Positions 1 to 64,000 of a DNA stretch of 64,000 bases are shown here, piece by piece. The position numbers and the translations under genes are program-made. The notes under the pieces were generated by a model. The model worked only from the letters and a program-made list of their open reading frames with translations. It ran no database searches and was not told the DNA's origin. The stretch is from Patescibacteria group bacterium. Lineage in GTDB: Bacteria > Patescibacteriota > Patescibacteriia > UBA10025 > JAHIVO01. How positions within the stretch are numbered: position 1 is the first letter of the stretch; each line of letters opens with the position of its first letter. The DNA lies in NCBI GenBank assembly GCA_028718605.1, contig JAQULM010000001.1:337073-401072 (forward strand). Direction: 5' to 3'.

Positions 1-452
1 CATGCCGGATCGATGACGATGTAGTGGCCGAAACCAACGCTCCATCCCATCTTTTTTCCGTCTTCTGCCGTTGCCGGCGAGCTCGTCGCTTGCATACCGC
101 CGATGACCTCGCCTGATTCGTTCTTCAGGACTTTCAGGTAAAAATCAAAGTTTCTTTCGCTTGCGTCCGTGCTGTTCTCGCGCATTGCGTTTTGCTGGGC
201 TTCGAGGGTATCGACCTCATCCGGATCAAACGTTCTTTCTAGCAAACCGTGGAACTCGCGTGCTTCCGGGGATTCTGGATCCTTTATTTCTTCGAGAAAA
301 AAACGCATCCCATTCTCGCAGGTAATTTCCAGCCGCCCGTCCGGCAAAAGCTCACGGTTGCGGATTTTTCCCTCATTCTGGGAATGTATTTCCTCTGCAA
401 CTTCAGGTGCGTTCTGGCATGTTTCAACGCCCATAACCAATAAATAATATAT

Positions 453-1085
453 TTATGACGCCAGTTCCTGCAGCACACGCAGGTTCTGCCGCACGTCCCC
501 GCCGCCGAATATCGCCGAGCCGACGGTAATATTGAAAACGCCGACTTTCGCGATTTGCTCGATGGTTTCTTTGCTCGCGCCGCCGTCGAGTGCAACCAGG
601 TGGTCCGGGTGCTGGTTGAGAAATTCGTTGATTTTTTCTAATACCTCCGGATGGAACGCCCTGCCCTGGGCTCCGGGCGTAACGCCCATAAAAAGCACAT
701 TGTCGATCGTCTCCGTATAATCCTCGATTGCGGCGAGCGGGGTTTCTGGATTGATCGCCAGCCCCGGCTCGATCTCCATCTGCTTGATCATGCTGATAAG
801 GTCAGCAGGTTCAGGCACTGCCTCAATATGGAAATAGATTCGCTTCCACTGTTCTGGCTGGAAATACGGGAGCCATGCGGCAGGATCCATGACCATGAGG
901 TGCGCTTCGAGCTTATACGGCGCAGTGAGCTGCCCTGCTTCGTCCGCGGTGATAGAAACCGTATCCACGAACTGTCCGTCCATGAAATCAACTTGCGCCA
1001 GGTCAACGAGGCCAGACAGCGCATTGATCTGCGACTGGGCCTTCAGCGCGTCGTTGGTGAGGATCGCCGGGACAATAACGCTCAT
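453..1085 (-). CDS. rpe: ribulose-phosphate 3-epimerase
   Basis: 210-aa ORF with an ATG start (plus-strand 'cat' at 1083-1085). Carries the Rpe hallmarks 'FMDGQFV', 'HLMVMDP' and a C-terminal 'LDGG...VGSAIF' TIM-barrel phosphate-binding region. Its start overlaps the rpiB stop (ATGA). Confidence 0.85.
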   Translation of the reverse strand: MSVIVPAILTNDALKAQSQINALSGLVDLAQVDFMDGQFVDTVSITADEAGQLTAPYKLEAHLMVMDPAAWLPYFQPEQWKRIYFHIEAVPEPADLISMIKQMEIEPGLAINPETPLAAIEDYTETIDNVLFMGVTPGAQGRAFHPEVLEKINEFLNQHPDHLVALDGGASKETIEQIAKVGVFNITVGSAIFGGGDVRQNLRVLQELAS

Positions 1086-1531
1086 ACGCTCCCCCGTTCA
1101 ATTGCTTTAACTTTTTTCAAACGCCGCACCCGGCGCGACTGCCGATCAAACGGTTCCTTCAGCCACGCGCGCGCGATCTTGGCCGCCATCGGGTACGAAA
1201 CAAAGCCCTGCCCGAGGCACAGGACGTTGGTGTCGTCGTGGATGCGCGATGAGCGCGCGTACGCCGGCGTCATCGCGACGATCGCACGCACGCCGTGCAC
1301 CTTATTCGCCGCCATGCACATCCCCGCGCCGTTGTGGCACACCAAAATCCCCCTGCCGCCCGTGCGCGCCACTTTCAGCGCCACGCGTTTCGCGAAATCA
1401 GGGTAATCATCGACCGGATCGAAAACGTCGTTCCCGAGGTCCTCAACAGGTATGCCAATCCGCTGAAAGTACTCGACGAGCTGCCCTTTCAGCTGGAATC
1501 CTGCATGATCGGCTCCGATAAAAACCTTCAT
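1082..1531 (-). CDS. rpiB: ribose-5-phosphate isomerase B (RpiB/LacAB family)
   Basis: 149-aa ORF. N-terminus 'MKVFIGADHAGFQLK' is the RpiB signature and the size is typical. Translationally coupled to rpe. Confidence 0.85.
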   Translation of the reverse strand: MKVFIGADHAGFQLKGQLVEYFQRIGIPVEDLGNDVFDPVDDYPDFAKRVALKVARTGGRGILVCHNGAGMCMAANKVHGVRAIVAMTPAYARSSRIHDDTNVLCLGQGFVSYPMAAKIARAWLKEPFDRQSRRVRRLKKVKAIERGSV

Positions 1532-1612
1532 ACAGATAATAAATCAGTATCTCTTCCTGCATTCACTATACACGATATTCGGGGATATGAAAACTGCGCA
1601 CAGCGTAAAATT

Positions 1613-2308
1613 CTACGCTCCTAAAACAAAGCGCTCAATGACTTTCGTTACTGACGGATGGCACACCGGGCTCGTCACCACCAATGCAATTTCGCGGATT
1701 TCAACCGTGCCGATGGCAGTATCTTTTAACGAACGCACGGCTTCAAAAAACTGCGCGGACGGCTGCTGCGTGAACCGGCACACATTCACGTTCCCGAAAA
1801 AAACGTCCTCGGAGGCGTACTTCTTGTCGTCTGGCACCCCTGCCTGCTTGAGCGCCTGCCGCACGTCAAGCACCAAATCCCGCAGCATTTCATCCGAGTA
1901 CCCGCGTATTGAGATACTCGTTGGCAGCTGAAAAAGGCCATGGAGTTCAATGCTGAAGGGCTGATGCTTCCGTGTGGCATGGTAGAATGCTTGCCGGGCA
2001 TGCTCGACGTCGCGCCCGGAAAACGGCGGCGGATCTGCGGCAAGCCGCACGTTCCGGATCGTCATATGCAGCGAATCGAGAGGATAATAATACTGGCGGT
2101 TGTCTGCCTGCTGCAGTGGCGCGATGACTGACGTGCCAATGGCTTGACTAATGTCCGATGGGATAAAAACGAGGCCGGTCAGGCACCGGCGTGGGTCAGC
2201 GGCGAAGTCGCCCACCGGATCAATGAGCGTTGACGGCGCCCTGCCTTCCTTGAACCCCCGCTCCATGTCCTCGAAGAGCTCAAACTGGCGTTGCTGGTAT
2301 GTTGTCAT
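1613..2308 (-). CDS. hypothetical protein (possible 2H-phosphoesterase-like; single H-x-T-x motif 'HMTI')
   Basis: 231-aa ORF with an ATG start. Its stop/start overlaps the upstream gene (ATGA coupling). No clear family signature; only one H-x-T/S-x motif is visible. Confidence 0.5.
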   Translation of the reverse strand: MTTYQQRQFELFEDMERGFKEGRAPSTLIDPVGDFAADPRRCLTGLVFIPSDISQAIGTSVIAPLQQADNRQYYYPLDSLHMTIRNVRLAADPPPFSGRDVEHARQAFYHATRKHQPFSIELHGLFQLPTSISIRGYSDEMLRDLVLDVRQALKQAGVPDDKKYASEDVFFGNVNVCRFTQQPSAQFFEAVRSLKDTAIGTVEIREIALVVTSPVCHPSVTKVIERFVLGA

Positions 2309-3357
2309 CGCCTCCGGTAGCGTAAGTGGTCGTACCCGAACCGGACAAAATCCTTGAACGTCGTTTTCAGGAACTGGAAATTGTCAAACTCGGACTCGTA
2401 CCCGACGAGCTCAGCAAAACCGACCCCTGAAACGCGCTTGCCTCCGACAGTTGCGTCAATATCCAGCGGCCCTTCCCAGTAATTAATCGTGCCAAACAGC
2501 ATTTCCTGGCGCGGGACAAGCGCATGCGCTTCCATGGAAATTTTCTGGTCAGGAACTGTTATCTTCCACTGGAGCGGATACCGCGCTTTTGTTTTGGGGC
2601 TCTGCCAGTACGGCTTGAGTGGCTGCACGGCGAGCTTCGAACTGTGCGAAACATGGCCGTCGGGATGCACAATGCCCGCGAGGAGCGTTTTCCGGCCGGT
2701 TTTGCCATACTCGATGCACACGAGTTCCATTGAATTTTCCAGCTGTATGGAAAACCACGTCCACTTGTTCTTTTCGTACGGAACATTTGCCCACTGGTGG
2801 TCCATCCAGGACTTGCCGATAACCGAAATCCAGCGGCCCCGCACGCGGATGCGCCCCTTGGTATGCAGATGGGTCAGCGAATAGTAATACGTCGACTTGC
2901 CGTCCGCGAGCCGGATGTAACCCTTGCCCCCTTCAAGGAGCGGCTTCTTTTTCGATTCCAGTTCCAGCTCAAGGTCCTCGGTTTTTATCCAGTACCGCCC
3001 GGGGCGGGTTTCCACCATCTCATGGTTCGTGTACCTGCTGGTTATCAGCGGATTCATATAATTAATAAACAGCAGCTTCTGCCGGAAACTGTCGTTGGAT
3101 ATCAGAGATACGTAATCAATATGCGGCGTGAACCGCTTTGCGCGCACGTCAGTAAGGAGCGAATGCGAAAAGTAATGCATGGCCACGGGCACCGCTTTGA
3201 TAAAAGGAAAGTTGACCTTTTTTATATCCGCCCGAAACAGGCAATCCATGTACGCATACCGGTTGCCCTGGCGGTCCCATACGTTCCCGTTCCAGTACCA
3301 CCATTCGATGGTATGGTCGTGCACCTGCTCGTCTCGTGGAAATCGTACTGGCTTCAT
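2305..3357 (-). CDS. AttH/CrtC-like lipocalin-domain protein (predicted secreted hydrolase/hydratase family)
   Basis: 350-aa ORF. N-terminal 'FPRDEQVHDHTIEWWYWNGNV' matches the conserved P-x-D...H...EWWY motif of the hydroxyneurosporene synthase (CrtC)/AttH family. Confidence 0.6.
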   Translation of the reverse strand: MKPVRFPRDEQVHDHTIEWWYWNGNVWDRQGNRYAYMDCLFRADIKKVNFPFIKAVPVAMHYFSHSLLTDVRAKRFTPHIDYVSLISNDSFRQKLLFINYMNPLITSRYTNHEMVETRPGRYWIKTEDLELELESKKKPLLEGGKGYIRLADGKSTYYYSLTHLHTKGRIRVRGRWISVIGKSWMDHQWANVPYEKNKWTWFSIQLENSMELVCIEYGKTGRKTLLAGIVHPDGHVSHSSKLAVQPLKPYWQSPKTKARYPLQWKITVPDQKISMEAHALVPRQEMLFGTINYWEGPLDIDATVGGKRVSGVGFAELVGYESEFDNFQFLKTTFKDFVRFGYDHLRYRRR

Positions 3358-3555
3358 ATCGCATTTTCAGTAAACTCAATCGGGGATATCGGCCCTGGAC
3401 TTGCCCTATCATTCGAGAGGGCATCCCATCGGATGATGGGATGAACCCACGGCCTCATGCTCCAGGGCACGTCGGCGGTTCCCGTGTCGCCGTGCCCGCG
3501 CTCGCGGCGCCTTGCATGTGTAATCCAACCACTTAACGTATTATCTAGCTTTGGG

Positions 3556-3629
3556 TCGGGGTGCCGGGACTTGAACCCGGGGCCTCATGCACCCCATGCA
3601 TGCGCGCTAGCCAACTGCGCCACACCCCG
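3556..3629 (-). tRNA. tRNA-Pro (anticodon GGG)
   Basis: The reverse complement folds as a cloverleaf. Acceptor CGGGGTG/CACCCCG gives C1:G72 with discriminator A73, both hallmarks of bacterial tRNA-Pro. D-arm GCGC-AGTTGGCTA-GCGC, anticodon stem CATGC/GCATG with loop ATGGGGT (anticodon GGG), T-arm CCGGG-TTCAAGT-CCCGG. CCA is not encoded (CCC follows). Confidence 0.8.
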
Positions 3630-3667
3630 ACCCAAAGCTACATTATTCCAAGGTATATACAGTATAC

Positions 3668-3725
3668 CGATTTAAAAAAGTATGCACAAATGAATAAAGC
3701 CCCCGCTCGAGGTCGATACGGGGGC
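3668..3725 (-). terminator. rho-independent terminator downstream of small ORF 3763..3990
   Basis: Minus-strand hairpin GCCCCCG-(13 nt)-CGGGGGC at 3699..3725, followed on the minus strand by the T-rich tract CTTTATTCATTTGTGCATACTTTTTT. Confidence 0.5.
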
Positions 3726-3762
3726 TTATGCTTGCAGGGAGAACCAGCTGAGGCGCTGGTGG

Positions 3763-3990
3763 TCATGCTTCCGGGTACGTAAGCGTGCACACTGCCTCGA
3801 TGGTGATTTCGGGGCATCGCTCCAATACTAGCAGCGCGGCCTCCCGCGTTAAGCGCAGCTTCACTTCCTGCCACCCGTTGTGCGCGCTGAGCGTCCCGAG
3901 GACGCTTTCAGCGGCTCCGCCATCCATGTGCGTTTCAGCTGGCAACGGGCTGAATCCGGGGCAATTGTCCAACCCTAAACCTTGTTTCAT
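3763..3990 (-). CDS. hypothetical small protein (75 aa)
   Basis: ATG start confirmed. A strong Shine-Dalgarno AAGGAGG sits 4 nt upstream of the ATG on the minus strand. A hairpin plus T-tract terminator follows about 40 nt downstream of the stop. N-terminal 'LDNCPGF' loosely resembles the TusA-like CPxP motif, which is not convincing. Confidence 0.45.
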   Translation of the reverse strand: MKQGLGLDNCPGFSPLPAETHMDGGAAESVLGTLSAHNGWQEVKLRLTREAALLVLERCPEITIEAVCTLTYPEA

Positions 3991-4140
3991 ATGTCCTCCT
4001 TGTTTGACGAACGTGAACGTTGTTTGTTTATGGTATTTCTTTTTTATTTGCGATCATGCAAAGCCTCGACTTCACGTCGGGCGAAGCATACCTATGAGGG
4101 AAAAAGAGCTGATGAGAAAAAACCGAAGGTTTTGTCTCAT

Positions 4141-4167
4141 AAAAAAACCGAGCCGCTTGCCGGCTCG
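4141..4167 (-). terminator. rho-independent terminator (bidirectional-looking) ending the gatC-gatA-RR-ndk transcript
   Basis: Stem CGAGCCG/CGGCTCG with loop CTTGC. On the minus strand it reads CGAGCCGGCAAGCGGCTCG followed by GTTTTTTT. On the plus strand the hairpin is followed by ACTGTATCCTTTTT. Confidence 0.6.
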
Positions 4168-4199
4168 ACTGTATCCTTTTTAAAATCAACTATCCGATG

Positions 4200-4307
4200 C
4201 TACAGCCCAACCAACAAGCCGCTCACAATAATAATAATGCCAATAACAAGCACGGCGCCGATGACGGTGTAGAGTTCGCTTCGAGTTTTTGCTATGCTGT
4301 GCTCCAT
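4200..4307 (-). CDS. possible 35-aa single-TM peptide (MEHSIAKTRSELYTVIGAVLVIGIIIIVSGLLVGL)
   Basis: Short ATG ORF absent from the supplied track because it is under 60 aa. One hydrophobic helix. The canonical terminator lies immediately downstream on the same strand. No SD. Confidence 0.25.
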   Translation of the reverse strand: MEHSIAKTRSELYTVIGAVLVIGIIIIVSGLLVGL

Positions 4308-4361
4308 ATTTAAATTCAGTTTTCCCAAGTGTAGCACACGCGCTGCGGCTGTCAAATACTA

Positions 4362-4958
4362 CTAAAACATGATATCCTCATCGGCGCGCTTGTATGCATG
4401 GATTTCATTTTTCCTGAACCAGAGCTCCTCTTCAAATTTCGCTTCTTCGACATTCCCTGACGCATGAAGCATATTCCGGACCGTCCTGCCTTTGTTATTG
4501 GCGAGGATCGGCGAATCAAGTGAATAGTCACCGCGAATCGTACCCGGCACGGCAAACCGCGGCAATGTATGCCCTACCATCATCCGCACGTTATCGACGG
4601 CATGCAAACCCTGGAGGAGAATCGCGACGACCGGTCCCGAGCTCAGGAAATCCATATTCCACTTGCGGACCATTTTCCCGATTTCATACGGGTCTTTTGT
4701 CCCGAGCTCTTCGTTGGGATCCTTGCCGTATTCTGCGTAGGTCTTCAGCGTCTTGTTGCCGACAGCAGTGAGATAATCTTTGTTGTCGGAGTAATGCTTC
4801 GCAACCATATCAGCATTGACCCAGACCATTTTCATGGCAGCAATCTTCAAGCCGGCTTTTTCGAAACGTGCGATAATTTCCCCGATGAGGCCGCGCTTGA
4901 CCGTATCTGGCTTGAGTAAAATGACCGATCGTTCATTTTGCGGTTCTGGTTTCGCCAT
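4362..4958 (-). CDS. ndk: nucleoside diphosphate kinase
   Basis: 198-aa ORF. 'RSVILLKPDTVKRGLIGEIIARFEKAGLKI' is the NDK N-terminal signature, and 'NMLHASGNVEEAKFEEELWF' corresponds to the active-site His region. It is a longer-than-usual NDK with insertions. Confidence 0.85.
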   Translation of the reverse strand: MAKPEPQNERSVILLKPDTVKRGLIGEIIARFEKAGLKIAAMKMVWVNADMVAKHYSDNKDYLTAVGNKTLKTYAEYGKDPNEELGTKDPYEIGKMVRKWNMDFLSSGPVVAILLQGLHAVDNVRMMVGHTLPRFAVPGTIRGDYSLDSPILANNKGRTVRNMLHASGNVEEAKFEEELWFRKNEIHAYKRADEDIMF

Positions 4959-4962
4959 AGTA

Positions 4963-5397
4963 TTACTCTTTCTGCATTCGTTTGGTTAGGATATATTTCA
5001 CTTTTTCCACAATTTCAGCCGGTGTGTGGTTTGCCTTAATAAAATAATCATCCGCGCCGAGTTCCCTGCCCTTCTCGACGTCTTCTGACTGGCCGAGGTT
5101 GGTGAGGAGGAGGATGTGGGTATTCGACATATTCGGGTCGCTCTTCAGTTCCTTCAGGACGGCAAATCCGTCGAGCTTGGGCATGATGATATCGAGCAGT
5201 ACGAGGTCAGGCTTCTCGCGCTTGGCGACTTCGAGGCCTTTTGCCCCGTCCTCGGCGCGCATGACCTGCAGCCCTTCCTTAGAAAACTTCGTGATATACA
5301 TGTCAGCGAGCATCTTGTCGTCCTCGACGAGAAGAATTTTCGACTGGAATTTGCTGTCTGTGATTCCGGCTAGTTGGGTTTTGGGGGCTGGTGTCAT
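4963..5397 (-). CDS. single-domain response regulator (CheY-like receiver)
   Basis: 144 aa. 'KILLVEDD', 'LVLLDIIMP', 'LLTN', 'YFIKA' are the receiver acidic pocket, phospho-Asp, Thr and Lys positions. No output domain. Paralog of 28865..29254. Confidence 0.8.
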   Translation of the reverse strand: MTPAPKTQLAGITDSKFQSKILLVEDDKMLADMYITKFSKEGLQVMRAEDGAKGLEVAKREKPDLVLLDIIMPKLDGFAVLKELKSDPNMSNTHILLLTNLGQSEDVEKGRELGADDYFIKANHTPAEIVEKVKYILTKRMQKE

Positions 5398-5457
5398 ATG
5401 CGTGGCGTATTGATAAGTATTGGTTACTTTGTATTGTACCGAACGAAAATGCTCATG

Positions 5458-6927
5458 TCAATTGAGCGGAGGGCGCTTCGTATGCCATTCAGTTGCCTGT
5501 TCATAGGCATAGGCAGCGCGGAGAAGCGCGGCTTCATCAAACGGTTTAGCTATAATCTGGAGCCCGACAGGCAATCCCTTGCTCAATCCGCACGGCAATG
5601 AAATCGCGCAAATGCCCCCGATGTTCGCCGGCACCGTATAGATGTCTGATAAATACATAAGGAGCGGGTCGGTAAATTTTTCACCGAGCTTGAACGCTAT
5701 GCTCGGGGATGTCGGCGTTACGAGGCAGTCAACTTCCTTGAATACTCCCTGGAATTCCTTCGCGATGAGCGCCCGCACTTTCTGCGCCTGCACATAGTAG
5801 CGGTCATGGTACCCTGCGGAGAGCGCAAATGTGCCTAAGATAATGCGGCGCTTTACCTCATCGCCAAGCCCACGCGCCCTGGTTTTTTGGTACACCTCCA
5901 TCAAGGTTTTAACTGATGCTGTTTTATCATTCATTGCCGAATACCCGTACCGTATGCCGTCAAACCGGGCGAGATTTGTCGAAACTTCGGACGTGACAGT
6001 CAACTGGTACACCGCGAGTGCGTATTTCGTCAACGGCAAGCTGACGTCCACAACAGCTGCGCCAAGTTCTTTCAGCTTTTCAATCGCCGCGCGCACCGCA
6101 GCCTCGATCTCGGGATCCATGCCCTCAATAAAATATTCCCGCGGCACGCCGATCTTCATGCCCTTAACCCCGCGCTTGAGGCTATCGATGGAAACCGGCA
6201 CGGTATCGGCCGTTGTAGCGTCATGCGGATCCTTTCCGGCAATCGCATTCAATACCGATGCCGCATCCTCAACGGTTTTTGTAAGCGGCCCGATCTGGTC
6301 GAGCGATGACGTCATCGCCATCAAGCCGTACCGTGAAACGCTGCCGTACGTTGGTTTCAGCCCGACAGTGCCGCAGAACGACGCCGGTTGCCGGATCGAG
6401 CCGCCCGTGTCGGTGCCGAGCGCTCCGACGCACAAATCGGCGGCAACCGCTGCTGCAGAGCCGCCCGATGATCCGCCGGGCACGCGTGCCACGTCCCAGG
6501 GGTTCGCGGTCTTCGCAAACGCCGAATTCTCCGTGGATGAACCCATGGCAAATTCATCCAGGTTCGTTTTACCTAAGAATATTGCACCCGCATCCCGCAA
6601 CTTTGTTATTACTGCCGCGTCGTACGGAGCGACATACTTCTGGAGCGTCTTTGAGCCTGCTGTTGTCACGCTACCTTTCTGGCATATTAAATCTTTTATT
6701 GCAATTGGGATTCCGCAGAGTGGGCCTGCCGTGCCGTCCTGTATGCGCATGTCGGCTTCCCGAGCCTGGCGCAGAGCATTTTCGGCATCAACGCGCAGAT
6801 ACGCATGCAGGGTGGGATCATGCTTCTTGATGCGGGCGAGATAGAATTCCGTGAGTTCAACCGAAGACAGCTCCCGTGTCCGGAGCTTCTCCCTCGCTGC
6901 GGCAATGGTAAGATTCTCATTCTTCAT
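5458..6927 (-). CDS. gatA: Asp-tRNA(Asn)/Glu-tRNA(Gln) amidotransferase subunit A
   Basis: 489 aa. The amidase signature 'GGSSGGSAAAVAA' is present and the N-terminus 'LTIAAAREKLRTRELSSVELTE' is typical of GatA. It overlaps the gatC stop. Confidence 0.9.
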   Translation of the reverse strand: MKNENLTIAAAREKLRTRELSSVELTEFYLARIKKHDPTLHAYLRVDAENALRQAREADMRIQDGTAGPLCGIPIAIKDLICQKGSVTTAGSKTLQKYVAPYDAAVITKLRDAGAIFLGKTNLDEFAMGSSTENSAFAKTANPWDVARVPGGSSGGSAAAVAADLCVGALGTDTGGSIRQPASFCGTVGLKPTYGSVSRYGLMAMTSSLDQIGPLTKTVEDAASVLNAIAGKDPHDATTADTVPVSIDSLKRGVKGMKIGVPREYFIEGMDPEIEAAVRAAIEKLKELGAAVVDVSLPLTKYALAVYQLTVTSEVSTNLARFDGIRYGYSAMNDKTASVKTLMEVYQKTRARGLGDEVKRRIILGTFALSAGYHDRYYVQAQKVRALIAKEFQGVFKEVDCLVTPTSPSIAFKLGEKFTDPLLMYLSDIYTVPANIGGICAISLPCGLSKGLPVGLQIIAKPFDEAALLRAAYAYEQATEWHTKRPPLN

Positions 6928-7222
6928 GCTTTTCGTCGCCCATAACTGGTTTTACTTTATTGAGCTTGCCGAACTGCGCCGGAAATTGATCAGTAGAAAG
7001 CGCAGTGTCCTCGATCTGGTCCATCTGGTCGTGGCGCAGTACATTCGAGGAGCGCGTATGGAATGGCACTTCCGAAACAGAGGAAGTGTCGACCTCCTGA
7101 ATTTCCTTCACGTAGTCTAAAATAGAGGAAATTTGGTCGGCAAATAATTCCTTCTCCAGATCAGTGAGCTCAATCCGGGCAAGCGATGCAAGCTTCTCAA
7201 TATCGCGTTCATTCAGTTCCAT
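6917..7222 (-). CDS. gatC: Asp-tRNA(Asn)/Glu-tRNA(Gln) amidotransferase subunit C
   Basis: About 100 aa from the internal ATG (MELNERDIEKLASLARIELTD...), with a GatC-like N-terminus and 'EVDT..V' motif. It lies immediately upstream of and overlaps gatA. The track's longer version adds six residues (MVYFFC) that look spurious. Confidence 0.8.
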   Translation of the reverse strand: MELNERDIEKLASLARIELTDLEKELFADQISSILDYVKEIQEVDTSSVSEVPFHTRSSNVLRHDQMDQIEDTALSTDQFPAQFGKLNKVKPVMGDEKHEE

Positions 7223-7704
7223 ACAGAAAAAGTATACCATTTATGCGGGAGTTTCAACAAACGTAAACGGGCAGAATCCCCAATGCACGTTTTCCGCGCA
7301 TTTGACACCAAAATATTGAGTTGATACTATACGCCCTACCTGCAAAGAAAGGCAAGGTCGAAGACGCCATTCATTTGGCGGCCCGACGTTAGAGTCGGGT
7401 TCCCCCCTCCTTCGGCCTTGCCGTAAACATACCCCAGGCTCAGAAGAACCATATATACTTCGTGCGACGGCATGCTGGTTCATGAACCTGGGGCCCATTT
7501 TTTTATTTACCAAATAAATAAAACGAGTGATCTTCGGTAAAGACGAGCGCGGCCGCAGAATGCCATGCTTGGAGGAAAAAACAATAAAGAGGTTCGCCTG
7601 CAAAAATGGCTTTCTATGTTTCGGGGTCCGGGGGCCGTTTTTTTATTTGTTATTGATTCTCCTGATCCTTTTCTGCCATCTTCCCGCCCTTATAAAAAAT
7701 TGGT

Positions 7705-7797
7705 CCGGAAATTTAGCGAGGAGAAGCGTCCCGAAAAGGGGCCGAACCCACTCAAGCGAAGCGGTCGTGGGTCGGCAGCGACGACGAGCAAATTTCC
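7705..7797. ncRNA. candidate structured RNA or regulatory element (three-way junction), strand undetermined
   Basis: A 9-bp outer stem CGGAAATTT(7705-7713)/AAATTTCCG(7789-7797) encloses hairpin CCC-GAAAA-GGG and a 10-bp bulged stem GCCGAACCCAC/GTGGGTCGGC (7740-7775). The inner flanks AGCGAGGAGAAGCG and AGCGACGACGAGC are near-symmetric. It sits in a 630-nt non-coding gap. Confidence 0.25.
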
Positions 7798-7832
7798 GAA
7801 TATTTTTTTATATCCGGGCGGCGTCTCTTTTC

Positions 7833-7862
7833 CGTCGCTTTTCTGGACGAGCAGAAAAGCGA
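7833..7862 (-). other. perfect 12-bp inverted repeat (GTCGCTTTTCTG-gacgag-CAGAAAAGCGAC) 6 nt after the ligA stop
   Basis: Seen directly in the sequence. It is not followed by a U-tract on either strand, so it is a non-canonical terminator or a protein-binding palindrome. Confidence 0.35.
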
Positions 7863-7868
7863 CAATGC

Positions 7869-9917
<2,049 letters not shown>

Positions 9918-11489
9918 TTAATAGCAGTCGGGAAAAAGTGGCGCTGTCGTAACTTGGTAAAAATCAATCACAACAAGATCACTTGTACCCTCCATCCAGC
10001 CAGTTCCTGAATAGGGAAATGGGTTCTGGATCTGGCCGTACGGATGGTTGGTTACTCGGATTGTTCTGCTCGGATCATCGGCCGACAGTGCTGGATCTCC
10101 AAGCGAAAATGTGTCAGGGATCGTACACGATACCCATTCCACTTCTGTCGAGCTATCCATCTCGCCGACAGCAAGATCATCAATAACGACGGCTACGCCA
10201 TTCACTTCAACTTCAATATCTCTCCCCTTGCAGAGCGTCTCCACAATCGGATCTGGCAGTGGACCGCCGCCGTCACCACACTGATATCCAATCCGCAATG
10301 AGACATAATAGCCGTTTCCTTCCGGTACCGTGTCCGGAATCGGAGCGATAAATCCATAATTTTGCCAGTTGCTTGTTGACACCTCCCCCCAATAACTCTG
10401 CGGCCGTATTTCGCACGTGCCATCGTAGAACTGGCCAGGCGCACCATCCTCCGCCCAACACGCAATGTTAACCGTCCCGTCCGGGCACCACCCTTGCCAT
10501 CCATTCGCCATGCACGTTGCGCATGACGTCGTCTCGAGCGGGCATTGTGGGCCTGCCGCCGTCAACCCCACACTCATTTCCAACGCTCCCGAAGAATACG
10601 TCTGCCTGTTCAAGACAATATCTTTCACGATCTCCCCTTCACTATACAGGACGTAGTCATACAATCCGGCAAGCGGCACCTTCCAGGGCACTGTCGCGGT
10701 GATCGACTGCTTGAAACTCGAAACCTGGCCGACTGAATTGACCGCGATTTCAGACGGAAGGTCTGTTACGCGGTTGCCCTGGCCGTTCTCCGCGTCAAAA
10801 GGGATAACGCTTAAATCAGACAGGTCGCCGGTTTCCGATGACGAAGGCACAGCCTTAAATGCCTTGACGCGCATGCGGTACCCCACGGGCGAGATCGTCG
10901 AAAATACATCGAGCCGGGGAATAATCCACCCACGGCCGGTAATCGGATTGGGCTCGAGGTCGCTCGGCCCGATCGCAATCCGCGTGTTTTCTGAAGGGCC
11001 AATCTGGCCATTCTCATCCCACGCAATCCAGGAAACTTCAGCCCAACTCGCAGGATTATCACCCTCATTCAGTATCTCCACGGACCGAACCGTACTGTCA
11101 GCGAGCGGGTCAATGGCATTATAATAATCAGCCTGCACATACTGGTTCTCTTGAACCGTCTCGTGTTCAATAAACGAGGACGCCATATCGGTCCCGGAAT
11201 TATCATAGGTTGCGCTGCTGTCAAGCGTATCATTCTGCGATCGGATACGGTCGCGTGCCGTTCCGACAGTTTCCGTACCGCTTTCTCGGGTAACGCGTAC
11301 CGTGTACAGGCCACGCTCAACGCCTGATTCAGCGCCATAGAATGCGACGGTCGCATCCGTTGCCATGGTCGTAAGCCTCAATTCATTTACTACAATGATG
11401 GAAATAGTAATCGCGATTGCAGTGATAAATGAAATCACAAGTAGCGCATAGAGCAACACCTGTCCATCTTGTTTATTCAGTACCTTCAT
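9918..11489 (-). CDS. PilX-like type IV pilus minor component (PilX_N-type hydrophobic N-terminus) with large Cys-containing extracellular domain
   Basis: 523 aa with an ATG start. N-terminus 'KQDGQVLLYALLVISFITAIAITISII' resembles the PilX N-terminal domain. It is the last gene of a fimU-pilV-pilW-pilX-ordered block. Confidence 0.5.
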   Translation of the reverse strand: MKVLNKQDGQVLLYALLVISFITAIAITISIIVVNELRLTTMATDATVAFYGAESGVERGLYTVRVTRESGTETVGTARDRIRSQNDTLDSSATYDNSGTDMASSFIEHETVQENQYVQADYYNAIDPLADSTVRSVEILNEGDNPASWAEVSWIAWDENGQIGPSENTRIAIGPSDLEPNPITGRGWIIPRLDVFSTISPVGYRMRVKAFKAVPSSSETGDLSDLSVIPFDAENGQGNRVTDLPSEIAVNSVGQVSSFKQSITATVPWKVPLAGLYDYVLYSEGEIVKDIVLNRQTYSSGALEMSVGLTAAGPQCPLETTSCATCMANGWQGWCPDGTVNIACWAEDGAPGQFYDGTCEIRPQSYWGEVSTSNWQNYGFIAPIPDTVPEGNGYYVSLRIGYQCGDGGGPLPDPIVETLCKGRDIEVEVNGVAVVIDDLAVGEMDSSTEVEWVSCTIPDTFSLGDPALSADDPSRTIRVTNHPYGQIQNPFPYSGTGWMEGTSDLVVIDFYQVTTAPLFPDCY

Positions 11490-11496
11490 ATGGCAC

Positions 11497-12240
11497 CTAA
11501 TAATTGGTGTTCAAAACTTGCCCCTGCAGAATCCGCGACGAAACTGTTGTCTGCATAGATATTGTCCTGCCAGCTACGGGAATTTTTTCATCCGTACTGA
11601 CCGCTGAAAATACGATACGGACTTTTGGCTGGAAATTGTCTCCGTCGGTGTAATATTCACACCGCGTATCTCCTGCAACATCACACCGGTAAGAATCATA
11701 ACCGCTTGCGCAATCACTGTCGTCATCGCAACTTCGCTCGGCAACCGTGCTGAAAGGGTCTGCGCTTGGGGTGATAGAAAAACGCAGCGCCTGGACTTGG
11801 ACGTTGGCGGGAGTTATATTGGCCCACCCCGTACCGCCAATGAGCGCACAATCCCCCAGGTTCACTTCTTCGCAATATTGGACCCCGCTGCCATCGCAAG
11901 CATCGCCAGTCCGGCGGAAAAATACCGACCTGCCTACCTGGTCAGTCAGCGCAAGAATGCAATTATCCGTAGCGGCGGCAGGGTGAAGATCGATCGCCGC
12001 CGGAGTCCCGCTATAAAACGAGTAATCTATTTTACCGAGGCGCACTTCCTGGGCCATGGCTTCAAACAAATACCGCGTATCGCTTTGCAGTTTCTGCTGC
12101 GCGACAGTCCTGCGTTGGGACGCATTGATAATGACGTACACATTGATGACAAGCAAGCCTACCATCACAAAAATTGACAGCGATATGATCATCTCAATAA
12201 GCGTAAACCCAGCGCTGCCTTTCGGCTTCAGGAATCGCAT
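11497..12240 (-). CDS. prepilin-type minor pilin (PilW-like)
   Basis: The ATG at 12240 gives leader MRFLKPKGSAG followed by 'FTLIEMIISLSIFV', a class III prepilin cleavage/methylation motif with Glu+5. The track N-terminus is 11 codons longer. Confidence 0.7.
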   Translation of the reverse strand: MRFLKPKGSAGFTLIEMIISLSIFVMVGLLVINVYVIINASQRRTVAQQKLQSDTRYLFEAMAQEVRLGKIDYSFYSGTPAAIDLHPAAATDNCILALTDQVGRSVFFRRTGDACDGSGVQYCEEVNLGDCALIGGTGWANITPANVQVQALRFSITPSADPFSTVAERSCDDDSDCASGYDSYRCDVAGDTRCEYYTDGDNFQPKVRIVFSAVSTDEKIPVAGRTISMQTTVSSRILQGQVLNTNY

Positions 12241-12280
12241 CAAATTATAGTGGGTGGTATAGTTCGTATTCATCGTACTA

Positions 12281-12904
12281 TTAAATCACCTGCCAATTAT
12301 ACAGCCGGTCTTCGAGCACTTCTTTCGTATGGGAATCACTCTTCGGCCAACGGATCTCTACGAGCACGCGGACGCCGATCTCGGTAGCGTACCCGCTATA
12401 TTCACCGTTACCGCACGTGTCAGTAGTACCGGGATCTGCGATCATTTCCCCATCCGCCCCATCGCCACAAATCGGATTCAAATATACTACACGATAAAAT
12501 TCCGTTGGACTGCCTCCCGGCGCCAGAGCCCCCTGAACATACATGGTGTTATCAAACCAAACTCTGGCGGCAGGATCGGAAAATCCAGTTGACACCACGA
12601 GCTCGGTTGGAGCCGTCGCCCAATTCGGAGGGTCAATCCGCGGAACCGTAACAGCTCCGACAGCCAATCCGCTGTCCCATGACGTGCTCGGCTGCGGATT
12701 GAGCCAGTTGCTATCCCGCATATTACGAGCAATTTCGATCGCCTCACGGGCAAGATTCGAAGCAATGAGCCGATTGCGGCTCTCCTTGGATGCGCGGATG
12801 CTCGTTACGATAAGAACGGCTGTCGCAACGAGCGCAATGACAAGTATGGTAATAGCAACCAGCATTTCTAGAATAGTTTGGCCACGATTGTTGATTTTTC
12901 TCAT
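12281..12904 (-). CDS. prepilin-type minor pilin (PilV/GspH-like)
   Basis: 207 aa. 'MRKINNRG|QTILEMLVAITILVIALVA' is a prepilin-like leader with a hydrophobic helix and Glu at +5. Confidence 0.6.
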   Translation of the reverse strand: MRKINNRGQTILEMLVAITILVIALVATAVLIVTSIRASKESRNRLIASNLAREAIEIARNMRDSNWLNPQPSTSWDSGLAVGAVTVPRIDPPNWATAPTELVVSTGFSDPAARVWFDNTMYVQGALAPGGSPTEFYRVVYLNPICGDGADGEMIADPGTTDTCGNGEYSGYATEIGVRVLVEIRWPKSDSHTKEVLEDRLYNWQVI

Positions 12905-12917
12905 ACATGTATTGGGC

Positions 12918-13646
12918 TTAGAGCGAACATTCCCCCATGCTTTCGCTGATCTGGCCGGAAATTCTGTTGATTACCACCTTCCGGCACACACTTGAAACAT
13001 AGTCGCTCTGAACGAGGATCTCAAGAAGATTAATCGGCTGATCGCTCGCGTCACGCGCCTCGGAACCATTGAGGAAAAAACGGACGCGCCCCTCCGGAGG
13101 CTCGAATGTTACATCGAGCGTGACAGCAGCGGACGGTATGTAGGCATCATTCCCTAATGCAAATTGCGCGAGGTGTATGCCTAACGGCGTCAGGTTCTCC
13201 TCAATCACACTGTAGTTCTCGGCGGAACCGTCATACACACCATTGCCATCAGTATCACCAAATACAATATATCCCTCAGTAGAAGCCATACGAACCCCAT
13301 ACCCGCCGACGGGTACCGATTGCCGGCACTCGCCGTTTGCCCCCGAATCGATCTTGCAGTATTCACTGCTGTTGCATGGATCAAACTCGTGTGCTGTCGA
13401 ATTTGCTCGGCAGAAAAAAATGCTGTTTCCGCCGATAGTATACGTCTGCGCAAGGCGGAACCGTTGCTGCAGTTGCGTGCCTGCTTGGCGGAGATCGTTT
13501 GACTGCTCTCCGCGATGAAAGTTGACCATCACGAGAGTCGTCAGCAAGCTGATCATGGCGAGCACGACGAGGAGTTCGGCGAGCGTAAAGCCGCTTTCGT
13601 CGGCATGGCATGGCTTCTTAAAATGAAATAGCCGTTGTGTACGCAT
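12918..13646 (-). CDS. prepilin-type minor pilin (FimU/PilE-like)
   Basis: 'GFTLAELLVVLAMISLLTTLV' is a canonical prepilin motif. The track start at 13706 is TTG. The ATG at 13646 (MRTQRLFHFKKPCHADESG|FTLAEL) is used and overlaps the last 9 codons of pilD. Confidence 0.6.
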   Translation of the reverse strand: MRTQRLFHFKKPCHADESGFTLAELLVVLAMISLLTTLVMVNFHRGEQSNDLRQAGTQLQQRFRLAQTYTIGGNSIFFCRANSTAHEFDPCNSSEYCKIDSGANGECRQSVPVGGYGVRMASTEGYIVFGDTDGNGVYDGSAENYSVIEENLTPLGIHLAQFALGNDAYIPSAAVTLDVTFEPPEGRVRFFLNGSEARDASDQPINLLEILVQSDYVSSVCRKVVINRISGQISESMGECSL

Positions 13647-14370
13647 CGAGTATTCTGTCTCCAAATATAAAGACGAGGATCGTTGCTGCCGCCAAGAACG
13701 TACCAAATGGCACCTTGCTCTTCCAACCCTTCCTGTGGGATGCGATCAGGCCGACGCCGACGAGTGAACCGAGCACGTATGCCATAAAAAGGGCTATGAG
13801 GAGTTTCTGGTACCCGAGCATCGCCCCCATAACCGCGCCGAGGCGTATGTCGCCGCCGCCGATCCATTTTCCCCGGGAAACCGCATACTGGAGGGAAAAA
13901 AATCCGCCGCCGATCGCTACCCCAATCACCAAGCTGAGAATGCTGATATCAAGGACAAACAGGGACCCGACGATCGCGATGCAAAACGCAGGTATGCTCA
14001 CGCGGTCTAAAATCAAGTAGTACCTCAAATCGTAAACAAAAATTATTATCAGAAGAGAAGCGTAAGCCAGTAATACATAAAATTCTGCCGACAGATCGAA
14101 ACGCCAGTATAATGCGAGGAATGTTAGCGCTGTGCCGATTTCAACGAGCGGATACTGCCAGGATATCCCCTTCCTGCAGTACCTGCATTTCCCCCAAAGC
14201 ATAAAAAAACTGATGACCGGTACGAGATCCCGCCACCCAAGGTCGTGTTTGCAGAGCGGGCAATACGAACGGCCCTTCATAAAGCTTACGCCGGCGTGCA
14301 GACGGTAAATCACGGCATTTAAAAAACTGCCCACCACTAACCCCAAAATGAGTACAAGCGCAACGACCAT
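13618..14370 (-). CDS. pilD: prepilin peptidase (A24 family)
   Basis: 250-aa polytopic membrane protein with the N-terminal 'CPLCKHDLGWRDL...CRYC' tetracysteine zinc motif and the 'GGGD' catalytic region of PilD/A24 peptidases. Confidence 0.85.
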   Translation of the reverse strand: MVVALVLILGLVVGSFLNAVIYRLHAGVSFMKGRSYCPLCKHDLGWRDLVPVISFFMLWGKCRYCRKGISWQYPLVEIGTALTFLALYWRFDLSAEFYVLLAYASLLIIIFVYDLRYYLILDRVSIPAFCIAIVGSLFVLDISILSLVIGVAIGGGFFSLQYAVSRGKWIGGGDIRLGAVMGAMLGYQKLLIALFMAYVLGSLVGVGLIASHRKGWKSKVPFGTFLAAATILVFIFGDRILDAYTTAISF

Positions 14371-14448
14371 AGTACCTCTCAGTATACCAAAAATAGCTCG
14401 AAAAAGGAATGTTCATTCGACATATCGAGCGCCACCATCGTACTTTTT

Positions 14449-14871
14449 TTATCGAATTCCGCTCGGGGAAAGCACGTGCTTGCCTGCGCTGAGGTCCTGG
14501 TACTCCTTTTCAAGCTGAAACGTAACTCCGTATTTGTCAGCCGCGGGAACCTCGCTTACCGTATAGCGGTACTTCCCCGGATCTTTGATTTCAGCAATCG
14601 ACGAAATATACGTTCCCAGATTGCACTGAGACACAACCATTCCCTTTGTGTTGCACCCGCTTTCAGCCGCTCCTTCATAGCTCGCAGTATCACTAAACAG
14701 AAGCTCGAAAGCGGCCTGCACCCGTGCCATATCAGAAAGCCGCATGGCATCACGTGCTTTCGCGCGCTCATTGTTAATGAGGAAAAAAGCGCCCCCGATA
14801 ACGATGCAAAAAACACCGGCTATTATAATTATCGCGGGCAATGAGATCCCTTTCTGTGATGGAACGTGCAT
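14449..14871 (-). CDS. pilin-fold-like membrane-anchored protein (no canonical G-1/E+5 prepilin motif)
   Basis: 140 aa. An N-terminal hydrophobic anchor is followed by 'RAKARDAMRLSDMARVQAAFELLFSD', which mirrors the pilin alpha1-helix continuation (compare 'ARDARRVSDLSQLRLGLALYF' in the adjacent pilin). Confidence 0.45.
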   Translation of the reverse strand: MHVPSQKGISLPAIIIIAGVFCIVIGGAFFLINNERAKARDAMRLSDMARVQAAFELLFSDTASYEGAAESGCNTKGMVVSQCNLGTYISSIAEIKDPGKYRYTVSEVPAADKYGVTFQLEKEYQDLSAGKHVLSPSGIR

Positions 14872-14920
14872 AAGGTATTAAGGTATATGGTATTAAATAT
14901 GGTTCACTCTTAAGGAACGC

Positions 14921-15409
14921 TTAACCCCCTGGTAATGTATCGCATGACGCCGATTCACCGAAAACACCAGTGGAATAAAAAAACCGGGATGTATAATTCA
15001 CGCTTTCCTTATAAAAACACAAGATATAGTTCCGGTGTTCAAGCGTCTCGTTTGTATCATAGAAATAATGATAGTTGGCGTTATTGATCGGGTCGATGAT
15101 ACGACGTCCAAGATGCACAGGAACGAGCGGGTTACCAATCTCTGAAAAAACCGATCCATCGACTCCCGCATTACTCAGGTCCGGCCCGTTACCGCCGTTT
15201 GCGACGGGTGTAGGATACGCCTTGTGATCTTCGAAGTAGAGTGCGAGCCCGAGCCGAAGTTGGGAAAGATCTGAAACGCGCCGCGCATCACGCGCGGACT
15301 CATTCGCATCGCGGAGGCTGGTAAGCCCCATAACGGCAAGGATGCCGATAATCGCGATAACAACGAGCAATTCGATGAGCGTGAAACCGCGGTGAGATTT
15401 GGATACCAT
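14921..15409 (-). CDS. type IV pilin (PilA-like)
   Basis: 162 aa. 'MVSKSHRG|FTLIELLVVIAIIGILA' is the canonical class III signal with F+1 and E+5, followed by 'ARDARRVSDLSQLRLGLALYF'. It has its own promoter upstream. Confidence 0.8.
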   Translation of the reverse strand: MVSKSHRGFTLIELLVVIAIIGILAVMGLTSLRDANESARDARRVSDLSQLRLGLALYFEDHKAYPTPVANGGNGPDLSNAGVDGSVFSEIGNPLVPVHLGRRIIDPINNANYHYFYDTNETLEHRNYILCFYKESVNYTSRFFYSTGVFGESASCDTLPGG

Positions 15410-15436
15410 ATAAACAATTATATCGACTATACGGTT

Positions 15437-15464
15437 ATTATAGCGTAGCCGAAACCAGCGTCAA
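15437..15464 (-). promoter_or_regulatory. sigma70-like promoter for pilin 14921..15409 (-35 TTGACG, 16-nt spacer, -10 TATAAT)
   Basis: Read on the minus strand as TTGACGctggtttcggctacgcTATAAT, about 28 nt upstream of the pilin ATG. Confidence 0.35.
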
Positions 15465-15476
15465 TCAACAGAGTAA

Positions 15477-18434
15477 CTACTCAGTTTGCGCATCCGAATA
15501 TTCTTCCGGCGGCTGATAAGCTTTATCAAACATGGCGGCTTCCCCAAAATGCTTCGCCGCGCTCTCAGTATCCCCGAGTGAATCATAGATATGCCCGAGC
15601 CTGCCATGAAGCAACCCAATCTCATACAGTATCTCCTCTCTATCCTGCACGACCCAAATCTGCGAATCGCGAAGCGATGGATCATACCGTGAAACTGCAT
15701 CCTCGAGCAGTACGCGCGCCTCCTCGATTCGGTCGCTGTACGCGTAGGCAGAAGAAAGTAAAAAGTACAGCACTGGCTTGCCGATAGGGTTCAGCTCAAT
15801 CCCCCGCTTCAAATACCGTTCAGCCGCCGCGTAGTCTTTGGCGAGAAGATAGTAACGGCCAAGGCGTTCGTACGGTCTCCAGTCATGGCTGCTGAGGCTG
15901 ATCGTCCGCTCAAATTCTGAAACGAACAGTTGCCGGTACAACGATACGTTCTGGGCATCCGTCGCGAGGTAGTACGCCTGCGCAAGGCCGTAGTGTAAGT
16001 CGTAATTCAATGGGTCCAGGCGCTGCGCAGTCTTCAGCGATGAGAGTGCGGCATCGTACTCGAGATCTTCCATCTGGCGGATGCCGGCGGTCTGCAATGT
16101 TGATGAGGCGAACAGCAATAAACCGCCGAGCATGCCAAGGGCAGCCATGGCGGGAAGGGCCGTGCGGACCGCGCCGCTATAAACTGCGCCGACCGCTCCG
16201 CGTGAAATTGCTGGCTGTTCTCGCCCACGCTGGATTAGAAATAGTTTATACACGCATCCGAGGGTTATAAAAAAAATGATTAGGTTGGTCGGGAACTGCC
16301 AATCAAGTTCCACGAAACCGTGCGTCAGCGCGCCGAGGAGCCCCATGCTCAATCCAAGCATGAGCGCCTGGTCAGTTTTTCGCGTTAGCTGATGGATCTG
16401 CCGCAAACTGGCACCAATGACAAAAAGAATTGATCCGACAAACCAAACAAATACAATACCGCCAACGATCCCCAATTCTGTAAAAAATTTCAGGTATATA
16501 TTATGCGGATCAATGGAATAATAACGGATATCTGTGAGGTACTGGCGGTACAAAATTTTATACGTCTCGAGCCCCGTGCCAATGATCGGGTGGTCGCGGA
16601 ACGAATCAAGCGCACCCTGCCAGAAATGAAGTCGTGCCGTAACCGCATTTTCTTCCGGAGTTTCGGATGAAAAACCGACATCAGCGGCAACAGTAGACGG
16701 CGCAGTACCGGTCTGCCCGGCCTGGGCTTGTGCCTCCTTGACCTGTACCAACGCCCAGCGGCCCGCAACCACGATCAGCGCAATCATCCCAATAGTCAGG
16801 ATAGTGCGAAGTATCTTGCGCTTGCGCTGTATTGAAAAAAATAGTACCACCCCAAGCGGCACGATGCTCGATAACCATGCCCCGCGTGAATATGTCAGCA
16901 CAAAAGTAAGCGTGAAGAGCGCCATCAGTGCGCCATAAGCTATCCGGCGCTTGGTTGTTTCCGCAAAAAGAAGGAATGAAAACGCAAGCGGCAAAGCGTA
17001 CAGGAGAAATCCCGCAAACGGATTATGCTGATAAAACGTCGAAATCGCGCGCAGGTACCCGAAAAACTGCGTTTGGAGAAAAAAGTAAATTCCGATAATT
17101 GAAAGTATGACAGCGAGCAGTACGATAAGCGCGCCGATTTTCTGCGCTTCGGCGTGGGACGTAATAAGGTACACGGTGCCGAAAAACAGCGCAAGGTACG
17201 GCACCCAATGCATGAATGCGGCATAGCTGTCGTACGGCGATACCGAATAGAGTATTGAAGCAAGCATTACTAAGAGAAGAAGCGCAAGCGGAAGTATAAT
17301 ATTGAATCGGAATGGAATCTTCCCCTGCAGGGGTTGCTTCCCTGACCGGATGACGAAAAACAGAAACGCGAACGCCATGACGAATATAAACGTCTGGGCG
17401 AAGAGGTCGCGGCCACCGGTAAAAAAGCTCGGCACGATCGCGACAAGCGCGAGCATGATGACGGACATGAGCTCACGTGCGTTCTTGATTTCGAGGAAAT
17501 AGTACAGGACCCCGAACCCCAAGGCGAATGCCCGGCCGATGATGAAAAATGGTGCGAGGGCACCCTCGATGAACCCGACTCGAAACCCGCGGACTGTCAG
17601 CGGCATAACCAGGGCGATGAGTATTGCTACTTCAGCAATCAGGGCATACCGGACTTCCGGAATCAACGGCAAGACTACGGCAGTGAGGCATGTACCGAAA
17701 AATCCAATAATCTGTGCTTTCAGTGTCTGCGGGGTATAGGAATCACGTAATAGTTTCCTCGGATAGTTTTTATACACGTCCATCCGCCAGTACGAACGCC
17801 AGAACTTTATCCGAAGGTAATCCATGAACTTTGTAGGATGATCGTGGTATACGATAGCACTCCGGGTAAAAACGATTCGGTGTTGTTTTTCAGATAACTT
17901 ATATGCGAGTTGCACATCCTCACTCATCCGCAATTTTTCGTCAAATCCCTCAAGCGAACGGAAAACTTCCGCGCGAATCGCGCCCGCCGAGAAATCCATG
18001 AAATCCAGGCCTTTTGAGCGGGCCATTTTGTCATACCGCTCCTCAAACTCCACCTGCACGAGCCGCGCAACGATACCGGGCTGTTTTGTCCGATACACGC
18101 CCTTGACTGCTTGTACCGACGCATCGGCGAACGGCTTCGCCATTTCCTCGGCCCACTGCCTGTCGGCCTCACAATCAGCATCGATAAAAAGAAGGATATC
18201 ACCACTTGCTTGGCGTGCCCCACAATTCCGTGCAGCTGCAGGTCCCCGGTTCGGCTCGCGGCAGTACCGGACACCAGAAAACTTTCGGACTACCCGCGCC
18301 GTAGCATCAGAAGAGCCATCGTCGATGACGATAATCTCGTATCTGTCTCGGGGGAGCGTCTGATGGAAGAGCGACTTCAGGCACCGTTCAATAGTCCTTT
18401 CGCCGTTAAATACTGGGACAATTATGGAAATCAT
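15477..18434 (-). CDS. fusion protein: GT2 glycosyltransferase + polytopic Wzy_C (O-antigen ligase/polymerase-like) domain + C-terminal TPR repeats; candidate O-oligosaccharyltransferase
   Basis: 985 aa. The N-terminus 'ISIIVPVFNGERTIERCL...YEIIVIDDGSSD' is a GT2 domain. About 12 TM helices follow, containing 'TYSRGAWLSS' and 'RLHFWQGALDSFRDHPIIGTGLETY', which are the Wzy_C family motifs. The C-terminus carries TPR-like repeats ('YDLHYGLAQAYYLA', 'YERLGRYYLLAKDYAAAERYLKRGIELNP'). Its ATG overlaps the upstream GT stop (TAATG). Confidence 0.75.
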   Translation of the reverse strand: MISIIVPVFNGERTIERCLKSLFHQTLPRDRYEIIVIDDGSSDATARVVRKFSGVRYCREPNRGPAAARNCGARQASGDILLFIDADCEADRQWAEEMAKPFADASVQAVKGVYRTKQPGIVARLVQVEFEERYDKMARSKGLDFMDFSAGAIRAEVFRSLEGFDEKLRMSEDVQLAYKLSEKQHRIVFTRSAIVYHDHPTKFMDYLRIKFWRSYWRMDVYKNYPRKLLRDSYTPQTLKAQIIGFFGTCLTAVVLPLIPEVRYALIAEVAILIALVMPLTVRGFRVGFIEGALAPFFIIGRAFALGFGVLYYFLEIKNARELMSVIMLALVAIVPSFFTGGRDLFAQTFIFVMAFAFLFFVIRSGKQPLQGKIPFRFNIILPLALLLLVMLASILYSVSPYDSYAAFMHWVPYLALFFGTVYLITSHAEAQKIGALIVLLAVILSIIGIYFFLQTQFFGYLRAISTFYQHNPFAGFLLYALPLAFSFLLFAETTKRRIAYGALMALFTLTFVLTYSRGAWLSSIVPLGVVLFFSIQRKRKILRTILTIGMIALIVVAGRWALVQVKEAQAQAGQTGTAPSTVAADVGFSSETPEENAVTARLHFWQGALDSFRDHPIIGTGLETYKILYRQYLTDIRYYSIDPHNIYLKFFTELGIVGGIVFVWFVGSILFVIGASLRQIHQLTRKTDQALMLGLSMGLLGALTHGFVELDWQFPTNLIIFFITLGCVYKLFLIQRGREQPAISRGAVGAVYSGAVRTALPAMAALGMLGGLLLFASSTLQTAGIRQMEDLEYDAALSSLKTAQRLDPLNYDLHYGLAQAYYLATDAQNVSLYRQLFVSEFERTISLSSHDWRPYERLGRYYLLAKDYAAAERYLKRGIELNPIGKPVLYFLLSSAYAYSDRIEEARVLLEDAVSRYDPSLRDSQIWVVQDREEILYEIGLLHGRLGHIYDSLGDTESAAKHFGEAAMFDKAYQPPEEYSDAQTE

Positions 18435-19300
18435 TACGGTATAGTTTTTAGCACAGCACGGTAGTCTATTAATTCCCCGCTCTCTGGCAAGCGCCGTATG
18501 CCGAGTTCAAGCCGCAGTGCCGCACGAACGATGGCGCAGCTTGCTCTGCTGCGGTACTGGTAAAAAAAACGCAGGAGTCCGATCCGCTGGTTAATAAACT
18601 TATTATAGCGTTTTTCGGGCGTTTTACCTAAATCATGATGCATGACTGTTGCGTCCGGGCAATACCCGACCTGCCATCCTGCGCGGCGCATGCGGTAGCA
18701 TAGTTCAACATCCTCCATGTACATGAAATACCGCTCGTCAAACATGCCGGCGCGCTGGAGCGCCGTCCGGCGGATCAGCATGCACGACCCGGCAACCCAA
18801 TCCGGATACTGAATATGCGAATACACCGGCGCGCGCCGCTCAAAATATACAGGGACTACTGCATTGATAACCGGGATACGGTCTCCGATTAGTTTTAATA
18901 CCGTGGGAAAACGGCCGATCGAATGCTGCAACGTACCGTCGGGGTTTTCGAGCCGTGCGCCTGCAACACCCACGGCCGGATGCGAACGCAAAAATTCAAG
19001 GAGCGCATCAACAGCACCCTCTTTAACAACCATGTCCGTATTCAACAGGAGGACAAATTCTCCTTCAGACGACCGGATGCCCTGGTTGCATGCACGCGCA
19101 AAACCAACGTTCTCGCTGTTTCGTATGCATAAAACGCTCGGCAATTTCTCAAGCCCGGCAGCCGTGCCATCTGTCGAGTTATTGTCTACGGCGATAATCT
19201 GGGTGTCAATTTTTTCCGTCGCGCGCATGACAGACTCGAGGAACGGGACGATATACCGCGCAGAGCTGTGTGTTACAAAAATGATTGAAAGAGTACGCAT
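18434..19300 (-). CDS. GT2-family glycosyltransferase
   Basis: 'LSIIFVTHSSARYIVPFLESV...IIAVDNNSTDGT' is a GT2 N-terminus with a DxD-type region. The track start at 19330 is GTG. The ATG at 19300 overlaps the upstream stop (ATGA). Confidence 0.75.
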   Translation of the reverse strand: MRTLSIIFVTHSSARYIVPFLESVMRATEKIDTQIIAVDNNSTDGTAAGLEKLPSVLCIRNSENVGFARACNQGIRSSEGEFVLLLNTDMVVKEGAVDALLEFLRSHPAVGVAGARLENPDGTLQHSIGRFPTVLKLIGDRIPVINAVVPVYFERRAPVYSHIQYPDWVAGSCMLIRRTALQRAGMFDERYFMYMEDVELCYRMRRAGWQVGYCPDATVMHHDLGKTPEKRYNKFINQRIGLLRFFYQYRSRASCAIVRAALRLELGIRRLPESGELIDYRAVLKTIP

Positions 19301-20274
19301 CAGGAGTCTATGGAAAAATTCTCTTGCCACTCTCGGAATTGAGAGCTTCCTAACCGGTTCAGTTTCGCAACTAAAGCGCGCTTTCTCAACATCGCCGGGA
19401 GGAAACGAAGAACACTTAACTTGATCCGTGTATGCATCACAGCGCGCTCGAATACAGTGCCAGCAGTGCTCTGGTATGTCACTGGATTCCGCAGTGCACG
19501 CGGCCAGAGCGCGATTGGGTACAGCTTGATCGCCGAAAAAACCCTGTTCCGTCCCGAATAAAAACGCTTCCTGTTATCCCTCCACTGTGACGTGGTAGCG
19601 GACACCTTGTGGTACACCACCGCGGTGGGAATGAACATACATTTCCACCCAGCAAGCCGTATGCGTAATCCTAAATCTGAATCCTCGATGTAAGCAAAAT
19701 GGTCACTGTCAAAATAGTCATCGCCGAGTTTGGATTCCTCCAGCGCCTCCCTGCGATACAGTGCGGCGGCGGCGCACGCGGTCAGACACTCTTCTTTCTT
19801 GAAAAACGTATCAGATTTACCGTGCCCTCGCGGCCCGACTTTCAGGCTGCCGCGGTAATAAAAATCGCCCGCAGAATCAACGATCGTGCGGTTATCGAAA
19901 TACAGCAGTTTGCTCGCGCACACGCCAATCCTTGGATCAGCATCTGCGGCAGATACCAGTTCAGAAAGCCAGTTCTCCTTAACCTCCGTGTCGTTGTTTA
20001 AACATACGACGTACCGGCACCCTGGATCCTCGAGCGCTCGCCGGATACCAACATTATTACCTTCAGCAAAGCCAAAATTTTTTCCCGTTTCAATTATCTG
20101 AACATTGGAAAATTTCTCGCGAACATAGGCGGCTGAACCGTCAGTCGAACCGTTATCAACGAATAGTACCTCGAAGTCTTTATATGTTTGGAGATAAACA
20201 CTCGATAGGCACGTCTGCAGATGCTCGAGACCATTCCAATTTAAAATTATAATAGATACTCGAGCACTATTCAT
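19300..20274 (-). CDS. GT2-family glycosyltransferase
   Basis: 324 aa. 'VSIIILNWNGLEHLQTCLSSVYLQTYKDFEVLFVDNGSTDGS' is the GT2 signature. Confidence 0.75.
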   Translation of the reverse strand: MNSARVSIIILNWNGLEHLQTCLSSVYLQTYKDFEVLFVDNGSTDGSAAYVREKFSNVQIIETGKNFGFAEGNNVGIRRALEDPGCRYVVCLNNDTEVKENWLSELVSAADADPRIGVCASKLLYFDNRTIVDSAGDFYYRGSLKVGPRGHGKSDTFFKKEECLTACAAAALYRREALEESKLGDDYFDSDHFAYIEDSDLGLRIRLAGWKCMFIPTAVVYHKVSATTSQWRDNRKRFYSGRNRVFSAIKLYPIALWPRALRNPVTYQSTAGTVFERAVMHTRIKLSVLRFLPAMLRKRALVAKLNRLGSSQFREWQENFSIDS

Positions 20275-20422
20275 GAATCGTCTCCGTTAACATTTATCTG
20301 CTGACCAATTAAAATATGCATGCGTTTTAAACAATCGAGTACTGGATTTTTTATAAAAATGTTACGTATCAATAGTACCTCTCAATTCGACTAATATCAA
20401 GGTTTACAGTGATGCGATTTCA

Positions 20423-20452
20423 TTGAATCATGCACTTGTATATGTTATAAAT
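20423..20452 (+). promoter_or_regulatory. sigma70-like promoter for 20508 gene (-35 TTGAAT, 17-nt spacer, -10 TATAAAT)
   Basis: TTGAATcatgcacttgtatatgtTATAAAT sits in the AT-rich divergent intergenic region 20275..20507. Confidence 0.3.
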
Positions 20453-20507
20453 AGAACATGCCGAAACTTTAATTGCTGTTTACCGACAATCTGACACAAA
20501 TAAAAGA

Positions 20508-22268
20508 ATGGATAACTTTTTCTATAAAATCATACGATATCTTTACTGGAGACTCCGCTGGTTGCTCAGTAAATGTAAGGCACTTTTTTTTCAAGTATTT
20601 GCGAACCAGAACAAGGAGCCCCGATATAAATACCATAAACGATTAATTCCTCGGGCAGCGATCGAGGCATTAGCGGCCCAGCCGAAAATATCAGTTATCA
20701 TGCCTGTCTTTAATATCGATTTGAAGTGGCTGAATAAAGCCATCAACTCGGTTAAAAATCAATCATACGCGAATTGGGAGCTGTGTATTGCCGACGATTG
20801 TTCAACAAATGAAAAAACCGTGCGCTTCCTAAAAAATATTCAGGACCAGCGCATACGAATTGTTTTTTTAAAAAAGAACGCCGGAATAGCAGCCGCTTCA
20901 AATGAAGCTTTGAAGCTCGCTTCAGGGGAATATGTCACTTTCCTTGATCATGATGACGAACTTACGCCAGATGCTTTATACGAAGTAGCGAAAAAAATTA
21001 ATGAAACCGGCGCTGAATTAATATACTCAGACGAAGATAAAATTACACCCAGCGGAACGTATATCGATCCGCATTTCAAACCAGACTACTCCCCCGATTT
21101 ATTACTTTCCCAAAATTACATTTGCCATCTATCAGCATACAAGAAACGAATCATCGATGCCCTTGGTGGATTGCGACGTGGCTTCGATGGATCGCAAGAC
21201 CATGATTTGCTGTTGAGGTTTACCGAAAAAACTGCTGCAATATCACATATTTCAAAAGTGCTCTACCACTGGAGAGCAGTCCCGGGATCAGTTGCCCACA
21301 CCTTCTCCTCGAAATCATATGCCTGGGAAGCGGGCCAAAGGGCATTGCAGGAAGCATTGTATAGAAGAAATATTGGCGGTACGGCATTCAGAGGCAAATT
21401 CCCAGGCACGTATCGAATAAAGAGAACCATAAAGAAAAAACCCTTAATCAGCATTATCATTCCGTTTAAAAATCACGTCAGTGAATTAAAAAAACTAATA
21501 CACTCGATCACAACGAAATCAACGTACGATAATTTTGAAATTATTGGCATTGATAATAACAGCACAGAACAAGAAACGATCGATTTTATCAAAGCGATAC
21601 AAAAACAGGATGCGAGAATAAAAATATTCGCCGACAACGCCCCGTTCAACTACTCTCGGCTCAATAATTATGGTGCTTCACGCGCACGCGGGGAACATCT
21701 CCTACTACTGAATAATGATACCGAAATTATCTCCCCCGACTGGATAGAGCGCTTGCTTTGCCATTCACAGCGGGACGAAGTAGGAATTGTGGGTGCAAAA
21801 CTTTACTATTTCAACAACACGATCCAGCACGCAGGAATCATTATTGGAATCGGCGGCGTTGCGGGGCACCCGCATAAATTTCTCGATAAAAAACAGCGTG
21901 GCTACATGTGTAGGCCTCATTTGACGCAGAACGTATCAGCAGTTACAACCGCATGCGCTATGATAAAAAGTTCCCTGTACAAGCAACTGGGGGGGCTGGA
22001 TGAAAAAAACCTGCCAATCGCGTTTAATGATGTTGATTTCTGTTTAAGGCTCCGCGAAAAAGGTTACCTGAATATTTTCACTCCCGAATGCGAGCTCTAC
22101 CATTATGAATCAAGGTCAAGGGGGCAGGAAGATTCTCAGGAAAAGAAGGACCGCTTCGCCGGTGAAGTCCGCTTTATGCAAAAACGACATCAGGCAATAG
22201 TAAGTGCTGGCGACCCCTACTACAACCCGAACCTCACCTTGGAAAATGAAAACTTTTGGTTGAAGTAA
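20508..22268 (+). CDS. two-domain GT2 glycosyltransferase (tandem GT2 modules)
   Basis: 586 aa. The first GT2 module is 'ISVIMPVFNIDLKWLNKAINSVKNQSYANWELCIADDCST' and the second is 'ISIIIPFKNHVSELKKLIHSI...FEIIGIDNNSTEQET'. Confidence 0.75.
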   Translation: MDNFFYKIIRYLYWRLRWLLSKCKALFFQVFANQNKEPRYKYHKRLIPRAAIEALAAQPKISVIMPVFNIDLKWLNKAINSVKNQSYANWELCIADDCSTNEKTVRFLKNIQDQRIRIVFLKKNAGIAAASNEALKLASGEYVTFLDHDDELTPDALYEVAKKINETGAELIYSDEDKITPSGTYIDPHFKPDYSPDLLLSQNYICHLSAYKKRIIDALGGLRRGFDGSQDHDLLLRFTEKTAAISHISKVLYHWRAVPGSVAHTFSSKSYAWEAGQRALQEALYRRNIGGTAFRGKFPGTYRIKRTIKKKPLISIIIPFKNHVSELKKLIHSITTKSTYDNFEIIGIDNNSTEQETIDFIKAIQKQDARIKIFADNAPFNYSRLNNYGASRARGEHLLLLNNDTEIISPDWIERLLCHSQRDEVGIVGAKLYYFNNTIQHAGIIIGIGGVAGHPHKFLDKKQRGYMCRPHLTQNVSAVTTACAMIKSSLYKQLGGLDEKNLPIAFNDVDFCLRLREKGYLNIFTPECELYHYESRSRGQEDSQEKKDRFAGEVRFMQKRHQAIVSAGDPYYNPNLTLENENFWLK

Positions 22269-22333
22269 TTCCAGTTTCTGCACCAAAAATCCAGGATCGG
22301 CTATAATCCCGGTTAATTATATACTACTAACAT

Positions 22334-23221
22334 TTACTTTTTCTTTTGAAACGGTATTTTTGTTTTTACTTTGTGCAAGAATGTAGCAATTTTCCAGCTT
22401 CGGGAATTGTAAATAGTTTGAATTTCAGCTTCAAGCTTGCCCATTTTTTGCTGAGCGCGCGCGCGTTCTTGCTGAAGCTCAAACACCTGCGCGTCCAATC
22501 TATTGAGCTTCGTGCCGTCGCCAATAACAATCGAGCTGCGAACCGTCTGACCGATCGGCTGTTTGCTGCATACGCCGAGAATGTATCGATGCTGCTCGGG
22601 ATTCTGGCTCACGGACCTATACACATCGATGTTCTTGATGCAGGCATCAGTCTTCTCCTGCAATTGATCTTCCGAAGAGATACCATCGCTTATAATATTG
22701 TTTTGATAGAAAAAACATAGGTGGGGGAAATACTGCGCGAGAAATGCTTTAAATCCCTGCAACGTAAATTCCTTTTTATGGAACTGGTTTCCTGAAGGAT
22801 AGACGGGCACGTTGGGGGTTGAAATTATCAGCATTCCCGCATCTTTCAAGACGCGCCGCACTTCCTTCAAAAAAACGTCTTGGCCTCCGAAATGTTCGAT
22901 TGTTTCGAACGAAACGACGATATCGACTGAATGGTCATCCAAAGGGATTGCATGGGCGTCGCCTACGAGATACCGGGTTCGTGCTGTTGAATAGGTCTTG
23001 TTAGAATAGCGGATAGCTTCATCTGAAGAGTCAACACCAATAACCCTCGCAGCGCCATGATCTGCCAAGTATTTCGACCCGTACCCGCTGCCGCAGGCGA
23101 TATCGAGGACTGTTTTATTTTTTACAAATTGGGCAGCAAAAGCATAACGAGCTATATGCTCCAAATAATAAGGCTCCTCTTTATCAAATTCTGGGATCAT
23201 ACGCTCACCCGTTGATTTCAT
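22334..23221 (-). CDS. class I SAM-dependent methyltransferase with C-terminal coiled-coil
   Basis: 'VLDIACGSGYGSKYLADHG' is the glycine-rich SAM-binding motif I, and 'IVVSFETIEHF' is the post-I region. The C-terminal roughly 60 aa ('LNRLDAQVFELQQERARAQQKMGKLEAEIQTIY') is predicted coiled-coil. The track start at 23236 is TTG; the ATG at 23221 is used. Confidence 0.7.
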   Translation of the reverse strand: MKSTGERMIPEFDKEEPYYLEHIARYAFAAQFVKNKTVLDIACGSGYGSKYLADHGAARVIGVDSSDEAIRYSNKTYSTARTRYLVGDAHAIPLDDHSVDIVVSFETIEHFGGQDVFLKEVRRVLKDAGMLIISTPNVPVYPSGNQFHKKEFTLQGFKAFLAQYFPHLCFFYQNNIISDGISSEDQLQEKTDACIKNIDVYRSVSQNPEQHRYILGVCSKQPIGQTVRSSIVIGDGTKLNRLDAQVFELQQERARAQQKMGKLEAEIQTIYNSRSWKIATFLHKVKTKIPFQKKK

Positions 23222-23222
23222 A

Positions 23223-23915
23223 CTACGCTTTATCAATGATGAAAATATACCGCAATGGCACTCCTGAATTGAATAATGAAAATAGTGGATTAAAAAATGT
23301 AAAACTCTTCATTGTTTTATGAGCGAAAAATCTCGGGAATCTGAATTGCATCGTAATTAAATAATACCATATACGGATGTTTGCATTCTTTTTTATTTGT
23401 ATGCGCAATGAATCGCCTCCCGCAGTGCTTTTGATATAGTGGATAATTTCGTCTCGATCCGGATGACCATACTTGAGATGCTGGTCGAGCATCTCGAGCT
23501 TTTCAACATGATGCCCGTAGTAATAATCTCCAAACCTTTTTACCATCTTCCAGCCTTCGCGTCCACATGGCACTGCCAAGATTATTCTTTTCTTTGTAAC
23601 GCGTATCAGCTCTCCAATCATTGCTTTCTTGTCTGCCGGTTTTTCGATATGCTCGATGGCGTCAACGCAAATTGAAATATTGAAAAAATTATCTGGATAC
23701 TGAAGATTCGTTCCGCGAGATCTTACGTTTGTAACATTTGGCAGAGTACTCCCGCTTTCGATAAAATCATAATTAATGAATTTGCATTCAGGCATCAATT
23801 CTCCGATTCCGCCGAGGACCCCACCCCCTACTTCTAACACCTCCTGCCTCCGATAATCGGCAACTTCTCGGATTGCCTTGACGACAGGAATATACCGCTG
23901 TAATGTATCGAGCAT
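23223..23915 (-). CDS. SAM-dependent methyltransferase-like protein
   Basis: 230 aa. 'VLEVGGGVLGG' is motif I-like and 'CVDAIEHIEKP...LIRVTKKRIILAVP' are Methyltransf_11/23-like motifs. Confidence 0.6.
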   Translation of the reverse strand: MLDTLQRYIPVVKAIREVADYRRQEVLEVGGGVLGGIGELMPECKFINYDFIESGSTLPNVTNVRSRGTNLQYPDNFFNISICVDAIEHIEKPADKKAMIGELIRVTKKRIILAVPCGREGWKMVKRFGDYYYGHHVEKLEMLDQHLKYGHPDRDEIIHYIKSTAGGDSLRIQIKKNANIRIWYYLITMQFRFPRFFAHKTMKSFTFFNPLFSLFNSGVPLRYIFIIDKA

Positions 23916-23921
23916 ATATTT

Positions 23922-25103
23922 TTAAAACCTCCACGTATACGGGAACTGAATAAAGCCGAAATACTTTTTTTGATTTTCATTTGCGATATAAAATCGGAAA
24001 ATTCTTTCAACTCTGTCAAAAATCAAATCTCCGCTTTTGTCGGCGACTGCAGGCGTAACATAGTACATGCCATCGAGGAACGGGTTGTTTTGGATAATAA
24101 ACTCAACCTGTTTTTCACCCTCAACTTTTTCTACCACCAAATGGTCGATGCCCATATTGATGCCTGAAAGCAGTAAGCCCTGCTCGTTTGCAAACTCTAA
24201 GCCAAAAATGACGTTATGCACTGCCCGATTTGTTTTACAAAAAATTTTGATGCGTATTGTTTCACCCGTTTTAAAAGTTTTTTTCTCCTCACCTTGCTCA
24301 TTAGAAAAAGCTACTTTAGTAATATAAATCCCGCTTGTCGCCCGTGCCTCGATATTTTCTGGCGTCGTGTCAGTAAATGATTGGCCATATGCAGTAATCA
24401 TCTCCCTCGGTTTTCCGATATTTTTCACCTTTCCGCCCTCAATAAATACAACGCGATCACAAAATCTTTCGATCGAACCCAAATCGTGGCTTACGAAAAT
24501 AATGGTCTTTTTCTCGCGCTTTAGCCTATCAAATGTGTTGAAGCATTTTCTCTGGAAATCTGCATCCCCAACCGCTAAGACTTCGTCGACGAGCAAAATA
24601 TCAGCGTCTGACTGTATTGCCGTAGAAAACGCAAGCCGTACCTGCATACCTGAAGAAAAGTTCTTCAGCTTCTGGTCTACAAAGTTTTCAAGTTCTGCAA
24701 ATTTAATAATGCTATCGAACTTCTGATCGATCGCCGTGCGCGATAGTCCAAGAATTGCTCCATACAGGTACACATTCTCCCGCGCCGTCAAATCTGGTTG
24801 AAAACCTACGCCAAGTTCAAGGAAGGGGGCTATCGAACCAAGTACGGCAATTCTGCCAGAATTCGGCTGCAAAATCCCAGCGATAATTTTTAAAAGCGTT
24901 GATTTTCCGGATCCATTGCGGCCGATGATTCCGAGAAATTCCCCCTCCCTCACACTGAATGAAACTTCCCGAAGCGCATGAAACTGTTCATAGGTGCGGT
25001 GACTGAATGCGCTCACAAAATACTCCTTGAGCGTGGTTTTACGTTCATGGGGGATTTTGAAAACCTTAGTTATTTTATTTATTTCAATAATCGTTTCGAC
25101 CAT
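23922..25103 (-). CDS. wzt: polysaccharide ABC exporter ATP-binding protein with C-terminal carbohydrate-binding extension (Wzt/TagH-like)
   Basis: Walker A 'GIIGRNGSGKSTLLKIIAGI', ABC signature 'FSSGMQVRLAFS' and Walker B 'ILLVDE' are present. A roughly 150-aa C-terminal extension (residues about 250-400) matches the Wzt terminal-residue-binding domain. The track start is TTG; the ATG at 25103 (MVETIIEINKITKVF) is used. Confidence 0.85.
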   Translation of the reverse strand: MVETIIEINKITKVFKIPHERKTTLKEYFVSAFSHRTYEQFHALREVSFSVREGEFLGIIGRNGSGKSTLLKIIAGILQPNSGRIAVLGSIAPFLELGVGFQPDLTARENVYLYGAILGLSRTAIDQKFDSIIKFAELENFVDQKLKNFSSGMQVRLAFSTAIQSDADILLVDEVLAVGDADFQRKCFNTFDRLKREKKTIIFVSHDLGSIERFCDRVVFIEGGKVKNIGKPREMITAYGQSFTDTTPENIEARATSGIYITKVAFSNEQGEEKKTFKTGETIRIKIFCKTNRAVHNVIFGLEFANEQGLLLSGINMGIDHLVVEKVEGEKQVEFIIQNNPFLDGMYYVTPAVADKSGDLIFDRVERIFRFYIANENQKKYFGFIQFPYTWRF

Positions 25104-25146
25104 ACACTTTCTTTTCTTCTCAACCAAGATTGGCTTGGAACACGTA

Positions 25147-25875
25147 TTAGACTTTCTTTAATAATAATACAATATTTATCTCATATAAGTTCGAATCGAG
25201 TATTATAAAATTAGAAAGCTCCCGCTGCAACCATTGCATGAAGGCCATGAATGATTGATAGTCCCAAACATGCACGTGAATGCTTGCTTGCCCGCGATAC
25301 GCCCCTTCGCATTGGAACGTGTCAGTAATCTCATTAACCGTCACCATAAAATCCTCGTAGTGACCACGCGAAACACTCGTGGTTTTCTGATTAAAATCAT
25401 CCTGCAAATGCTGCAGCGGAGTGCGCTGCCGGTTTTTGTCAAACGTGAAACGCTTGTCAGGAACTACGATATACACCATGCCTCCCTTTTTAACGACCCT
25501 GAGCCATTCCTGTATCGCGCTCCCAGGGTCCGGAAGGTGCTCAAGCAAGTGCGAGTTACACACAAAATCAAGTGAATTATCTGGAATCGTGTCGAGATTC
25601 TGGGCGTTGCAGATATAATCCACATGTATAATTTTATCATTGGGGACATTCTTATGCGGCTTATAAATCTCTTTCAATTTCTCCGTGCTTGCTACATCAA
25701 CATACCGCATCATCGTATTTGAATTAATAGGAAATGGTGACGCAAGCGCACCAATTTCAATTCCTTCCCCAGAAAAATGATCATGCACGAATTCTTTCCA
25801 ATTCGGTCCAATAATTTTATAACTTCCAACCAACCGTTCTCGCCATTTATTGAGTAACGCCTGAATACGTCTCAT
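25147..25875 (-). CDS. SAM-dependent methyltransferase (Methyltransf_11-like)
   Basis: 242 aa. 'LDFVCNSHLLEHLPDP' and 'LRVVKKGGMVYIVVP' are typical class I methyltransferase motifs. Confidence 0.65.
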   Translation of the reverse strand: MRRIQALLNKWRERLVGSYKIIGPNWKEFVHDHFSGEGIEIGALASPFPINSNTMMRYVDVASTEKLKEIYKPHKNVPNDKIIHVDYICNAQNLDTIPDNSLDFVCNSHLLEHLPDPGSAIQEWLRVVKKGGMVYIVVPDKRFTFDKNRQRTPLQHLQDDFNQKTTSVSRGHYEDFMVTVNEITDTFQCEGAYRGQASIHVHVWDYQSFMAFMQWLQRELSNFIILDSNLYEINIVLLLKKV

Positions 25876-25925
25876 TTGAAAGGCTTTCGGTTATTTTTTT
25901 ATTACACGATCCCGAATAATTCACG

Positions 25926-26693
25926 CTATAAATCCTCAGCAAAATACGGCTCCCGTTTTTTAAACACGAGGTACCCGACAACGAATAGTGCGATTGCCAT
26001 AAAGAATGATGCGATAACTCCCTTCAAATCAGGGGCAATTCCATAAATAACGACGTCCCGTGAATATTTTATAATCCGTGTCATCGGGTTCATGAAATAC
26101 CAGAAATGGTATTTCGCGGGAATCATGCTCATAGAGTAAATAATCGGCGTCGCCCAAAAACCGATCTGAAGCATGACCTCCCAGATATGGGACAGATCGC
26201 GGACTTTTATATTCAATGCGGAGATGAGCAGCCCAAGCCCCGTGGTGATCAAATAAAGTTCAAGCAGAAGGAGCGGAAATAATACTACGGTCGCGTGTAC
26301 CGGAACGCCGCTGGCAATAAAAAAAATCATAAACACGATAAGATTCAGGAAAAGCGTAATCAGGGAAGTAACCGTGGAGGCAACCACGATAATGGTGCGC
26401 GGGAATGACACGCGTGCAATCAAACCGCCTTTGTTCACCAAATTACTGATAGCGGTAGTCGTGCCTTCAGCGAGGTACCCCCAGAGAATAACGCCAAGCA
26501 GCAAATACAGGTTGTACTGCGCAATATCGAACCGCATGAATACAGAAAAAACCAAATACAAGACGCCGAAAAGGAGGAGCGGCTTTACCAGTGACCACAG
26601 GTACCCGAGCACGGATCCCTGGTACCGGAGCTTGAAATCCGCGATGGCAAGTTCGCGCACCAGGTTCCAGTATCGTTGGCGTTTTATCGTCAT
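25926..26693 (-). CDS. wzm: ABC-2 type polysaccharide exporter permease
   Basis: 255 aa with six TM helices. 'ADFKLRYQGSVLGYLWSLVKPLL' is the Wzm/ABC-2 N-terminal signature. It lies immediately upstream of the methyltransferase and wzt genes. Confidence 0.8.
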   Translation of the reverse strand: MTIKRQRYWNLVRELAIADFKLRYQGSVLGYLWSLVKPLLLFGVLYLVFSVFMRFDIAQYNLYLLLGVILWGYLAEGTTTAISNLVNKGGLIARVSFPRTIIVVASTVTSLITLFLNLIVFMIFFIASGVPVHATVVLFPLLLLELYLITTGLGLLISALNIKVRDLSHIWEVMLQIGFWATPIIYSMSMIPAKYHFWYFMNPMTRIIKYSRDVVIYGIAPDLKGVIASFFMAIALFVVGYLVFKKREPYFAEDL

Positions 26694-26728
26694 GATGCGA
26701 AAATGGAGAATACTGTTTCGTAATTCCT

Positions 26729-26757
26729 ATTGTACCACTGTAATAACCGTTTTTCAA
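26729..26757 (-). promoter_or_regulatory. sigma70-like promoter for wzm-MT-wzt-MT-MT operon (-35 TTGAAA, 17 nt, -10 TACAAT)
   Basis: Read on the minus strand as TTGAAAaacggttattacagtggTACAAT, about 36 nt upstream of the wzm ATG. Confidence 0.35.
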
Positions 26758-26798
26758 CGGTATCATCCGCCGTAGCGCTCCACGAAGGCGAACAAATT

Positions 26799-26834
26799 CA
26801 AAAAGTGCCTGCACATTCTATGAGGCACTTTTTG
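26799..26834 (-). terminator. rho-independent terminator after pilin 26872..27372
   Basis: Stem AGTGCCT/AGGCACT (26804-26810/26823-26829) with a 12-nt loop. On the minus strand it is followed by TTTTTGAATTTG, and on the plus strand by TTTTT as well, so it is bidirectional. Confidence 0.55.
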
Positions 26835-26871
26835 ATATGGAATAACTTACCTTCTACTTACTTGCCAAGTC

Positions 26872-27372
26872 CTATCCGCAAGTTCCTGCATCTGGAGAAT
26901 TGTCTCCGGACGTACCGTCAGACTTGATCCAGAAGTGTGTACTGCCGTCGCCGCCCTCGAGCGGTGTTGTCAGCACAAAGTCCTGCCAATCCTCACCAAC
27001 AGCTCCACAGGTTTGGTACGTATAGTGGTTGGTCGCATCATTGACCGGATCCTCCACCGCTTTACTAATATACTCACTGCAGATCGGATTCGCAGCTAGG
27101 TCGGTCGTACAGTCAGTATTGAAGATCGAGCCGTCTGCGTCCTGAACAGTGCTCACATCACCATCGTCAGTTACATCAGACGGATACGCATTTTGATGAT
27201 CATCAGCATACAGCACCAGCGCGGTCTTGACCTGTGAGAGGTCGGACTTTCTGGTTGCGTCGCGCGCCTTTTCACGGGCGCCGTTCAACGCGACCAAGCC
27301 GATGGTTGCCAAGATACCGATGATGGCAATAACGACCAATAACTCAATAAGGGTGAAACCTTTCCTTCTCAT
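26872..27372 (-). CDS. type IV pilin (PilA-like; probable major pilin)
   Basis: 'MRRKG|FTLIELLVVIAIIGILATIGLVALNGAREKARDATRKSDLSQVKTALVLY'. The ATG at 27372 has a strong SD (AGGAGGTGA) 7 nt upstream. The track N-terminus adds 25 codons with no support. The gene has its own promoter and terminator. Confidence 0.85.
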   Translation of the reverse strand: MRRKGFTLIELLVVIAIIGILATIGLVALNGAREKARDATRKSDLSQVKTALVLYADDHQNAYPSDVTDDGDVSTVQDADGSIFNTDCTTDLAANPICSEYISKAVEDPVNDATNHYTYQTCGAVGEDWQDFVLTTPLEGGDGSTHFWIKSDGTSGDNSPDAGTCG

Positions 27373-27565
27373 TTCCTCTTCACCTCCTCTCGTGACCCAG
27401 GAACACGAGCACGCACTCTCCGCATATGCTGGCTGTTCACAGATCACGGATCCGAAATTGATCCGTGGGCTGCCAGTGCGAAACGATATGCTTCCCGTAG
27501 TATTCCCGAGGGATATTACTTATTAAAAGAAAAGAACGATGAAGTAGTACCCAAAGTATAAAATA

Positions 27566-27594
27566 ATAGTATCACATTTTCGGGCAAAAGTCAA
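27566..27594 (-). promoter_or_regulatory. sigma70-like promoter for pilin 26872..27372 (-35 TTGACT, 17 nt, -10 TACTAT) with roughly 185-nt leader
   Basis: Read on the minus strand as TTGACTtttgcccgaaaatgtgaTACTAT. The leader contains an 8-bp hairpin CACGGATC-cgaaatt-GATCCGTG at 27440..27462. Confidence 0.4.
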
Positions 27595-27627
27595 TGTACA
27601 ACACCCACTTTTCCACAGCATTTTCGC

Positions 27628-28833
27628 CTATATCGCGCCTGATAAGTTGTATATCGGAAGGATGATTGCCGTTACCAGAAAGCCGACGGCGATGCCGAGA
27701 ATGACCATAATCACCGGCTCGATCAGGGCTGTCAAGTTTTTCAATGAATTTTCAAGTTCCCTCGTATAAAAATCAGCGACTTTCATCAGTATCCGGTCAA
27801 GCTGGCCGGATTGCTCTCCGACGACCATCATCTGCGAGAGCATCAGGGGCACGTCTTTGCTTTTCATGAACAGCGTGGTGATGGACGACCCCCCCTCAAC
27901 CACCCGAATCGTTGCCTTGGTCAAGTCTTGATAAATAGTATTGCCGATAACATCTGCCACAATATCGAGCGACCGTGTCAACGGCACGCCGGAGGTGAGC
28001 AGGGTCGAGAGCGAACGTGCAAAGCGCGCTAAATACATTCTGGTGAAAATTGCACCGACTATCGGTACGCGAATTTTCATCTTATCGATGACGTGCTGGC
28101 CAGCCGCGGTCTTTTTATACGACCGGAAACCAACGACACAGCCAGCGACGATTGCGGAAATAATCCACCAGTAATTCCGGATTACATCGCTGAACCCGAT
28201 CAGGATTTTCGTCGGCAGGGGCAGGGCAACGCCGCCGGCCGTGAGAATTTCCGTGATTTGGGGCAGAACAAAGATGACCATCATCACGCCGACGCCAAGC
28301 AAGGCGCAAAAAATGAACGCGGGGTAGATCATCGCGCCTTTTGCCTTGCCGCGCATGTCATAATCCTTTTCCTGCTGGTCCGCGAGATAGTCGAGGATTT
28401 CGTCCAACCGTCCGGTGGTTTCTGCGGAACGGACCATCTGTATGAAAAAATTGCCGAATTCCTTCGGGTACTTGCCGAGCGCTTGCGACAGCTTCGCGCC
28501 GCCGTCAACTTCATCCGCAACGTCAGAGATAATCCGCTCGAACTGTTTATTTTGCGTCTGCCGCGCCAGCACCTTGAGCGCCCGGACAAGCGGGACATTC
28601 GACGTCATCATGACTGAGATCTGCCGTGCGAAGACAACAATATCTTTCGGCTTCACGCGACTGCCGACCTGGAAGCCCTTGAGGAACGGCAACGCATGAT
28701 GCTCTTTCAGTGATACAATAAACAACTGCTTGTCACGCAGAATTCCGTACGCGATATTTTCGCTCGGCGCGACCACGACGCCGCTGATCAGGTCGCCACC
28801 TGGATTCCGTGCTTTATAACTATACTCGGCCAT
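27628..28833 (-). CDS. pilC: type IV pilus assembly platform protein (GspF/PilC family)
   Basis: 401 aa. The duplicated T2SSF domain architecture and three TM segments are typical of PilC. Confidence 0.9.
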   Translation of the reverse strand: MAEYSYKARNPGGDLISGVVVAPSENIAYGILRDKQLFIVSLKEHHALPFLKGFQVGSRVKPKDIVVFARQISVMMTSNVPLVRALKVLARQTQNKQFERIISDVADEVDGGAKLSQALGKYPKEFGNFFIQMVRSAETTGRLDEILDYLADQQEKDYDMRGKAKGAMIYPAFIFCALLGVGVMMVIFVLPQITEILTAGGVALPLPTKILIGFSDVIRNYWWIISAIVAGCVVGFRSYKKTAAGQHVIDKMKIRVPIVGAIFTRMYLARFARSLSTLLTSGVPLTRSLDIVADVIGNTIYQDLTKATIRVVEGGSSITTLFMKSKDVPLMLSQMMVVGEQSGQLDRILMKVADFYTRELENSLKNLTALIEPVIMVILGIAVGFLVTAIILPIYNLSGAI

Positions 28834-28864
28834 AGAATATCTTGGGTTTGGATAAGTAAAAAGT

Positions 28865-29254
28865 TTACTTGCGCATGATGCCCTTCATCTTCGTGACAAC
28901 TTCAGATGGCATGAAATGCGCCTTGATCAGGTAATCAGATGCGCCAAGATCGAGGCCCTTCTGGACATCATCGCGCTGTCCCAAATTCGTCAGAAGAATC
29001 ACGGGGACATCTTTCGTGCTCGAATCCTCCTTCAAGCTCTTCAATACGTCAAATCCGCTCATTTTCGGAAGCACGACATCGAGTAAGATTATATCCGGGT
29101 TATGCTCTTTTGCGAGCCGCAAGCCCTTTTCGCCATCCGACGCAAGCTGCACGTCGAATCCTTCCAGGTTGAGCTTCGTGACGTACATGCCGGCGAGAAA
29201 TTCATCGTCCTCGACGAGCAAAATTTTAATTTTTTTTACTTTTGTGTCTGCCAT
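28865..29254 (-). CDS. single-domain response regulator (CheY-like receiver) embedded in pilus operon
   Basis: 129 aa. 'KILLVEDDEF', 'IILLDVVLP', 'LLTN', 'YLIKA'. About 55 percent identical to 4963..5397. It lies between pilB and pilC. Confidence 0.8.
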   Translation of the reverse strand: MADTKVKKIKILLVEDDEFLAGMYVTKLNLEGFDVQLASDGEKGLRLAKEHNPDIILLDVVLPKMSGFDVLKSLKEDSSTKDVPVILLTNLGQRDDVQKGLDLGASDYLIKAHFMPSEVVTKMKGIMRK

Positions 29255-29295
29255 ATGCCTTCTTGCGTTAATGATAGTTATTGAATGCGAATTAT

Positions 29296-31044
29296 TTACT
29301 CTTTGGTCACCCGGAGAATCTCTGCCAAGGAAGTCTTGCCTTCAAGCGCCTTCAGCAATCCATCCTGGAGCATGGGGACCATATTCTGGCGTTTGGACGC
29401 ATTGCGTATTTCATCGATTGTCGGATTGGTGACACAAACTTTTTTCAAGTCTTCGTCCATTTCCAGAATCTCATTAATTAACAATCGGCCTTTGTACCCC
29501 GTCTGTTCGCAGCGAACGCATCCTTTTCCTTCATGGAATACGAGCTTGTCTGGTTTTTTGCCCAAACGCTCCACCATGATCGCTTCAGGAATTATCTCAA
29601 GATATTTCCGCACTTCTTTCTCGAGCTCGGCTGGCAACGTAGTCTCCTTCTGGCAGTACGGGCAGAGGCGCCGCACAAGCCGCTGTGCTGCAACGGTCGA
29701 TAGCGAAGCGGTGATAAGAAAAGGCTCGATCTTCATGTCAATAAGCCGCGGGATCGCCCCGAACGAATCGTTCGTGTGGAGCGTCGATAGTACGAGATGC
29801 CCTGTCAGTGCGGCATGCACCGCTAGTTCCGCAGTTTCATTATCACGAATTTCGCCAACCATGATCACGTCAGGGTCCTGCCGGAGGATCGAACGCAACC
29901 CAGCGGCAAACGTCAGTCCCACCTCGGGCCTGATCTGGGATTGGTTCACGCCATTAATATAGTACTCAACAGGGTCTTCCAGGGTGACGATATTGATGGA
30001 TTCATCATTTAAAATTGTAAGCAATGCGGATAGCGTCGTGGACTTGCCTGAGCCAGTCGGACCAGTAAGTAAAATCATGCCGACGCTCTTTTCAACCGAT
30101 GCCTGCATGACCTTCAGGTCTCTGCCTTCAAAACCCAGTTTTTCCAGGTCGAGCACAACTGCTGCACGATCCAAAATACGCATCACTACTTTTTCGTTGG
30201 TGAAGAGCGGCAAGGTCGACACACGATAATCAATGATGCGGCCGTCCCATTCCGTTCGGAAACGCCCATCTTGCGGTATGCGGGTTTCATCGAGCTTTAA
30301 ATTTGAGAGCACCTTGATGCGGGCGACAATGGCAGAATGCACATACCGCGGCAAGACAAGAGATGTATGCAGTACGCCGTCCACGCGGTACCTGACTCTC
30401 GTCTCATTTTCAACCGGCTCAATATGGATATCCGACGCATTGCCCTCGACTGCATGTTTGAGGATGACTGAAACCATCTTCGATACCGGCGCGCTCTTTA
30501 CCACCTTGTCGGCCGTCTTCTCGCCCTCGAGTATCTCATCAGCGGCCGTTTTCTGCGACTGGTCTGCGCCAGCGAGCGCTTCTTCAACCTCGGCGCCGAG
30601 TGTCGCATACTGCTTTGAGGCATACCGAAAACCGCTCGCAGAAATGATGGAGTATTTCACCTTGAAACCATGCTCGCGTGCCAGGAATTCCACCGCCTCG
30701 ATCGCTTTAAAATCGCTCGGGTCTTCCATCGCAATGCTGACGTCAATCCCCGCTTTTTCAAAAGCGACAACATGGTAGTTCTGGGCGAGTTCACGCGGGA
30801 TGATATTCAGGACAGTCTGCGATATCGTTTTGCCGAAGAGATCGATATACGGAACGCCGAGCACGTCAGCCCGCGCTTTTGCCACATCCTCTTCTGATAT
30901 GAGGCCGCGCTGTATCGCCATTTCGGCGACTTCATTCTCGTCCTGGGTACGCTGGCGGAGCTCATCGATCCGGTCAGAAGAAATCACCCCCCGCTCCAAA
31001 AGGAGGTTCAAGAGAGATGGTTTGTTTGTAATGCTGGAATCCAT
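29296..31044 (-). CDS. pilB: type IV pilus assembly ATPase (GspE/PilB family)
   Basis: Walker A 'LLTGPTGSGKSTTL', Asp/His boxes, a tetracysteine 'CPYC...CVRC' motif and an N-terminal GSPII-like domain. The track's first 57 codons are Arg-rich junk. The ATG at 31044 (MDSSITNKPSLLNLLLERGVIS...) is used. Confidence 0.9.
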   Translation of the reverse strand: MDSSITNKPSLLNLLLERGVISSDRIDELRQRTQDENEVAEMAIQRGLISEEDVAKARADVLGVPYIDLFGKTISQTVLNIIPRELAQNYHVVAFEKAGIDVSIAMEDPSDFKAIEAVEFLAREHGFKVKYSIISASGFRYASKQYATLGAEVEEALAGADQSQKTAADEILEGEKTADKVVKSAPVSKMVSVILKHAVEGNASDIHIEPVENETRVRYRVDGVLHTSLVLPRYVHSAIVARIKVLSNLKLDETRIPQDGRFRTEWDGRIIDYRVSTLPLFTNEKVVMRILDRAAVVLDLEKLGFEGRDLKVMQASVEKSVGMILLTGPTGSGKSTTLSALLTILNDESINIVTLEDPVEYYINGVNQSQIRPEVGLTFAAGLRSILRQDPDVIMVGEIRDNETAELAVHAALTGHLVLSTLHTNDSFGAIPRLIDMKIEPFLITASLSTVAAQRLVRRLCPYCQKETTLPAELEKEVRKYLEIIPEAIMVERLGKKPDKLVFHEGKGCVRCEQTGYKGRLLINEILEMDEDLKKVCVTNPTIDEIRNASKRQNMVPMLQDGLLKALEGKTSLAEILRVTKE

Positions 31045-31063
31045 GCGGGTATAAACTGTTTTT

Positions 31064-31987
31064 TTAAAACGCCGGCTGGAACGGATTGAGGCGGTACGGC
31101 GTCGCGAGGATATTCCTCGACGACTCATTATTGCTGGTATCAACGCTCGTGACCGTATAAAAATAGGGAGTGTTTGAATCAACCGTATCAAGATACGACG
31201 TTGCGGTTGGTACATAATCTTCCGCCTTTTTCGGCCAGATCAGTGACCCGACAACACCTTGCTGTTCAGAACGGTATATCCGCACGAGTGCAAAATCAGA
31301 ATTCTGCGGCGGTAACCATGAAACAAGGATCCCCCTCTCGGTACTCTGCACGGTGACATTCAGTGGGGCATCGGGCGCAATACGATCAGTCGGCACTCCG
31401 CTCGTCGGTTCCTTGTTGCTGGACTCAGATTCACCGGCTTCGCTCGAGAGTGCGGTCCGAACAATGTATGAGTACTGCTGCCCATTTTTCAGCGGAACAT
31501 CGGACGCCTGATCATGCCACTCGTCACGAAAACTCATGACGGCACCGGGAACCGGCGACGTCAATTCCTGGTAGTAGATAGGGTGCGCCGTTTTCTCATC
31601 GCCGACCGCTCGATAAATACGTAGAGCGTTAAAATTTATATATTTCGGCAGCTCCCATGTAATGACGAGCTGGCTCCCTACCTTCGTATCAGTAACGGTA
31701 ACATTCAGCGGTTGGAGCGGCTTCGTGGAATCGAGCTTGATCCCTTCAAGCTGATTTGTAAAACCAGAAAATGGCACCTTGGACAGGCTGTAGTACTGCG
31801 GATCTTTGAATATCTGGTCGTCAACGTCAAATGTTAGCGTTTGCCCTGAACCTGCATCGTCTACGACAATAGGGGCTACTGCGGGATTCGGGCCGGCGTT
31901 CTTGAAGTATGAATTGTATACCATATACCCCCCTGCAATAATCAGTACACCAAGAACTCCGAGAAGGGTTAGCGTCCTTTTTGACAT
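31064..31987 (-). CDS. membrane-anchored protein with two fibronectin type III-like domains (pilus-operon component of unknown role)
   Basis: The ATG at 31987 has SD GGCGGTGA upstream. MSKRTLTLLGVLGVLIIAGG is a signal anchor. Two FN3-like repeats follow ('PLNVTV...LVITWELP...ALRIYRA' and 'PLNVTVQ...ILVSWLPP...ALVRIYRS'). Confidence 0.55.
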   Translation of the reverse strand: MSKRTLTLLGVLGVLIIAGGYMVYNSYFKNAGPNPAVAPIVVDDAGSGQTLTFDVDDQIFKDPQYYSLSKVPFSGFTNQLEGIKLDSTKPLQPLNVTVTDTKVGSQLVITWELPKYINFNALRIYRAVGDEKTAHPIYYQELTSPVPGAVMSFRDEWHDQASDVPLKNGQQYSYIVRTALSSEAGESESSNKEPTSGVPTDRIAPDAPLNVTVQSTERGILVSWLPPQNSDFALVRIYRSEQQGVVGSLIWPKKAEDYVPTATSYLDTVDSNTPYFYTVTSVDTSNNESSRNILATPYRLNPFQPAF

Positions 31988-32023
31988 TTTTTCACCGCCG
32001 ATCTGCATATGCATCCGAGATAA

Positions 32024-32602
32024 TTATTGATAGTACGTTGTGAGATTGAGCGTATAGTCAGACGAAGCCGGATTATAAGAAAACGTACGGAGCTCCATGA
32101 GCGGCAGCTGTGATGTCATCTCGTCCAGAAATTGCTTCACGTTCGCGTATGTGCTCAGGCCACCCACGACAACGATAATATTCATCTGTTGGATGGCGCC
32201 GCCTGCGGTTGCGGGAGCGATATTTGCGGTGAGCGGCCCCACGTCAATGCTCTTCACGTCCAGCCCATTTTTCAGTAAAAATGATTTTAACTCGATGACA
32301 ATCGACGGAATTTGGTCTTGCCGCGGAAGGAGTGTCTGCATACTCCGGACATCATCATACGTCAGGTCCGCATAACGTTTTTCCAGCTTCTTGAGGCGTG
32401 TAAGCGTTTCGCTTCTGTCGATAAGCAGCTGTTCCTTGCCTTCCAGGTCACTCACGCCGATCTCGTTGATATCGGCGAGCGTATCCTTGATAAAGAGCAC
32501 ATACCCCGTACCCAGAACTGCGAGTACGACACCGATCGAAATATATACGAAATACTTCGTGAACCCGACAATTATTTTTCTTTTTACCACTGAAGGTTTC
32601 AT
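32024..32602 (-). CDS. pilO: type IV pilus assembly protein PilO-like
   Basis: 192 aa with a single N-terminal TM helix, a coiled-coil segment and a C-terminal periplasmic-type domain. It is positioned immediately after the pilN-like gene. Confidence 0.7.
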   Translation of the reverse strand: MKPSVVKRKIIVGFTKYFVYISIGVVLAVLGTGYVLFIKDTLADINEIGVSDLEGKEQLLIDRSETLTRLKKLEKRYADLTYDDVRSMQTLLPRQDQIPSIVIELKSFLLKNGLDVKSIDVGPLTANIAPATAGGAIQQMNIIVVVGGLSTYANVKQFLDEMTSQLPLMELRTFSYNPASSDYTLNLTTYYQ

Positions 32603-32607
32603 AGGCG

Positions 32608-34656
32608 CTATCTGCTGTAGTAAAAAATTGTTGGATAAATCAGGAGGTCAACGGTAAACTGGACGGGGCGATCACTGCCTGTTTGTTTAGCATCGCTTGT
32701 TCCCGCCGTATCTTGCTGGAATCCAATGAGCGAGATCGTCGCGGACTGTACGAAATCACTTGCTCGCTGGAACACGTACAGCTGCTTAACCGCCGCTTCG
32801 TACGTTTTTCCTACCGCAGTGACTTGAACAGTGCCATTCACGTCAACCGTCAATGTCGTGAGGTATACGTCAGGAATCGTATTTTGCTCAAGTTTCGTAA
32901 AGATTTTCGACCAGTAGACATGGTTCGCGAGAAGTTTCCGAATGCCTGCGACGCGGGCGTTGAATTGGTTTACCTCGTCTTGGATCTTTGAATGCTTCGT
33001 GATCTCCGTCTCTTTACTCTGTATCTTGCTCTCGACATCACTGATCTGTGTCGTGATGTTATTGTGGTAAAAATTGGTCCAGAGCCAACCGCCAAACACG
33101 AGAGCGCACGTGACAATAATAAATAGTACGAGGTAGAGCACTTTTGAAATTGGAATTTCCTGCTCGACGATTTCTTCTGGGACGAGATTAACCTCCCAAT
33201 CAAACGGTTTCACCCGCAGAGACGCATCTGCTGGTTGGGTGAGGCTGATTGACTCATCCCCTTTCTTCTGCCGTAAAAGCGGAGGGACATGCATCCGGTC
33301 GTGCGCTTCACTATGCCCGCGTTTTTCAGTTGAACGGGGGTACACCATACCGACAGTCTCTGGTGCGCCTGCATGATGCATTTCTCTGGCATCAGGTGAC
33401 GCGGGAGGCGGCGGAGGCATCAAGCGTTCTGGCATACCGGCATGCTTCAATGCTGGCTGCTCACCAACCAGCGGCACGCGAGTGTGAGCCTGAGCATGCG
33501 TATGCTTTCCGAATAAGCCAATTATTTTTTTCCACAGGCGTTTGAGCCAATTGTCTTTCTTCGGGAGTGCAGCTTCCAGCCCATGCCGAAGATCAGGCAA
33601 CGGTGGAGGCGGCGCTGGCGGCACGCGCAGCGGCGCCGATGGGACGGCTGGCTTCACAGCTGGCGGCGGGGTAACCATTCGCGGCGCAGCCGGTTTCTGG
33701 ATTACTGGCATGGTATGCAATAGAGAAGGCGCTGCCATTGCTGCAGCTGGCTTCACCGCCGATGGCTGTGGACGCAGAGGTGATGGCAACGGCGCTGGTC
33801 GTATTGGCTCAGCCGGAATCTGAGGTGCTGGCGGCATTGGCACCCGCGTCTCGGTCTGAGCGTGAAACATTTCAGGGACGTGTGGCTTCTGCGGTGCCGA
33901 TGGTGCTGCCGGGACAGTGGGCTGAGGCTTTTTCTTCGTACTGAAAATCCGTTTCAACCATGCGACAAACCGCTGCCACCCGGTAACACGCTTGGGTGCG
34001 GGTATAAGGGCAGGGACGCGCGATTCCAGCATCGCGTGAAGTTTCGGTTCAACAACTGGAAATCCATCCTTTGTATAAACCAATCGTTTTGGCGGTATCG
34101 GAACCTGCGGCTCCTGCGGAGGTTCCTGGCGAGTAACTACCTGGACGATATCACCATTACGCGGTTTTCGTGGAGCAAGCACTGGCATCACTTTCTCGGC
34201 TCGGACGGATGAGTATTTCGGAAATTGGCTGGCGGGACCCCCAGAAATTGGTGCGTGTACAATCGTCGGTTGCACTGGCTGCCTCTTTCCGAATAACCTG
34301 CTCCAGAACGAACCGCCCTGGTGCGCCTTTTTCTTCACGACGAGCGCTGGCTTCGGGGCGACATACGATACAGTCGGTTTCAGTGACGGCCGCTGCTTTA
34401 CGTACGTAATTTTTTCCGTCAGCAGGATTTTCTTCTCGGGCATCTGCCGCAGTGGCGCGCCCTCCTCAATCGTTTGTTTCGGTTTCTGGAATGCTCCTTT
34501 GAAAAACGTCAAAACACCAGCTGTATGTTTGACCGGCTTTTGATCGGGCCTTCGCTCTCCCGGGACGGGTCCGGTGAGCTCAATCCGAGGAGATACAAGC
34601 TGTTTTTCTCTTTTTATTTTTGCTTTTTCCTCGCTGGGGAGGAGATTGATCGCCAT
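32608..34656 (-). CDS. pilN: PilN-like protein with roughly 480-aa proline-rich insertion
   Basis: N-terminus 'MAINLLPSEE' is the PilM-binding INLLP motif. A long Pro/Ala/Lys-rich low-complexity region follows. The single TM helix 'VLYLVLFIIVTCALVFGGWLW' and a PilN-like C-terminal domain come only after that. Confidence 0.7.
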   Translation of the reverse strand: MAINLLPSEEKAKIKREKQLVSPRIELTGPVPGERRPDQKPVKHTAGVLTFFKGAFQKPKQTIEEGAPLRQMPEKKILLTEKITYVKQRPSLKPTVSYVAPKPALVVKKKAHQGGSFWSRLFGKRQPVQPTIVHAPISGGPASQFPKYSSVRAEKVMPVLAPRKPRNGDIVQVVTRQEPPQEPQVPIPPKRLVYTKDGFPVVEPKLHAMLESRVPALIPAPKRVTGWQRFVAWLKRIFSTKKKPQPTVPAAPSAPQKPHVPEMFHAQTETRVPMPPAPQIPAEPIRPAPLPSPLRPQPSAVKPAAAMAAPSLLHTMPVIQKPAAPRMVTPPPAVKPAVPSAPLRVPPAPPPPLPDLRHGLEAALPKKDNWLKRLWKKIIGLFGKHTHAQAHTRVPLVGEQPALKHAGMPERLMPPPPPASPDAREMHHAGAPETVGMVYPRSTEKRGHSEAHDRMHVPPLLRQKKGDESISLTQPADASLRVKPFDWEVNLVPEEIVEQEIPISKVLYLVLFIIVTCALVFGGWLWTNFYHNNITTQISDVESKIQSKETEITKHSKIQDEVNQFNARVAGIRKLLANHVYWSKIFTKLEQNTIPDVYLTTLTVDVNGTVQVTAVGKTYEAAVKQLYVFQRASDFVQSATISLIGFQQDTAGTSDAKQTGSDRPVQFTVDLLIYPTIFYYSR

Positions 34657-34786
34657 AATGGCTTTTTTTGTTTTGGGATTGCGCGGAACAATCCTTCACT
34701 ATTTCGAATACGACCTTATACCCTGCTGGCGGTAAAGGCCTGTAAACCTTACGTGAAGATGGTTTATTTTTTTGGTTTACACCTTT

Positions 34787-34815
34787 ATTTTAGCACATTT
34801 AAATGAGAAAGTCAA
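34787..34815 (-). promoter_or_regulatory. internal sigma70-like promoter between pilM and pilN (-35 TTGACT, 17 nt, -10 TAAAAT)
   Basis: Read on the minus strand as TTGACTttctcatttaaatgtgcTAAAAT, within an unusual 273-nt pilM-pilN gap. A terminator-like hairpin CCCATCGC-GGTGA-GCGGCGGG plus TCTTTTGTT lies just upstream at 34833..34863 on the minus strand. Confidence 0.4.
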
Positions 34816-34929
34816 TACTTTTCCTAATAATTAACAAAAGACCCGCCGCTCACCGCGATGGGCAAATTTTAATCCAACAAATTGTATTCGAACACCGCCG
34901 CACCGGCGCAAGATGCTCTGGTGCAAGTA

Positions 34930-36078
34930 CTACACGATTTCGCGCATCGCGAGGCCGACTGCAACTGCAAGGCGCGGTCCGAGCTGGCGGAGCATCGTAT
35001 CGATTTCAACGGGATGGATCACGCGCGCCCATGGATCGCCGATGTACGTCTTGATATTGAAAACTTTTTCGATGCTCTCAGTAAAGTTCCCGAGGAAAGC
35101 CGAGCCGCCCGTCAGAATAATCTTTGAAACTGTTTTCTTGTGTTGGCCCTGGTAGATATTCAAGATATAGCGCACCTCGTTGACAACGGAATTAATCACA
35201 TACCGCACCGGCTGCGGAAGCTTGTCGATTGACGTGCCGGCAAAGGAACCGCCCATATCATGCTTAAACTGCTCAGCTGCGTGCTCTGGCAAACCCATGG
35301 ACTCTGCAAGGGACTTCGTCACCGATTTACCGCCGAGGTCGATGCTTCGGTGGAGCATCGGCACGTTGTCCGCAAAAATGCTGATGCTGGTCGCCTGGCT
35401 TCCAACGTCTATCACCATCACCGGATTCCGGTCATTGCCGACCAATGATCGCTGCAGGGAAAAAGACTCTGTCTCCAGCCCCACCAATTGCAGCCCCACA
35501 TCCCGGAATAATTCTACATACCGGTTCACCATTTCCTTCGGAGCAGCGGTCAAGAGCACTTTGATGTTGCCTTTCTGGATCATGCCAACCTTTTCGCTTT
35601 CCTTTGATTCTTTCTCTTCTTTCTTATCCTTTTTCGCTTTCTTGCCGGATGCGTCCCCCTCCGCGGCTGTTTTCGCCTGCTTACTGTCCTTTGCGTCTGT
35701 ATCTTGCCCCAGCACTTCCCAGTCGAGAATCATCTCCTCGAGCGGAATCGGCACAAACTTCTTCGCCTCCCAGCGTACGGCGGAAATCAAATCCTTCCTG
35801 CTCATTGCCGGCAAACTGATGATAGAGCTGAACACACTATAGCTCGGCAGAGCAGCAACCGTCTTATCGGTTGAAACGCGCGACCGTTTGATGAGCTCTT
35901 TGAGGTGCACGGCGACAGCGTTCCGCGCTTCAGCGCTCGTATCTTTGATAATGCTGTATGCGCCCTCGACAAAACCATAGGTCACCAACTGCGGCCGGTT
36001 GCCGACGTTTTTCAATTCGACGATTTTGATGCTCGGCCCGCCGAGATCAACTCCGAGATAGTTTAATTTCTTTGCCAT
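34930..36078 (-). CDS. pilM: type IV pilus assembly ATPase-fold protein PilM
   Basis: 382 aa. 'LGVDLGGPSIKIVEL' is the actin-like phosphate-1 motif. It has a K/E-rich roughly 40-aa insertion ('GKKAKKDKKEEKESKESEK'). Confidence 0.85.
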   Translation of the reverse strand: MAKKLNYLGVDLGGPSIKIVELKNVGNRPQLVTYGFVEGAYSIIKDTSAEARNAVAVHLKELIKRSRVSTDKTVAALPSYSVFSSIISLPAMSRKDLISAVRWEAKKFVPIPLEEMILDWEVLGQDTDAKDSKQAKTAAEGDASGKKAKKDKKEEKESKESEKVGMIQKGNIKVLLTAAPKEMVNRYVELFRDVGLQLVGLETESFSLQRSLVGNDRNPVMVIDVGSQATSISIFADNVPMLHRSIDLGGKSVTKSLAESMGLPEHAAEQFKHDMGGSFAGTSIDKLPQPVRYVINSVVNEVRYILNIYQGQHKKTVSKIILTGGSAFLGNFTESIEKVFNIKTYIGDPWARVIHPVEIDTMLRQLGPRLAVAVGLAMREIV

Positions 36079-36098
36079 GGATATACGTTGAAGTTTAT

Positions 36099-39000
36099 TT
36101 ACGGAACCACACGCTGATAAACGGGAAGCGCCTTCGAGAAGTCTGACAAACCAGGCGGCGTATTCGCCAGCACCCTTCCATCATAGACGATTTGTTCCGC
36201 AGCAGCAAGGTCTTTGAGGTATGTACGATCAAAATTGAAACCTTTCGCTACCAGCAAACCTGATACTTTCAGGGGCACTACATAATCAACTTCAAGAACG
36301 GTCCTGGTTACTTCACTGATCCCCCGGTATTCGCCAGCTCCTACCGTTTCCGGATCGCGCCGCAGCCGAATCGTTGGTTCGGTAAATCCAGCAACTCCTG
36401 GCTGATACAGATCGCGGCTGATGAATGTTTCGATAAGATCAGCAATATCAGACGTGACAATCGTGCTCCCCGTAGGCCAATCGCCCGCAGCTATGGTCTG
36501 CGCTTCTTCAGACGTTGCTCTATCAAGCGGCAAGTCGAACGGATTACCACCGTCAAACGTGCCCGGAAATCCATCTAATAACCCCTGCCGCACCTCGAAA
36601 CCTGCACTCCCTAAACCGCAGATCGTGCTTCTCAGGGAGGCCCGCTTGATATCTGCATTCTTCGGCAGGTCAAACTCGCGGAAGCGGAAAAAATCACGCT
36701 CCGTGTCACTATACGACCCGAACCGCATACAGTCATCGAGCGTATCTGCGTTGTAGAACGGTTCGAAGGCAACCGCATCATCCAATTCATCCACGATGGG
36801 ACGCGTGACGCGCTGCGGCGCGTAATCAATGACGAGCTGCGGTTCGTTCCCTGTTACGGGATCATCCCACGCACGGGCGATCGCTAACTCATCATTGGCC
36901 GCGGTCCCTTCGTTCAGCATGAGGCCAATTGCATTGCCTGCAGCATACTCAGGCATGTCGATAAACCGTTGTACCAAACTTTTAATATCAGGGGATGTAT
37001 TCTGCGCATTTGCCTGCCAGTCCGCCATCGGGAAGCTTATGCTGTTCGTCGTGTCGAGATTATAGATATTCGCTGGATCATTCCCATAATTCGCGCTGTC
37101 AAACGTGGCGACGTTTGTCGAGTCAATGAGATAAATCCGTGAATTAAAGTCACCTGCCGATACCCCGTTTCCCGTAAGCCTCAAATACGCGTGGATAATC
37201 TCAGAGCCCGCTGGGATGTCGAGAGGGAATCGCAGGAAACCACGGTATGTTGCAGTCGCATCCTTGCCGATTCTAATGGTTGTGCCAAGTGTCATATTGA
37301 CGCTATCCGAACTCACGTCAGTATCATCAGTGCTGGACTCGATGACTTCCTCGGCGGGAACTAAACGACCGGTACTGGTTACGCCGTCCTCTTCTGGCGT
37401 TGCCGGATTGTCAATCGCGACAAACGCACCACCCAAATCAGTAACGAACGGGTCGATATAGATATTGCCGCGGACAATGAACGCCGCTGACGGCATTTCA
37501 CTTACATTCTCGAGGCCAGTCTCATCATAGGTAATATTTGCCCGAATTTCGAGGTCACCGTCTATCACGAAGAGTCCGCCCCCGGTCGTTCCACTGGCGG
37601 CGGTGCCTTTCATGAACTCCATTGGATTTGAAATCACATACCGCGTATCAGCTCCATGGAAATAATACACCGTACCATCGAGAACTGGTTGGATTGCAGA
37701 CGGTGATAATGCTGCGCTCGCGCTGATATCAACGATGCCGCTTCCTCCGCCGCTACTCATATCTTCCACGACCGGATTGCCGTACCGATTCAATCCGTCG
37801 CCATCACTGTCATCGGTCAGCCGGCCAACATTAATACGGTCGAGCACGTCTTCGCCGAGCGGGTATCCGGTACCAGTAATCAGCGGCTCGAATCCTGTTT
37901 GGTAATATCCGCTCGTCGGCCGTCCTGTCTCGGTCCCACTGTAATACCCGGGAATGCCCGAAATGCTTTCTTCGCCTTCTTGGCCTGACGTAATGAGGAA
38001 TGTGCTCGTGTATGACCCAGAGCCGCGTGCCGGAGGCGCGAGTTCGACCGTCGTGCCCGCATAAATATCGCTGAACATCGTCTGCACCCACGGGATGCCG
38101 AGAAGCGCAGTTGCAGGCATGAATTCCACCCAGCCAACGCCCGCCTGGCGTACGCCGGGGAACCACTTCGTGAACATCAAGTCGCTACTCGCGCACACAT
38201 ATGCCCGGTATACCCGTTCGAGGCATTGGGGGTAGGCCTCGTCAGTACATACGCTTACGTCATTCGCGGCTAGTAACGAACCAGTCGCCCTGCTCCGCTT
38301 ATCAACCCGAAGGTCGGTAGAATCTTGTCGGCCGATGAAATACACGTACGGATTCGCAATGACAACATCGTACGCAGCCCATCCGCCCCAATCAAGAACG
38401 GTACCCGCTCCACCATTGCCCCAGTCCATGCTAACACCGCATGCACCGTCGGTACACAACGCGCCCGTCGATTTCAAACGCTTCTCGAGATACCAGCCAC
38501 GGCTCGTGCAGCCTGTGGCAGGATCGCACGTCTCGCCGGCAATATACATCATGTCCCCGTCGAGCGCGATTGCATGTGCATCCTCAGTACTGGCACCGAC
38601 ATCAACACTGATTGTACCCGCAGGATCACCGTTTGCACCGCCGAATCCAGATACCAGCTCGCCACGTTTCATATCCCGCTTCTCGAGATGCCATCGTCCA
38701 TTCTCGGCCTGGGAATCGCTGCCGGAAATATACAGATACGTTCCATCCGTCGTAATGCTGAAATTATCACCGTCAACAAGGCCGGCATTCGCTCCAGTCA
38801 AAAACCCGGTGCCATTGCCGAACATCGGATCGAGCTTGCCCGTGGAGAGCAGCCGCTTTTCGATGCGCCACCGGCCGCTGCCGAAGTTCGTACCGTCATA
38901 ATTTTCGTACCCGATGACGTACATATGCAAGCCACTGATAACGATATCAGAAGCGCTTGCGAACCGGCCGGCAATGTACGCCGAGGTCACGACGCCGTCA

Positions 39001-42000
39001 CTATCAAACGTAGTATCGAGCGCGCCGGTCGTCAGCAACCGCTTTTCGATGCGCCAGCTCGTCGGGCTGGCGGGATTGAACGTCCGGCCAACGAGGTACA
39101 TAGACGTACCGTCAATCGCAATGCCGTACGCCGCATCACCGCTGCTGCTATAAAGTCGTCCAGTCCCATTAAAAGCGCCTGCTGTGCAAGCGGCAACCCC
39201 ATTGCACAAGTCACCGGTCGTTTTATTCCGTTTCTCAACAAACCAGTAGTCATCGAGAGGCTGCGCTGGTGTATTATTGTCGCGGATCCCTGAAATGTAT
39301 AAATAATTTGCGTCAACAGCAACATCATACGCAATCCACGTATCAGCCCCTCCTGAAATATGCCCATCGCCGTCAAAATCTGTAACAAGATCGCCGTTAT
39401 TGAGCCATCGCTTCTCGATCCACCAATTGTCTGCTTCGGTACTCCCAACCGTATACAGGTACGTCCCGTCGCTGGCAGCTGCGCGTCCCTGGGAGCTCTC
39501 AATGCCACCCTCAACGACCTGCCCGCCTGTGCCGAATGCAGAGCAATCGCGGGTGCTGAACTTGGTCTCGTCCCAAATAACGTTCTGGTTGCCCCAACGG
39601 TCGAGCTTCAGCATCGGGCCTTCGGACGGTTGAGTGTTTGATTCATACACGTTGTAGTATGGCGTCGCAGGATTTGATACCGCCTGTGTGCTGTACGCAG
39701 CAGTCACCCATCCGCCTGCACCACCATTGGCAGCGGGATCCCACTGCCGGAATCGGATATTCGCTGCTTCATTGGCATACCCCGAATCATAGTCCCCCCA
39801 TACCACTTCAGGGATATTATTCGCATCAAGCACGAGGGAAACTCGGCGCCCATAATAGCCTTGATTAGTATTCACCTGTAAATTCGTACGATCATCCCCA
39901 CTCATCGTAACCCATGCCCCTGCTCCAGAATCCCACCTGCGTAATAGGACTGCCGCCGGATCAAGCCATGCGATATACGGTACGCCTGATGTGCTCACGG
40001 CGAGTGAGGGCCGTGCCCCGTCAGGCAGCCAGTTTGCATCAGCGCCGGTCGGGTATGGCGATCCAGCGGGCCCAATATCGGCATTCACCGACACGTCTTC
40101 TCCTGATAAACCCGCAGTAACGTCATCGCTTGCTGTTACCCATCCGCCAGCGCCTGCATTCGCGTCCCCGTTCCAGCGACGGTAGAATATCTGATGGTTC
40201 ACTGCCGTGATATCCTGTTCCCAGGCAATGTGGGGCGTATCGCCATCAAGCGCGAGAGTCGGCATTCCTTTTGAGTCAGTCGGCGTACCGCTTACGTCAA
40301 GATTTGCTGAATTATTATTCATCGGAATCCAACCTGATCCCAAATCCTGCTTATAATTGATTGCCGAGGGCTCTCCCGGTATGCCAGCCCAGGGCCCTGT
40401 CCGATACACGATATGCTTGGTGCCAGACGCACCGATCTTGATCATGGGTGTTTGCGCAGGTGACGCTTGGAATAATTGGGTAATCCAATCTTCCGTTTCA
40501 GGATCCCAATATGTGTAATAGAGCGTGCCTCCCTCGCGCATATTATCGAGACCACCATCCTGCCACGCGATGTGCGGATCACCACTCGGATCAAGAGCGA
40601 GAGATATGGATAAAACGCCTTCCGCCGCACTCGTCACGCGTAAATTCGCAGCACTGCCCGGCGAATCGAATGCGTCACCCGATGCCGTTACCCATCCGCC
40701 TGAAACGAGTTTTGCATAGTACACTTCGTTTCGACCCGTATCAGGATCGATTCCGATCCACGCGACATGCTGGTTTCCGCTCCGATCAACCTCGAGCACT
40801 GCATTCGAACCCTTCAGCGGTCGGCGCGCAAGTCCGCTTCGCGTGACCTTTTCAGGTTCAAGCCATCGAGAATATATATTGAGGTCCGAATGTTCCGCGT
40901 CCCATCCCCACCCGAGCAAGCTGTACAGCTGAATCTCATTGGGATTGACGTCGGGATCGCCAAGGAATTGCTGGGAATCGATTTCAACGCCGGTCACTGT
41001 ATACGGTCCCGCTGTGCCTGCGCTGTTATCATACTGGCCACCGAGCTTAATCCAGCCCCAGTTACATGGCTCCGTCCCGCCTGTATGGCCGCAGGTCGTA
41101 TTCTCCCCGGCTTGCTTCACAGCGACGAGGCGCGCCCACCCCGTAACCTCGTGCGTCGTGCCATTGAAGTTGGCTGTCGCATACGGCCGACACTCGCCGG
41201 AAACAAGGCATGCGTCGCCGGTTTGACACGTCTCATAAATGCACTTCGGCTGCTCATCGCCGATAATCGGACACATTGAAATATCGGACTCTGTGCATTC
41301 AATATCACGATCACTGGAACAAACGCCGTACCGCTGGCCCGCTGCGCCGGTTGTGGTATAACAATACCCATACAAAACATTGCCGGGAGGCGTACCAGCG
41401 ACAGTAACACCAGCACTCGCCTCTTCTGCGGTCGTATCGATACATGTGTTCCCGGTACCGCATTCTGAGTCACCCGCACACCCGCGTTGGGAATCATTCG
41501 AACACACGCCTTCGAACAAGCTGATCCATCCGATTCCAACGCTGCTCGTAACGAAGTCTTTGCGGATGACTGACGTATAATACGGTGCTCCGCCACCGCC
41601 ATTATTCGCAATCCATACCGCATCATCCCCGAATACTGATTGCTGGGGACTGTTAAACTGGGGATTAGCCGCGCCGAGATTGGTATATGTCCTGACAAGC
41701 TGCCTCGTACGGATATCGATTTGATATATCTGGCTATCGGTCTGGTTATTGACCCACATGTACTTGCCGCTCGACGAAATGCCGGACATTGCCTGGCCGC
41801 CCGATGTCAGCACAATATTTGCAACCACCGCTCCCGCGCGATCCATGACAGTAACGCCATTGGTACGCGTTACCCAGATATTCGTGCCGTCGGAAGCGAT
41901 TCCCTCTAACATTGAATTCCCGATGGAATAACTCGCCACAGAGCCATCCACAATCGAAATGCGCGATACAGTGATGTCCCCGTTATTCGGCACCCAGACG

Positions 42001-45000
42001 TACCCCTGATCGTACCTCAACCAGTACGGATTGCTGCTCACGGCACACCGTGTCGGTGCGCCCGTAGGGACCGTGCCGTTACAGTTCAGCTCAGTACTAT
42101 CGCTCGTACGGATCCGGGCAACATTCGCCGTGTTGAAATTGGACACCCACAGGTCCCTGCCGTCGAACGTGATACCCCATGGCTGGCATACATCCGAACC
42201 GCATCCGGAAAGCTGCACCGACCCGCCCTGCCCGATAGGCGCAGCGGTATGTGTGACAGGATCAACTTTTAATACAATCCCGTCTTTCTTGCTGGCAATC
42301 CATAGGTAACCGTCTGCATACACGATCCCCTGCAGGTAGCAGTCCGCTGATGTGCATATTTCATACTCACCGGCAAGCGAAGCGTCTGCAGTGCGGAACT
42401 GGAGTAGCCGCCTGTTCTCGCGTGTCGTTACCCAGACATAGGGACCGCCGGGCGTATCTGAGTCGTACTCGACGCCGTTACCGGAGCCGTATGACTGTTC
42501 CCCTGCGGCAAGTGCCCGCCAGCTGTCCGCCAGGGCCTGTCCCGATGCCGACCACCCATATCCCTCGAGCGGATTGATATCGCGCTGCTCGTCGAAATCG
42601 GTATTAAGGCCCCAGTGCTTCCCGATCGAACAGCTATAATCGGTCTGGTCGTAACGATTCAGGCAGTTCATCGACACCCATCCGAGTGTCGAAGACCACG
42701 CCCATCCTACAATATTATTTTTTACGAGGAATAATGTCGCTTCGCTCCCGAATGCAGTCGCGAGCGAATCCTCATTCTCCGCCTTTACCTTGTAGTCATA
42801 TTTCAAGGACGCCTCAAGCCCCTCGATGATAGTGCCATCAAGATCTGTGCGCCAGTTGGGGCCGCTGGTTGCGTCGCAGGTGCCCCCATTACAATCAGCG
42901 CTGGTTGCGCAACTCGTGCCTGGTTTCGTTCCGCCGACGCAAGCTTTTGACTCGCGCACTGCCCAATGGCCTGACGTATCCCCGTCAACGCAGTCTTGGC
43001 TCGGGAACCAGTCAGCTCCATTGAATATGCAGTCCGCTTTATTCGTCTGCCAGTCGTCCTCCGAACAATACCCCCAGTCATCCGCGAGAGCAGCTTCACA
43101 GTCCGTCTCGTTCGTGAAGGCAGGGTTGCCGCACACACCCCAGTTGACCGTTGTCCTGCCGTCATTCAACCCGTCGTAGCCATCCGGGAATAAATATTTC
43201 GAATTCATTGTTCCGCCATCGTTGTACCGCGACACACAAACTGCATACTTCGTTATCGCCGGATTTTCATCCGAATCGCGCAGCGTCAACCTGACTGACG
43301 ACCCGCTTACCTGCCGCAACAACGGCCGAACCGGCGTATTCGCCCGCGTATACGCACACACGGGAGTATCAGGTTTGCTGGCAGTAATGTCATTCGTCCC
43401 ATCGGCGGCTGAACCAGTGCGATTCCGCGCCTGTACTTGGTAGCAGTATTCCACGTTCGGCACGAGACTGCTGTCAATGACTTGATTGCCGGTAGGGCGG
43501 CCAAAGCTTGTAAAGCCAGACTGCGCGCCGGCGCCTGAATGGCCGAGCGTTTCAAAAAATCGAATGCCGGAACTTCCGATCCCAATGTTTGAAAATGTCC
43601 CGAGTGCACGAACGATCATACTCGTCGGAGTGATATTCGCGGGCGGTATCTCGATGCCTGTCGCAGCCTCGATCGAATTCGCGGCTGATCCAATCGGAGA
43701 ACACTGCCCTTCACGCTCCCTGCTGTCTACGCCACATGCATACAGGTTATACGAAGCATTTGCTGCCATTGTCGTACATCTGCCCCCGCCGTCACAATCC
43801 CCGTCCACTGCGCAACTCGTTCCTTCTTCGGTGCCGCTAACGCAGACCCCTGTTTGCTTGCAGGTCCTGGCGATACTGTCCCCGCATGGCGGATTGCTCG
43901 TGCTGTAATGGTAATGGTCGACGGCCGTGCCAGCAGACTGGGTCCAGGACCAGTACAGCGGATATGTCGGCCCTGCCTCGATCGGATTGTTGGTGTGTAT
44001 CGGCCTCCCCGGAACGCACGGGGGGAGCGTGTCGGTTGCATTCCGAGTATAGTCGGATTCGAGCGTGCCCGATATACCCGCCGCCGCACTGATACGGATG
44101 TATTGCGTCGCTGCACTGCATGCCAGGCTCCGGAATGAAAGAGAAGTCCCGTCCGAAATCTGGTTCCAGACATTTGAATACTGGGTGCCGGTCGAATTGT
44201 CGTATGGCCGGATATTCGTCCATGTGGTTCCGTTAACCGAATACTGGTATTTATAGTATGCGCCTGCTGGGTTAGCTGACGAATCACTGAACGTCGTATT
44301 GCAGTAATACCCACGCGCTAAACTGTAATTGCATGCGATCGACGGATCATCCGGCGGCATCAGTGGCATGCATTCTACAACCTTCGGATAATCCGCCGGC
44401 CAATTGACAAAATATGGATCTCCACTGGGAAACGCATCGCCGTCCGGAAAATTATACGCAGCGTCCTCACCAACCTTATCTTCAAAATTCCTGCTAATTG
44501 ACCGGAACGTGAAGCATTTTCCAGGGCTGAAATACTCTTTTAATTCACGGGGTTCGCTGGATGACCAACCGCAGGAACACCATGGGCATGCACTTGCATA
44601 CGACTTACCCCAATCCGGGATGCGGGGCATGCCGCTGGTCGACTGCTCAGGAGAACATTCGCCGAAAAAGTACGTTTGCCCTTCATCATTTGTCACGGCA
44701 AACGCATAGTCGGTGCTCGATGGATTGTCAGGATATAAACCCGTGCCGGTATTCAGGTACACCTCGATCGATCCAGACGTGACGTCGCCGATCGTCATTG
44801 GCTGGGGATTTCTTGCCCGGCTATACCCCCACGCCCAGTCATTGTCCCAGTACACGTCCCCAACCGGATCCTGGTTATACTCCGGGCTCCGCAAGCTATC
44901 CCGGGAAAATAAACTTACCCCATATTGGCTATTTGGCGCTATGGCGGTTGCCGCTGTTTCGCCGGTGAGTGTCAGGGTGCCCGCACCGCACTGATAAACG

Positions 45001-47327
45001 CTCGAAACCCCCCCAAACAGTACTATCCAGCTAGTATTGGTTATATAGCCGCCGGGCGCTTGGTAGAGCGGAGGCGGGGTGCGGAACGGCGCGCCGAGCG
45101 TCGCCGCACTGCCCGACGGTGTGTTATTGAACGCAACGCCGTACCCGCTGAATTGGTCAAACTCACCGTAGACACCGATGTTATACTCGGTTGTCGACGG
45201 ATTCGTGTTCTGCGGCGGGTGGATAAAATCAAAACCACATCCTACCACGATATTATTCCACCGGGACGAACCGACCGTCGTGGGATATTCGCGGACGCAA
45301 CATTTTTGTCCGGCATCCAGATCGGCTTGCGTGCATGCAGTCCCCTGGCCGAGGTGATCGACGCCATCATATTCGCAATCGAGCGCTTCAAACTCATCAC
45401 TACTGCATTCAGACTTGCAGGTTATCCCTGCCTTGTGGAAATTATACGGCGCTGCCGCGGTCGTTTGGGATACCGTCGTGCTGTACGGTGAGTAGCCGCT
45501 CGAGGCATGCGTTGACCGCACGCGGAAATACTGCATCGAATTTGGAATTAACCCTGAAACCGTCACTGAACACTTTGTCCCGTCATCATACCCAGCCGCA
45601 GTCGTGTTGCACGTCGCCAGGCAGTTGGTCCCGCACGACTGGTCCGTGAACGTCCCGGTCGGTATGGTATACGTGGCTGGATCTGGGCTGGGATTGAAAT
45701 TATTTTCAGTGTCGTACTGGAGCTGCCAGCCGGTTTCATCATTATTATTGTCGAACCATTCAAGTGTTTGTGACGAGTAATTATTCGCCGCCGGCGTCAG
45801 GACGGACAGCGTCGGCCGGCGGTACACCAGTACCGTCAGCGAAGGCCTCAGCGCTGCCGTCGCCGTCCGCACATTATACGTGTAGAAACCGCGATAACAC
45901 CAGTCAGCACTCGACTCGCCGCCAGAAGTGGGAATGTCATCTTCGCGCAGCACAATCTGTGTCTGATTGAACTGTGAAATCGCAGAACTTGGTATGGGGA
46001 TTGAGCGCAGGCAACTTGCCGGCGTACTGGTGCACGTAGCATTGCTCGTCGGCAAACCGGTAGAATTTAATGTCACTTTATTCCCCATCGAGCCTGTCGT
46101 TGTCCAGAGCGCCTGGGCAACCGCGGGAGTCGGCGGCGAAACCCATGAAGACCATGCGTCCGCTCCGGAAAAAGCGGAGATATAGTTGCCGGTTCCCCAA
46201 CTGCAATACGAGCCCGTGTAGTACCGATACATGTAGACATTAAACGTTCCACCAAAAATCTCAGCTTGGTCAAACACATTTAAATTTGACGTGGAAAAGC
46301 TGAATAACGAACGCAGTGCGCCATCAGGGGAAACCATGCTCAGCTCGCGCGCGTCACGCTGCGATGTTAAGGTTACGTCAGACAAATCCCTGAGAGAATA
46401 GCGCAGTAGAACCGGGTACCCATAATATTCACGGAACAGCTCGCCGCTATCGTTGCTTGGCTGCTGTGAAGCTGTATTGTATGTATAGGTAAAATCGACC
46501 ACCACAGGCAGGGTTGCTGTTGTGAGCCATTCAGCACCCTCCTGGTCGATCACCTTAGTAATGTCATAGCCGCTTTCCGCTTTCGTAATCTCATAATGCA
46601 AGCCAAAACTTTGGTTCCCGGGATTGTCCCGCTCGTACATGACCGGGCGGGGCATGTTAAACACGCGGTTTTTCGTAGTACTGTCATGGAAGCTGACGCT
46701 CCCGTCCTTTTCCTCGCGGAAGTAGATCCCCTGCAGTTCGACGTGCTGCGTAATCGATTGCGCAGCTTCGGGCTTGGTGATAACCGCTTCCTCGATAAGA
46801 CTGTCAGCCGTCACGGTATACTTCGCGTCAACCCCGTCATAAATGTCCGGGTAGGTCACCGTATTGCCCTCGGCAACAGCCTGAACTGTTTTCGGCTCCT
46901 TGAACCCAAATGTGACGCCCCGATCCCCGGGGATCGAATACTTGATCATGCCGTCAGCTGCACTGGCGCCCCGGTAGTATGTTTTGAACGCGTTCGTCGT
47001 GTTTTCGTACGCAAACTCGCCGGTCGTTTCGCGTATCGTCGTGTCGATTTCTGCATACCGGCCTTCCGGCGTCTTGTACTGCGCGTTGCCGGAGTAGAAG
47101 GTGATGGCGTTTTTTTCGCTGTCGTACGGTTTCTCAACATAATTCAGCGCGGAATCCTTGACCAAACTATCCAGCTCGAGCTCGGGGTTGGGCAGTTCAG
47201 GCGTAATCTCCTGGGCCGGCTCATGGGTGCGCTGCCAGACCACGAGGAGCAGGCCGCCGCCGAGCACAGCGCTTGCCGCAACGATGAATAATGCGAGAAG
47301 TATTCTTTTTGTCACTTTTTCATGCAT
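36099..47327 (-). CDS. giant secreted/cell-surface repeat protein (3742 aa) with beta-propeller-like, delta-60-like and WVT-SGD repeats
   Basis: ATG start with a signal anchor 'ILLALFIVAASAVLGGGLLLVVW'. It contains FDGxxLWV/YVWV-type repeats, repeated 'RRW(N/D)xxxGxWVTxSGD' units, about six 'W(R)IEKRLxxTGxLDxxFG' units, and Cys-rich and FN3-like segments. A 20-nt gap separates it from pilM. Confidence 0.8.
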   Translation of the reverse strand: MHEKVTKRILLALFIVAASAVLGGGLLLVVWQRTHEPAQEITPELPNPELELDSLVKDSALNYVEKPYDSEKNAITFYSGNAQYKTPEGRYAEIDTTIRETTGEFAYENTTNAFKTYYRGASAADGMIKYSIPGDRGVTFGFKEPKTVQAVAEGNTVTYPDIYDGVDAKYTVTADSLIEEAVITKPEAAQSITQHVELQGIYFREEKDGSVSFHDSTTKNRVFNMPRPVMYERDNPGNQSFGLHYEITKAESGYDITKVIDQEGAEWLTTATLPVVVDFTYTYNTASQQPSNDSGELFREYYGYPVLLRYSLRDLSDVTLTSQRDARELSMVSPDGALRSLFSFSTSNLNVFDQAEIFGGTFNVYMYRYYTGSYCSWGTGNYISAFSGADAWSSWVSPPTPAVAQALWTTTGSMGNKVTLNSTGLPTSNATCTSTPASCLRSIPIPSSAISQFNQTQIVLREDDIPTSGGESSADWCYRGFYTYNVRTATAALRPSLTVLVYRRPTLSVLTPAANNYSSQTLEWFDNNNDETGWQLQYDTENNFNPSPDPATYTIPTGTFTDQSCGTNCLATCNTTAAGYDDGTKCSVTVSGLIPNSMQYFRVRSTHASSGYSPYSTTVSQTTAAAPYNFHKAGITCKSECSSDEFEALDCEYDGVDHLGQGTACTQADLDAGQKCCVREYPTTVGSSRWNNIVVGCGFDFIHPPQNTNPSTTEYNIGVYGEFDQFSGYGVAFNNTPSGSAATLGAPFRTPPPLYQAPGGYITNTSWIVLFGGVSSVYQCGAGTLTLTGETAATAIAPNSQYGVSLFSRDSLRSPEYNQDPVGDVYWDNDWAWGYSRARNPQPMTIGDVTSGSIEVYLNTGTGLYPDNPSSTDYAFAVTNDEGQTYFFGECSPEQSTSGMPRIPDWGKSYASACPWCSCGWSSSEPRELKEYFSPGKCFTFRSISRNFEDKVGEDAAYNFPDGDAFPSGDPYFVNWPADYPKVVECMPLMPPDDPSIACNYSLARGYYCNTTFSDSSANPAGAYYKYQYSVNGTTWTNIRPYDNSTGTQYSNVWNQISDGTSLSFRSLACSAATQYIRISAAAGISGTLESDYTRNATDTLPPCVPGRPIHTNNPIEAGPTYPLYWSWTQSAGTAVDHYHYSTSNPPCGDSIARTCKQTGVCVSGTEEGTSCAVDGDCDGGGRCTTMAANASYNLYACGVDSREREGQCSPIGSAANSIEAATGIEIPPANITPTSMIVRALGTFSNIGIGSSGIRFFETLGHSGAGAQSGFTSFGRPTGNQVIDSSLVPNVEYCYQVQARNRTGSAADGTNDITASKPDTPVCAYTRANTPVRPLLRQVSGSSVRLTLRDSDENPAITKYAVCVSRYNDGGTMNSKYLFPDGYDGLNDGRTTVNWGVCGNPAFTNETDCEAALADDWGYCSEDDWQTNKADCIFNGADWFPSQDCVDGDTSGHWAVRESKACVGGTKPGTSCATSADCNGGTCDATSGPNWRTDLDGTIIEGLEASLKYDYKVKAENEDSLATAFGSEATLFLVKNNIVGWAWSSTLGWVSMNCLNRYDQTDYSCSIGKHWGLNTDFDEQRDINPLEGYGWSASGQALADSWRALAAGEQSYGSGNGVEYDSDTPGGPYVWVTTRENRRLLQFRTADASLAGEYEICTSADCYLQGIVYADGYLWIASKKDGIVLKVDPVTHTAAPIGQGGSVQLSGCGSDVCQPWGITFDGRDLWVSNFNTANVARIRTSDSTELNCNGTVPTGAPTRCAVSSNPYWLRYDQGYVWVPNNGDITVSRISIVDGSVASYSIGNSMLEGIASDGTNIWVTRTNGVTVMDRAGAVVANIVLTSGGQAMSGISSSGKYMWVNNQTDSQIYQIDIRTRQLVRTYTNLGAANPQFNSPQQSVFGDDAVWIANNGGGGAPYYTSVIRKDFVTSSVGIGWISLFEGVCSNDSQRGCAGDSECGTGNTCIDTTAEEASAGVTVAGTPPGNVLYGYCYTTTGAAGQRYGVCSSDRDIECTESDISMCPIIGDEQPKCIYETCQTGDACLVSGECRPYATANFNGTTHEVTGWARLVAVKQAGENTTCGHTGGTEPCNWGWIKLGGQYDNSAGTAGPYTVTGVEIDSQQFLGDPDVNPNEIQLYSLLGWGWDAEHSDLNIYSRWLEPEKVTRSGLARRPLKGSNAVLEVDRSGNQHVAWIGIDPDTGRNEVYYAKLVSGGWVTASGDAFDSPGSAANLRVTSAAEGVLSISLALDPSGDPHIAWQDGGLDNMREGGTLYYTYWDPETEDWITQLFQASPAQTPMIKIGASGTKHIVYRTGPWAGIPGEPSAINYKQDLGSGWIPMNNNSANLDVSGTPTDSKGMPTLALDGDTPHIAWEQDITAVNHQIFYRRWNGDANAGAGGWVTASDDVTAGLSGEDVSVNADIGPAGSPYPTGADANWLPDGARPSLAVSTSGVPYIAWLDPAAVLLRRWDSGAGAWVTMSGDDRTNLQVNTNQGYYGRRVSLVLDANNIPEVVWGDYDSGYANEAANIRFRQWDPAANGGAGGWVTAAYSTQAVSNPATPYYNVYESNTQPSEGPMLKLDRWGNQNVIWDETKFSTRDCSAFGTGGQVVEGGIESSQGRAAASDGTYLYTVGSTEADNWWIEKRWLNNGDLVTDFDGDGHISGGADTWIAYDVAVDANYLYISGIRDNNTPAQPLDDYWFVEKRNKTTGDLCNGVAACTAGAFNGTGRLYSSSGDAAYGIAIDGTSMYLVGRTFNPASPTSWRIEKRLLTTGALDTTFDSDGVVTSAYIAGRFASASDIVISGLHMYVIGYENYDGTNFGSGRWRIEKRLLSTGKLDPMFGNGTGFLTGANAGLVDGDNFSITTDGTYLYISGSDSQAENGRWHLEKRDMKRGELVSGFGGANGDPAGTISVDVGASTEDAHAIALDGDMMYIAGETCDPATGCTSRGWYLEKRLKSTGALCTDGACGVSMDWGNGGAGTVLDWGGWAAYDVVIANPYVYFIGRQDSTDLRVDKRSRATGSLLAANDVSVCTDEAYPQCLERVYRAYVCASSDLMFTKWFPGVRQAGVGWVEFMPATALLGIPWVQTMFSDIYAGTTVELAPPARGSGSYTSTFLITSGQEGEESISGIPGYYSGTETGRPTSGYYQTGFEPLITGTGYPLGEDVLDRINVGRLTDDSDGDGLNRYGNPVVEDMSSGGGSGIVDISASAALSPSAIQPVLDGTVYYFHGADTRYVISNPMEFMKGTAASGTTGGGLFVIDGDLEIRANITYDETGLENVSEMPSAAFIVRGNIYIDPFVTDLGGAFVAIDNPATPEEDGVTSTGRLVPAEEVIESSTDDTDVSSDSVNMTLGTTIRIGKDATATYRGFLRFPLDIPAGSEIIHAYLRLTGNGVSAGDFNSRIYLIDSTNVATFDSANYGNDPANIYNLDTTNSISFPMADWQANAQNTSPDIKSLVQRFIDMPEYAAGNAIGLMLNEGTAANDELAIARAWDDPVTGNEPQLVIDYAPQRVTRPIVDELDDAVAFEPFYNADTLDDCMRFGSYSDTERDFFRFREFDLPKNADIKRASLRSTICGLGSAGFEVRQGLLDGFPGTFDGGNPFDLPLDRATSEEAQTIAAGDWPTGSTIVTSDIADLIETFISRDLYQPGVAGFTEPTIRLRRDPETVGAGEYRGISEVTRTVLEVDYVVPLKVSGLLVAKGFNFDRTYLKDLAAAEQIVYDGRVLANTPPGLSDFSKALPVYQRVVP

Positions 47328-47348
47328 ACGGACGGTACGCCGTGAAAA

Positions 47349-49820
47349 TTAAAGCTCAGCACACGAAAAACTTTGGATCTTGCTCGATGAATCTAAAATA
47401 ATTCCCTTGATGAATGTCCCCGTTTGGCAATTAAACGACCCCGTGCCTGATACATTGACCGAGGATTCCGAGCCCCATTCATTGTTCGCCACTTTCAGGT
47501 CGGCTCCGACTGATACGTGGCCGCTCCGGGCGCACGTCCCGTCCCAGCTCGACTGGCCGAGCAAATTCTGGCAGTCACTGGCTGCCTCGCACGGCCGCGA
47601 ATAAAAATACATATTATTATAAAAGCAAACCGCTTGCGTATTAATATCAGCGGTACCGGTTATCTTGATATTGCCCTTCTGCACCGCGCTATTGAGGCTA
47701 TCGACATTGCATGTCTGGCCAGACGGGCAATTGGCACTATACATGCATTCCTCATACGGCGATCCGCCTGAGCATGTCCCAATATTATCTTTCAAATTAA
47801 CGACGCTGCTCGTACTCGTAAATGCGCTGCCCGTGCCTGCATAGATGCGGATGACCGACGTTCCGCTGTCCGAGGCATTCGTCGACCATATATACGTCCC
47901 GTCAAAAAGAGCACGCCAGGGGTGGAAATTCGTCGTGACTGTCTTGCCCAAGAAATCGGTATCCCGCAAGACGCATTGCCAGTCGTTACTGATACTTGTG
48001 CAATCAATATCATTGTGGCAGCTCTGCGTTGGGCCGTTACCAGTTGTATTGCAGAAACCAGCGTAACAGCTCCAACCAGCTCCATGGGCGGCAACGCAAT
48101 CCGCATCCGTCCTGCACTGGCCATTGTCAATGCGCGTACAGAGGCCCGAACGGATATCTGGTGAAAGCCGGAGCACGGTTCCATTTGTCGCTCCCGCAAC
48201 GCTCGTGTCATTCAATGTAACTAGCCATAAATTCGATCCCGTATAGACGATGCCTTTTGGCTCATGCCCATGATATTCGGTCCCCAGCCTGAGATCGAGA
48301 CGCGGATGGTCCGGGTCGTCGGGATTCTCGGCCCACAATCGTGTCAAGCGCTGCGTATTCCACCCCGAAACCCAAATGTATTCTCCATCAAACGTCATCG
48401 CGTCAGGGTACATGCTATTTGCGGCCCAGGTGCGCGCCTGGTGCTCCGGATCCGGCGTATTCGGGTCTTCAGCCCATAGCCGGATAACACGGTGCCCTGG
48501 TGGATCGTAATTATGCACTCCAACCCACATGTATTCCCCGTCAAACGCAAACGCACGCGGAGTATCGCCGTCGTCCGGGAGGGTATAAGTAATTCTATCA
48601 GCTGTATTCTCGGCATCGACACGGACAATGCTGCCAACTCCACCACCCTGGACCGCAGCGAAAATATATTTATGGGCGTTCAGGGTTGCGACTCCCACCG
48701 AATAAACATAATACGTACCGGCGGCTGCGCTGACCTGCACTGACTCGAGCGTTTCGCCGGACGTGCTCACGCGGATAAGGTATCCATCCTCGGTACCAGC
48801 CCAAATGTCTTTGCCGTCAAAGGCCATCCCATACAAGCGCGGGTGAGTTCCGCCGACGCTGTACGAAGCGACTTCAACACCATCAGATGCACGCAACTTA
48901 AATAGGTTTTTGCTGCGGTTCGCGCCCATGGTTCCGTAATAATCCGTATTGACCCAGATATACGTCCCATCAAAAACAGCCCTGCCATAATCGCCCGTAT
49001 CCACTGAAGTGTAGAACGGTCCGGACATTTGTCCCGCAGTGAACGGGACCGCTGAATATTGTATCGCGCTCGGTGCGAACCGCTTGGAAACCACGTCAGT
49101 GCCGGCACCGAGCATGCCATCAAAATATCCCGCCCATCCATTCGGCTTATTCTTCCCGTAGACCGCCGCTGCGTCTGCGGCTTCGGTTACCGCGTAGATC
49201 CCGTACCCCGACGCGCTCTCGCCGCGCACGCCCACGTTCGCATCGCTGACGCCGTACACCGCCCAGCCGTCCGCGCTCTCACGATACCCGTACACGCCCG
49301 CATCGGCCGCCATGCCTGCGTCACCGACAATCCCGCTCCCTGAACTGCTTATAGCCTGCACGGGAACATCCGTTGCACCCGCGACTTCCACCGTGCCGCC
49401 GTCAACTTTCAACTTTGTGTTCGGAGTCCATACGTCCGTGCCGATGCCTACCCACGACTGAACGCTATTCGCATACAGCGTGTCGCCGTCAACACGCAAC
49501 GTGTCTGCATACGTATACTCAGTTGAAAATTTCGCTCCAGGTCCTTCCACGTCGAGCGGCTTTTCCGACGTAAAGATCAGCGAGCTTTCCTCGGTGATGC
49601 CATAATCCGGATCGATCTTCAAGTACCCGCTCTTTGCCTGGTCTTCTGCGCCGGCCGTCAACGGCTGGTAAAAAACACCGGCAGGCGGCGGGGCTTTCGG
49701 CTCGATCCACTCTGCGAGCGCTACCCGTGCGCCAAACGCAACCCCAATGCCAATGACAAGCGCAACGCACAGGAGCGCCTCTCGAGTTATTCGTGAAAAT
49801 TTTCCTCGCAGCTGTTTCAT
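47349..49820 (-). CDS. large secreted beta-propeller repeat protein (823 aa from ATG 49820)
   Basis: Signal peptide 'LLCVALVIGIGVAFGARVALA'. It carries the conserved N-terminal module shared with the 1950- and 691-aa proteins and at least six 'FDG(T/E/K)YIWV...V(I)R(L/I)' repeats. The track N-terminus overlapped the upstream gene; the ATG at 49820 removes that overlap. Confidence 0.75.
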   Translation of the reverse strand: MKQLRGKFSRITREALLCVALVIGIGVAFGARVALAEWIEPKAPPPAGVFYQPLTAGAEDQAKSGYLKIDPDYGITEESSLIFTSEKPLDVEGPGAKFSTEYTYADTLRVDGDTLYANSVQSWVGIGTDVWTPNTKLKVDGGTVEVAGATDVPVQAISSSGSGIVGDAGMAADAGVYGYRESADGWAVYGVSDANVGVRGESASGYGIYAVTEAADAAAVYGKNKPNGWAGYFDGMLGAGTDVVSKRFAPSAIQYSAVPFTAGQMSGPFYTSVDTGDYGRAVFDGTYIWVNTDYYGTMGANRSKNLFKLRASDGVEVASYSVGGTHPRLYGMAFDGKDIWAGTEDGYLIRVSTSGETLESVQVSAAAGTYYVYSVGVATLNAHKYIFAAVQGGGVGSIVRVDAENTADRITYTLPDDGDTPRAFAFDGEYMWVGVHNYDPPGHRVIRLWAEDPNTPDPEHQARTWAANSMYPDAMTFDGEYIWVSGWNTQRLTRLWAENPDDPDHPRLDLRLGTEYHGHEPKGIVYTGSNLWLVTLNDTSVAGATNGTVLRLSPDIRSGLCTRIDNGQCRTDADCVAAHGAGWSCYAGFCNTTGNGPTQSCHNDIDCTSISNDWQCVLRDTDFLGKTVTTNFHPWRALFDGTYIWSTNASDSGTSVIRIYAGTGSAFTSTSSVVNLKDNIGTCSGGSPYEECMYSANCPSGQTCNVDSLNSAVQKGNIKITGTADINTQAVCFYNNMYFYSRPCEAASDCQNLLGQSSWDGTCARSGHVSVGADLKVANNEWGSESSVNVSGTGSFNCQTGTFIKGIILDSSSKIQSFSCAEL

Positions 49821-49825
49821 AGTAT

Positions 49826-52800
49826 CTATAAGTCTCGGCATTGTAATTGGCTCCCTGGTCCGCTCCGGTTGTACCAAACGTCGTACGCCATGCATTTGTT
49901 GCATTCACCATTAGAATCGTTGTAGTATTCGCACTGCGGAAATGCATCTGGGCAATCTGCGTTGGAATCATCGCTCGCGCAGATATGCCCGCCGCCACAA
50001 CCCAGCGCATCCTCTATTGTTCGCTCCCACCATACGACATGCGTCCACCCGAGGCTATCAATCGCCACCTTTGGCGCGCCCGACTGCAGGGTCGGCGTCT
50101 GGCTGACATTTACATTCGGGTCAGCAAAACCACTGCCAGAATTGCCAGAAAGAGTCACCCAGTTGGTGCCGTTCCACCAGCGGTAGTACACTTCCCGCGG
50201 GCTGCCGCCCACTCCCGTATTATCTGTATACGCAATATGCGGCTGGTTGTTTACGATACGAACGGACGGGAAGAACGACCACGGGTCGGTACTGTCGTTA
50301 ACCCGCAGGTTCGTGCTGTTCGTCTGGCCGGTAACAGTCACCCAGTTGGTGCCGTTCCACGTCCGGTAAAAAATATACTGCCAGTCCACCCAGGCAATAC
50401 CCGGCGTATTATCGGAATACAGGCTGAGTGCGGAATATTTTGCGGAAAAATTGGTTGGCGGTTCGCCTGCTCCGAGTATATTCGCCACATTTTCATTGAC
50501 CTTGACGTTTGCACCGGCGGTTCCGGGTGTTGCATCACCGCTGATAGTCACCCAGCTGGTGCCGTTCCACCGCCGGAAATAAATCTGGCTGTAATCGCCG
50601 GCCGCTCCGTGCCTCCCTTCGGTCCAAACAATATTGGGCCGTTGATTTGGCGCTTCATTGCCGAGTGCGAGCATAGGATATTCTGATCGCTCAGTGCTAT
50701 AATCAGTGCCCGTGTTGCTTACGACAAGATTTGCGTCAAGCCTCGTATCGGCCCACGTCCCTCCTGTGCCCCAGGCACCGGATACCGTTACCCATGCGCC
50801 GTCGCCACCGTTGGCGGCAGGATCCCACCGCCGGTAAGAGATCTCATTATCATTTGGATTGGGTTCATCCGTATCAGTAGACATAAACGCAATATGCGGT
50901 ATCCCATCCCTGTCTACCTTCAGCGAAGGATTATACCCCCCGCCGACAGTCAAACCGCACCGCTCGAGGGTCGGGTAGCTCGGATAATCATCGCAGTAAC
51001 TCCAGTCAAAAACTGTATTCGGCTCCCCCCGCGCGCCCCGCGGTACATTCTGCGCTGTTTCCCACTGGCCACCATTCTCATCCGGATCCCAGCGCAGGTA
51101 GTACATCCCGCCGCCCTCGTTAACCCAGGTAACGTGGGGATTATTATCAGCGTCAAGCGCGAGTGTGGGAGTGCTCGCTCCTGGTTCTGCGGAAGAGTCA
51201 TCTTCGGTTTCTAAACAATTCGAAACATTGGTAATTTGATCGATTCCGCTCGGATCGTATTCCTGGCCGGCAGCATTTTCCCAGCGGTTGTCCTCGCTGT
51301 CCCACCGCACATACAATACTTCGAACGAATGCTCCCCGTCGTCCTGCACACACGTTGGATCCAAGTTAACCCATGCGATCCTGGGATCTCCGTCTGACCC
51401 TATCTCAATAGACGGCCCGTTGTACTTGCTCTCCACACTATCACGCGCCGCACCATCAGTACGACTTACGTTTTGTGCGGTATCCCACCTCGGTACGCTC
51501 GATAGAGTGATGCCTTTCGCGAACTCACCGGCAACGCAGCTATCACCGAAATAGCTCATGTCATCACTTGTACCCCCCCAGGCATTTGCAGACACAACGA
51601 GGTCACCCTCACACGTCCCTGCGCCGCACTCGCTGTCCTGCGTACACGCGACATCCGCGTTGTTGCTGCAATGGCTCAGCACTGTGAGGTCATTGCCGAA
51701 TGAAGCTGTCCCTGCGATAGAAATCGCACCTTGCTGGATATTCCTGTCAGATATGCCTGATAGGTACACCGAACTTGCAAGATCCGATGGCCGGTCCGTG
51801 CCGCCTGCCTGGAACTTGCGGAGCGTGTACTTGTCAGAGCTCCCGTCGAGAGCGGTGTGGCAGCTGCCCGCGAGCCAAACAGAGCTCCCGTCATACACGA
51901 GCCCGACTGCGCCACAGTAGTCGCCGAAATCAACGCTCTCTTTGGTCTCGCCCGTGGCGGCACTCATTCTCGTCAGATGCATATCATTGGACGACGTTTC
52001 CTCGCTGGTATCAGCTGCGCTCGAGCAGCCAGGATCCGGCTGGCCGGAACAGCCCGGCGATCCCACGGCGCCATCGTAATCGCACAGCCCATTGCCGTCA
52101 TTGTCTATGCCATCAGCGCATTCAATATCCGTCGTGGTGCCATAGTAATCGCTGCTGTCACCCTCGTGCAAGTCGTACGGATCCTGGCATTGCGGATCCG
52201 GCGGCAAACTATTACAACCGCCATAATCGCACGTCCCATCACCATCATTATCAATCTCGTCAGCACACTCGCGATGATTATTCCAGTCAAATGAAGAATT
52301 ATGCGCTGCCCACACATACGTACCGTCAAACAAAAGCTGGTCCACGCGCGCATAGACAATATTTTGAATATTTTGAGAAATACACGTACTGCTCGAACCG
52401 CAATCAATGTTCGAACACTCTCCGGGTGCCGTGCAATCCGCGTCAGATGCGCAGTAAAGATTCGTATTGGTGCAACGGCCTGGCTCAGTATATATCTTGG
52501 ATTTGCCGGCAATCGGGCAGGTCATTGTGCCGTCGCTGCACCCGAGCAGATCAATCTTATAGATTGCGTATCCCTGGCTATCCGCGTACCGCAGGCCGAG
52601 CCACGCGTACGTACCATCATATACGATCGCTTGGATGTTCCCCGCGAGCGCCTCGGGCAGCACTTTGTACGGCCCGGTGACTGCGCCGGTTGCAATGTTA
52701 ATTCTTGACAGGCTATCGGCACCTGTTGCCGTATCCGAGCGGGTTGTATGTGAAAACCATGCGTACCCATTTGCGATCATGAGCTTGTTTGGCTCTTTGA

Positions 52801-55678
52801 GGCTGCCGCCGGCAGTATAGGAAGAATACTCCGTGACCGTGCAGGTACCGGGGCTGCCGGCAACGCACGACTGGAGATCTACTTTCTGCACTTTATTGTA
52901 ATTATCCTGCGCCAGCCATAGGTTGCGGCCGTCAAAGCCGATATCGGAGCCGCTGCTCCTGGTAAGGGGCAAAACCCAATTATATTTTCCAATGACTGAT
53001 CCATCCCGCGGATCAATTTTCACGAGCATCTCGGCAGCTGACGCATCTTGAATAACCCAAACGTAGGTACCGTCAAAAAATGCGTACTTCGGATCATTCA
53101 CGTTCCCGTAGTCGCCAACTTTCGTACCGTCAGCGGCACGATACGCGCTAATGCTGTCCGCGTAGTTATTCGTTACCCAAATATTCGTCCCGTCAAACGC
53201 GATATCGCTCCGCGTCGTACCCTTAATCGAAAACGCTGTCGTGGTATATGGACTATTAATTTTACTCCGCGCGACCGTACCCGCGTACAACTGGGTCGTC
53301 CAAACATATGGCCCGCCTTTCGTCACACGGTCAAAATCAAAACCCCACACACCGCCGCTGAGGGGATAGGTGTGGTCGACAGTCTCTGATCCAATAGTAA
53401 ACTTTGTGATTTGCTCAGTGCCATAATTAGAAGCTACCCAGAGGAACGGACCGCCGCTCGAAACTGAATCGTACATAACCTGCGTATTCCCATATCCGTA
53501 TTGTGAATTGCTCGCATACAAGTACTCTTCGGCGATCAAGCCGGTTGCATTATTAAACCTGCCGAACCCCCGGAATGTGCCGGGTTGCCTACCCGAAGGA
53601 TTATGTGCAACCCAGAGCTGGTTATTCACGGGATCGTACGCCAGATCTGCATTGCCGCGGGCTGGTCCGGTGCAATAGTAATCCTGCAACGAGGCATTCA
53701 GAGGATCGGCTGCATTAATTTTACCGATACCTTCACCCACCGAAGCGGCCGAATACAGCGGACCGGAAGAAAACCAAATAGTCGTACCGTCAAATTCAAT
53801 GCCTGCCGCCATGCCAAACGGCCGCACGACGAGGCGCTCGTCATCATCGGGTCCGACATAATTTGCATTGCCGGGTACCGGATCATAGGGGCTCGATCCG
53901 GGCGTCGCTGTTGATAAATTACATTCAATATCAGGTGCTTTCCATGTATTACCGCATCCGCTCAAGCACGTTGCCTGGGTTGTGCAGTCGGCATCCGTGC
54001 AGGTCGTGCCGTCCCAGGTGCCTCCGGTGCACGTACCGCACTGCGCTTGGGTACACGCCTCGATGCTACATGTACCACCCCGCCATTCTGGAACAAAACC
54101 ATACTTATCAGCGCCGGCAGCAAGGCATGTTGCCTCATCGGTATACGTTTGATCAGTGCACGTACCCCCGGTCCACGCCGCCGCCGCATTGGCCGCCGTA
54201 CAAGCAGCCTGATCCGGAACACTGTCAAACACGCATAAGCCCGAATCGATATTCCCGTCAGCATCATTATCGAGCAGGTCAGTGCATTGATTGCCGACTT
54301 GCGACTGGCTTGAATACCGGTCCTGGTCAAGCGTTACGCATTGGCTGCGTGTGATCGGCGGAATCTCAACATACGTGCCGTAATCAGCGCTCGATTCATT
54401 GACGTTCAAGCGCGAAATGCTGTACGATTCGCCGATCTGATTTGCAGTCCAGATGTACGGGCCGCCTGCAGTTGCATCATCGTATACAAGATCCATCGCG
54501 TAGTTTCCGATCCCTGGGGCGTCCGCGGTCCAAAAATTCAAAATTTCAGGATTATTGGCATCCGGCGTAATCCGTGTCACTGCAGGATCCCACCAGCTCA
54601 AACCGCCATCCAGCCAGATGTAGCCATCTGCATAAATCATATTTGAAAAGCCATGGTTCGTTCGATCCACCGCTTCGCCATACACGGGACCGTATGGCTC
54701 AAACTCATTGATCAGCTGGCCGTTCACCGGATCGATGACAAATATCGCCGAGTCGTCAAAGTTCGCTACCCACACGTACCCATTGACATAGAGCACTGAT
54801 TCCGGCTCTGTGTTGCGGGCCGGCTCAATCTTCTCAAGCTCCCAGTTTGCGCTGTAGGGAACTGTAGAATATGACATGTCTGACTGGACAAATTTCCGGC
54901 CGGTGACATGCTCGGAACCGTACAAACGCTGTGCGAAATAGCCTGCCCAGGCACCGAGCCCTTTTGCGCTCGCGTATACGCCGGCAACAACATTAGTGCC
55001 AGGAATGGCTTCCCCAGCAGATTCGCCAGACACCGCGGACGCGGAAACGCTCTCAGCCATGATGCCCACGCCACCACCCGCATTCAGCCCCCACACGCCA
55101 GGGCCGGAAACGCTTGAGCCGTATACGGACGCCGCTGATGCGGCAGACGATGAGCCATAGACGCCATAACTCGCGTCCGAAGCTGCGTAGAGTGCGCTGC
55201 CAGTGCTTATCGGGCTTGCAGTGCTGCCGACGCGAAGCGTCCCATTCACAATATCGACAAGCGCCATCGGCGCATCAGTACCAATTCCAACCCGATTAAA
55301 TTCCGGCTGGACGTACAAAGTATCCGTATCGACTATGAGGGTACCGCTGCCTGACACATTTTCGCTTGCTGGTATCTCCAATGTCGTCATGGATACCGGG
55401 CGCGGACCGTGGACTTCAAGCGGATAGCTGATGCTCGGGAGGGGGTCAGCGGGATTATACAGGGGGTCGAGAAGAAGGCGCCCTTTCTTCGCCTGTGAAT
55501 CTGGTCCGATATTTATCGGCGCGTATATATTGCCCTCTGGCGCTGGCGCAGTCGGTTCTTGCCACTGTGCATGCACAATGTGCGACCCTGCGATGAATGC
55601 AATCACGATAAACGAAAAGCCTATGCACGTGAGCGCGGTTTTTGTGCTGCGCCGAAATGTAAGCGTAATTTTTTTCAT
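49826..55678 (-). CDS. giant secreted repeat protein (1950 aa from ATG 55678) with beta-propeller repeats, Cys-rich DNDGDG metal-binding-like blocks and WNGTxWVT repeats
   Basis: The track start at 55702 is TTG; the ATG at 55678 (MKKITLTF...) is used. Signal peptide ends 'HIVHA'. It has the shared N-terminal module, 'FDGT(N/Y)(I/V)WV' repeats, 'C.D.IDNDGDG.CDY' blocks and four 'RWNGTxWVTxSG' units. Confidence 0.8.
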   Translation of the reverse strand: MKKITLTFRRSTKTALTCIGFSFIVIAFIAGSHIVHAQWQEPTAPAPEGNIYAPINIGPDSQAKKGRLLLDPLYNPADPLPSISYPLEVHGPRPVSMTTLEIPASENVSGSGTLIVDTDTLYVQPEFNRVGIGTDAPMALVDIVNGTLRVGSTASPISTGSALYAASDASYGVYGSSSAASAASVYGSSVSGPGVWGLNAGGGVGIMAESVSASAVSGESAGEAIPGTNVVAGVYASAKGLGAWAGYFAQRLYGSEHVTGRKFVQSDMSYSTVPYSANWELEKIEPARNTEPESVLYVNGYVWVANFDDSAIFVIDPVNGQLINEFEPYGPVYGEAVDRTNHGFSNMIYADGYIWLDGGLSWWDPAVTRITPDANNPEILNFWTADAPGIGNYAMDLVYDDATAGGPYIWTANQIGESYSISRLNVNESSADYGTYVEIPPITRSQCVTLDQDRYSSQSQVGNQCTDLLDNDADGNIDSGLCVFDSVPDQAACTAANAAAAWTGGTCTDQTYTDEATCLAAGADKYGFVPEWRGGTCSIEACTQAQCGTCTGGTWDGTTCTDADCTTQATCLSGCGNTWKAPDIECNLSTATPGSSPYDPVPGNANYVGPDDDERLVVRPFGMAAGIEFDGTTIWFSSGPLYSAASVGEGIGKINAADPLNASLQDYYCTGPARGNADLAYDPVNNQLWVAHNPSGRQPGTFRGFGRFNNATGLIAEEYLYASNSQYGYGNTQVMYDSVSSGGPFLWVASNYGTEQITKFTIGSETVDHTYPLSGGVWGFDFDRVTKGGPYVWTTQLYAGTVARSKINSPYTTTAFSIKGTTRSDIAFDGTNIWVTNNYADSISAYRAADGTKVGDYGNVNDPKYAFFDGTYVWVIQDASAAEMLVKIDPRDGSVIGKYNWVLPLTRSSGSDIGFDGRNLWLAQDNYNKVQKVDLQSCVAGSPGTCTVTEYSSYTAGGSLKEPNKLMIANGYAWFSHTTRSDTATGADSLSRINIATGAVTGPYKVLPEALAGNIQAIVYDGTYAWLGLRYADSQGYAIYKIDLLGCSDGTMTCPIAGKSKIYTEPGRCTNTNLYCASDADCTAPGECSNIDCGSSSTCISQNIQNIVYARVDQLLFDGTYVWAAHNSSFDWNNHRECADEIDNDGDGTCDYGGCNSLPPDPQCQDPYDLHEGDSSDYYGTTTDIECADGIDNDGNGLCDYDGAVGSPGCSGQPDPGCSSAADTSEETSSNDMHLTRMSAATGETKESVDFGDYCGAVGLVYDGSSVWLAGSCHTALDGSSDKYTLRKFQAGGTDRPSDLASSVYLSGISDRNIQQGAISIAGTASFGNDLTVLSHCSNNADVACTQDSECGAGTCEGDLVVSANAWGGTSDDMSYFGDSCVAGEFAKGITLSSVPRWDTAQNVSRTDGAARDSVESKYNGPSIEIGSDGDPRIAWVNLDPTCVQDDGEHSFEVLYVRWDSEDNRWENAAGQEYDPSGIDQITNVSNCLETEDDSSAEPGASTPTLALDADNNPHVTWVNEGGGMYYLRWDPDENGGQWETAQNVPRGARGEPNTVFDWSYCDDYPSYPTLERCGLTVGGGYNPSLKVDRDGIPHIAFMSTDTDEPNPNDNEISYRRWDPAANGGDGAWVTVSGAWGTGGTWADTRLDANLVVSNTGTDYSTERSEYPMLALGNEAPNQRPNIVWTEGRHGAAGDYSQIYFRRWNGTSWVTISGDATPGTAGANVKVNENVANILGAGEPPTNFSAKYSALSLYSDNTPGIAWVDWQYIFYRTWNGTNWVTVTGQTNSTNLRVNDSTDPWSFFPSVRIVNNQPHIAYTDNTGVGGSPREVYYRWWNGTNWVTLSGNSGSGFADPNVNVSQTPTLQSGAPKVAIDSLGWTHVVWWERTIEDALGCGGGHICASDDSNADCPDAFPQCEYYNDSNGECNKCMAYDVWYNRSGPGSQLQCRDL

Positions 55679-55682
55679 AATG

Positions 55683-57758
55683 CTAGAGCGGCCGGCATTC
55701 AATTTTCGTCACCCTGCCAGATGCATCCACCGATATATCCGTAAGGAAGTGCCCGGTTGGGCACGTTTGCGTCGAATTCCCAGGAAAAGGATTAATCCCA
55801 TCGCCAAGAGTGTCTCCTACGGTTTCTCCGCCCCACACATTATTCTGTGCGCTCAGATCACCATCCGCGATAAAGCCCATCCCGACTGTCGCCGACCCAT
55901 CGATCGAGAAAGAGCCTTTCTGCTCAGTGAGCGGATCAATGTTCTGGAGAGTGAGTGTTCCACTCAAATCCGTGGTGCCATACCCAACGCCTGAGTACCT
56001 CTTCGTCAGCCCGGTTGGTCCCGAAACCCAGAGAGACGATCCGTCAAAGCGCATACCCGTTGGGCTGAACCCGAGTGAAAATGTCTCCCGATCATTCGGA
56101 TCGGCGGCCTTGAGCGCTGAAAGCGTCCCGGTGCCTGCATCCGCAGTCCAAATATGCACGCCGTCAAAGGCGATCGCAACGGGCGAATCACTAGTGGCGA
56201 ACGACCCATACGGAACCGGGACCGGGAAACACCCGCCGAGATCCTCACTGCTTCCGCCGACACAGTCGGAATTGACCGCGCATGATTTCCAGTCGAGCGT
56301 AGAAGGATCTTTCAGGGAGCATATCCTGCTCCCAGAAAGGTAAAATCGCGTCACTGAATCGTCAGCCCCATTGGTAACCCAGTAATACGCATTGTCATAA
56401 AAAATATCAGTCGGGCTATTGCCGATGACATTCTGGTAGATTGCCGCATCGGCCGACGAAGGGTTGAGCGCAACGACATACCCACCGTCATCGCCTGACG
56501 CGATTGCGTACAGCATATCGCCATTATAAATAATTCGGCCAACCTGCACGTCTTCAGGGGTAACCTCAACGATTCCCCCTGCGACAAGCCCGCAGTTTGG
56601 CGTATCCGCATCGTAGCGGATTTTTACGATCACCCCTTCACCGGTATCTGCCGTCGCCGTTACCCAGTAAAAACGGTTTAATTCGTGATCTTGCACCGTA
56701 CCCTGGCCGCTGAATGCGATTCCACGAGGATCTGACACGGAAATCGATGTTAGGTCAAGCGAGCAGCGTACATCACCTGACACCGGATCGATTCTGCGTA
56801 CGGTATTATCCGCAGCAACTGCCCAGAGGGCGGTGCCATCATAGATCACGTCTGCCACTTCCCCGCCAAATGAAACATCGAGGAGAGAAAAACCATCGGG
56901 AACCCGTACCTTCATAAGCGTATTCCCTCGGCTCAGCCACACGTTGGTACCATCGTAGTAGCGTACCGTGTTCGGGCCAATCGTAAGATCCATGAGCTCT
57001 TGGCCAACAGTATAGGAGACCATGGAACTCTGGAGCTGTGTCGGGACAAATTTCGCGCCCACCACATCACGCGACGACTCGAGGAGTCCCCCAAAATAAC
57101 CGGCCCATAAGCCAGCGGTATTCTCATTCGTGCCATAGATAGCATACCCACTGTCGCTGAATGCACCGATTGCACTGTATAAATATCCAGTGTTTTCGCC
57201 CGACACCGGTGTGTTCAGGGGATTCACTGCCCAAATGCCATAATTATCCTCCCCATATGCCACTCCCCGAACTCCGGATTCCGTTCCAGTTCCCTTTATT
57301 GCCTCAGTTTCGGTACTCTCAGCATGCACGCCTTCCCCCGCCGCATTATCAACCGTCATCGGGCCGCCACTCACCTCTAGTTTGCTCCCGTCGAGCCCTA
57401 AGCACGGGCCGATACAAACCCGATTTGCCTCTGGGTCAACATATAAGGTATCACCGCTCTCGCTCACCTTCAGCTTCTGATCAATGATGGCTTGATTGAT
57501 CTGGGCGCCTTCCCCTTGGACCTCAAGCTGGTATTTAAATGGTCCCGATGCATCGTTGGTGCCGAGCCGAAGCGCGCCAGTCTTCACCTGATTGTCATCC
57601 CCGATCGTGATATACGGAACAGTGTTATCTCCAGGCGGGGCAGCAGTTGGGGTATCCAGCGCAGCAGATACGCCCACGGCGATTGACAGCCCAAGTACGC
57701 CGAAACAAAAAAATAGGCAAAAATATGCCGATCTATTGATTTTTTGCCTATTCTTCAT
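55683..57758 (-). CDS. large secreted beta-propeller repeat protein (691 aa from ATG 57758)
   Basis: The track start at 57779 is GTG. The ATG at 57758 (MKNRQKINRSAYFCLFFCFGVLGLSIAVGVSA) gives a signal peptide. It has the shared N-terminal module and 'YDGTNVWL', 'YDGTALWAV', 'FDGVHIWTA', 'FDGSSLWVS' repeats. Confidence 0.75.
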   Translation of the reverse strand: MKNRQKINRSAYFCLFFCFGVLGLSIAVGVSAALDTPTAAPPGDNTVPYITIGDDNQVKTGALRLGTNDASGPFKYQLEVQGEGAQINQAIIDQKLKVSESGDTLYVDPEANRVCIGPCLGLDGSKLEVSGGPMTVDNAAGEGVHAESTETEAIKGTGTESGVRGVAYGEDNYGIWAVNPLNTPVSGENTGYLYSAIGAFSDSGYAIYGTNENTAGLWAGYFGGLLESSRDVVGAKFVPTQLQSSMVSYTVGQELMDLTIGPNTVRYYDGTNVWLSRGNTLMKVRVPDGFSLLDVSFGGEVADVIYDGTALWAVAADNTVRRIDPVSGDVRCSLDLTSISVSDPRGIAFSGQGTVQDHELNRFYWVTATADTGEGVIVKIRYDADTPNCGLVAGGIVEVTPEDVQVGRIIYNGDMLYAIASGDDGGYVVALNPSSADAAIYQNVIGNSPTDIFYDNAYYWVTNGADDSVTRFYLSGSRICSLKDPSTLDWKSCAVNSDCVGGSSEDLGGCFPVPVPYGSFATSDSPVAIAFDGVHIWTADAGTGTLSALKAADPNDRETFSLGFSPTGMRFDGSSLWVSGPTGLTKRYSGVGYGTTDLSGTLTLQNIDPLTEQKGSFSIDGSATVGMGFIADGDLSAQNNVWGGETVGDTLGDGINPFPGNSTQTCPTGHFLTDISVDASGRVTKIECRPL

Positions 57759-57840
57759 TAGAAAATGCACACCTTTCACGGTATGTTACATTACCTAAAA
57801 ATAGAATTGTACCCCCACGATTGCCACGAGGAGAAGCCGT

Positions 57841-57869
57841 TTGACAAAACAGCTGTTTGCTACAATAAT
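57841..57869 (+). promoter_or_regulatory. candidate promoter for 57924 gene (-35 TTGACA; -10 TACAAT at 14 nt or AATAAT at 17 nt)
   Basis: A consensus TTGACA at 57841-57846 in the divergent intergenic region. The spacing to the best -10 is ambiguous. Confidence 0.25.
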
Positions 57870-57923
57870 TAATGTACACGTCAGGCGTTTGAGTGTAATC
57901 ATTGTACCATATTTTTGGGCCAA

Positions 57924-58448
57924 ATGTCAATCAACGAAAAAATCGAAAAAACACCTACCGAGCAGCGCCTTAAGTATGCTATGCTTGGGTCCCTTATCAT
58001 TGTAACGTTGGTTGTCGGCGTCAGCCTTGCGAGCTATTACTACGGGAAACGGGCGACCTCAGAACTCGCGAAGTCCCCCATCCCGGTCATTGACGTTTCG
58101 ACAGTCTCAAAACAGCGTGTCCTCGGCGCGGCGATGTATAGTTGGCAGGGAACGGTTGTCGAACGAAACGGTTCAGCATTGAGCTTCAAGGCCTCTACAA
58201 AAAATGATGATGGGTCTCCGAGGGAAGCAAACCTCATCGCAACGATAAATGATGCCACGGAGCTCCTCCAATGGAATCTCACGACGTCCGCCGCACCAAG
58301 CCAAAACACAAGCACGAAGCAGCCAATCTCGCTCGATGATATCAACCCGGGTGTACAAGTCCTCGTCCAAGCAACAAATGATGCCAACAGCGATGGCGAA
58401 GTCCAGGCAGAAAGAATTTTAGTGCTCACAACGCCAACGGCCCCATAA
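57924..58448 (+). CDS. hypothetical membrane-anchored protein
   Basis: The track start at 57915 is TTG; the ATG at 57924 (MSINEK...) is used. There is one TM helix 'AMLGSLIIVTLVVGVSLASYYY' and no recognisable family. Confidence 0.45.
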   Translation: MSINEKIEKTPTEQRLKYAMLGSLIIVTLVVGVSLASYYYGKRATSELAKSPIPVIDVSTVSKQRVLGAAMYSWQGTVVERNGSALSFKASTKNDDGSPREANLIATINDATELLQWNLTTSAAPSQNTSTKQPISLDDINPGVQVLVQATNDANSDGEVQAERILVLTTPTAP

Positions 58449-58502
58449 TCACCCCCTGTTAACCATCGTAACATTTATTACTATTAATCATTATTAAAAA
58501 GT

Positions 58503-59060
58503 ATGGGAACAACGACAATCATCATTCTCGTCGCCATCGTAGCCGTCGTACTGTGGTTCATCGCAGTCTACAACGGCCTCATCAAGCTCAGGAACCAGAC
58601 CGATGAAGCATGGTCAGACATCGACGTCCAGCTCAAACGGCGATATGACCTCATTCCGAATCTCGTAGAAACCGTAAAAGGCTATGCAAAACACGAACGC
58701 GAACTTTTTGAAAAAGTTACGCAAGCGCGATCCGCAGCGATGGGTGCGCAAAGCATCGAGGAAAAAGGCAAGGCTGAAGACATGCTGTCTGGCACTCTCA
58801 AGAGCCTTTTCGCGATTGCGGAGAATTACCCGCAGCTACGTGCAAATGAAAACTTCCTGAAACTGCAGGACGAGCTCTCGGATACCGAGAACAAAATCCA
58901 GGCAGCGCGCAGATTCTACAACGGAAACGTCAGGGATTTCAATACGAAGATCCAGGTTTTCCCGAATAACATGATCGCCGGGATGCTTGGATTCAAGAAA
59001 TATGAATTCTTCCAGCTCGAAGAAGCCGCGGCAAAAGAACCGGTCAAGGTACAGTTCTAA
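58503..59060 (+). CDS. lemA: LemA family protein
   Basis: 185 aa. An N-terminal TM helix is followed by 'YNGLIKLRNQTDEAWSDIDVQLKRRYDLIPNLVETVKGYAKHE', the LemA signature. Confidence 0.85.
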   Translation: MGTTTIIILVAIVAVVLWFIAVYNGLIKLRNQTDEAWSDIDVQLKRRYDLIPNLVETVKGYAKHERELFEKVTQARSAAMGAQSIEEKGKAEDMLSGTLKSLFAIAENYPQLRANENFLKLQDELSDTENKIQAARRFYNGNVRDFNTKIQVFPNNMIAGMLGFKKYEFFQLEEAAAKEPVKVQF

Positions 59061-59127
59061 TATTTTTCTACTGGCGTAATAACCATCCCAGCGCGCCCTC
59101 TCGTACGGTGCGCTGGGTTCGAAACAA

Positions 59128-60018
59128 ATGGCTACAATCTACACTCACATCGCTGCAAGCAAACGCCGCTCTCTCATACTCCTTCTCTGCACCTTTGCTG
59201 TCCTCATCGCGATCGGATATACGATTGATTATGTCGAAGGAAGCGGCGGATACTTCTGGGTATTCATTGCATTCATATATGCCCTTATGAGTGCCCTTAT
59301 CGGCTACTACTCTGGAGATAAAATCGCTCTCTGGACCTCAGGGGCAACGCCGGTTACGAAAGAACAGAATGCATACGTAGTGCGGATGGTTGAAAATCTG
59401 GCAATCACGGCTGGCCTACCGATGCCAAAAGTGTATATAATCCCCGACGACGATATCAACGCGTTTGCGGCTGGGCGGGATCCGCAGCATGCCTCTGTCG
59501 CAATCACGCAGGGCGCGATCCAGAAACTGCAGAATGAGGAGCTCGAAGGCGTGATCGCACATGAGCTGTCGCACGTCGGAAATTATGACATCCGGTACAT
59601 GACACTCGTCATCGTTCTCGTCGGCACGATCATGATGCTCTCGGATATCTTCTGGAGAACAAGATTTATTGGCGGCAGGCGCAGCGGCGGGAGTAACCGG
59701 GGCAACGCCGGGGGAATCCTGCTCATTATCGGCCTCGCACTCCTTATACTATCGCCGATTGTCGCACAGCTTATACGCATGGCGATTTCCAGAAAGCGTG
59801 AATACCTCGCAGATGCATCAAGCGCTCTTCTGACGCGATACCCTGAGGGCCTCGCCCGGGCGCTTGAAAAAATCCGCGACCAGGGAGCGCGCATAGAACG
59901 GGCTACCAACTCAACCGCGCACCTCTACATCGCAAACCCGATGTCAAAAGGCTTAAGCGGGCTTTTCTCGACCCACCCACCGATTGATAAACGAATCGCA
60001 GCGCTCCGGCAAATGTAA
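59128..60018 (+). CDS. htpX: M48-family zinc metalloprotease HtpX
   Basis: 296 aa. 'HELSHV' is the HExxH zinc motif. It has the four-TM topology and is conserved as a lemA-htpX pair. Confidence 0.85.
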   Translation: MATIYTHIAASKRRSLILLLCTFAVLIAIGYTIDYVEGSGGYFWVFIAFIYALMSALIGYYSGDKIALWTSGATPVTKEQNAYVVRMVENLAITAGLPMPKVYIIPDDDINAFAAGRDPQHASVAITQGAIQKLQNEELEGVIAHELSHVGNYDIRYMTLVIVLVGTIMMLSDIFWRTRFIGGRRSGGSNRGNAGGILLIIGLALLILSPIVAQLIRMAISRKREYLADASSALLTRYPEGLARALEKIRDQGARIERATNSTAHLYIANPMSKGLSGLFSTHPPIDKRIAALRQM

Positions 60019-60067
60019 GTGATAATGTGCAAGGAACCCATCCAGTTCGATTAATCAAGTTAAAACC

Positions 60068-60205
60068 ATGACACCCGAAAAACCTGAACTCGAAACAGAG
60101 GTAGTTACGAAAGTTGCGACATCGACAAAGATTGCACTTGGCATCGCGATTGTCGCTGGCGTCGGTGCTGTTATTGCGATCACGTTCGGATTGTTCAGTT
60201 CGTAA
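60068..60205 (+). CDS. possible 45-aa single-TM peptide
   Basis: ATG ORF MTPEKPELETEVVTKVATSTKIALGIAIVAGVGAVIAITFGLFSS, under the track's 60-aa cutoff, with one hydrophobic helix. Support is weak. Confidence 0.25.
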   Translation: MTPEKPELETEVVTKVATSTKIALGIAIVAGVGAVIAITFGLFSS

Positions 60206-60273
60206 CTCCACTATCGCGGAATCGCGCAGTAAAATGTTTGGCTCTTCTTTTCGGCGAACGGTTTGCCTAACGA

Positions 60274-60302
60274 TTGACAAAACCACGTTTTTTTGCTAAA
60301 AT
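60274..60302 (+). promoter_or_regulatory. sigma70-like promoter for 60333 gene (-35 TTGACA, 17 nt, -10 TAAAAT)
   Basis: TTGACAaaaccacgtttttttgcTAAAAT, followed by an A-rich leader with no SD. Confidence 0.45.
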
Positions 60303-60332
60303 AAAGCCATACAATAACAAAAAACAAAAACT

Positions 60333-63158
60333 ATGGACACAAAAAACGGGATTACCCAGTGGCTCGCGCAAGCACGGCAAGCTGGTCTTAGTAATGAGCA
60401 AATCTCGGGGCAGTTAAAAGCTGCGGGCTGGAGTACCGAGCAGATCAACCAAACGCTCCATCCTCTTCCGCTCATACCATCTGCGCATGATATTGCCGAG
60501 CATATCAGCCCAACAAAATCCCGAAAGCGCATTTCAAAAAAAACTGCGGTTTTAGTATCTGTCGGGGCGTTTGTGCTGCTGCTCATCGGCGGTGGCGTTT
60601 TTGCGTACATGAAAGGATACCTGCCGCTGCCATTCCTGTCGAAAGACGCGCAAGACCTGCTCATGAAATCATTCACCAAGCTCGGGCAGGCAAAGAGCGG
60701 CGAAGTCGGGTTCACGTTTGAAGTTGTGGCCGAAGACCGCGCCGAAGGGCTCGAACCAATCGCCATGGAAAATTCATCGGAGGACACGCCCAGCGAAAAA
60801 GCCTCACAAAATGCGCAGCTGAACTCCGATGCTTCGCAAATACGGACCGGGCTCGTCTTGTACGCGGACGACAATCAATCTACCTACCCCGCAACGTTGG
60901 CCCCACTCGCACCGGCTTATTTATCGAAGCTTCCCACGCAACCGGACAACAAACCATTCGTGTACACGGTCGCGGCTGACAAAAAATCATACACGCTCTC
61001 GTTCAGTTGCGTCACGGGTGACGTCAAAACCGGAACATTTGACAGCGAGGGTAACTCAACAATGTGCACGTCCTCTAGTGACACGGCCTTTGACGTCTCA
61101 ATGCTTTCCTATGTTGATGAATTGGTGAATGCCCTGCCGACCGACCTTCGGATATTCGGTGATATTACAGTATTCATGAATTACGCAAAGGATGCAAAAG
61201 AGGAACAGCAGGGCATCGTTACGGCAAAAGGAGGCTACAGCTCAAGCGGCATGACAGTAAGCATTGACGGAGAAGTCCGAATCAAGAACGGAAAAACGTA
61301 TGCAATCATACGAGAATTTCCGAGCTTCTTCATGGCGGATATCAGCGCTATCAGCAACAAATGGATTGAATATGACCCGGATGAAAACTCCTCCTTAGAC
61401 TCGTTCGATTTCCAGGATATTACAAACAGTTTCACTTCCGGGCTGCCTGCGATGGAGGACGAAAACGTGAAAAACAAACTGAAAGCGGAAATCGTCCCCC
61501 TTACAACCACCGCGTTTGATACCGGATTATTCACCGCAGTACGCGATGGATCAGAAACGCTGAATAACCATCCGACACATAAAGTAAAAATCACAATAGA
61601 TCCGAGTAAAATTCCCGCATTCGCAGAAAAATACCGCGCAGGCGCAAAAGAACGTAACGCTGATCTCTCGAGTGATGCCCTGAAGCCTATCACCAAGGTC
61701 ATCGATGCGATGAATAAGCCGGAAGTTATCACACAGCTCACGGAATTTTTTAAGAACGTACATCTGACCGCATGGATCGACCAATCGGGAAATGACATGC
61801 GTAAGCTTACCGCGACCGTCATCATCGTTCCCCCGGATAAATACGAAAAGTTCAATGAAAAACAGGTCCGTTTCACGATCGGCTTCACGTTCGACCATCT
61901 CGGCGAGCAGCCCTCGGTCGACGTGCCGAACGATACCATATCGGCCGATGAAGCTGAGCGGCTTCTGAGCGGAAAAACGGTTGAAGAACAACAGTTCGAG
62001 AAGCAGCGCCGCGCCGTGGACAGCATCCGATCAGCGCTCGGTCAGTACTATCAGATAAAACAAACGTACCCGGAGAATCTCAACGACCTGCTCGAAAACA
62101 GGCCCGCTGCGACGAACAGCAACACAAACTCCAACAATTTCTACAGCGCAAAAAAAACAGTACCGACTGATGCGTATTCGAGTAAATCATTCGCCTACGC
62201 TTCAACGGGCAGCGATTATACCCTGACCTATACTATAAAATTTCCCACGGGGACGTCTGAAAACTCGTACACCCTCGACTATTACAAAGGAATGTATGTG
62301 GACGGGACGAACACGGCCACTAAAAATTTCCTCTCAAAAGAAGCAGAGGCCAACAAGGATAGCGATAACGACGGCCTTTCTGATACCGAAGAAACACGGT
62401 ATGGGACAAACAAGTATTTGAGAGACACGGATGGCGACGGGTACACAGACAAGGAGGAAATTGATGCTGGCTACGATCCACTGACAAGGTCCTCCAGCAG
62501 CAGCAGCAACGTCAACACCACCGTCCCCCTAACAGCTCTGCCCGAAGCATATCTCAATACCCAAAACCACCATTACCCTGAATCATCCGGAACGGTCAAC
62601 ATCCCAATATCACTCACCACGTCCTCATCAGAGGACGTTTCTGTAGAATACAACATCGTCGGCGGCGAAGCGACGAATGCGGTAGATTATTCATTGCCCG
62701 TGCACGGAACCGTCACTATTCCTGCCAACGCAAAGGAAGCCCAGTTAAGCTTTCAAATTATCGACGATACTGACGTTGAGGCAGGTGAAAGTATTATTAT
62801 TGAGCTGGTGGATGCTGAAAATGCTCAGGTTATCCGATCGAATAAACAATACCGAAAAACAATTATCATTGAAACAAGTGATGGCCCGGAACCGTATTGC
62901 ACCGATTCAGACGGTGGCAATGTCTACGATGTGTTCGGTGAAGTCAAGTATTTTGTATACGGTCATAACGAAGAATGGTCATTTCCTGATACATGCCGGG
63001 AGGAAAAAAATGGTACAAACGTAACGAGCGGGCAATATATCGTTGAACAAAATTGCTACGGATCACAGGGATCCAACCAACCCAATACATCCGGATCAGC
63101 GAGCATCGTAGAATGCCCCGGCGGTTGTTTAAATGGTGTCTGCGCAGGCAAGGATTAG
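60333..63158 (+). CDS. large membrane-anchored surface protein (941 aa) with Calx-beta-like domain and thrombospondin-type-3-like Asp-rich Ca-binding repeats
   Basis: The N-terminal roughly 40-aa 'WLAQARQAGLSNEQI' module is followed by a TM helix. 'DSDNDGLSDTEETRYGTNKYLRDTDGDGYTDKEEIDAGYDPL' is a TSP3-like motif. 'VEYNIVGGEATNAVDYSL...IIDDTDVEAGESIIIELV' is a Calx-beta motif. The C-terminus is Cys-rich. Confidence 0.8.
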   Translation: MDTKNGITQWLAQARQAGLSNEQISGQLKAAGWSTEQINQTLHPLPLIPSAHDIAEHISPTKSRKRISKKTAVLVSVGAFVLLLIGGGVFAYMKGYLPLPFLSKDAQDLLMKSFTKLGQAKSGEVGFTFEVVAEDRAEGLEPIAMENSSEDTPSEKASQNAQLNSDASQIRTGLVLYADDNQSTYPATLAPLAPAYLSKLPTQPDNKPFVYTVAADKKSYTLSFSCVTGDVKTGTFDSEGNSTMCTSSSDTAFDVSMLSYVDELVNALPTDLRIFGDITVFMNYAKDAKEEQQGIVTAKGGYSSSGMTVSIDGEVRIKNGKTYAIIREFPSFFMADISAISNKWIEYDPDENSSLDSFDFQDITNSFTSGLPAMEDENVKNKLKAEIVPLTTTAFDTGLFTAVRDGSETLNNHPTHKVKITIDPSKIPAFAEKYRAGAKERNADLSSDALKPITKVIDAMNKPEVITQLTEFFKNVHLTAWIDQSGNDMRKLTATVIIVPPDKYEKFNEKQVRFTIGFTFDHLGEQPSVDVPNDTISADEAERLLSGKTVEEQQFEKQRRAVDSIRSALGQYYQIKQTYPENLNDLLENRPAATNSNTNSNNFYSAKKTVPTDAYSSKSFAYASTGSDYTLTYTIKFPTGTSENSYTLDYYKGMYVDGTNTATKNFLSKEAEANKDSDNDGLSDTEETRYGTNKYLRDTDGDGYTDKEEIDAGYDPLTRSSSSSSNVNTTVPLTALPEAYLNTQNHHYPESSGTVNIPISLTTSSSEDVSVEYNIVGGEATNAVDYSLPVHGTVTIPANAKEAQLSFQIIDDTDVEAGESIIIELVDAENAQVIRSNKQYRKTIIIETSDGPEPYCTDSDGGNVYDVFGEVKYFVYGHNEEWSFPDTCREEKNGTNVTSGQYIVEQNCYGSQGSNQPNTSGSASIVECPGGCLNGVCAGKD

Positions 63159-63176
63159 TTAATCAACATTTGATTC

Positions 63177-64000
63177 ATGGATCATCGTGAACTATTACAC
63201 TGGCTCCGGGAAGCTCGCGCGCAGGGGCTTTCCGACATGGACATCCAGCGGCACCTCCACGATGCCGGCCTCTCCCATAGGCAAATCAATATCCTCCTCG
63301 TCAACGGGTACGTCCCGATCGGCGAGAGCGAATCAATGCTGGATACCGTCGAGGTAGAGCGCGCTCTAACCCTTCCCCAGGCACGTATCATTTTCCGGGA
63401 GTCCTCCAAAATTTTCAAACAGCGGGCGGGAACATTCATGGCCATTTCGTTCTTTTTTGCTATCCCCTTCGTTCTGATGTTAACTATTTGCGCGCTTGTA
63501 TTGAGCTCCCTTTTCAGCACATCCGGCGACACAACCGGGTACAGCACGCTTGATCTCACCGATGGAACGCTCATTGTCCTGCTTGGACTGGCCGTGGGAA
63601 CCGGAATCATTGGTAGCTTCATAGTTGCGTGGTTTCAGAGCGCTATCACGATGGTCATCACCAACCCCGGCGGAGCGCAAACCCACGGCACAATTATCAA
63701 AAAATCATGGCGCCATATCCGTTCCGTCTGGTTGACCGTGCTCCTCGCAACGGCAGTAGCAATCGGCGGTACGGTGCTCGCCGTTATCCCTGGTATTGTG
63801 TTTGCGGTGGAATATGCGTTTGTAATATTTATTGCGATAACCGATGGCGTCGGGGGTTCGAAGGCGCTTATGGCAAGCAGACACTATTCACGACGCGCCA
63901 TCCTCCCTCTTATGAGCAGATTTGGAATCCTCCTTGTGCCGCTTGTTGCGCTTGTTAGCCTGCTGGGATGCGGAACGGCTTCATTATCCTCGCATATTTC
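63177..64000 (+). CDS. polytopic membrane protein (partial, continues past window end) sharing N-terminal module with upstream 941-aa protein
   Basis: The ATG at 63177 opens a reading frame that runs to the window end without a stop. It is absent from the track because no stop is present. 'LLHWLREARAQGLSDMDIQRHLHDAGLSHRQIN' aligns with the N-terminus of 60333..63158. Several TM helices follow. Confidence 0.55.
   Translation, partial: MDHRELLHWLREARAQGLSDMDIQRHLHDAGLSHRQINILLVNGYVPIGESESMLDTVEVERALTLPQARIIFRESSKIFKQRAGTFMAISFFFAIPFVLMLTICALVLSSLFSTSGDTTGYSTLDLTDGTLIVLLGLAVGTGIIGSFIVAWFQSAITMVITNPGGAQTHGTIIKKSWRHIRSVWLTVLLATAVAIGGTVLAVIPGIVFAVEYAFVIFIAITDGVGGSKALMASRHYSRRAILPLMSRFGILLVPLVALVSLLGCGTASLSSHI

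What the first reader, a model, noticed from the sequence alone, without database searches (positions are those of the whole stretch)
36099..57779. Array of four giant secreted repeat proteins (about 7200 aa total, 21.7 kb) co-oriented with and abutting pilM-pilN-pilO-pilB-pilC-pilin
Four consecutive minus-strand genes (691, 1950, 823 and 3742 aa) lie directly upstream of pilM, with only 5-21-nt intergenic gaps and no identifiable terminator between them. All four encode signal-peptide-bearing proteins built from shared repeat families. The downstream pilus genes have no secretin, which suggests a monoderm or CPR-type pilus. The arrangement implies co-expression and possibly a functional link, for example pilus-associated or tip-displayed adhesins, or substrates that use the pilus machinery for surface display. 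These proteins have no convincing family assignment visible from sequence alone, and together they account for a third of the window. This is the best candidate here for an undescribed system: a pilus-linked giant adhesin module.
Basis: partly seen in the sequence, partly recalled or inferred. Interest (0 to 1): 0.8.

Follow-up and report, generated by a model that had tools for sequence, protein, structure and literature searches.

The report
Giant surface-protein operon ending in pilM
In a group of ultrasmall Patescibacteria (CPR) bacteria, three tail-fibre-like secreted proteins and one giant surface protein are always encoded directly in front of, and probably transcribed with, the pilus gene pilM, which points to a cell-attachment apparatus tied to the type IV pilus, though no experiment has tested it.

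Summary
Four tightly packed minus-strand genes (691, 1950, 823 and 3742 aa; gaps of 4, 5 and 21 nt) end 20 nt before pilM in a Patescibacteria contig.

The linkage is conserved:
- Eight loci carry the same "three + one giant" array.
- 13 of 13 species-representative loci found through PilM, and 14 of 14 informative metagenome loci found through the giant's C-terminus, place a giant-family gene immediately upstream of pilM.

G1-G3 are three ancient paralogs kept in fixed order. Each has a signal peptide, a 230-aa tail-fibre-like N-domain, one or more beta-propellers and a C-terminal "CRxL" end.

G4 is different. It has an N-terminal membrane anchor, many adhesin-type modules and a conserved C-terminal domain of about 330 aa. 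No Pfam, NCBIfam or PDB family matched that domain.

A consensus promoter lies upstream of G1. A terminator-like hairpin and a second, strictly conserved promoter lie between pilM and pilN. The predicted units are therefore G1-G2-G3-G4-pilM and pilN-pilO-fn3-pilB-RR-pilC.

Adhesin function and physical contact with the pilus are inferences. Giant surface proteins in CPR, and giant genes next to pilus-like loci in Omnitrophota, are already reported. I rate this a new variant of a known kind.

The parts
57901..57930 (-). Consensus sigma-70-type promoter with extended -10 (TTGACA-N-TGgTACAAT), about 140 nt upstream of G1. Predicted start of the operon.
   Evidence: 11/12 match with TG; the strict pattern occurs 3 times in the window against 0.04 expected.
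55683..57758 (-). G1, 691 aa. Signal peptide (about aa 1-32), tail-fibre-like N-domain (aa ~33-262; nt 56973-57662), FDGxxxW beta-propeller blades, and a C-terminal Cys motif ending ...ECRPL.
   Evidence: Positional orthologs in 7 other loci.
49826..55678 (-). G2, 1950 aa. Signal peptide, N-domain (nt 54809-55567), propeller blades and Cys-rich/Asp-rich modules, and a G1/G3-type C-terminal module near aa 1300-1400. A BNR-like 'YRRW' repeat extension (aa ~1400-1915) is shared with G4. Ends ...QCRDL.
47349..49820 (-). G3, 823 aa. Signal peptide, N-domain (nt 49011-49712), a confident 7/8-bladed beta-propeller (aa ~270-550; nt 48171-49013), a Cys-rich region, and a C-terminal motif ending ...SCAEL.
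   Evidence: homologs. (AlphaFold2: propeller pLDDT 85-90, N-domain below 50). (YncE-like propeller, TM 0.74)..
36099..47327 (-). G4, 3742 aa. N-terminal membrane anchor (aa 8-31; nt 47235-47306), fn3-type modules (aa ~509-621 and later), a highly conserved 'GWAWS..GWVS' module (aa ~1500-1600) and a propeller (aa ~1600-1920). These are followed by BNR-like repeats (aa ~2149-2600), 'WxIEKR' repeats (aa ~2600-3040) and a conserved C-terminal domain.
36102..38201 (-). G4 C-terminal region (aa 3043-3742). It is the family-defining core of about 330 aa, interrupted here by two beta-sandwich-like modules (aa ~3340-3690), and ends in an invariant tail ...YDGRVxANTPPGLxDFxxALPxYxRVxP-COOH (nt 36102-36281).
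   Evidence: codon positions 1/2/3 are 0.82/0.88/0.46 identical, which indicates selection at the protein level; one inserted module resembles an N-terminal module of a PilY1 protein.
34930..36078 (-). pilM (382 aa), 20 nt after the G4 stop codon. Predicted last gene of the giant-gene transcription unit.
   Evidence: (PilM_2, 2.6e-42).
34833..34863 (-). Hairpin plus T-run just downstream of pilM (terminator-like).
   Evidence: Equivalent hairpin + T-run with different sequences in about 9 of 11 related loci.
34787..34815 (-). Strictly conserved promoter (TTGACT-N15-TGCTAAAAT) in the pilM-pilN gap. Predicted start of the pilN-pilO-fn3-pilB-RR-pilC unit.
   Evidence: it is the only strict match in about 20 kb in 11 related loci, always at this position.
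27628..34656 (-). Pilus machine genes. PilN 32608-34656 (INLLP motif, then a Pro-rich linker of about 480 aa), PilO 32024-32602, fn3 protein 31064-32014, PilB 29296-31044, response regulator 28865-29254, PilC 27628-28833.
26872..27372 (-). Pilin with a prepilin N-methylation motif (GFTLIELLVV) and its own promoter-like site.

Best explanation
The four genes and pilM form one conserved transcription unit that builds a cell-surface attachment apparatus working together with the type IV pilus.

G1, G2 and G3 are Sec-exported proteins. Their shared N-domain is a tail-fibre-like stalk, probably oligomeric and possibly a G1:G2:G3 heterotrimer. It carries beta-propeller heads that bind ligands on a host cell.

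G4 is anchored in the membrane by its N-terminus and projects about 3700 residues of propeller, fn3 and lectin-like modules. Its conserved C-terminal domain, with an invariant free C-terminus, is the part that contacts a conserved partner. That partner is most likely the pilus (priming/minor-pilin complex) or the PilN/PilO/fn3 alignment complex, which would give G4 a role analogous to PilY1.

Because pilM lies behind 21.7 kb of adhesin genes, and pilN onward has a separate promoter, pilus assembly would be coupled to production of the surface proteins.

Shown here: gene order, conservation, domain layout, and promoter and terminator motifs. Inferred: adhesion, oligomeric state, the docking partner and the regulatory logic.
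For: Conserved linkage:
- Eight loci have M48-LemA-170aa divergent from three N-domain genes plus a 3464-5629-aa giant.
- 13 of 13 GTDB species representatives with PilM at 48% identity or more have a G4-family gene ending just upstream of pilM.
- 14 of 14 informative metagenome loci retrieved through the G4 C-terminus have pilM next, with PilM identity down to 40%.
- A Saccharibacteria locus has a 491-aa protein with the same core between LemA/M48 and pilM (hhalign 92%).

Family architecture:
- The N-terminal part varies (total length 526-5629 aa) while the C-terminal core is constant and its tail is under protein-level selection. PilY1 shows the same logic.
- One inserted module matches an N-terminal module of a Pfam-confirmed PilY1 protein (hhalign 94%).

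G1-G3:
- Positional orthology is perfect: 42-44% identity within a position against 27-30% between positions.
- The N-domain always sits at the N-terminus of its proteins: 75 cluster representatives below 1e-30.
- It contains one unit of a 33-aa repeat that is tandemly repeated in proteins carrying Peptidase_S74 and collagen repeats.
- 13 of 23 N-domains hit a phage PHROG of unknown function, and 4 more hits across three other PHROGs are to families annotated tail fiber or tail protein.
- The monomer AlphaFold2 model is poor for this domain but good for the propeller.

Transcription signals:
- The strict promoter pattern occurs 3 times in the window against 0.04 expected: upstream of G1, in the pilM-pilN gap and upstream of the 941-aa gene.
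- In 11 related loci its only occurrence is in the pilM-pilN gap, preceded by hairpin + T-run.
- No such promoter or terminator lies in the G4-pilM gap in this clade.

Literature: type IV pili mediate host attachment in cultivated Patescibacteria (PMC11623550, PMC10633639, PMC11880426).
Against: - There is no transcript, localisation or binding data.
- No homology to the PilY1 propeller was found, and no prepilin leader.
- The minor-pilin block lies more than 20 kb away (9918-13706), not next to G4.
- An N-terminal membrane anchor in G4 is hard to reconcile with riding on an extending pilus tip.
- More distant family members have cleavable signal peptides, and pilM there has its own promoter. 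Co-transcription is therefore specific to this clade.
- Southlakia has ychF, not this gene, upstream of pilM.
- Structure prediction of the C-terminal domain failed (pLDDT 42), so its fold is unknown.
- Synteny in small, streamlined genomes can persist by descent or through shared regulation without any physical interaction.
Confidence: 0.5

Rival explanations
1. These are independent giant surface adhesins or fibrils that decorate the cell envelope. They are co-regulated with the pilus as part of one host-attachment regulon but have no physical or assembly link to it. The conserved C-terminal domain of G4 and the N-domain of G1-G3 would anchor the proteins to the cell wall or S-layer, or to each other.
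For: - All four have Sec-type N-termini, and none is pilin-like.
- Vampirococcus, a CPR predator, has ten membrane proteins of 1392-4163 aa with WD40/PKD domains, proposed to form its fibrous surface (PMC8080830).
- The window is a surface-structure island that also holds glycosyltransferases, Wzy and an ABC-2/Wzt exporter.
- In distant relatives pilM has its own promoter.
Against: Adjacency to pilM specifically, not just to any pil gene, persists across PilM identities of 40-65% and giant sizes of 526-5629 aa. In this clade pilM is cut off from pilN by a terminator and promoter and joined to the giants. Neither pattern is expected from loose co-regulation.
Confidence: 0.3
2. G4-family proteins are a structural part of the pilus machine in these single-membrane bacteria, for example an exit or guide structure through the wall or S-layer. 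This would take the place held by secretin/PilP/TsaP in diderms. The variable region would be surface decoration.
For: - The conserved position flanks pilM-pilN-pilO, and no secretin is present.
- The minimal family members (about 500 aa: signal peptide, GWxWS module, core) look more like a machine part than an adhesin.
- G4 in this clade has a membrane anchor.
Against: - Machine parts rarely vary tenfold in size.
- No oligomerisation or ring-forming domain was recognised.
- The gene is absent upstream of pilM in Southlakia, whose T4P genes are essential.
- The fold is unknown.
Confidence: 0.1
3. These are giant predatory or degradative proteins that digest host cell walls, like those proposed for the Omnitrophota giant genes next to T2SS-like loci, and the pilus-like system exports them.
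For: The precedent is a conserved T2SS/T4P-like locus beside giant genes in Omnitrophota (bioRxiv 10.1101/2023.11.21.568195). There are weak BNR/sialidase-like repeat hits.
Against: - No catalytic domain was detected by Pfam or NCBIfam.
- Sec signal peptides suffice for export across a single membrane.
- The BNR_4 hit is below the curated threshold.
Confidence: 0.07

Closest known systems
PilY1 / PilC non-pilin tip adhesins of type IVa pili (Pseudomonas, Neisseria, Myxococcus)
   Same: Large Sec-exported non-pilin protein encoded with pilus genes. The N-terminal adhesive part varies and the C-terminal domain is conserved; in PilY1 that domain docks on the minor-pilin priming complex. One G4 module is related to an N-terminal module of a PilY1 protein.
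   Different: No PilY1 beta-propeller domain (PF05567) was detected. The gene lies next to pilM rather than in the minor-pilin operon. G4 is 3-4 times larger, has an N-terminal membrane anchor, and is accompanied by three fibre-like paralogs.
PilX1/PilX2 minor pilins with large accessory domains in Saccharibacteria TM7x (PMC11623550)
   Same: Patescibacterial pilus-associated proteins with beta-propeller or jelly-roll modules, proposed to bind host glycans.
   Different: Those are pilins with the lollipop fold. G1-G4 have no prepilin leader or pilin alpha-helix and are far larger.
Giant genes adjacent to T2SS/T4P-like loci in Omnitrophota (bioRxiv 10.1101/2023.11.21.568195)
   Same: Ultrasmall, probably host-dependent bacteria. 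Very large multi-domain surface proteins sit in conserved proximity to a pilus-type secretion locus, and a role in prey adhesion is proposed.
   Different: Different phylum, diderm-type system with GspD, genes above 25 kb, and no evidence of shared domains. Here the module has four genes with a defined C-terminal family domain, and pilM lies inside the unit.
Giant membrane proteins of the CPR predator Vampirococcus lugosii (PMC8080830)
   Same: CPR proteins of 1.4-4.2 kaa with WD40/PKD-type modules, proposed to mediate host recognition.
   Different: No linkage to pil genes and no shared terminal domains were reported. Homology to G1-G4 was not tested here.
Trimeric tail-fibre-like proteins with a Peptidase_S74 intramolecular chaperone (phage and Bacteroidota)
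   Same: The G1-G3 N-domain holds one copy of the 'TLYVD..NRVGIGT..P..L.V.G' unit that those proteins repeat 5-24 times. There are weak PHROG tail-fibre hits.
   Different: There is no S74 domain, only a single unit, and beta-propeller heads; trimerisation was not shown.

Membership tests
PilY1/PilC (T4P_PilY1, PF05567) | C-terminal PilY1 beta-propeller domain | tested here: not met
   No PF05567 hit in G1-G4 or in the G4 C-terminal 700 aa, even at E<=1. The positive control P0163 hits at 3.9e-17.
PilY1/PilC (T4P_PilY1, PF05567) | Encoded within the minor-pilin (fimU-pilVWX-type) operon | tested here: not met
   The minor pilins lie at 9918-13706, more than 20 kb from G4.
PilY1/PilC (T4P_PilY1, PF05567) | Association with the pilus tip or priming complex | not testable with these tools
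   This needs interaction or imaging data.
Type IV pilins, including modular pilins | Class III signal peptide: short basic leader, G|F/M-T-L-x-E, hydrophobic alpha1-N | tested here: not met
   A motif scan finds it only at 27360, 15388 and 12210. The G1-G4 N-termini are Sec-type or a membrane anchor.
Secretin (PilQ/GspD) | Secretin domain | tested here: not met
   No secretin family hit in G1-G4 or in any scanned ORF of the window.
Peptidase_S74-type trimeric tail fibres | C-terminal intramolecular chaperone (PF13884) and tandem fibre repeats | tested here: not met
   No PF13884 hit. There is a single repeat unit only. Among the PHROG hits, only 4 of 23 N-domains match families annotated as tail fiber or tail protein.
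DUF7305 (PF23981) / choice-of-anchor A (TIGR04215) beta-helix-like domains | Profile match above the curated cut-off | tested here: not met
   Only 2 of 13 core sequences match each family, at E about 1e-3 and 1e-2, below the cut-offs. This is a lead for a beta-solenoid fold, not membership.
RTX/LapA-type giant adhesins exported by T1SS | RTX repeats or C-terminal T1SS signal, with an adjacent ABC/MFP exporter | tested here: not met
   No HemolysinCabind or related hit. The neighbours are pil genes and LemA/M48.
New family proposed here: pilM-upstream C-terminal domain proteins of Patescibacteria | C-terminal core of about 330 aa ending ...DGR.L.N.PPG..D....LP......P-COOH, encoded directly upstream of pilM | tested here: met
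   G4 and at least 27 related loci.

The most novel reading that the evidence does not exclude
The G4-family C-terminal domain is an unrecognised core accessory of the Patescibacterial type IV pilus: a non-homologous replacement for PilY1 or for an envelope-exit module. G1-G3 assemble through their tail-fibre-like N-domains into a heterotrimeric host-recognition fibre that the pilus system deploys. By placing pilM at the end of a 23-kb adhesin operon, the cell licenses pilus assembly only once the adhesins have been made.
Probability: 0.2. Interest if true: 0.8.

Novelty: new variant of a known kind. Interest (0 to 1): 0.6.

Why it matters
Patescibacteria make up a large share of bacterial diversity and live attached to other cells. 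[quoted passage not shown]

This work defines a conserved, pilus-linked gene module with specific features: three ordered paralogs, a giant protein with a family-defining C-terminal domain, and pilM inside the unit. It offers concrete candidates for the recognition apparatus, a sequence signature for finding them in metagenomes, and a testable idea about how adhesin production and pilus assembly are coupled.

Tried and rejected
- The homolog search with whole G4 timed out.
- The G4 C-terminus as a single query found only 2 proteins in the word-indexed database. As a profile it found 2 again. It found nothing in genome contigs.
- AlphaFold2 of the G4 C-terminal 700 aa with a 3-sequence alignment failed (pLDDT 42). 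I ran no fold search on that model.
- The G3 model was low-confidence for the N-domain. Its fold search only showed a generic propeller.
- PDB sequence searches with the N-domain profile, whole G4 and the C-terminal profile gave nothing meaningful.
- The G4 C-terminus shows no similarity to the window's 523-aa PilX-like protein.
- The N-domain has no relatives in viral contigs.
- Rfam found only a tRNA in the window.
- I considered and rejected a pilin identity, because there is no prepilin motif.
- I rejected a sortase-type or other C-terminal sorting signal, because the conserved tails have no terminal TM segment.
- I found no paper describing this module.


Full report
**What is there.** The window is a contig of a Patescibacteria (CPR) bacterium. 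G3 is identical to an NCBI protein from a "Patescibacteria group bacterium" MAG, and PilM is found on Logan/SRA contigs. Four long minus-strand ORFs lie at the reported coordinates. With their ATG starts they are:
- G1: 55683-57758, 691 aa
- G2: 49826-55678, 1950 aa
- G3: 47349-49820, 823 aa
- G4: 36099-47327, 3742 aa

The gaps are 4, 5 and 21 nt between the four genes and 20 nt before pilM. No terminator-like site falls at any junction, and site counts equal shuffle expectation.

The downstream genes are PilM; PilN (no Pfam hit, but it starts with the INLLP motif that is characteristic of PilN, then has a Pro-rich linker of about 480 aa before its TM helix); PilO; an fn3 protein; PilB; a response regulator; PilC; and a pilin. 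No secretin occurs in any ORF I scanned.

**Anatomy of G1-G3.** These three share:
- a cleavable-looking signal peptide
- a 230-aa N-domain beginning xWxEPxxxPPxxNxxxP...Q.K.G.L
- FDGxxxW propeller blades
- a C-terminal module ending C...CRxL-COOH

Pfam and NCBIfam are essentially silent on them.

A profile of the N-domain, searched against 1.84 billion cluster representatives, finds 75 proteins below 1e-30. The match is always at the protein's N-terminus, and lengths are mostly about 640-2100 aa (a few shorter, probably fragments). Hundreds of weaker hits match only profile positions ~100-155, repeated 5-24 times. That unit (TLYVD..NRVGIGT..P..L.V.G) is the tandem repeat of Bacteroidota-type fibre proteins; of six I scanned, two carry the Peptidase_S74 chaperone and one of those also collagen repeats. 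In addition, 13 of 23 N-domains hit a phage PHROG of unknown function, and 4 more hits across three other PHROGs are to families annotated tail fiber or tail protein.

AlphaFold2 on G3 with 17 sequences gives a confident 7/8-bladed propeller (pLDDT 85-90; closest fold YncE) but an N-domain below 50. That is compatible with an obligate oligomer but does not show one.

**Anatomy of G4.** G4 lacks the N-domain. It starts with a 24-residue hydrophobic helix, which is conserved as a membrane anchor in close relatives. It then strings together:
- fn3-type modules
- a very conserved GWAWS..GWVS module
- a propeller
- BNR-like repeats shared with the G2 extension
- WxIEKR repeats
- a C-terminal region

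**Is the linkage conserved?** Yes, from both directions.
- Starting from G3 homologs, seven further loci show the same layout: M48 peptidase-LemA-170aa divergent from three N-domain genes, then a 3464-5629-aa giant.
- The three paralogs are positional orthologs without exception: 42-44% identity within a position against 27-30% between positions.
- Starting from PilM, all 13 Patescibacteria species representatives with PilM at 48% identity or more have a G4-family ORF ending just upstream of pilM, followed by the same pilN-pilO-fn3-pilB-RR-pilC-pilin order.
- Starting from the G4 C-terminus, 19 metagenome loci were recovered. All 14 with enough downstream sequence have pilM next, with PilM identity down to 40%.

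**The family-defining part.** The defining element is a C-terminal core of about 330 aa that ends in an invariant free C-terminus...DGR.L.N.PPG..D....LP......P. In the window's clade two beta-sandwich-like modules are inserted before the tail. Among the fully resolved members total length ranges from 526 to 3742 aa, and gene calls that run off the fetched loci reach 5629 aa. Codon-position identities in the tail (0.82/0.88/0.46) show selection on the protein, not on the DNA.

A Saccharibacteria locus has a 491-aa protein with the same core (hhalign 92%), again between LemA/M48 and pilM but separated from pilM by a 942-aa secreted protein. Southlakia has ychF upstream of pilM instead, so the linkage is widespread but not universal.

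**Transcription signals.** A strict extended -10 promoter pattern occurs three times in the window against 0.04 expected: upstream of G1, in the 273-nt pilM-pilN gap, and upstream of the 941-aa gene at 60333. In 11 related loci the only strict match in about 20 kb lies in the pilM-pilN gap, at an aligned position. In about 9 of 11 it is preceded by a hairpin plus T-run immediately after pilM, with different sequences forming the same kind of structure.

In this clade the G4-pilM gap (6-170 nt, apart from one 471-nt insertion) has neither signal. More distant relatives do have a TTGGAC-N17-TGCTATAAT promoter directly before pilM. The predicted units are therefore G1-G2-G3-G4-pilM and pilN-pilO-fn3-pilB-RR-pilC. 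This rests on motifs only and needs transcript data.

**What the conserved domain is.** This remains unknown.
- There are no Pfam, NCBIfam or PDB sequence matches above threshold.
- Weak hits to DUF7305 and choice-of-anchor A in 2 of 13 members hint at a beta-solenoid.
- One inserted module is related (hhalign 94%) to an N-terminal module of a protein that Pfam confirms as PilY1. This is a shared accessory module, not PilY1 membership.
- None of G1-G4 has a prepilin leader. The window's real pilins, three minor pilins, PilD and a PilX-like protein sit at 9918-15409 and 26872-27372.

**Interpretation.** The best-supported reading is a pilus-coupled attachment apparatus. G1-G3 would be fibre-plus-propeller binders. 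G4 would be a membrane-anchored scaffold or adhesin whose conserved C-terminal domain contacts a conserved partner in the pilus system. Placing pilM in the same unit would couple machine assembly to adhesin supply.

The main rival is co-regulated but physically independent surface fibrils. A machine-component role and a degradative role are less likely.

**Literature.** Published work establishes that type IV pili mediate host attachment in cultivated Patescibacteria (PMC11623550, PMC10633639, PMC11880426). It also reports giant surface proteins in CPR predators (PMC8080830) and giant genes beside T2SS/T4P-like loci in Omnitrophota (10.1101/2023.11.21.568195). I found no description of this particular module, but my search was limited to the held library.

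Noticed in passing
window 32608-34656 (-): PilN starts with the classic INLLP PilM-binding motif. It then carries a Pro-rich, probably disordered cytoplasmic linker of about 480 aa before its TM helix. Relatives have 590-700-aa PilN proteins too, whereas the Saccharibacteria locus L021 has a normal 200-aa PilN.
   Followed up: partly
window 9918-15409 (-): A second pilus block: two pilins (14921-15409, 14449-14871), prepilin peptidase PilD (13618-14370), three minor pilins with N-methylation motifs (12918-13706, 12281-12904, 11497-12273) and a 523-aa PilX-like protein with no Pfam hit (9918-11489). No PilT was seen in the window.
   Followed up: partly
window 60274-63158 (+): A 941-aa protein with an N-terminal TM anchor but no prepilin leader. 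It has two pilin-globular-like stretches (T2SSG hit at aa 551-628), TSP3 repeats and a Calx-beta domain. It is preceded by one of only three strict consensus promoters in the window.
   Followed up: no
window 57915-60018 (+); L002, L004, L005, L021, L042-L045: A divergent trio (170-aa protein with no family, LemA, M48/HtpX-like peptidase) always borders the array. It is even present next to the pilM region of a Saccharibacteria MAG (L021).
   Followed up: partly
window 20001-26000: GC content drops to 0.41-0.43 from about 0.52 over the glycosyltransferase, methyltransferase and ABC-2/Wzt polysaccharide-export genes that lie between the two pilus blocks. This may be a variable surface-glycan island.
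   Followed up: no
L015 9530-10000 and L023 8176-8646: In one species the giant-pilM gap is 471 nt instead of 6-170 nt and reads like an inserted small gene. In L017 a 200-aa ORF sits between the N-domain gene and the giant.
   Followed up: no
L008, L009, L020 (record titles): Three GTDB representative MAGs titled 'uncultured Gammaproteobacteria bacterium' carry this Patescibacteria-type locus, with PilM at 63-64% identity. The titles look like mislabels.
   Followed up: no
L034, L037, L038, L018, L019 (giant-pilM gap): In more distant relatives a TTGGAC-N17-TGCTATAAT promoter lies directly upstream of pilM. The promoter position therefore appears to have moved from before pilM to after it in the window's clade.
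   Followed up: partly

What the first reader, a model, noticed from the sequence alone, without database searches (positions are those of the whole stretch)
47349..57758. Conserved roughly 250-aa N-terminal module shared by three of the giant proteins
After their signal peptides, the 691-, 1950- and 823-aa proteins share an ordered series of motifs:
- 'W.EP.APP.G..Y.P...G.DSQ.K.G.L.LDP';
- 'LEV.G';
- 'DTLYV.P..NRVGIGTD';
- then a Gly/Tyr-rich stretch of repeated 'G.YG.S....A.YG' units ending in '(L/A)WAGYF';
- then '(R/K)(K/R)F(V/A).(S/T)' just before the first beta-propeller repeat.

The 3742-aa protein lacks this module. A conserved leader-proximal domain on otherwise divergent giant proteins often acts as a sorting, anchoring or assembly domain, for example a pilus-docking or cell-wall-anchoring module. 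It does not match any motif I can name with confidence.
Basis: seen in the sequence. Interest (0 to 1): 0.55.

Follow-up and report, generated by a model that had tools for sequence, protein, structure and literature searches.

The report
Shared fibre-like stalk on pilus-linked proteins
Three neighbouring secreted proteins of an uncultured ultra-small bacterium (Patescibacteria) start with the same ~230-residue module, a family-specific N-terminal cap followed by phage-tail-fibre-like repeats. The trio sits with a giant protein directly upstream of the type IV pilus genes, which suggests an undescribed cell-surface attachment apparatus.

Summary
The 691-, 1950- and 823-aa proteins share a homologous 219-240-aa module directly after a Sec-type signal peptide (pairwise BLASTP E 1e-17 to 1e-26). 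The 3742-aa protein lacks it.

An exhaustive HMMER search found at least 68 representatives carrying the full module. It is always leader-proximal, and every named member is a hypothetical Patescibacteria protein. They form three orthogroups matching the three window genes. Six genomes keep the gene order group 1, group 3, group 2, giant. The window and one other genome show the whole cassette running into pilM; five further contigs show giant-pilM adjacency.

No Pfam, NCBIfam or PDB domain covers the module, but it is not featureless. It consists of:
- a 36-aa cap (WxEP...PP.GN...QAK.G.L), its most conserved part;
- one copy of a widespread phage tail-fibre repeat, whose VGIGTxxPxxxL core matches only the trimeric beta-helix "capping loop" of Bdellovibrio MAT fibres in the PDB;
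- five or six Gly/Tyr units of 10-12 residues;
- a WAGYF...KF.P junction to an NHL-type beta-propeller.

AlphaFold2 models the propeller confidently but not the module as a monomer.

The best reading is a short, probably trimeric, fibre stalk whose cap docks at the cell surface and displays variable propeller heads. I class it as a new variant of a known kind.

The parts
55683..57758 (-). Gene 1 of the trio (691 aa; orthogroup 1): signal peptide, N-module, NHL-type beta-propeller, small Cys-containing C-terminal domain
57666..57758 (-). Predicted Sec-type signal peptide of the 691-aa protein (aa 1-31). In orthogroup 1 the hydrophobic core is itself conserved (KWA[IF]F[SC]LFFC)
   Evidence: AF2 helix 7-27. 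Cleavage after AxA is inferred from the sequence
57009..57665 (-). N-module of the 691-aa protein (aa 32-250): cap 57558-57665, fibre repeat 57351-57485 (C-x-G-x-C variant of the loop motif), Gly/Tyr units 57075-57347, WAGYF/KF.P tail 57009-57074
49826..55678 (-). Gene 2 of the trio (1950 aa; orthogroup 3): signal peptide, N-module, propeller and Cys-rich inserts, C-terminal BNR-like extension
54851..55570 (-). N-module of the 1950-aa protein (aa 37-276): cap 55463-55570, fibre repeat 55226-55348 (RVGIGTDAP), Gly/Tyr units 54917-55219, tail 54854-54916. The signal peptide is 55571-55678
   Evidence: weak phrog_5906 hit at aa 107-201
47349..49820 (-). Gene 3 of the trio (823 aa; orthogroup 2): signal peptide, N-module, propeller with Cys-rich inserts, small C-terminal domain
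49038..49715 (-). N-module of the 823-aa protein (aa 36-261): cap 49608-49715, fibre repeat 49383-49517 (WVGIGT), Gly/Tyr units 49107-49376, tail 49038-49103. The signal peptide is 49716-49820
36099..47327 (-). Giant 3742-aa protein, fourth gene of the conserved cassette. It has an N-terminal TM helix and lacks the module. Its N- and C-terminal parts are conserved in other genomes
26872..36078 (-). Type IV pilus genes directly downstream on the same strand (20-nt gap): pilM, a 682-aa unknown, pilO, an fn3 protein, pilB, a response regulator, pilC, a pilin
   Evidence: The same order is found in L010, L011 and L013
57901..57930 (-). Best sigma-70-like promoter match (TTGACA-18-TACAAT, 11/12, TG extension), in the divergent intergenic region upstream of gene 1
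   Evidence: This is a consensus match only; site counts in the region are not above the shuffle expectation

Best explanation
The shared region is the conserved, cell-proximal base of a family of Patescibacteria surface fibres or adhesins encoded with the type IV pilus (T4P) machinery.

Proposed mechanism:
1. Sec export and cleavage at AxA expose a 36-residue Pro-rich cap ((E/Q/A)WxEPxxxPPxGN...P.N.G..QAK.G.L.L).
2. The cap is followed by one tail-fibre-type repeat (L.VDTDTLYVD....RVGIGT..P...L.V.GG), five or six Gly/Tyr units of 10-12 residues, and a WAGYF.G.L...KF.P..LQ.S..P(Y/F)T junction.
3. I propose that the repeat-containing part folds as a short intertwined, most likely trimeric, beta-helical stalk like phage tail fibres and Bdellovibrio MAT fibres.
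4. The stalk oligomerises the protein and holds the variable beta-propeller heads away from the cell.
5. The cap is the element that docks onto a conserved partner at the envelope: the pilus machine, the co-encoded giant protein, or the wall.

Shown:
- homology of the three modules, and the family and its three orthogroups;
- the mosaic make-up of the module;
- the motif-level match to solved trimeric fibres;
- the T4P-linked operon;
- the conservation gradient along the proteins.

Inferred: trimerisation, orientation (N-terminus proximal), signal-peptide cleavage, and the identity of the docking partner.
For: (1) Real homology: BLASTP E 1e-17 to 1e-26 against at most 22 bits for shuffles.

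(2) Family: 1046 hits at E<1e-3 and 67 at E<1e-30. Sixty-eight of the best 150 carry the full module right after a leader. Every member that has a source name is a Patescibacteria hypothetical.

(3) Mosaic structure:
- Profile positions ~70-112 equal one unit of a ~39-aa tandem repeat that occurs 5-29 times in other large proteins.
- The Gly/Tyr part matches 9-13 overlapping stretches in P0096 and P0139.
- The cap alone heads P0099 (cap plus 29 repeats) and P0141.
- Some family members carry ~400-aa inserts between sub-elements.

(4) That repeat belongs to phage tail-fibre families: PHROG 9942, 5342, 18345 and 3269 'tail fiber/tail protein', and phrog_5906, with E down to 2e-48. The 1950-aa protein itself hits phrog_5906 at E 2.6e-4.

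(5) PDB matches:
- A repeat profile made only from module sequences has the Bdellovibrio MAT fibre Bd2133 as its only significant hit (8OND, E 4.5e-8); the next two, both weak, are also MAT fibres (8OJN 0.13, 8OL4 0.14).
- A mixed profile gives 8OND 5e-10, 8OJN 7e-5, 8OML 1e-3 and MyRF 0.18.
- The matched segment is the published 'capping loop' motif of an intertwined trimeric beta-helix (PMC10769870).

(6) MAT fibres have the same layout: a signal peptide, then a conserved beta-rich N-domain presumed to bind the producer's surface, then a variable tip. Their authors raised a possible interplay with T4P.

(7) AF2 with 41 sequences models the propeller at pLDDT >90. The equally well-aligned module stays at 32-60 with short periodic strands. 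This is typical of obligate intertwined oligomers modelled as monomers.

(8) Conservation among orthologues is cap 54-56% > module 47% > rest 35-40%. Segment lengths are fixed within each orthogroup. The heads vary: NHL, Sortilin/BNR, Reg_prop and Kelch hits.

(9) Operon: 4-21-nt gaps between genes. The cassette trio-giant is conserved in six genomes. Giant-pilM adjacency is seen on five further contigs, one of which is the same contig as a complete trio.
Against: - Only one copy of the fibre repeat is present, and the PDB match covers only ~20-35 residues (individual stretches have i-E 0.1-48). This is motif-level similarity, not domain-level homology.
- The Gly/Tyr part, the cap and the tail have no solved or annotated relative.
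- No trimerisation chaperone (S74) or coiled coil is present.
- Low AF2 confidence is also compatible with disorder or with simply too shallow an alignment.
- Oligomeric state, cleavage of the leader and the docking partner were not tested.
- The leader is long and conserved in orthogroup 1, so it could stay as a membrane anchor instead.
- All genomes with the cassette also share neighbouring ClpB-M48-LemA genes (LemA ~80% identical). Part of the synteny may therefore reflect a fairly narrow clade rather than functional coupling.
Confidence: 0.45

Rival explanations
1. Pilus-tip or pilus-priming adhesins. The three proteins would be PilY1/PilX2-like non-pilin components. Their N-module would plug into the pilus (tip complex or base) rather than into the cell envelope, and the propellers would bind the host cell.
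For: - The genes are in one tight same-strand cluster with pilM-pilO-pilB-pilC-pilin, in the window and in other genomes.
- They have beta-propeller heads and non-prepilin leaders.
- In the cultivated Saccharibacterium N. lyticus, PilX2 has a seven-bladed propeller and a non-canonical signal peptide, and is the proposed T4P-2 adhesin, compared by its authors with PilY1 (PMC12206443).
- No minor-pilin genes were seen in the cluster, so something else may prime the pilus.
Against: - There is no Pfam PilY1/PilC hit and no N_methyl or pilin-like helix.
- In PilY1 the propeller is the C-terminal domain (as cited for P. aeruginosa in PMC12206443); that it is the pilus-proximal part is my recollection, not checked here. 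In the trio the conserved part is N-terminal and fibre-like.
- The cap and the repeats also occur on proteins that look like plain fibres (P0099, P0141).
- Three paralogues plus a giant is not a known tip-complex composition.
Confidence: 0.2
2. Heterotrimer. The three paralogous modules, one from each gene, co-assemble 1:1:1 into a single stalk that carries three different heads.
For: - There are three ancient orthogroups, with 18, 28 and 21 representatives among the 68.
- The gene order is fixed in six genomes, with 4-5-nt gaps suggesting coupled translation.
- Each orthogroup keeps its own variant of the loop motif (VC[IV]GPC, WVGIGT, RVGIGT) and its own fixed segment lengths.
Against: - The solved MAT fibres described in PMC10769870 form symmetric trimers of a single chain; that phage tail fibres of this type are also homotrimers is from my own knowledge.
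- Module lengths differ between paralogues by 7-20 residues (219/226/240 in the window), which is awkward for an in-register beta-helix.
- No co-variation or complex prediction could be run.
- Fixed order can simply be inherited.
Confidence: 0.12
3. Monomeric spacer or envelope-lattice element. The module would be a non-oligomerising beta-solenoid or semi-disordered Gly-rich linker, or part of an S-layer-like coat. It would merely span the wall, with retention provided by the uncleaved hydrophobic leader.
For: - The leader is long (~22 hydrophobic residues) and unusually conserved in orthogroup 1 (38% identity).
- AF2 gives no confident fold for the module.
- The propeller profile weakly hits YncE-type 'surface layer protein' propellers in the PDB (E ~2e-3).
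Against: - Strict column conservation and fixed lengths argue for a defined fold.
- Conserved AxA sits at the end of every leader, followed within 1-2 residues by the most conserved motif.
- AF2 usually models monomeric beta-helices well at this alignment depth.
- The loop motif is known only from intertwined trimers.
Confidence: 0.15
4. The similarity is only compositional (Gly/Ala/Ser-rich) and the 'module' is an artefact.
For: The Gly/Tyr part is 19% Gly, 14% Ser and 13% Ala. Word-based homology search was swamped by such words.
Against: - Composition-corrected BLASTP gives E 1e-17 to 1e-26, against at most 22 bits for shuffles.
- There are 39 invariant columns.
- Sixty-eight full-length relatives show ordered motifs.
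Confidence: 0.01

Closest known systems
Bdellovibrio bacteriovorus MAT (mosaic adhesive trimer) fibres (Caulton et al. 2024, PMC10769870; PDB 8OND, 8OJN, 8OML, 8OL4)
   Same: - Sec signal peptide followed at once by a conserved beta-rich N-terminal region with no PDB homologue, presumed to hold the fibre on the producer cell.
- The V-G-x-G/N-small-x-x-P-x-x-x-L 'capping loop' motif. In the PDB only MAT fibres, and weakly MyRF, match the module's repeat.
- A constant base with variable adhesive heads.
- The producer lives by attaching to other bacteria.
- Their authors mooted a link to type IV pili.
   Different: - MAT N-domains are ~130 aa and are followed by hundreds of residues of beta-helix. 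Here there is one repeat plus a Gly/Tyr array (total ~230 aa), then a beta-propeller per chain.
- There is no S74 chaperone.
- The genes come as a fixed trio with a giant protein inside a T4P operon.
- Homology of the cap to the MAT N-domain could not be tested, because no MAT N-terminal sequence was obtainable (one search found nothing).
Phage tail-fibre repeat families (PHROG 9942, 5342, 18345, 3269 'tail fiber/tail protein'; phrog_5906)
   Same: The ~39-aa unit L.VDTNTLYVD..NNRVGIGT..P...L.V.G is the same repeat. The 1950-aa protein hits phrog_5906 at E 2.6e-4.
   Different: Phage and virus proteins carry the unit in tandem arrays of 3-29 copies and have no signal peptide. The Patescibacteria module has a single copy embedded between a cap and Gly/Tyr units. 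There was no tblastn match to 50,697 phage genomes.
PilY1 (Pseudomonas, Myxococcus) and PilX2 of Nanosynbacter lyticus T4P-2 (PMC12206443)
   Same: Large secreted beta-propeller proteins with non-prepilin leaders, encoded with T4P genes and proposed as the adhesive component.
   Different: There is no sequence or Pfam relationship. The propeller type is NHL/PknD-like rather than PilY1- or RCC1-like. The conserved element here is an N-terminal fibre-like module that those proteins lack.

Membership tests
Bdellovibrio MAT fibre family | Signal peptide immediately followed by the conserved ~130-aa beta-rich MAT N-terminal domain | tested here: inconclusive
   The layout is the same: a leader, then a conserved beta-rich region. 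Sequence homology to the MAT N-domain could not be tested. The PDB holds only C-terminal MAT fragments, and the search seeded with a Bd3182 fragment returned nothing.
Bdellovibrio MAT fibre family | Capping-loop motif V-G-x-G/N-small-x-x-P-x-x-x-L of the trimeric beta-helix | tested here: met
   The module-only repeat profile A5 gives 8OND (Bd2133) at E 4.5e-8 and 8OJN at 0.13. The mixed profile A4 gives 8OND 5e-10, 8OJN 7e-5 and 8OML 1e-3. The motif definition comes from PMC10769870. Orthogroup 1 carries a C-x-G-x-C variant.
Bdellovibrio MAT fibre family | Long intertwined homotrimeric beta-helical shaft | not testable with these tools
   Only monomer AF2 was available, and the module scored pLDDT 32-60. 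Only one repeat unit is present, so a long shaft is not there.
Bdellovibrio MAT fibre family | C-terminal S74 chaperone-protease (S74 subgroup) or an alternative trimeric tip domain (NS74 subgroup) | tested here: not met
   No Peptidase_S74 hit in the three proteins or in 41 relatives. The heads are beta-propellers.
Phage tail-fibre repeat proteins (PHROG 5906/9942/5342) | Tandem array of the ~39-aa L.VDTNTLYVD..NRVGIGT..P...L.V.G unit | tested here: not met
   There is a single unit per module. Only the 1950-aa protein reaches phrog_5906, at E 2.6e-4; the other two give no PHROG hit.
PilY1 / PilC tip adhesins | PilY1-type C-terminal beta-propeller (Pfam Neisseria_PilC family), with an N-terminal vWA-like region in many members | tested here: not met
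   No such Pfam hit at E<=0.1. The propeller profile matches NHL/PknD/Vgb-lyase types.
PilY1 / PilC tip adhesins | Encoded in a T4P gene cluster next to minor pilins | tested here: inconclusive
   A T4P cluster is present. However, no minor-pilin genes were seen between the trio and pilM; there is only one pilin, downstream of pilC.
Type IV pilins / pseudopilins | Class III leader with G|(F/M)TLxE N-methylation motif and a long hydrophobic alpha-1 helix | tested here: not met
   No N_methyl hit. The leaders end in AxA and are followed by a Pro-rich segment.
Sortase-anchored (LPXTG) wall proteins | C-terminal LPXTG, hydrophobic stretch and a positively charged tail | tested here: not met
   The C-termini read ...IECRPL...LQCRDL and ...FSCAEL, with no hydrophobic tail.
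Catalogued adhesin domains (cadherin, Big, fn3, YadA head) | Significant Pfam or NCBIfam match over the module | tested here: not met
   There are no hits on residues ~30-280 of any of the three proteins, nor any family attributable to the module in 41 relatives.

The most novel reading that the evidence does not exclude
The trio and the giant protein would form a Patescibacteria-specific, pilus-coupled attachment organelle. The three paralogous N-modules would co-assemble into one heterotrimeric stalk. Its caps would dock on the T4P machine or on the membrane-anchored giant protein, presenting three different propeller heads for host recognition. The result would be a cellular, heteromeric counterpart of a phage tail fibre.
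Probability: 0.12. Interest if true: 0.75.

Novelty: new variant of a known kind. Interest (0 to 1): 0.5.

Why it matters
Every cultivated Patescibacterium lives attached to another microbe (PMC12206443), and how they recognise and hold hosts is largely unknown beyond the pili themselves. This family gives a concrete, conserved candidate set: three propeller-headed proteins with a common base plus a giant protein, co-transcribed with the pilus motor.

It also links these proteins, through a solved structural motif, to the fibre adhesins of the predator Bdellovibrio and to phage tail fibres. That points to a common building principle for 'grabbing' other bacteria.

The 36-residue cap is a defined, testable handle for finding the envelope partner. 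The module profile can be used to annotate what are now hypothetical proteins.

Tried and rejected
1. Word-seeded homology search with the module profile gave one irrelevant hit, because Gly/Ala-rich words swamped the candidate list. The exhaustive HMMER search solved this.
2. AF2 with the three-sequence alignment was useless (pLDDT 30).
3. AF2 of the full 691-aa protein with 41 sequences resolved the propeller and the C-domain but not the module. Fold searches on the module would therefore be meaningless, and Foldseek returned only generic propellers.
4. A search seeded with a reconstructed Bd3182 fragment, meant to fetch full-length MAT proteins, found nothing. The MAT paper's supplements held no sequences.
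5. A search with the giant's N-terminus returned only itself and a fragment.
With the three-sequence alignment it gave only three loci.
7. tblastn of the module against phage genomes gave no match.
8. phmmer of Gly/Tyr-repeat proteins (P0001, P0096) against the PDB gave nothing.
9. hhalign of the low-confidence C-terminal segment (aa 585-691) against the N-module showed no relationship (probability 0.3%). The idea that both ends are the same fibre element is rejected.
10. The idea that the 941-aa neighbour is a pilin was rejected from its N-terminal sequence.
11. Literature searches for the motif or the family found no description.
Full report
**Setting**

The window comes from a Patescibacteria (CPR) metagenome-assembled genome. 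The three proteins are identical to NCBI MDD5040042-44 ('MAG: hypothetical protein PHY34_02740/45/50, Patescibacteria group bacterium').

On the minus strand the genes run 691 aa (55683-57758), 1950 aa (49826-55678), 823 aa (47349-49820) and 3742 aa (36099-47327). They are separated by 4, 5 and 21 nt. After a further 20 nt come:
- pilM;
- a 682-aa unknown;
- pilO;
- an fn3 protein;
- pilB;
- a response regulator;
- pilC;
- a pilin.

Divergently upstream lie a 177-aa membrane protein, LemA and an M48 peptidase. The two best promoter-like matches of the region fall in the 157-bp divergent spacer. These are consensus matches only.

Yes.
- The module alignment has 39 invariant columns at 31-40% identity.
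- Composition-corrected BLASTP gives 65-89 bits (E 1.5e-17 to 2.5e-26). Two hundred shuffles of each partner never exceed 22 bits.
- A profile of the module finds only these three ORFs among 488 six-frame ORFs of the window, and nothing in the giant protein.

**A family, not a local duplication**

The word-seeded search failed. An exhaustive HMMER scan of 1.84 billion cluster representatives gave 1046 hits at E<1e-3 and 67 at E<1e-30.

Sixty-eight of the best 150 carry the whole module (at least 195 of 230 profile positions). In nearly all it starts about residue 30-45, directly after a basic n-region, a ~20-residue hydrophobic core and AxA; the exceptions are truncated or mis-started gene models. 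These proteins are 490-2100 aa long. Every member that carries a source name is a 'hypothetical protein' (once 'sialidase family protein') of a Patescibacteria group bacterium.

The 68 modules fall into three clusters, each containing one of the window proteins:
- group 1 with the 691-aa protein (18 representatives);
- group 3 with the 1950-aa protein (28 representatives);
- group 2 with the 823-aa protein (21 representatives).

So the triplication is old.

Six independent genomes show the same order group 1 -> group 3 -> group 2 -> giant, with the ClpB/M48/LemA/177-aa block divergently upstream where the contig reaches that far. They are the window, L001, L002 (the same genome as L008 and L009), L003, L004 and L005.

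**Link to the pilus genes**

Contigs usually break inside the giant gene, so I searched metagenome contigs with the window's PilM. All five confirmed loci have a g3742-like C-terminus directly upstream of pilM. Those that extend far enough continue with the same pilO-fn3-pilB-RR-pilC(-pilin) order.

L011 lies on the same JGI contig as L008, and the coordinates abut. That genome therefore has the whole cassette trio-(small insert)-giant(4004 aa)-pilM...pilin. In L012 a module-protein C-terminus precedes a shorter giant and pilM.

One caveat applies. These genomes also share flanking housekeeping genes (LemA ~80% identical). The clade sampled may be narrow, and part of the synteny may be inherited rather than selected.

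**Anatomy of the module**

I cut the 68-sequence alignment into sub-profiles and searched with each. This shows a mosaic of five parts:
1. A cap of 36 residues: A|(E/Q/A)WxEPxxxPPxGNxxxP(L/I)(T/N)xGxxxQAKxGxLxL.
2. A short 'LEVxG' linker.
3. One unit of a ~39-aa repeat: L.VDTDTLYVD....(R/W)VGIGT..P...L.V.GG.
4. Five or six Gly/Tyr units. The spacing peaks at 10 and 12 residues.
5. A tail, WAGYF.G.L....DVV..KF.P..LQ.S..P(Y/F)T, which abuts the propeller.

The parts are separable:
- P0099 has the cap followed by 29 repeat units.
- P0141 has cap, one unit and Gly/Tyr units.
- In P0096 and P0139 the Gly/Tyr sub-profile matches 13 and 9 overlapping stretches.
- P0033, P0075 and P0093 carry ~400-aa inserts between sub-elements.

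Within each orthogroup, segment lengths are almost invariant (219-223, 226-230 and 231-240 residues in total). Among orthologues the cap is the best-conserved part of the whole protein (54-56% mean identity). The module averages 47% and the propeller and remainder 35-40%.

**What the parts resemble**

No Pfam, NCBIfam or (with one weak exception) PHROG model matches the module in the window proteins or in 41 relatives.

The repeat unit, however, is the building block of many non-Patescibacteria proteins that match the profile 5-25 times. These proteins hit PHROG 'tail fiber protein' families 9942, 5342 and 18345, 'tail protein' 3269, and phrog_5906, at E down to 2e-48. The 1950-aa protein itself reaches phrog_5906 at 2.6e-4 over residues 107-201.

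Against all PDB sequences:
- A repeat profile built only from module sequences returns Bdellovibrio MAT fibres as the top three hits: Bd2133 8OND at E 4.5e-8, Bd3182 8OJN at 0.13 and Bd2439 8OL4 at 0.14.
- A mixed profile gives 5e-10, 7e-5, 1e-3 (Bd1334) and 0.05, followed by myelin regulatory factor.

The aligned stretch is what Caulton et al. describe as the 'capping loop' consensus of an intertwined trimeric beta-helix. It is shared with S74-type phage fibres and MyRF (PMC10769870).

The same paper states that all 21 MATs have a conserved ~130-aa beta-rich domain immediately after the signal peptide. That domain has no PDB homologue. The authors presume it binds the predator's own surface, and they raise possible interplay with type IV pili. 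This is the closest known architecture.

I could not test whether the Patescibacteria cap is homologous to the MAT N-domain, because no MAT N-terminal sequence could be retrieved.

**Structure prediction**

With three sequences AF2 failed.

With 41 full-length relatives, the 691-aa protein gave:
- a leader helix (7-27);
- a propeller at pLDDT >90 (250-590);
- a small C-terminal domain at ~85 (650-691);
- only 32-60 for the module, despite its being the best-aligned part, with a series of short strands.

The propeller is generic by Foldseek. By profile it is NHL/PknD/virginiamycin-lyase-like. A well-conserved beta-rich region that a monomer prediction cannot settle is what one sees for intertwined fibre segments. 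This is suggestive, not proof.

**Interpretation**

The evidence fits a short fibre base:
- a stalk made from tail-fibre-type elements, probably trimeric;
- a family-specific N-terminal cap as the conserved docking surface;
- a variable propeller head, with NHL, BNR/sortilin, Reg_prop and Kelch hits among relatives.

Fibre parts, N-terminal conservation and a constant base with variable heads all parallel phage fibres and MAT fibres. In both of those the N-terminus is the attached end.

I commit to this model at about 0.45. The main rivals are:
- a PilY1/PilX2-like pilus-associated adhesin whose module plugs into the pilus (0.2; supported by the operon and by PilX2 of N. lyticus);
- a heterotrimer of the three paralogues (0.12);
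- a monomeric spacer retained by an uncleaved leader (0.15).

A purely compositional artefact is excluded.

**Novelty**

I found no description of this family, its cap motif or the trio-giant-T4P cassette in the searchable literature, and no curated model covers it. Its components are recognisable fibre elements, so I rate it a new variant of a known kind (cell-surface fibre adhesins) rather than categorically new.

Noticed in passing
window 55683-55850, 47349-47520 and about 51700-51850 (C-terminal ~55 aa of the 691- and 823-aa proteins; about aa 1280-1330 of the 1950-aa protein): There is a second shared module at the other end: ...L.LQ......Q.G...ISGS...G....V.GDL....N.WGG...........G...C(P).G.F.K.I..D.......I.C(R).L-stop. 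Two Cys are conserved in more than 90% of 41 relatives. AF2 models the last ~40 residues at pLDDT ~85, but residues 593-641 score low. It is not related to the N-module (hhalign probability 0.3%). In the 1950-aa protein it lies mid-protein, and the protein again ends in CRDL.
   Followed up: partly
window 57666-57758; relatives P0006, P0008, P0010, P0015, P0026 and others: The signal peptides are themselves conserved, which is unusual. Orthogroup 1 has K-W-A-[IF]-F-[SC]-L-F-F-C (38% mean identity over the leader). Groups 2 and 3 have K-x-A-[LI]-x-C-L-x-F. This may be a specialised export or retention signal, or a leader that stays in the membrane.
   Followed up: partly
window 57351-57485 and orthogroup-1 relatives: Orthogroup 1 replaces the VGIGT..P loop motif by V-C-[IV]-G-[PS]-C-L. 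This gives two conserved cysteines (C-x-G-x-C), possibly a disulfide or a metal site. Groups 2 and 3 keep WVGIGT and RVGIGT.
   Followed up: no
window 49826-51500 (aa ~1395-1950 of the 1950-aa protein); L012 4992-6353: The BNR-like C-terminal extension of the 1950-aa protein is absent from its orthologues, whose tblastn matches stop at about aa 1394. In L012 it is 38% identical (E 8e-79) to a block inside the giant protein. This indicates domain shuffling between the trio and the giant.
   Followed up: partly
window 36099-47327; L001-L005, L008, L010-L014: The giant protein has an N-terminal TM helix. Its first ~280 aa (28-40% identity) and its C-terminal portion, up to the last third (36-52% identity over q1473/q3063/q3543/q3686-3742 in different loci), are conserved in relatives, while the middle is poorly conserved. 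Its length varies (~3000 to 4382 aa). Assemblies often break inside it: in one NCBI assembly the gene is a 483-aa partial at a contig end.
   Followed up: partly
window 57915-60018 and L001, L002, L003, L005, L008: A divergent block, 177-aa membrane protein / LemA / M48 peptidase (then ClpB and a double-zinc-ribbon/phosphoribosyltransferase-like (DZR_2, Pribosyltran) protein in the relatives), is conserved upstream of the trio in every genome whose contig reaches that side. LemA is 80-87% identical while the trio is 30-45% identical.
   Followed up: partly
L008/L009 16292-16705: In one relative a 137-aa 23S_rRNA_IVP (four-helix-bundle) gene is inserted between the third trio gene and the giant gene.
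   Followed up: no
window 20001-26000: G+C drops to 0.41-0.43 against ~0.52 elsewhere. The drop runs over a stretch of glycosyltransferase, methyltransferase and ABC-2 transporter genes next to the pilin gene. This may be a laterally acquired surface-polysaccharide or glycosylation cluster.
   Followed up: no
window 47349-49820 and 49826-55678 (e.g. CTRIDNGQCRTDADCVAAHGAGWSCYAGFCN; ECADGIDNDGNGLCDYDG): Cys-rich and DNDGDG-type (calcium-binding-like) inserts interrupt the propeller regions of the 823- and 1950-aa proteins. They fall in the parts that do not align with orthologues.
   Followed up: no
window 60333-63158: A 941-aa protein has a cytoplasmic N-terminal helical motif, one TM helix, a T2SSG-like domain at aa 551-628, TSP3 repeats and a Calx-beta domain. 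It has no prepilin leader. Its N-terminus is conserved next to M48 in L003.
   Followed up: partly
window 49821-49904: The ORF of the 823-aa protein could start 84 nt further upstream (851 aa) and would then overlap the end of the 1950-aa gene. Homologues and the NCBI model support the 823-aa start.
   Followed up: yes
L003 (CAYPXF010000005.1): A contig carrying the complete trio-giant cassette is deposited as 'uncultured Gammaproteobacteria bacterium'. Given its gene content, this is probably a mis-binned or mislabelled Patescibacteria contig.
   Followed up: no
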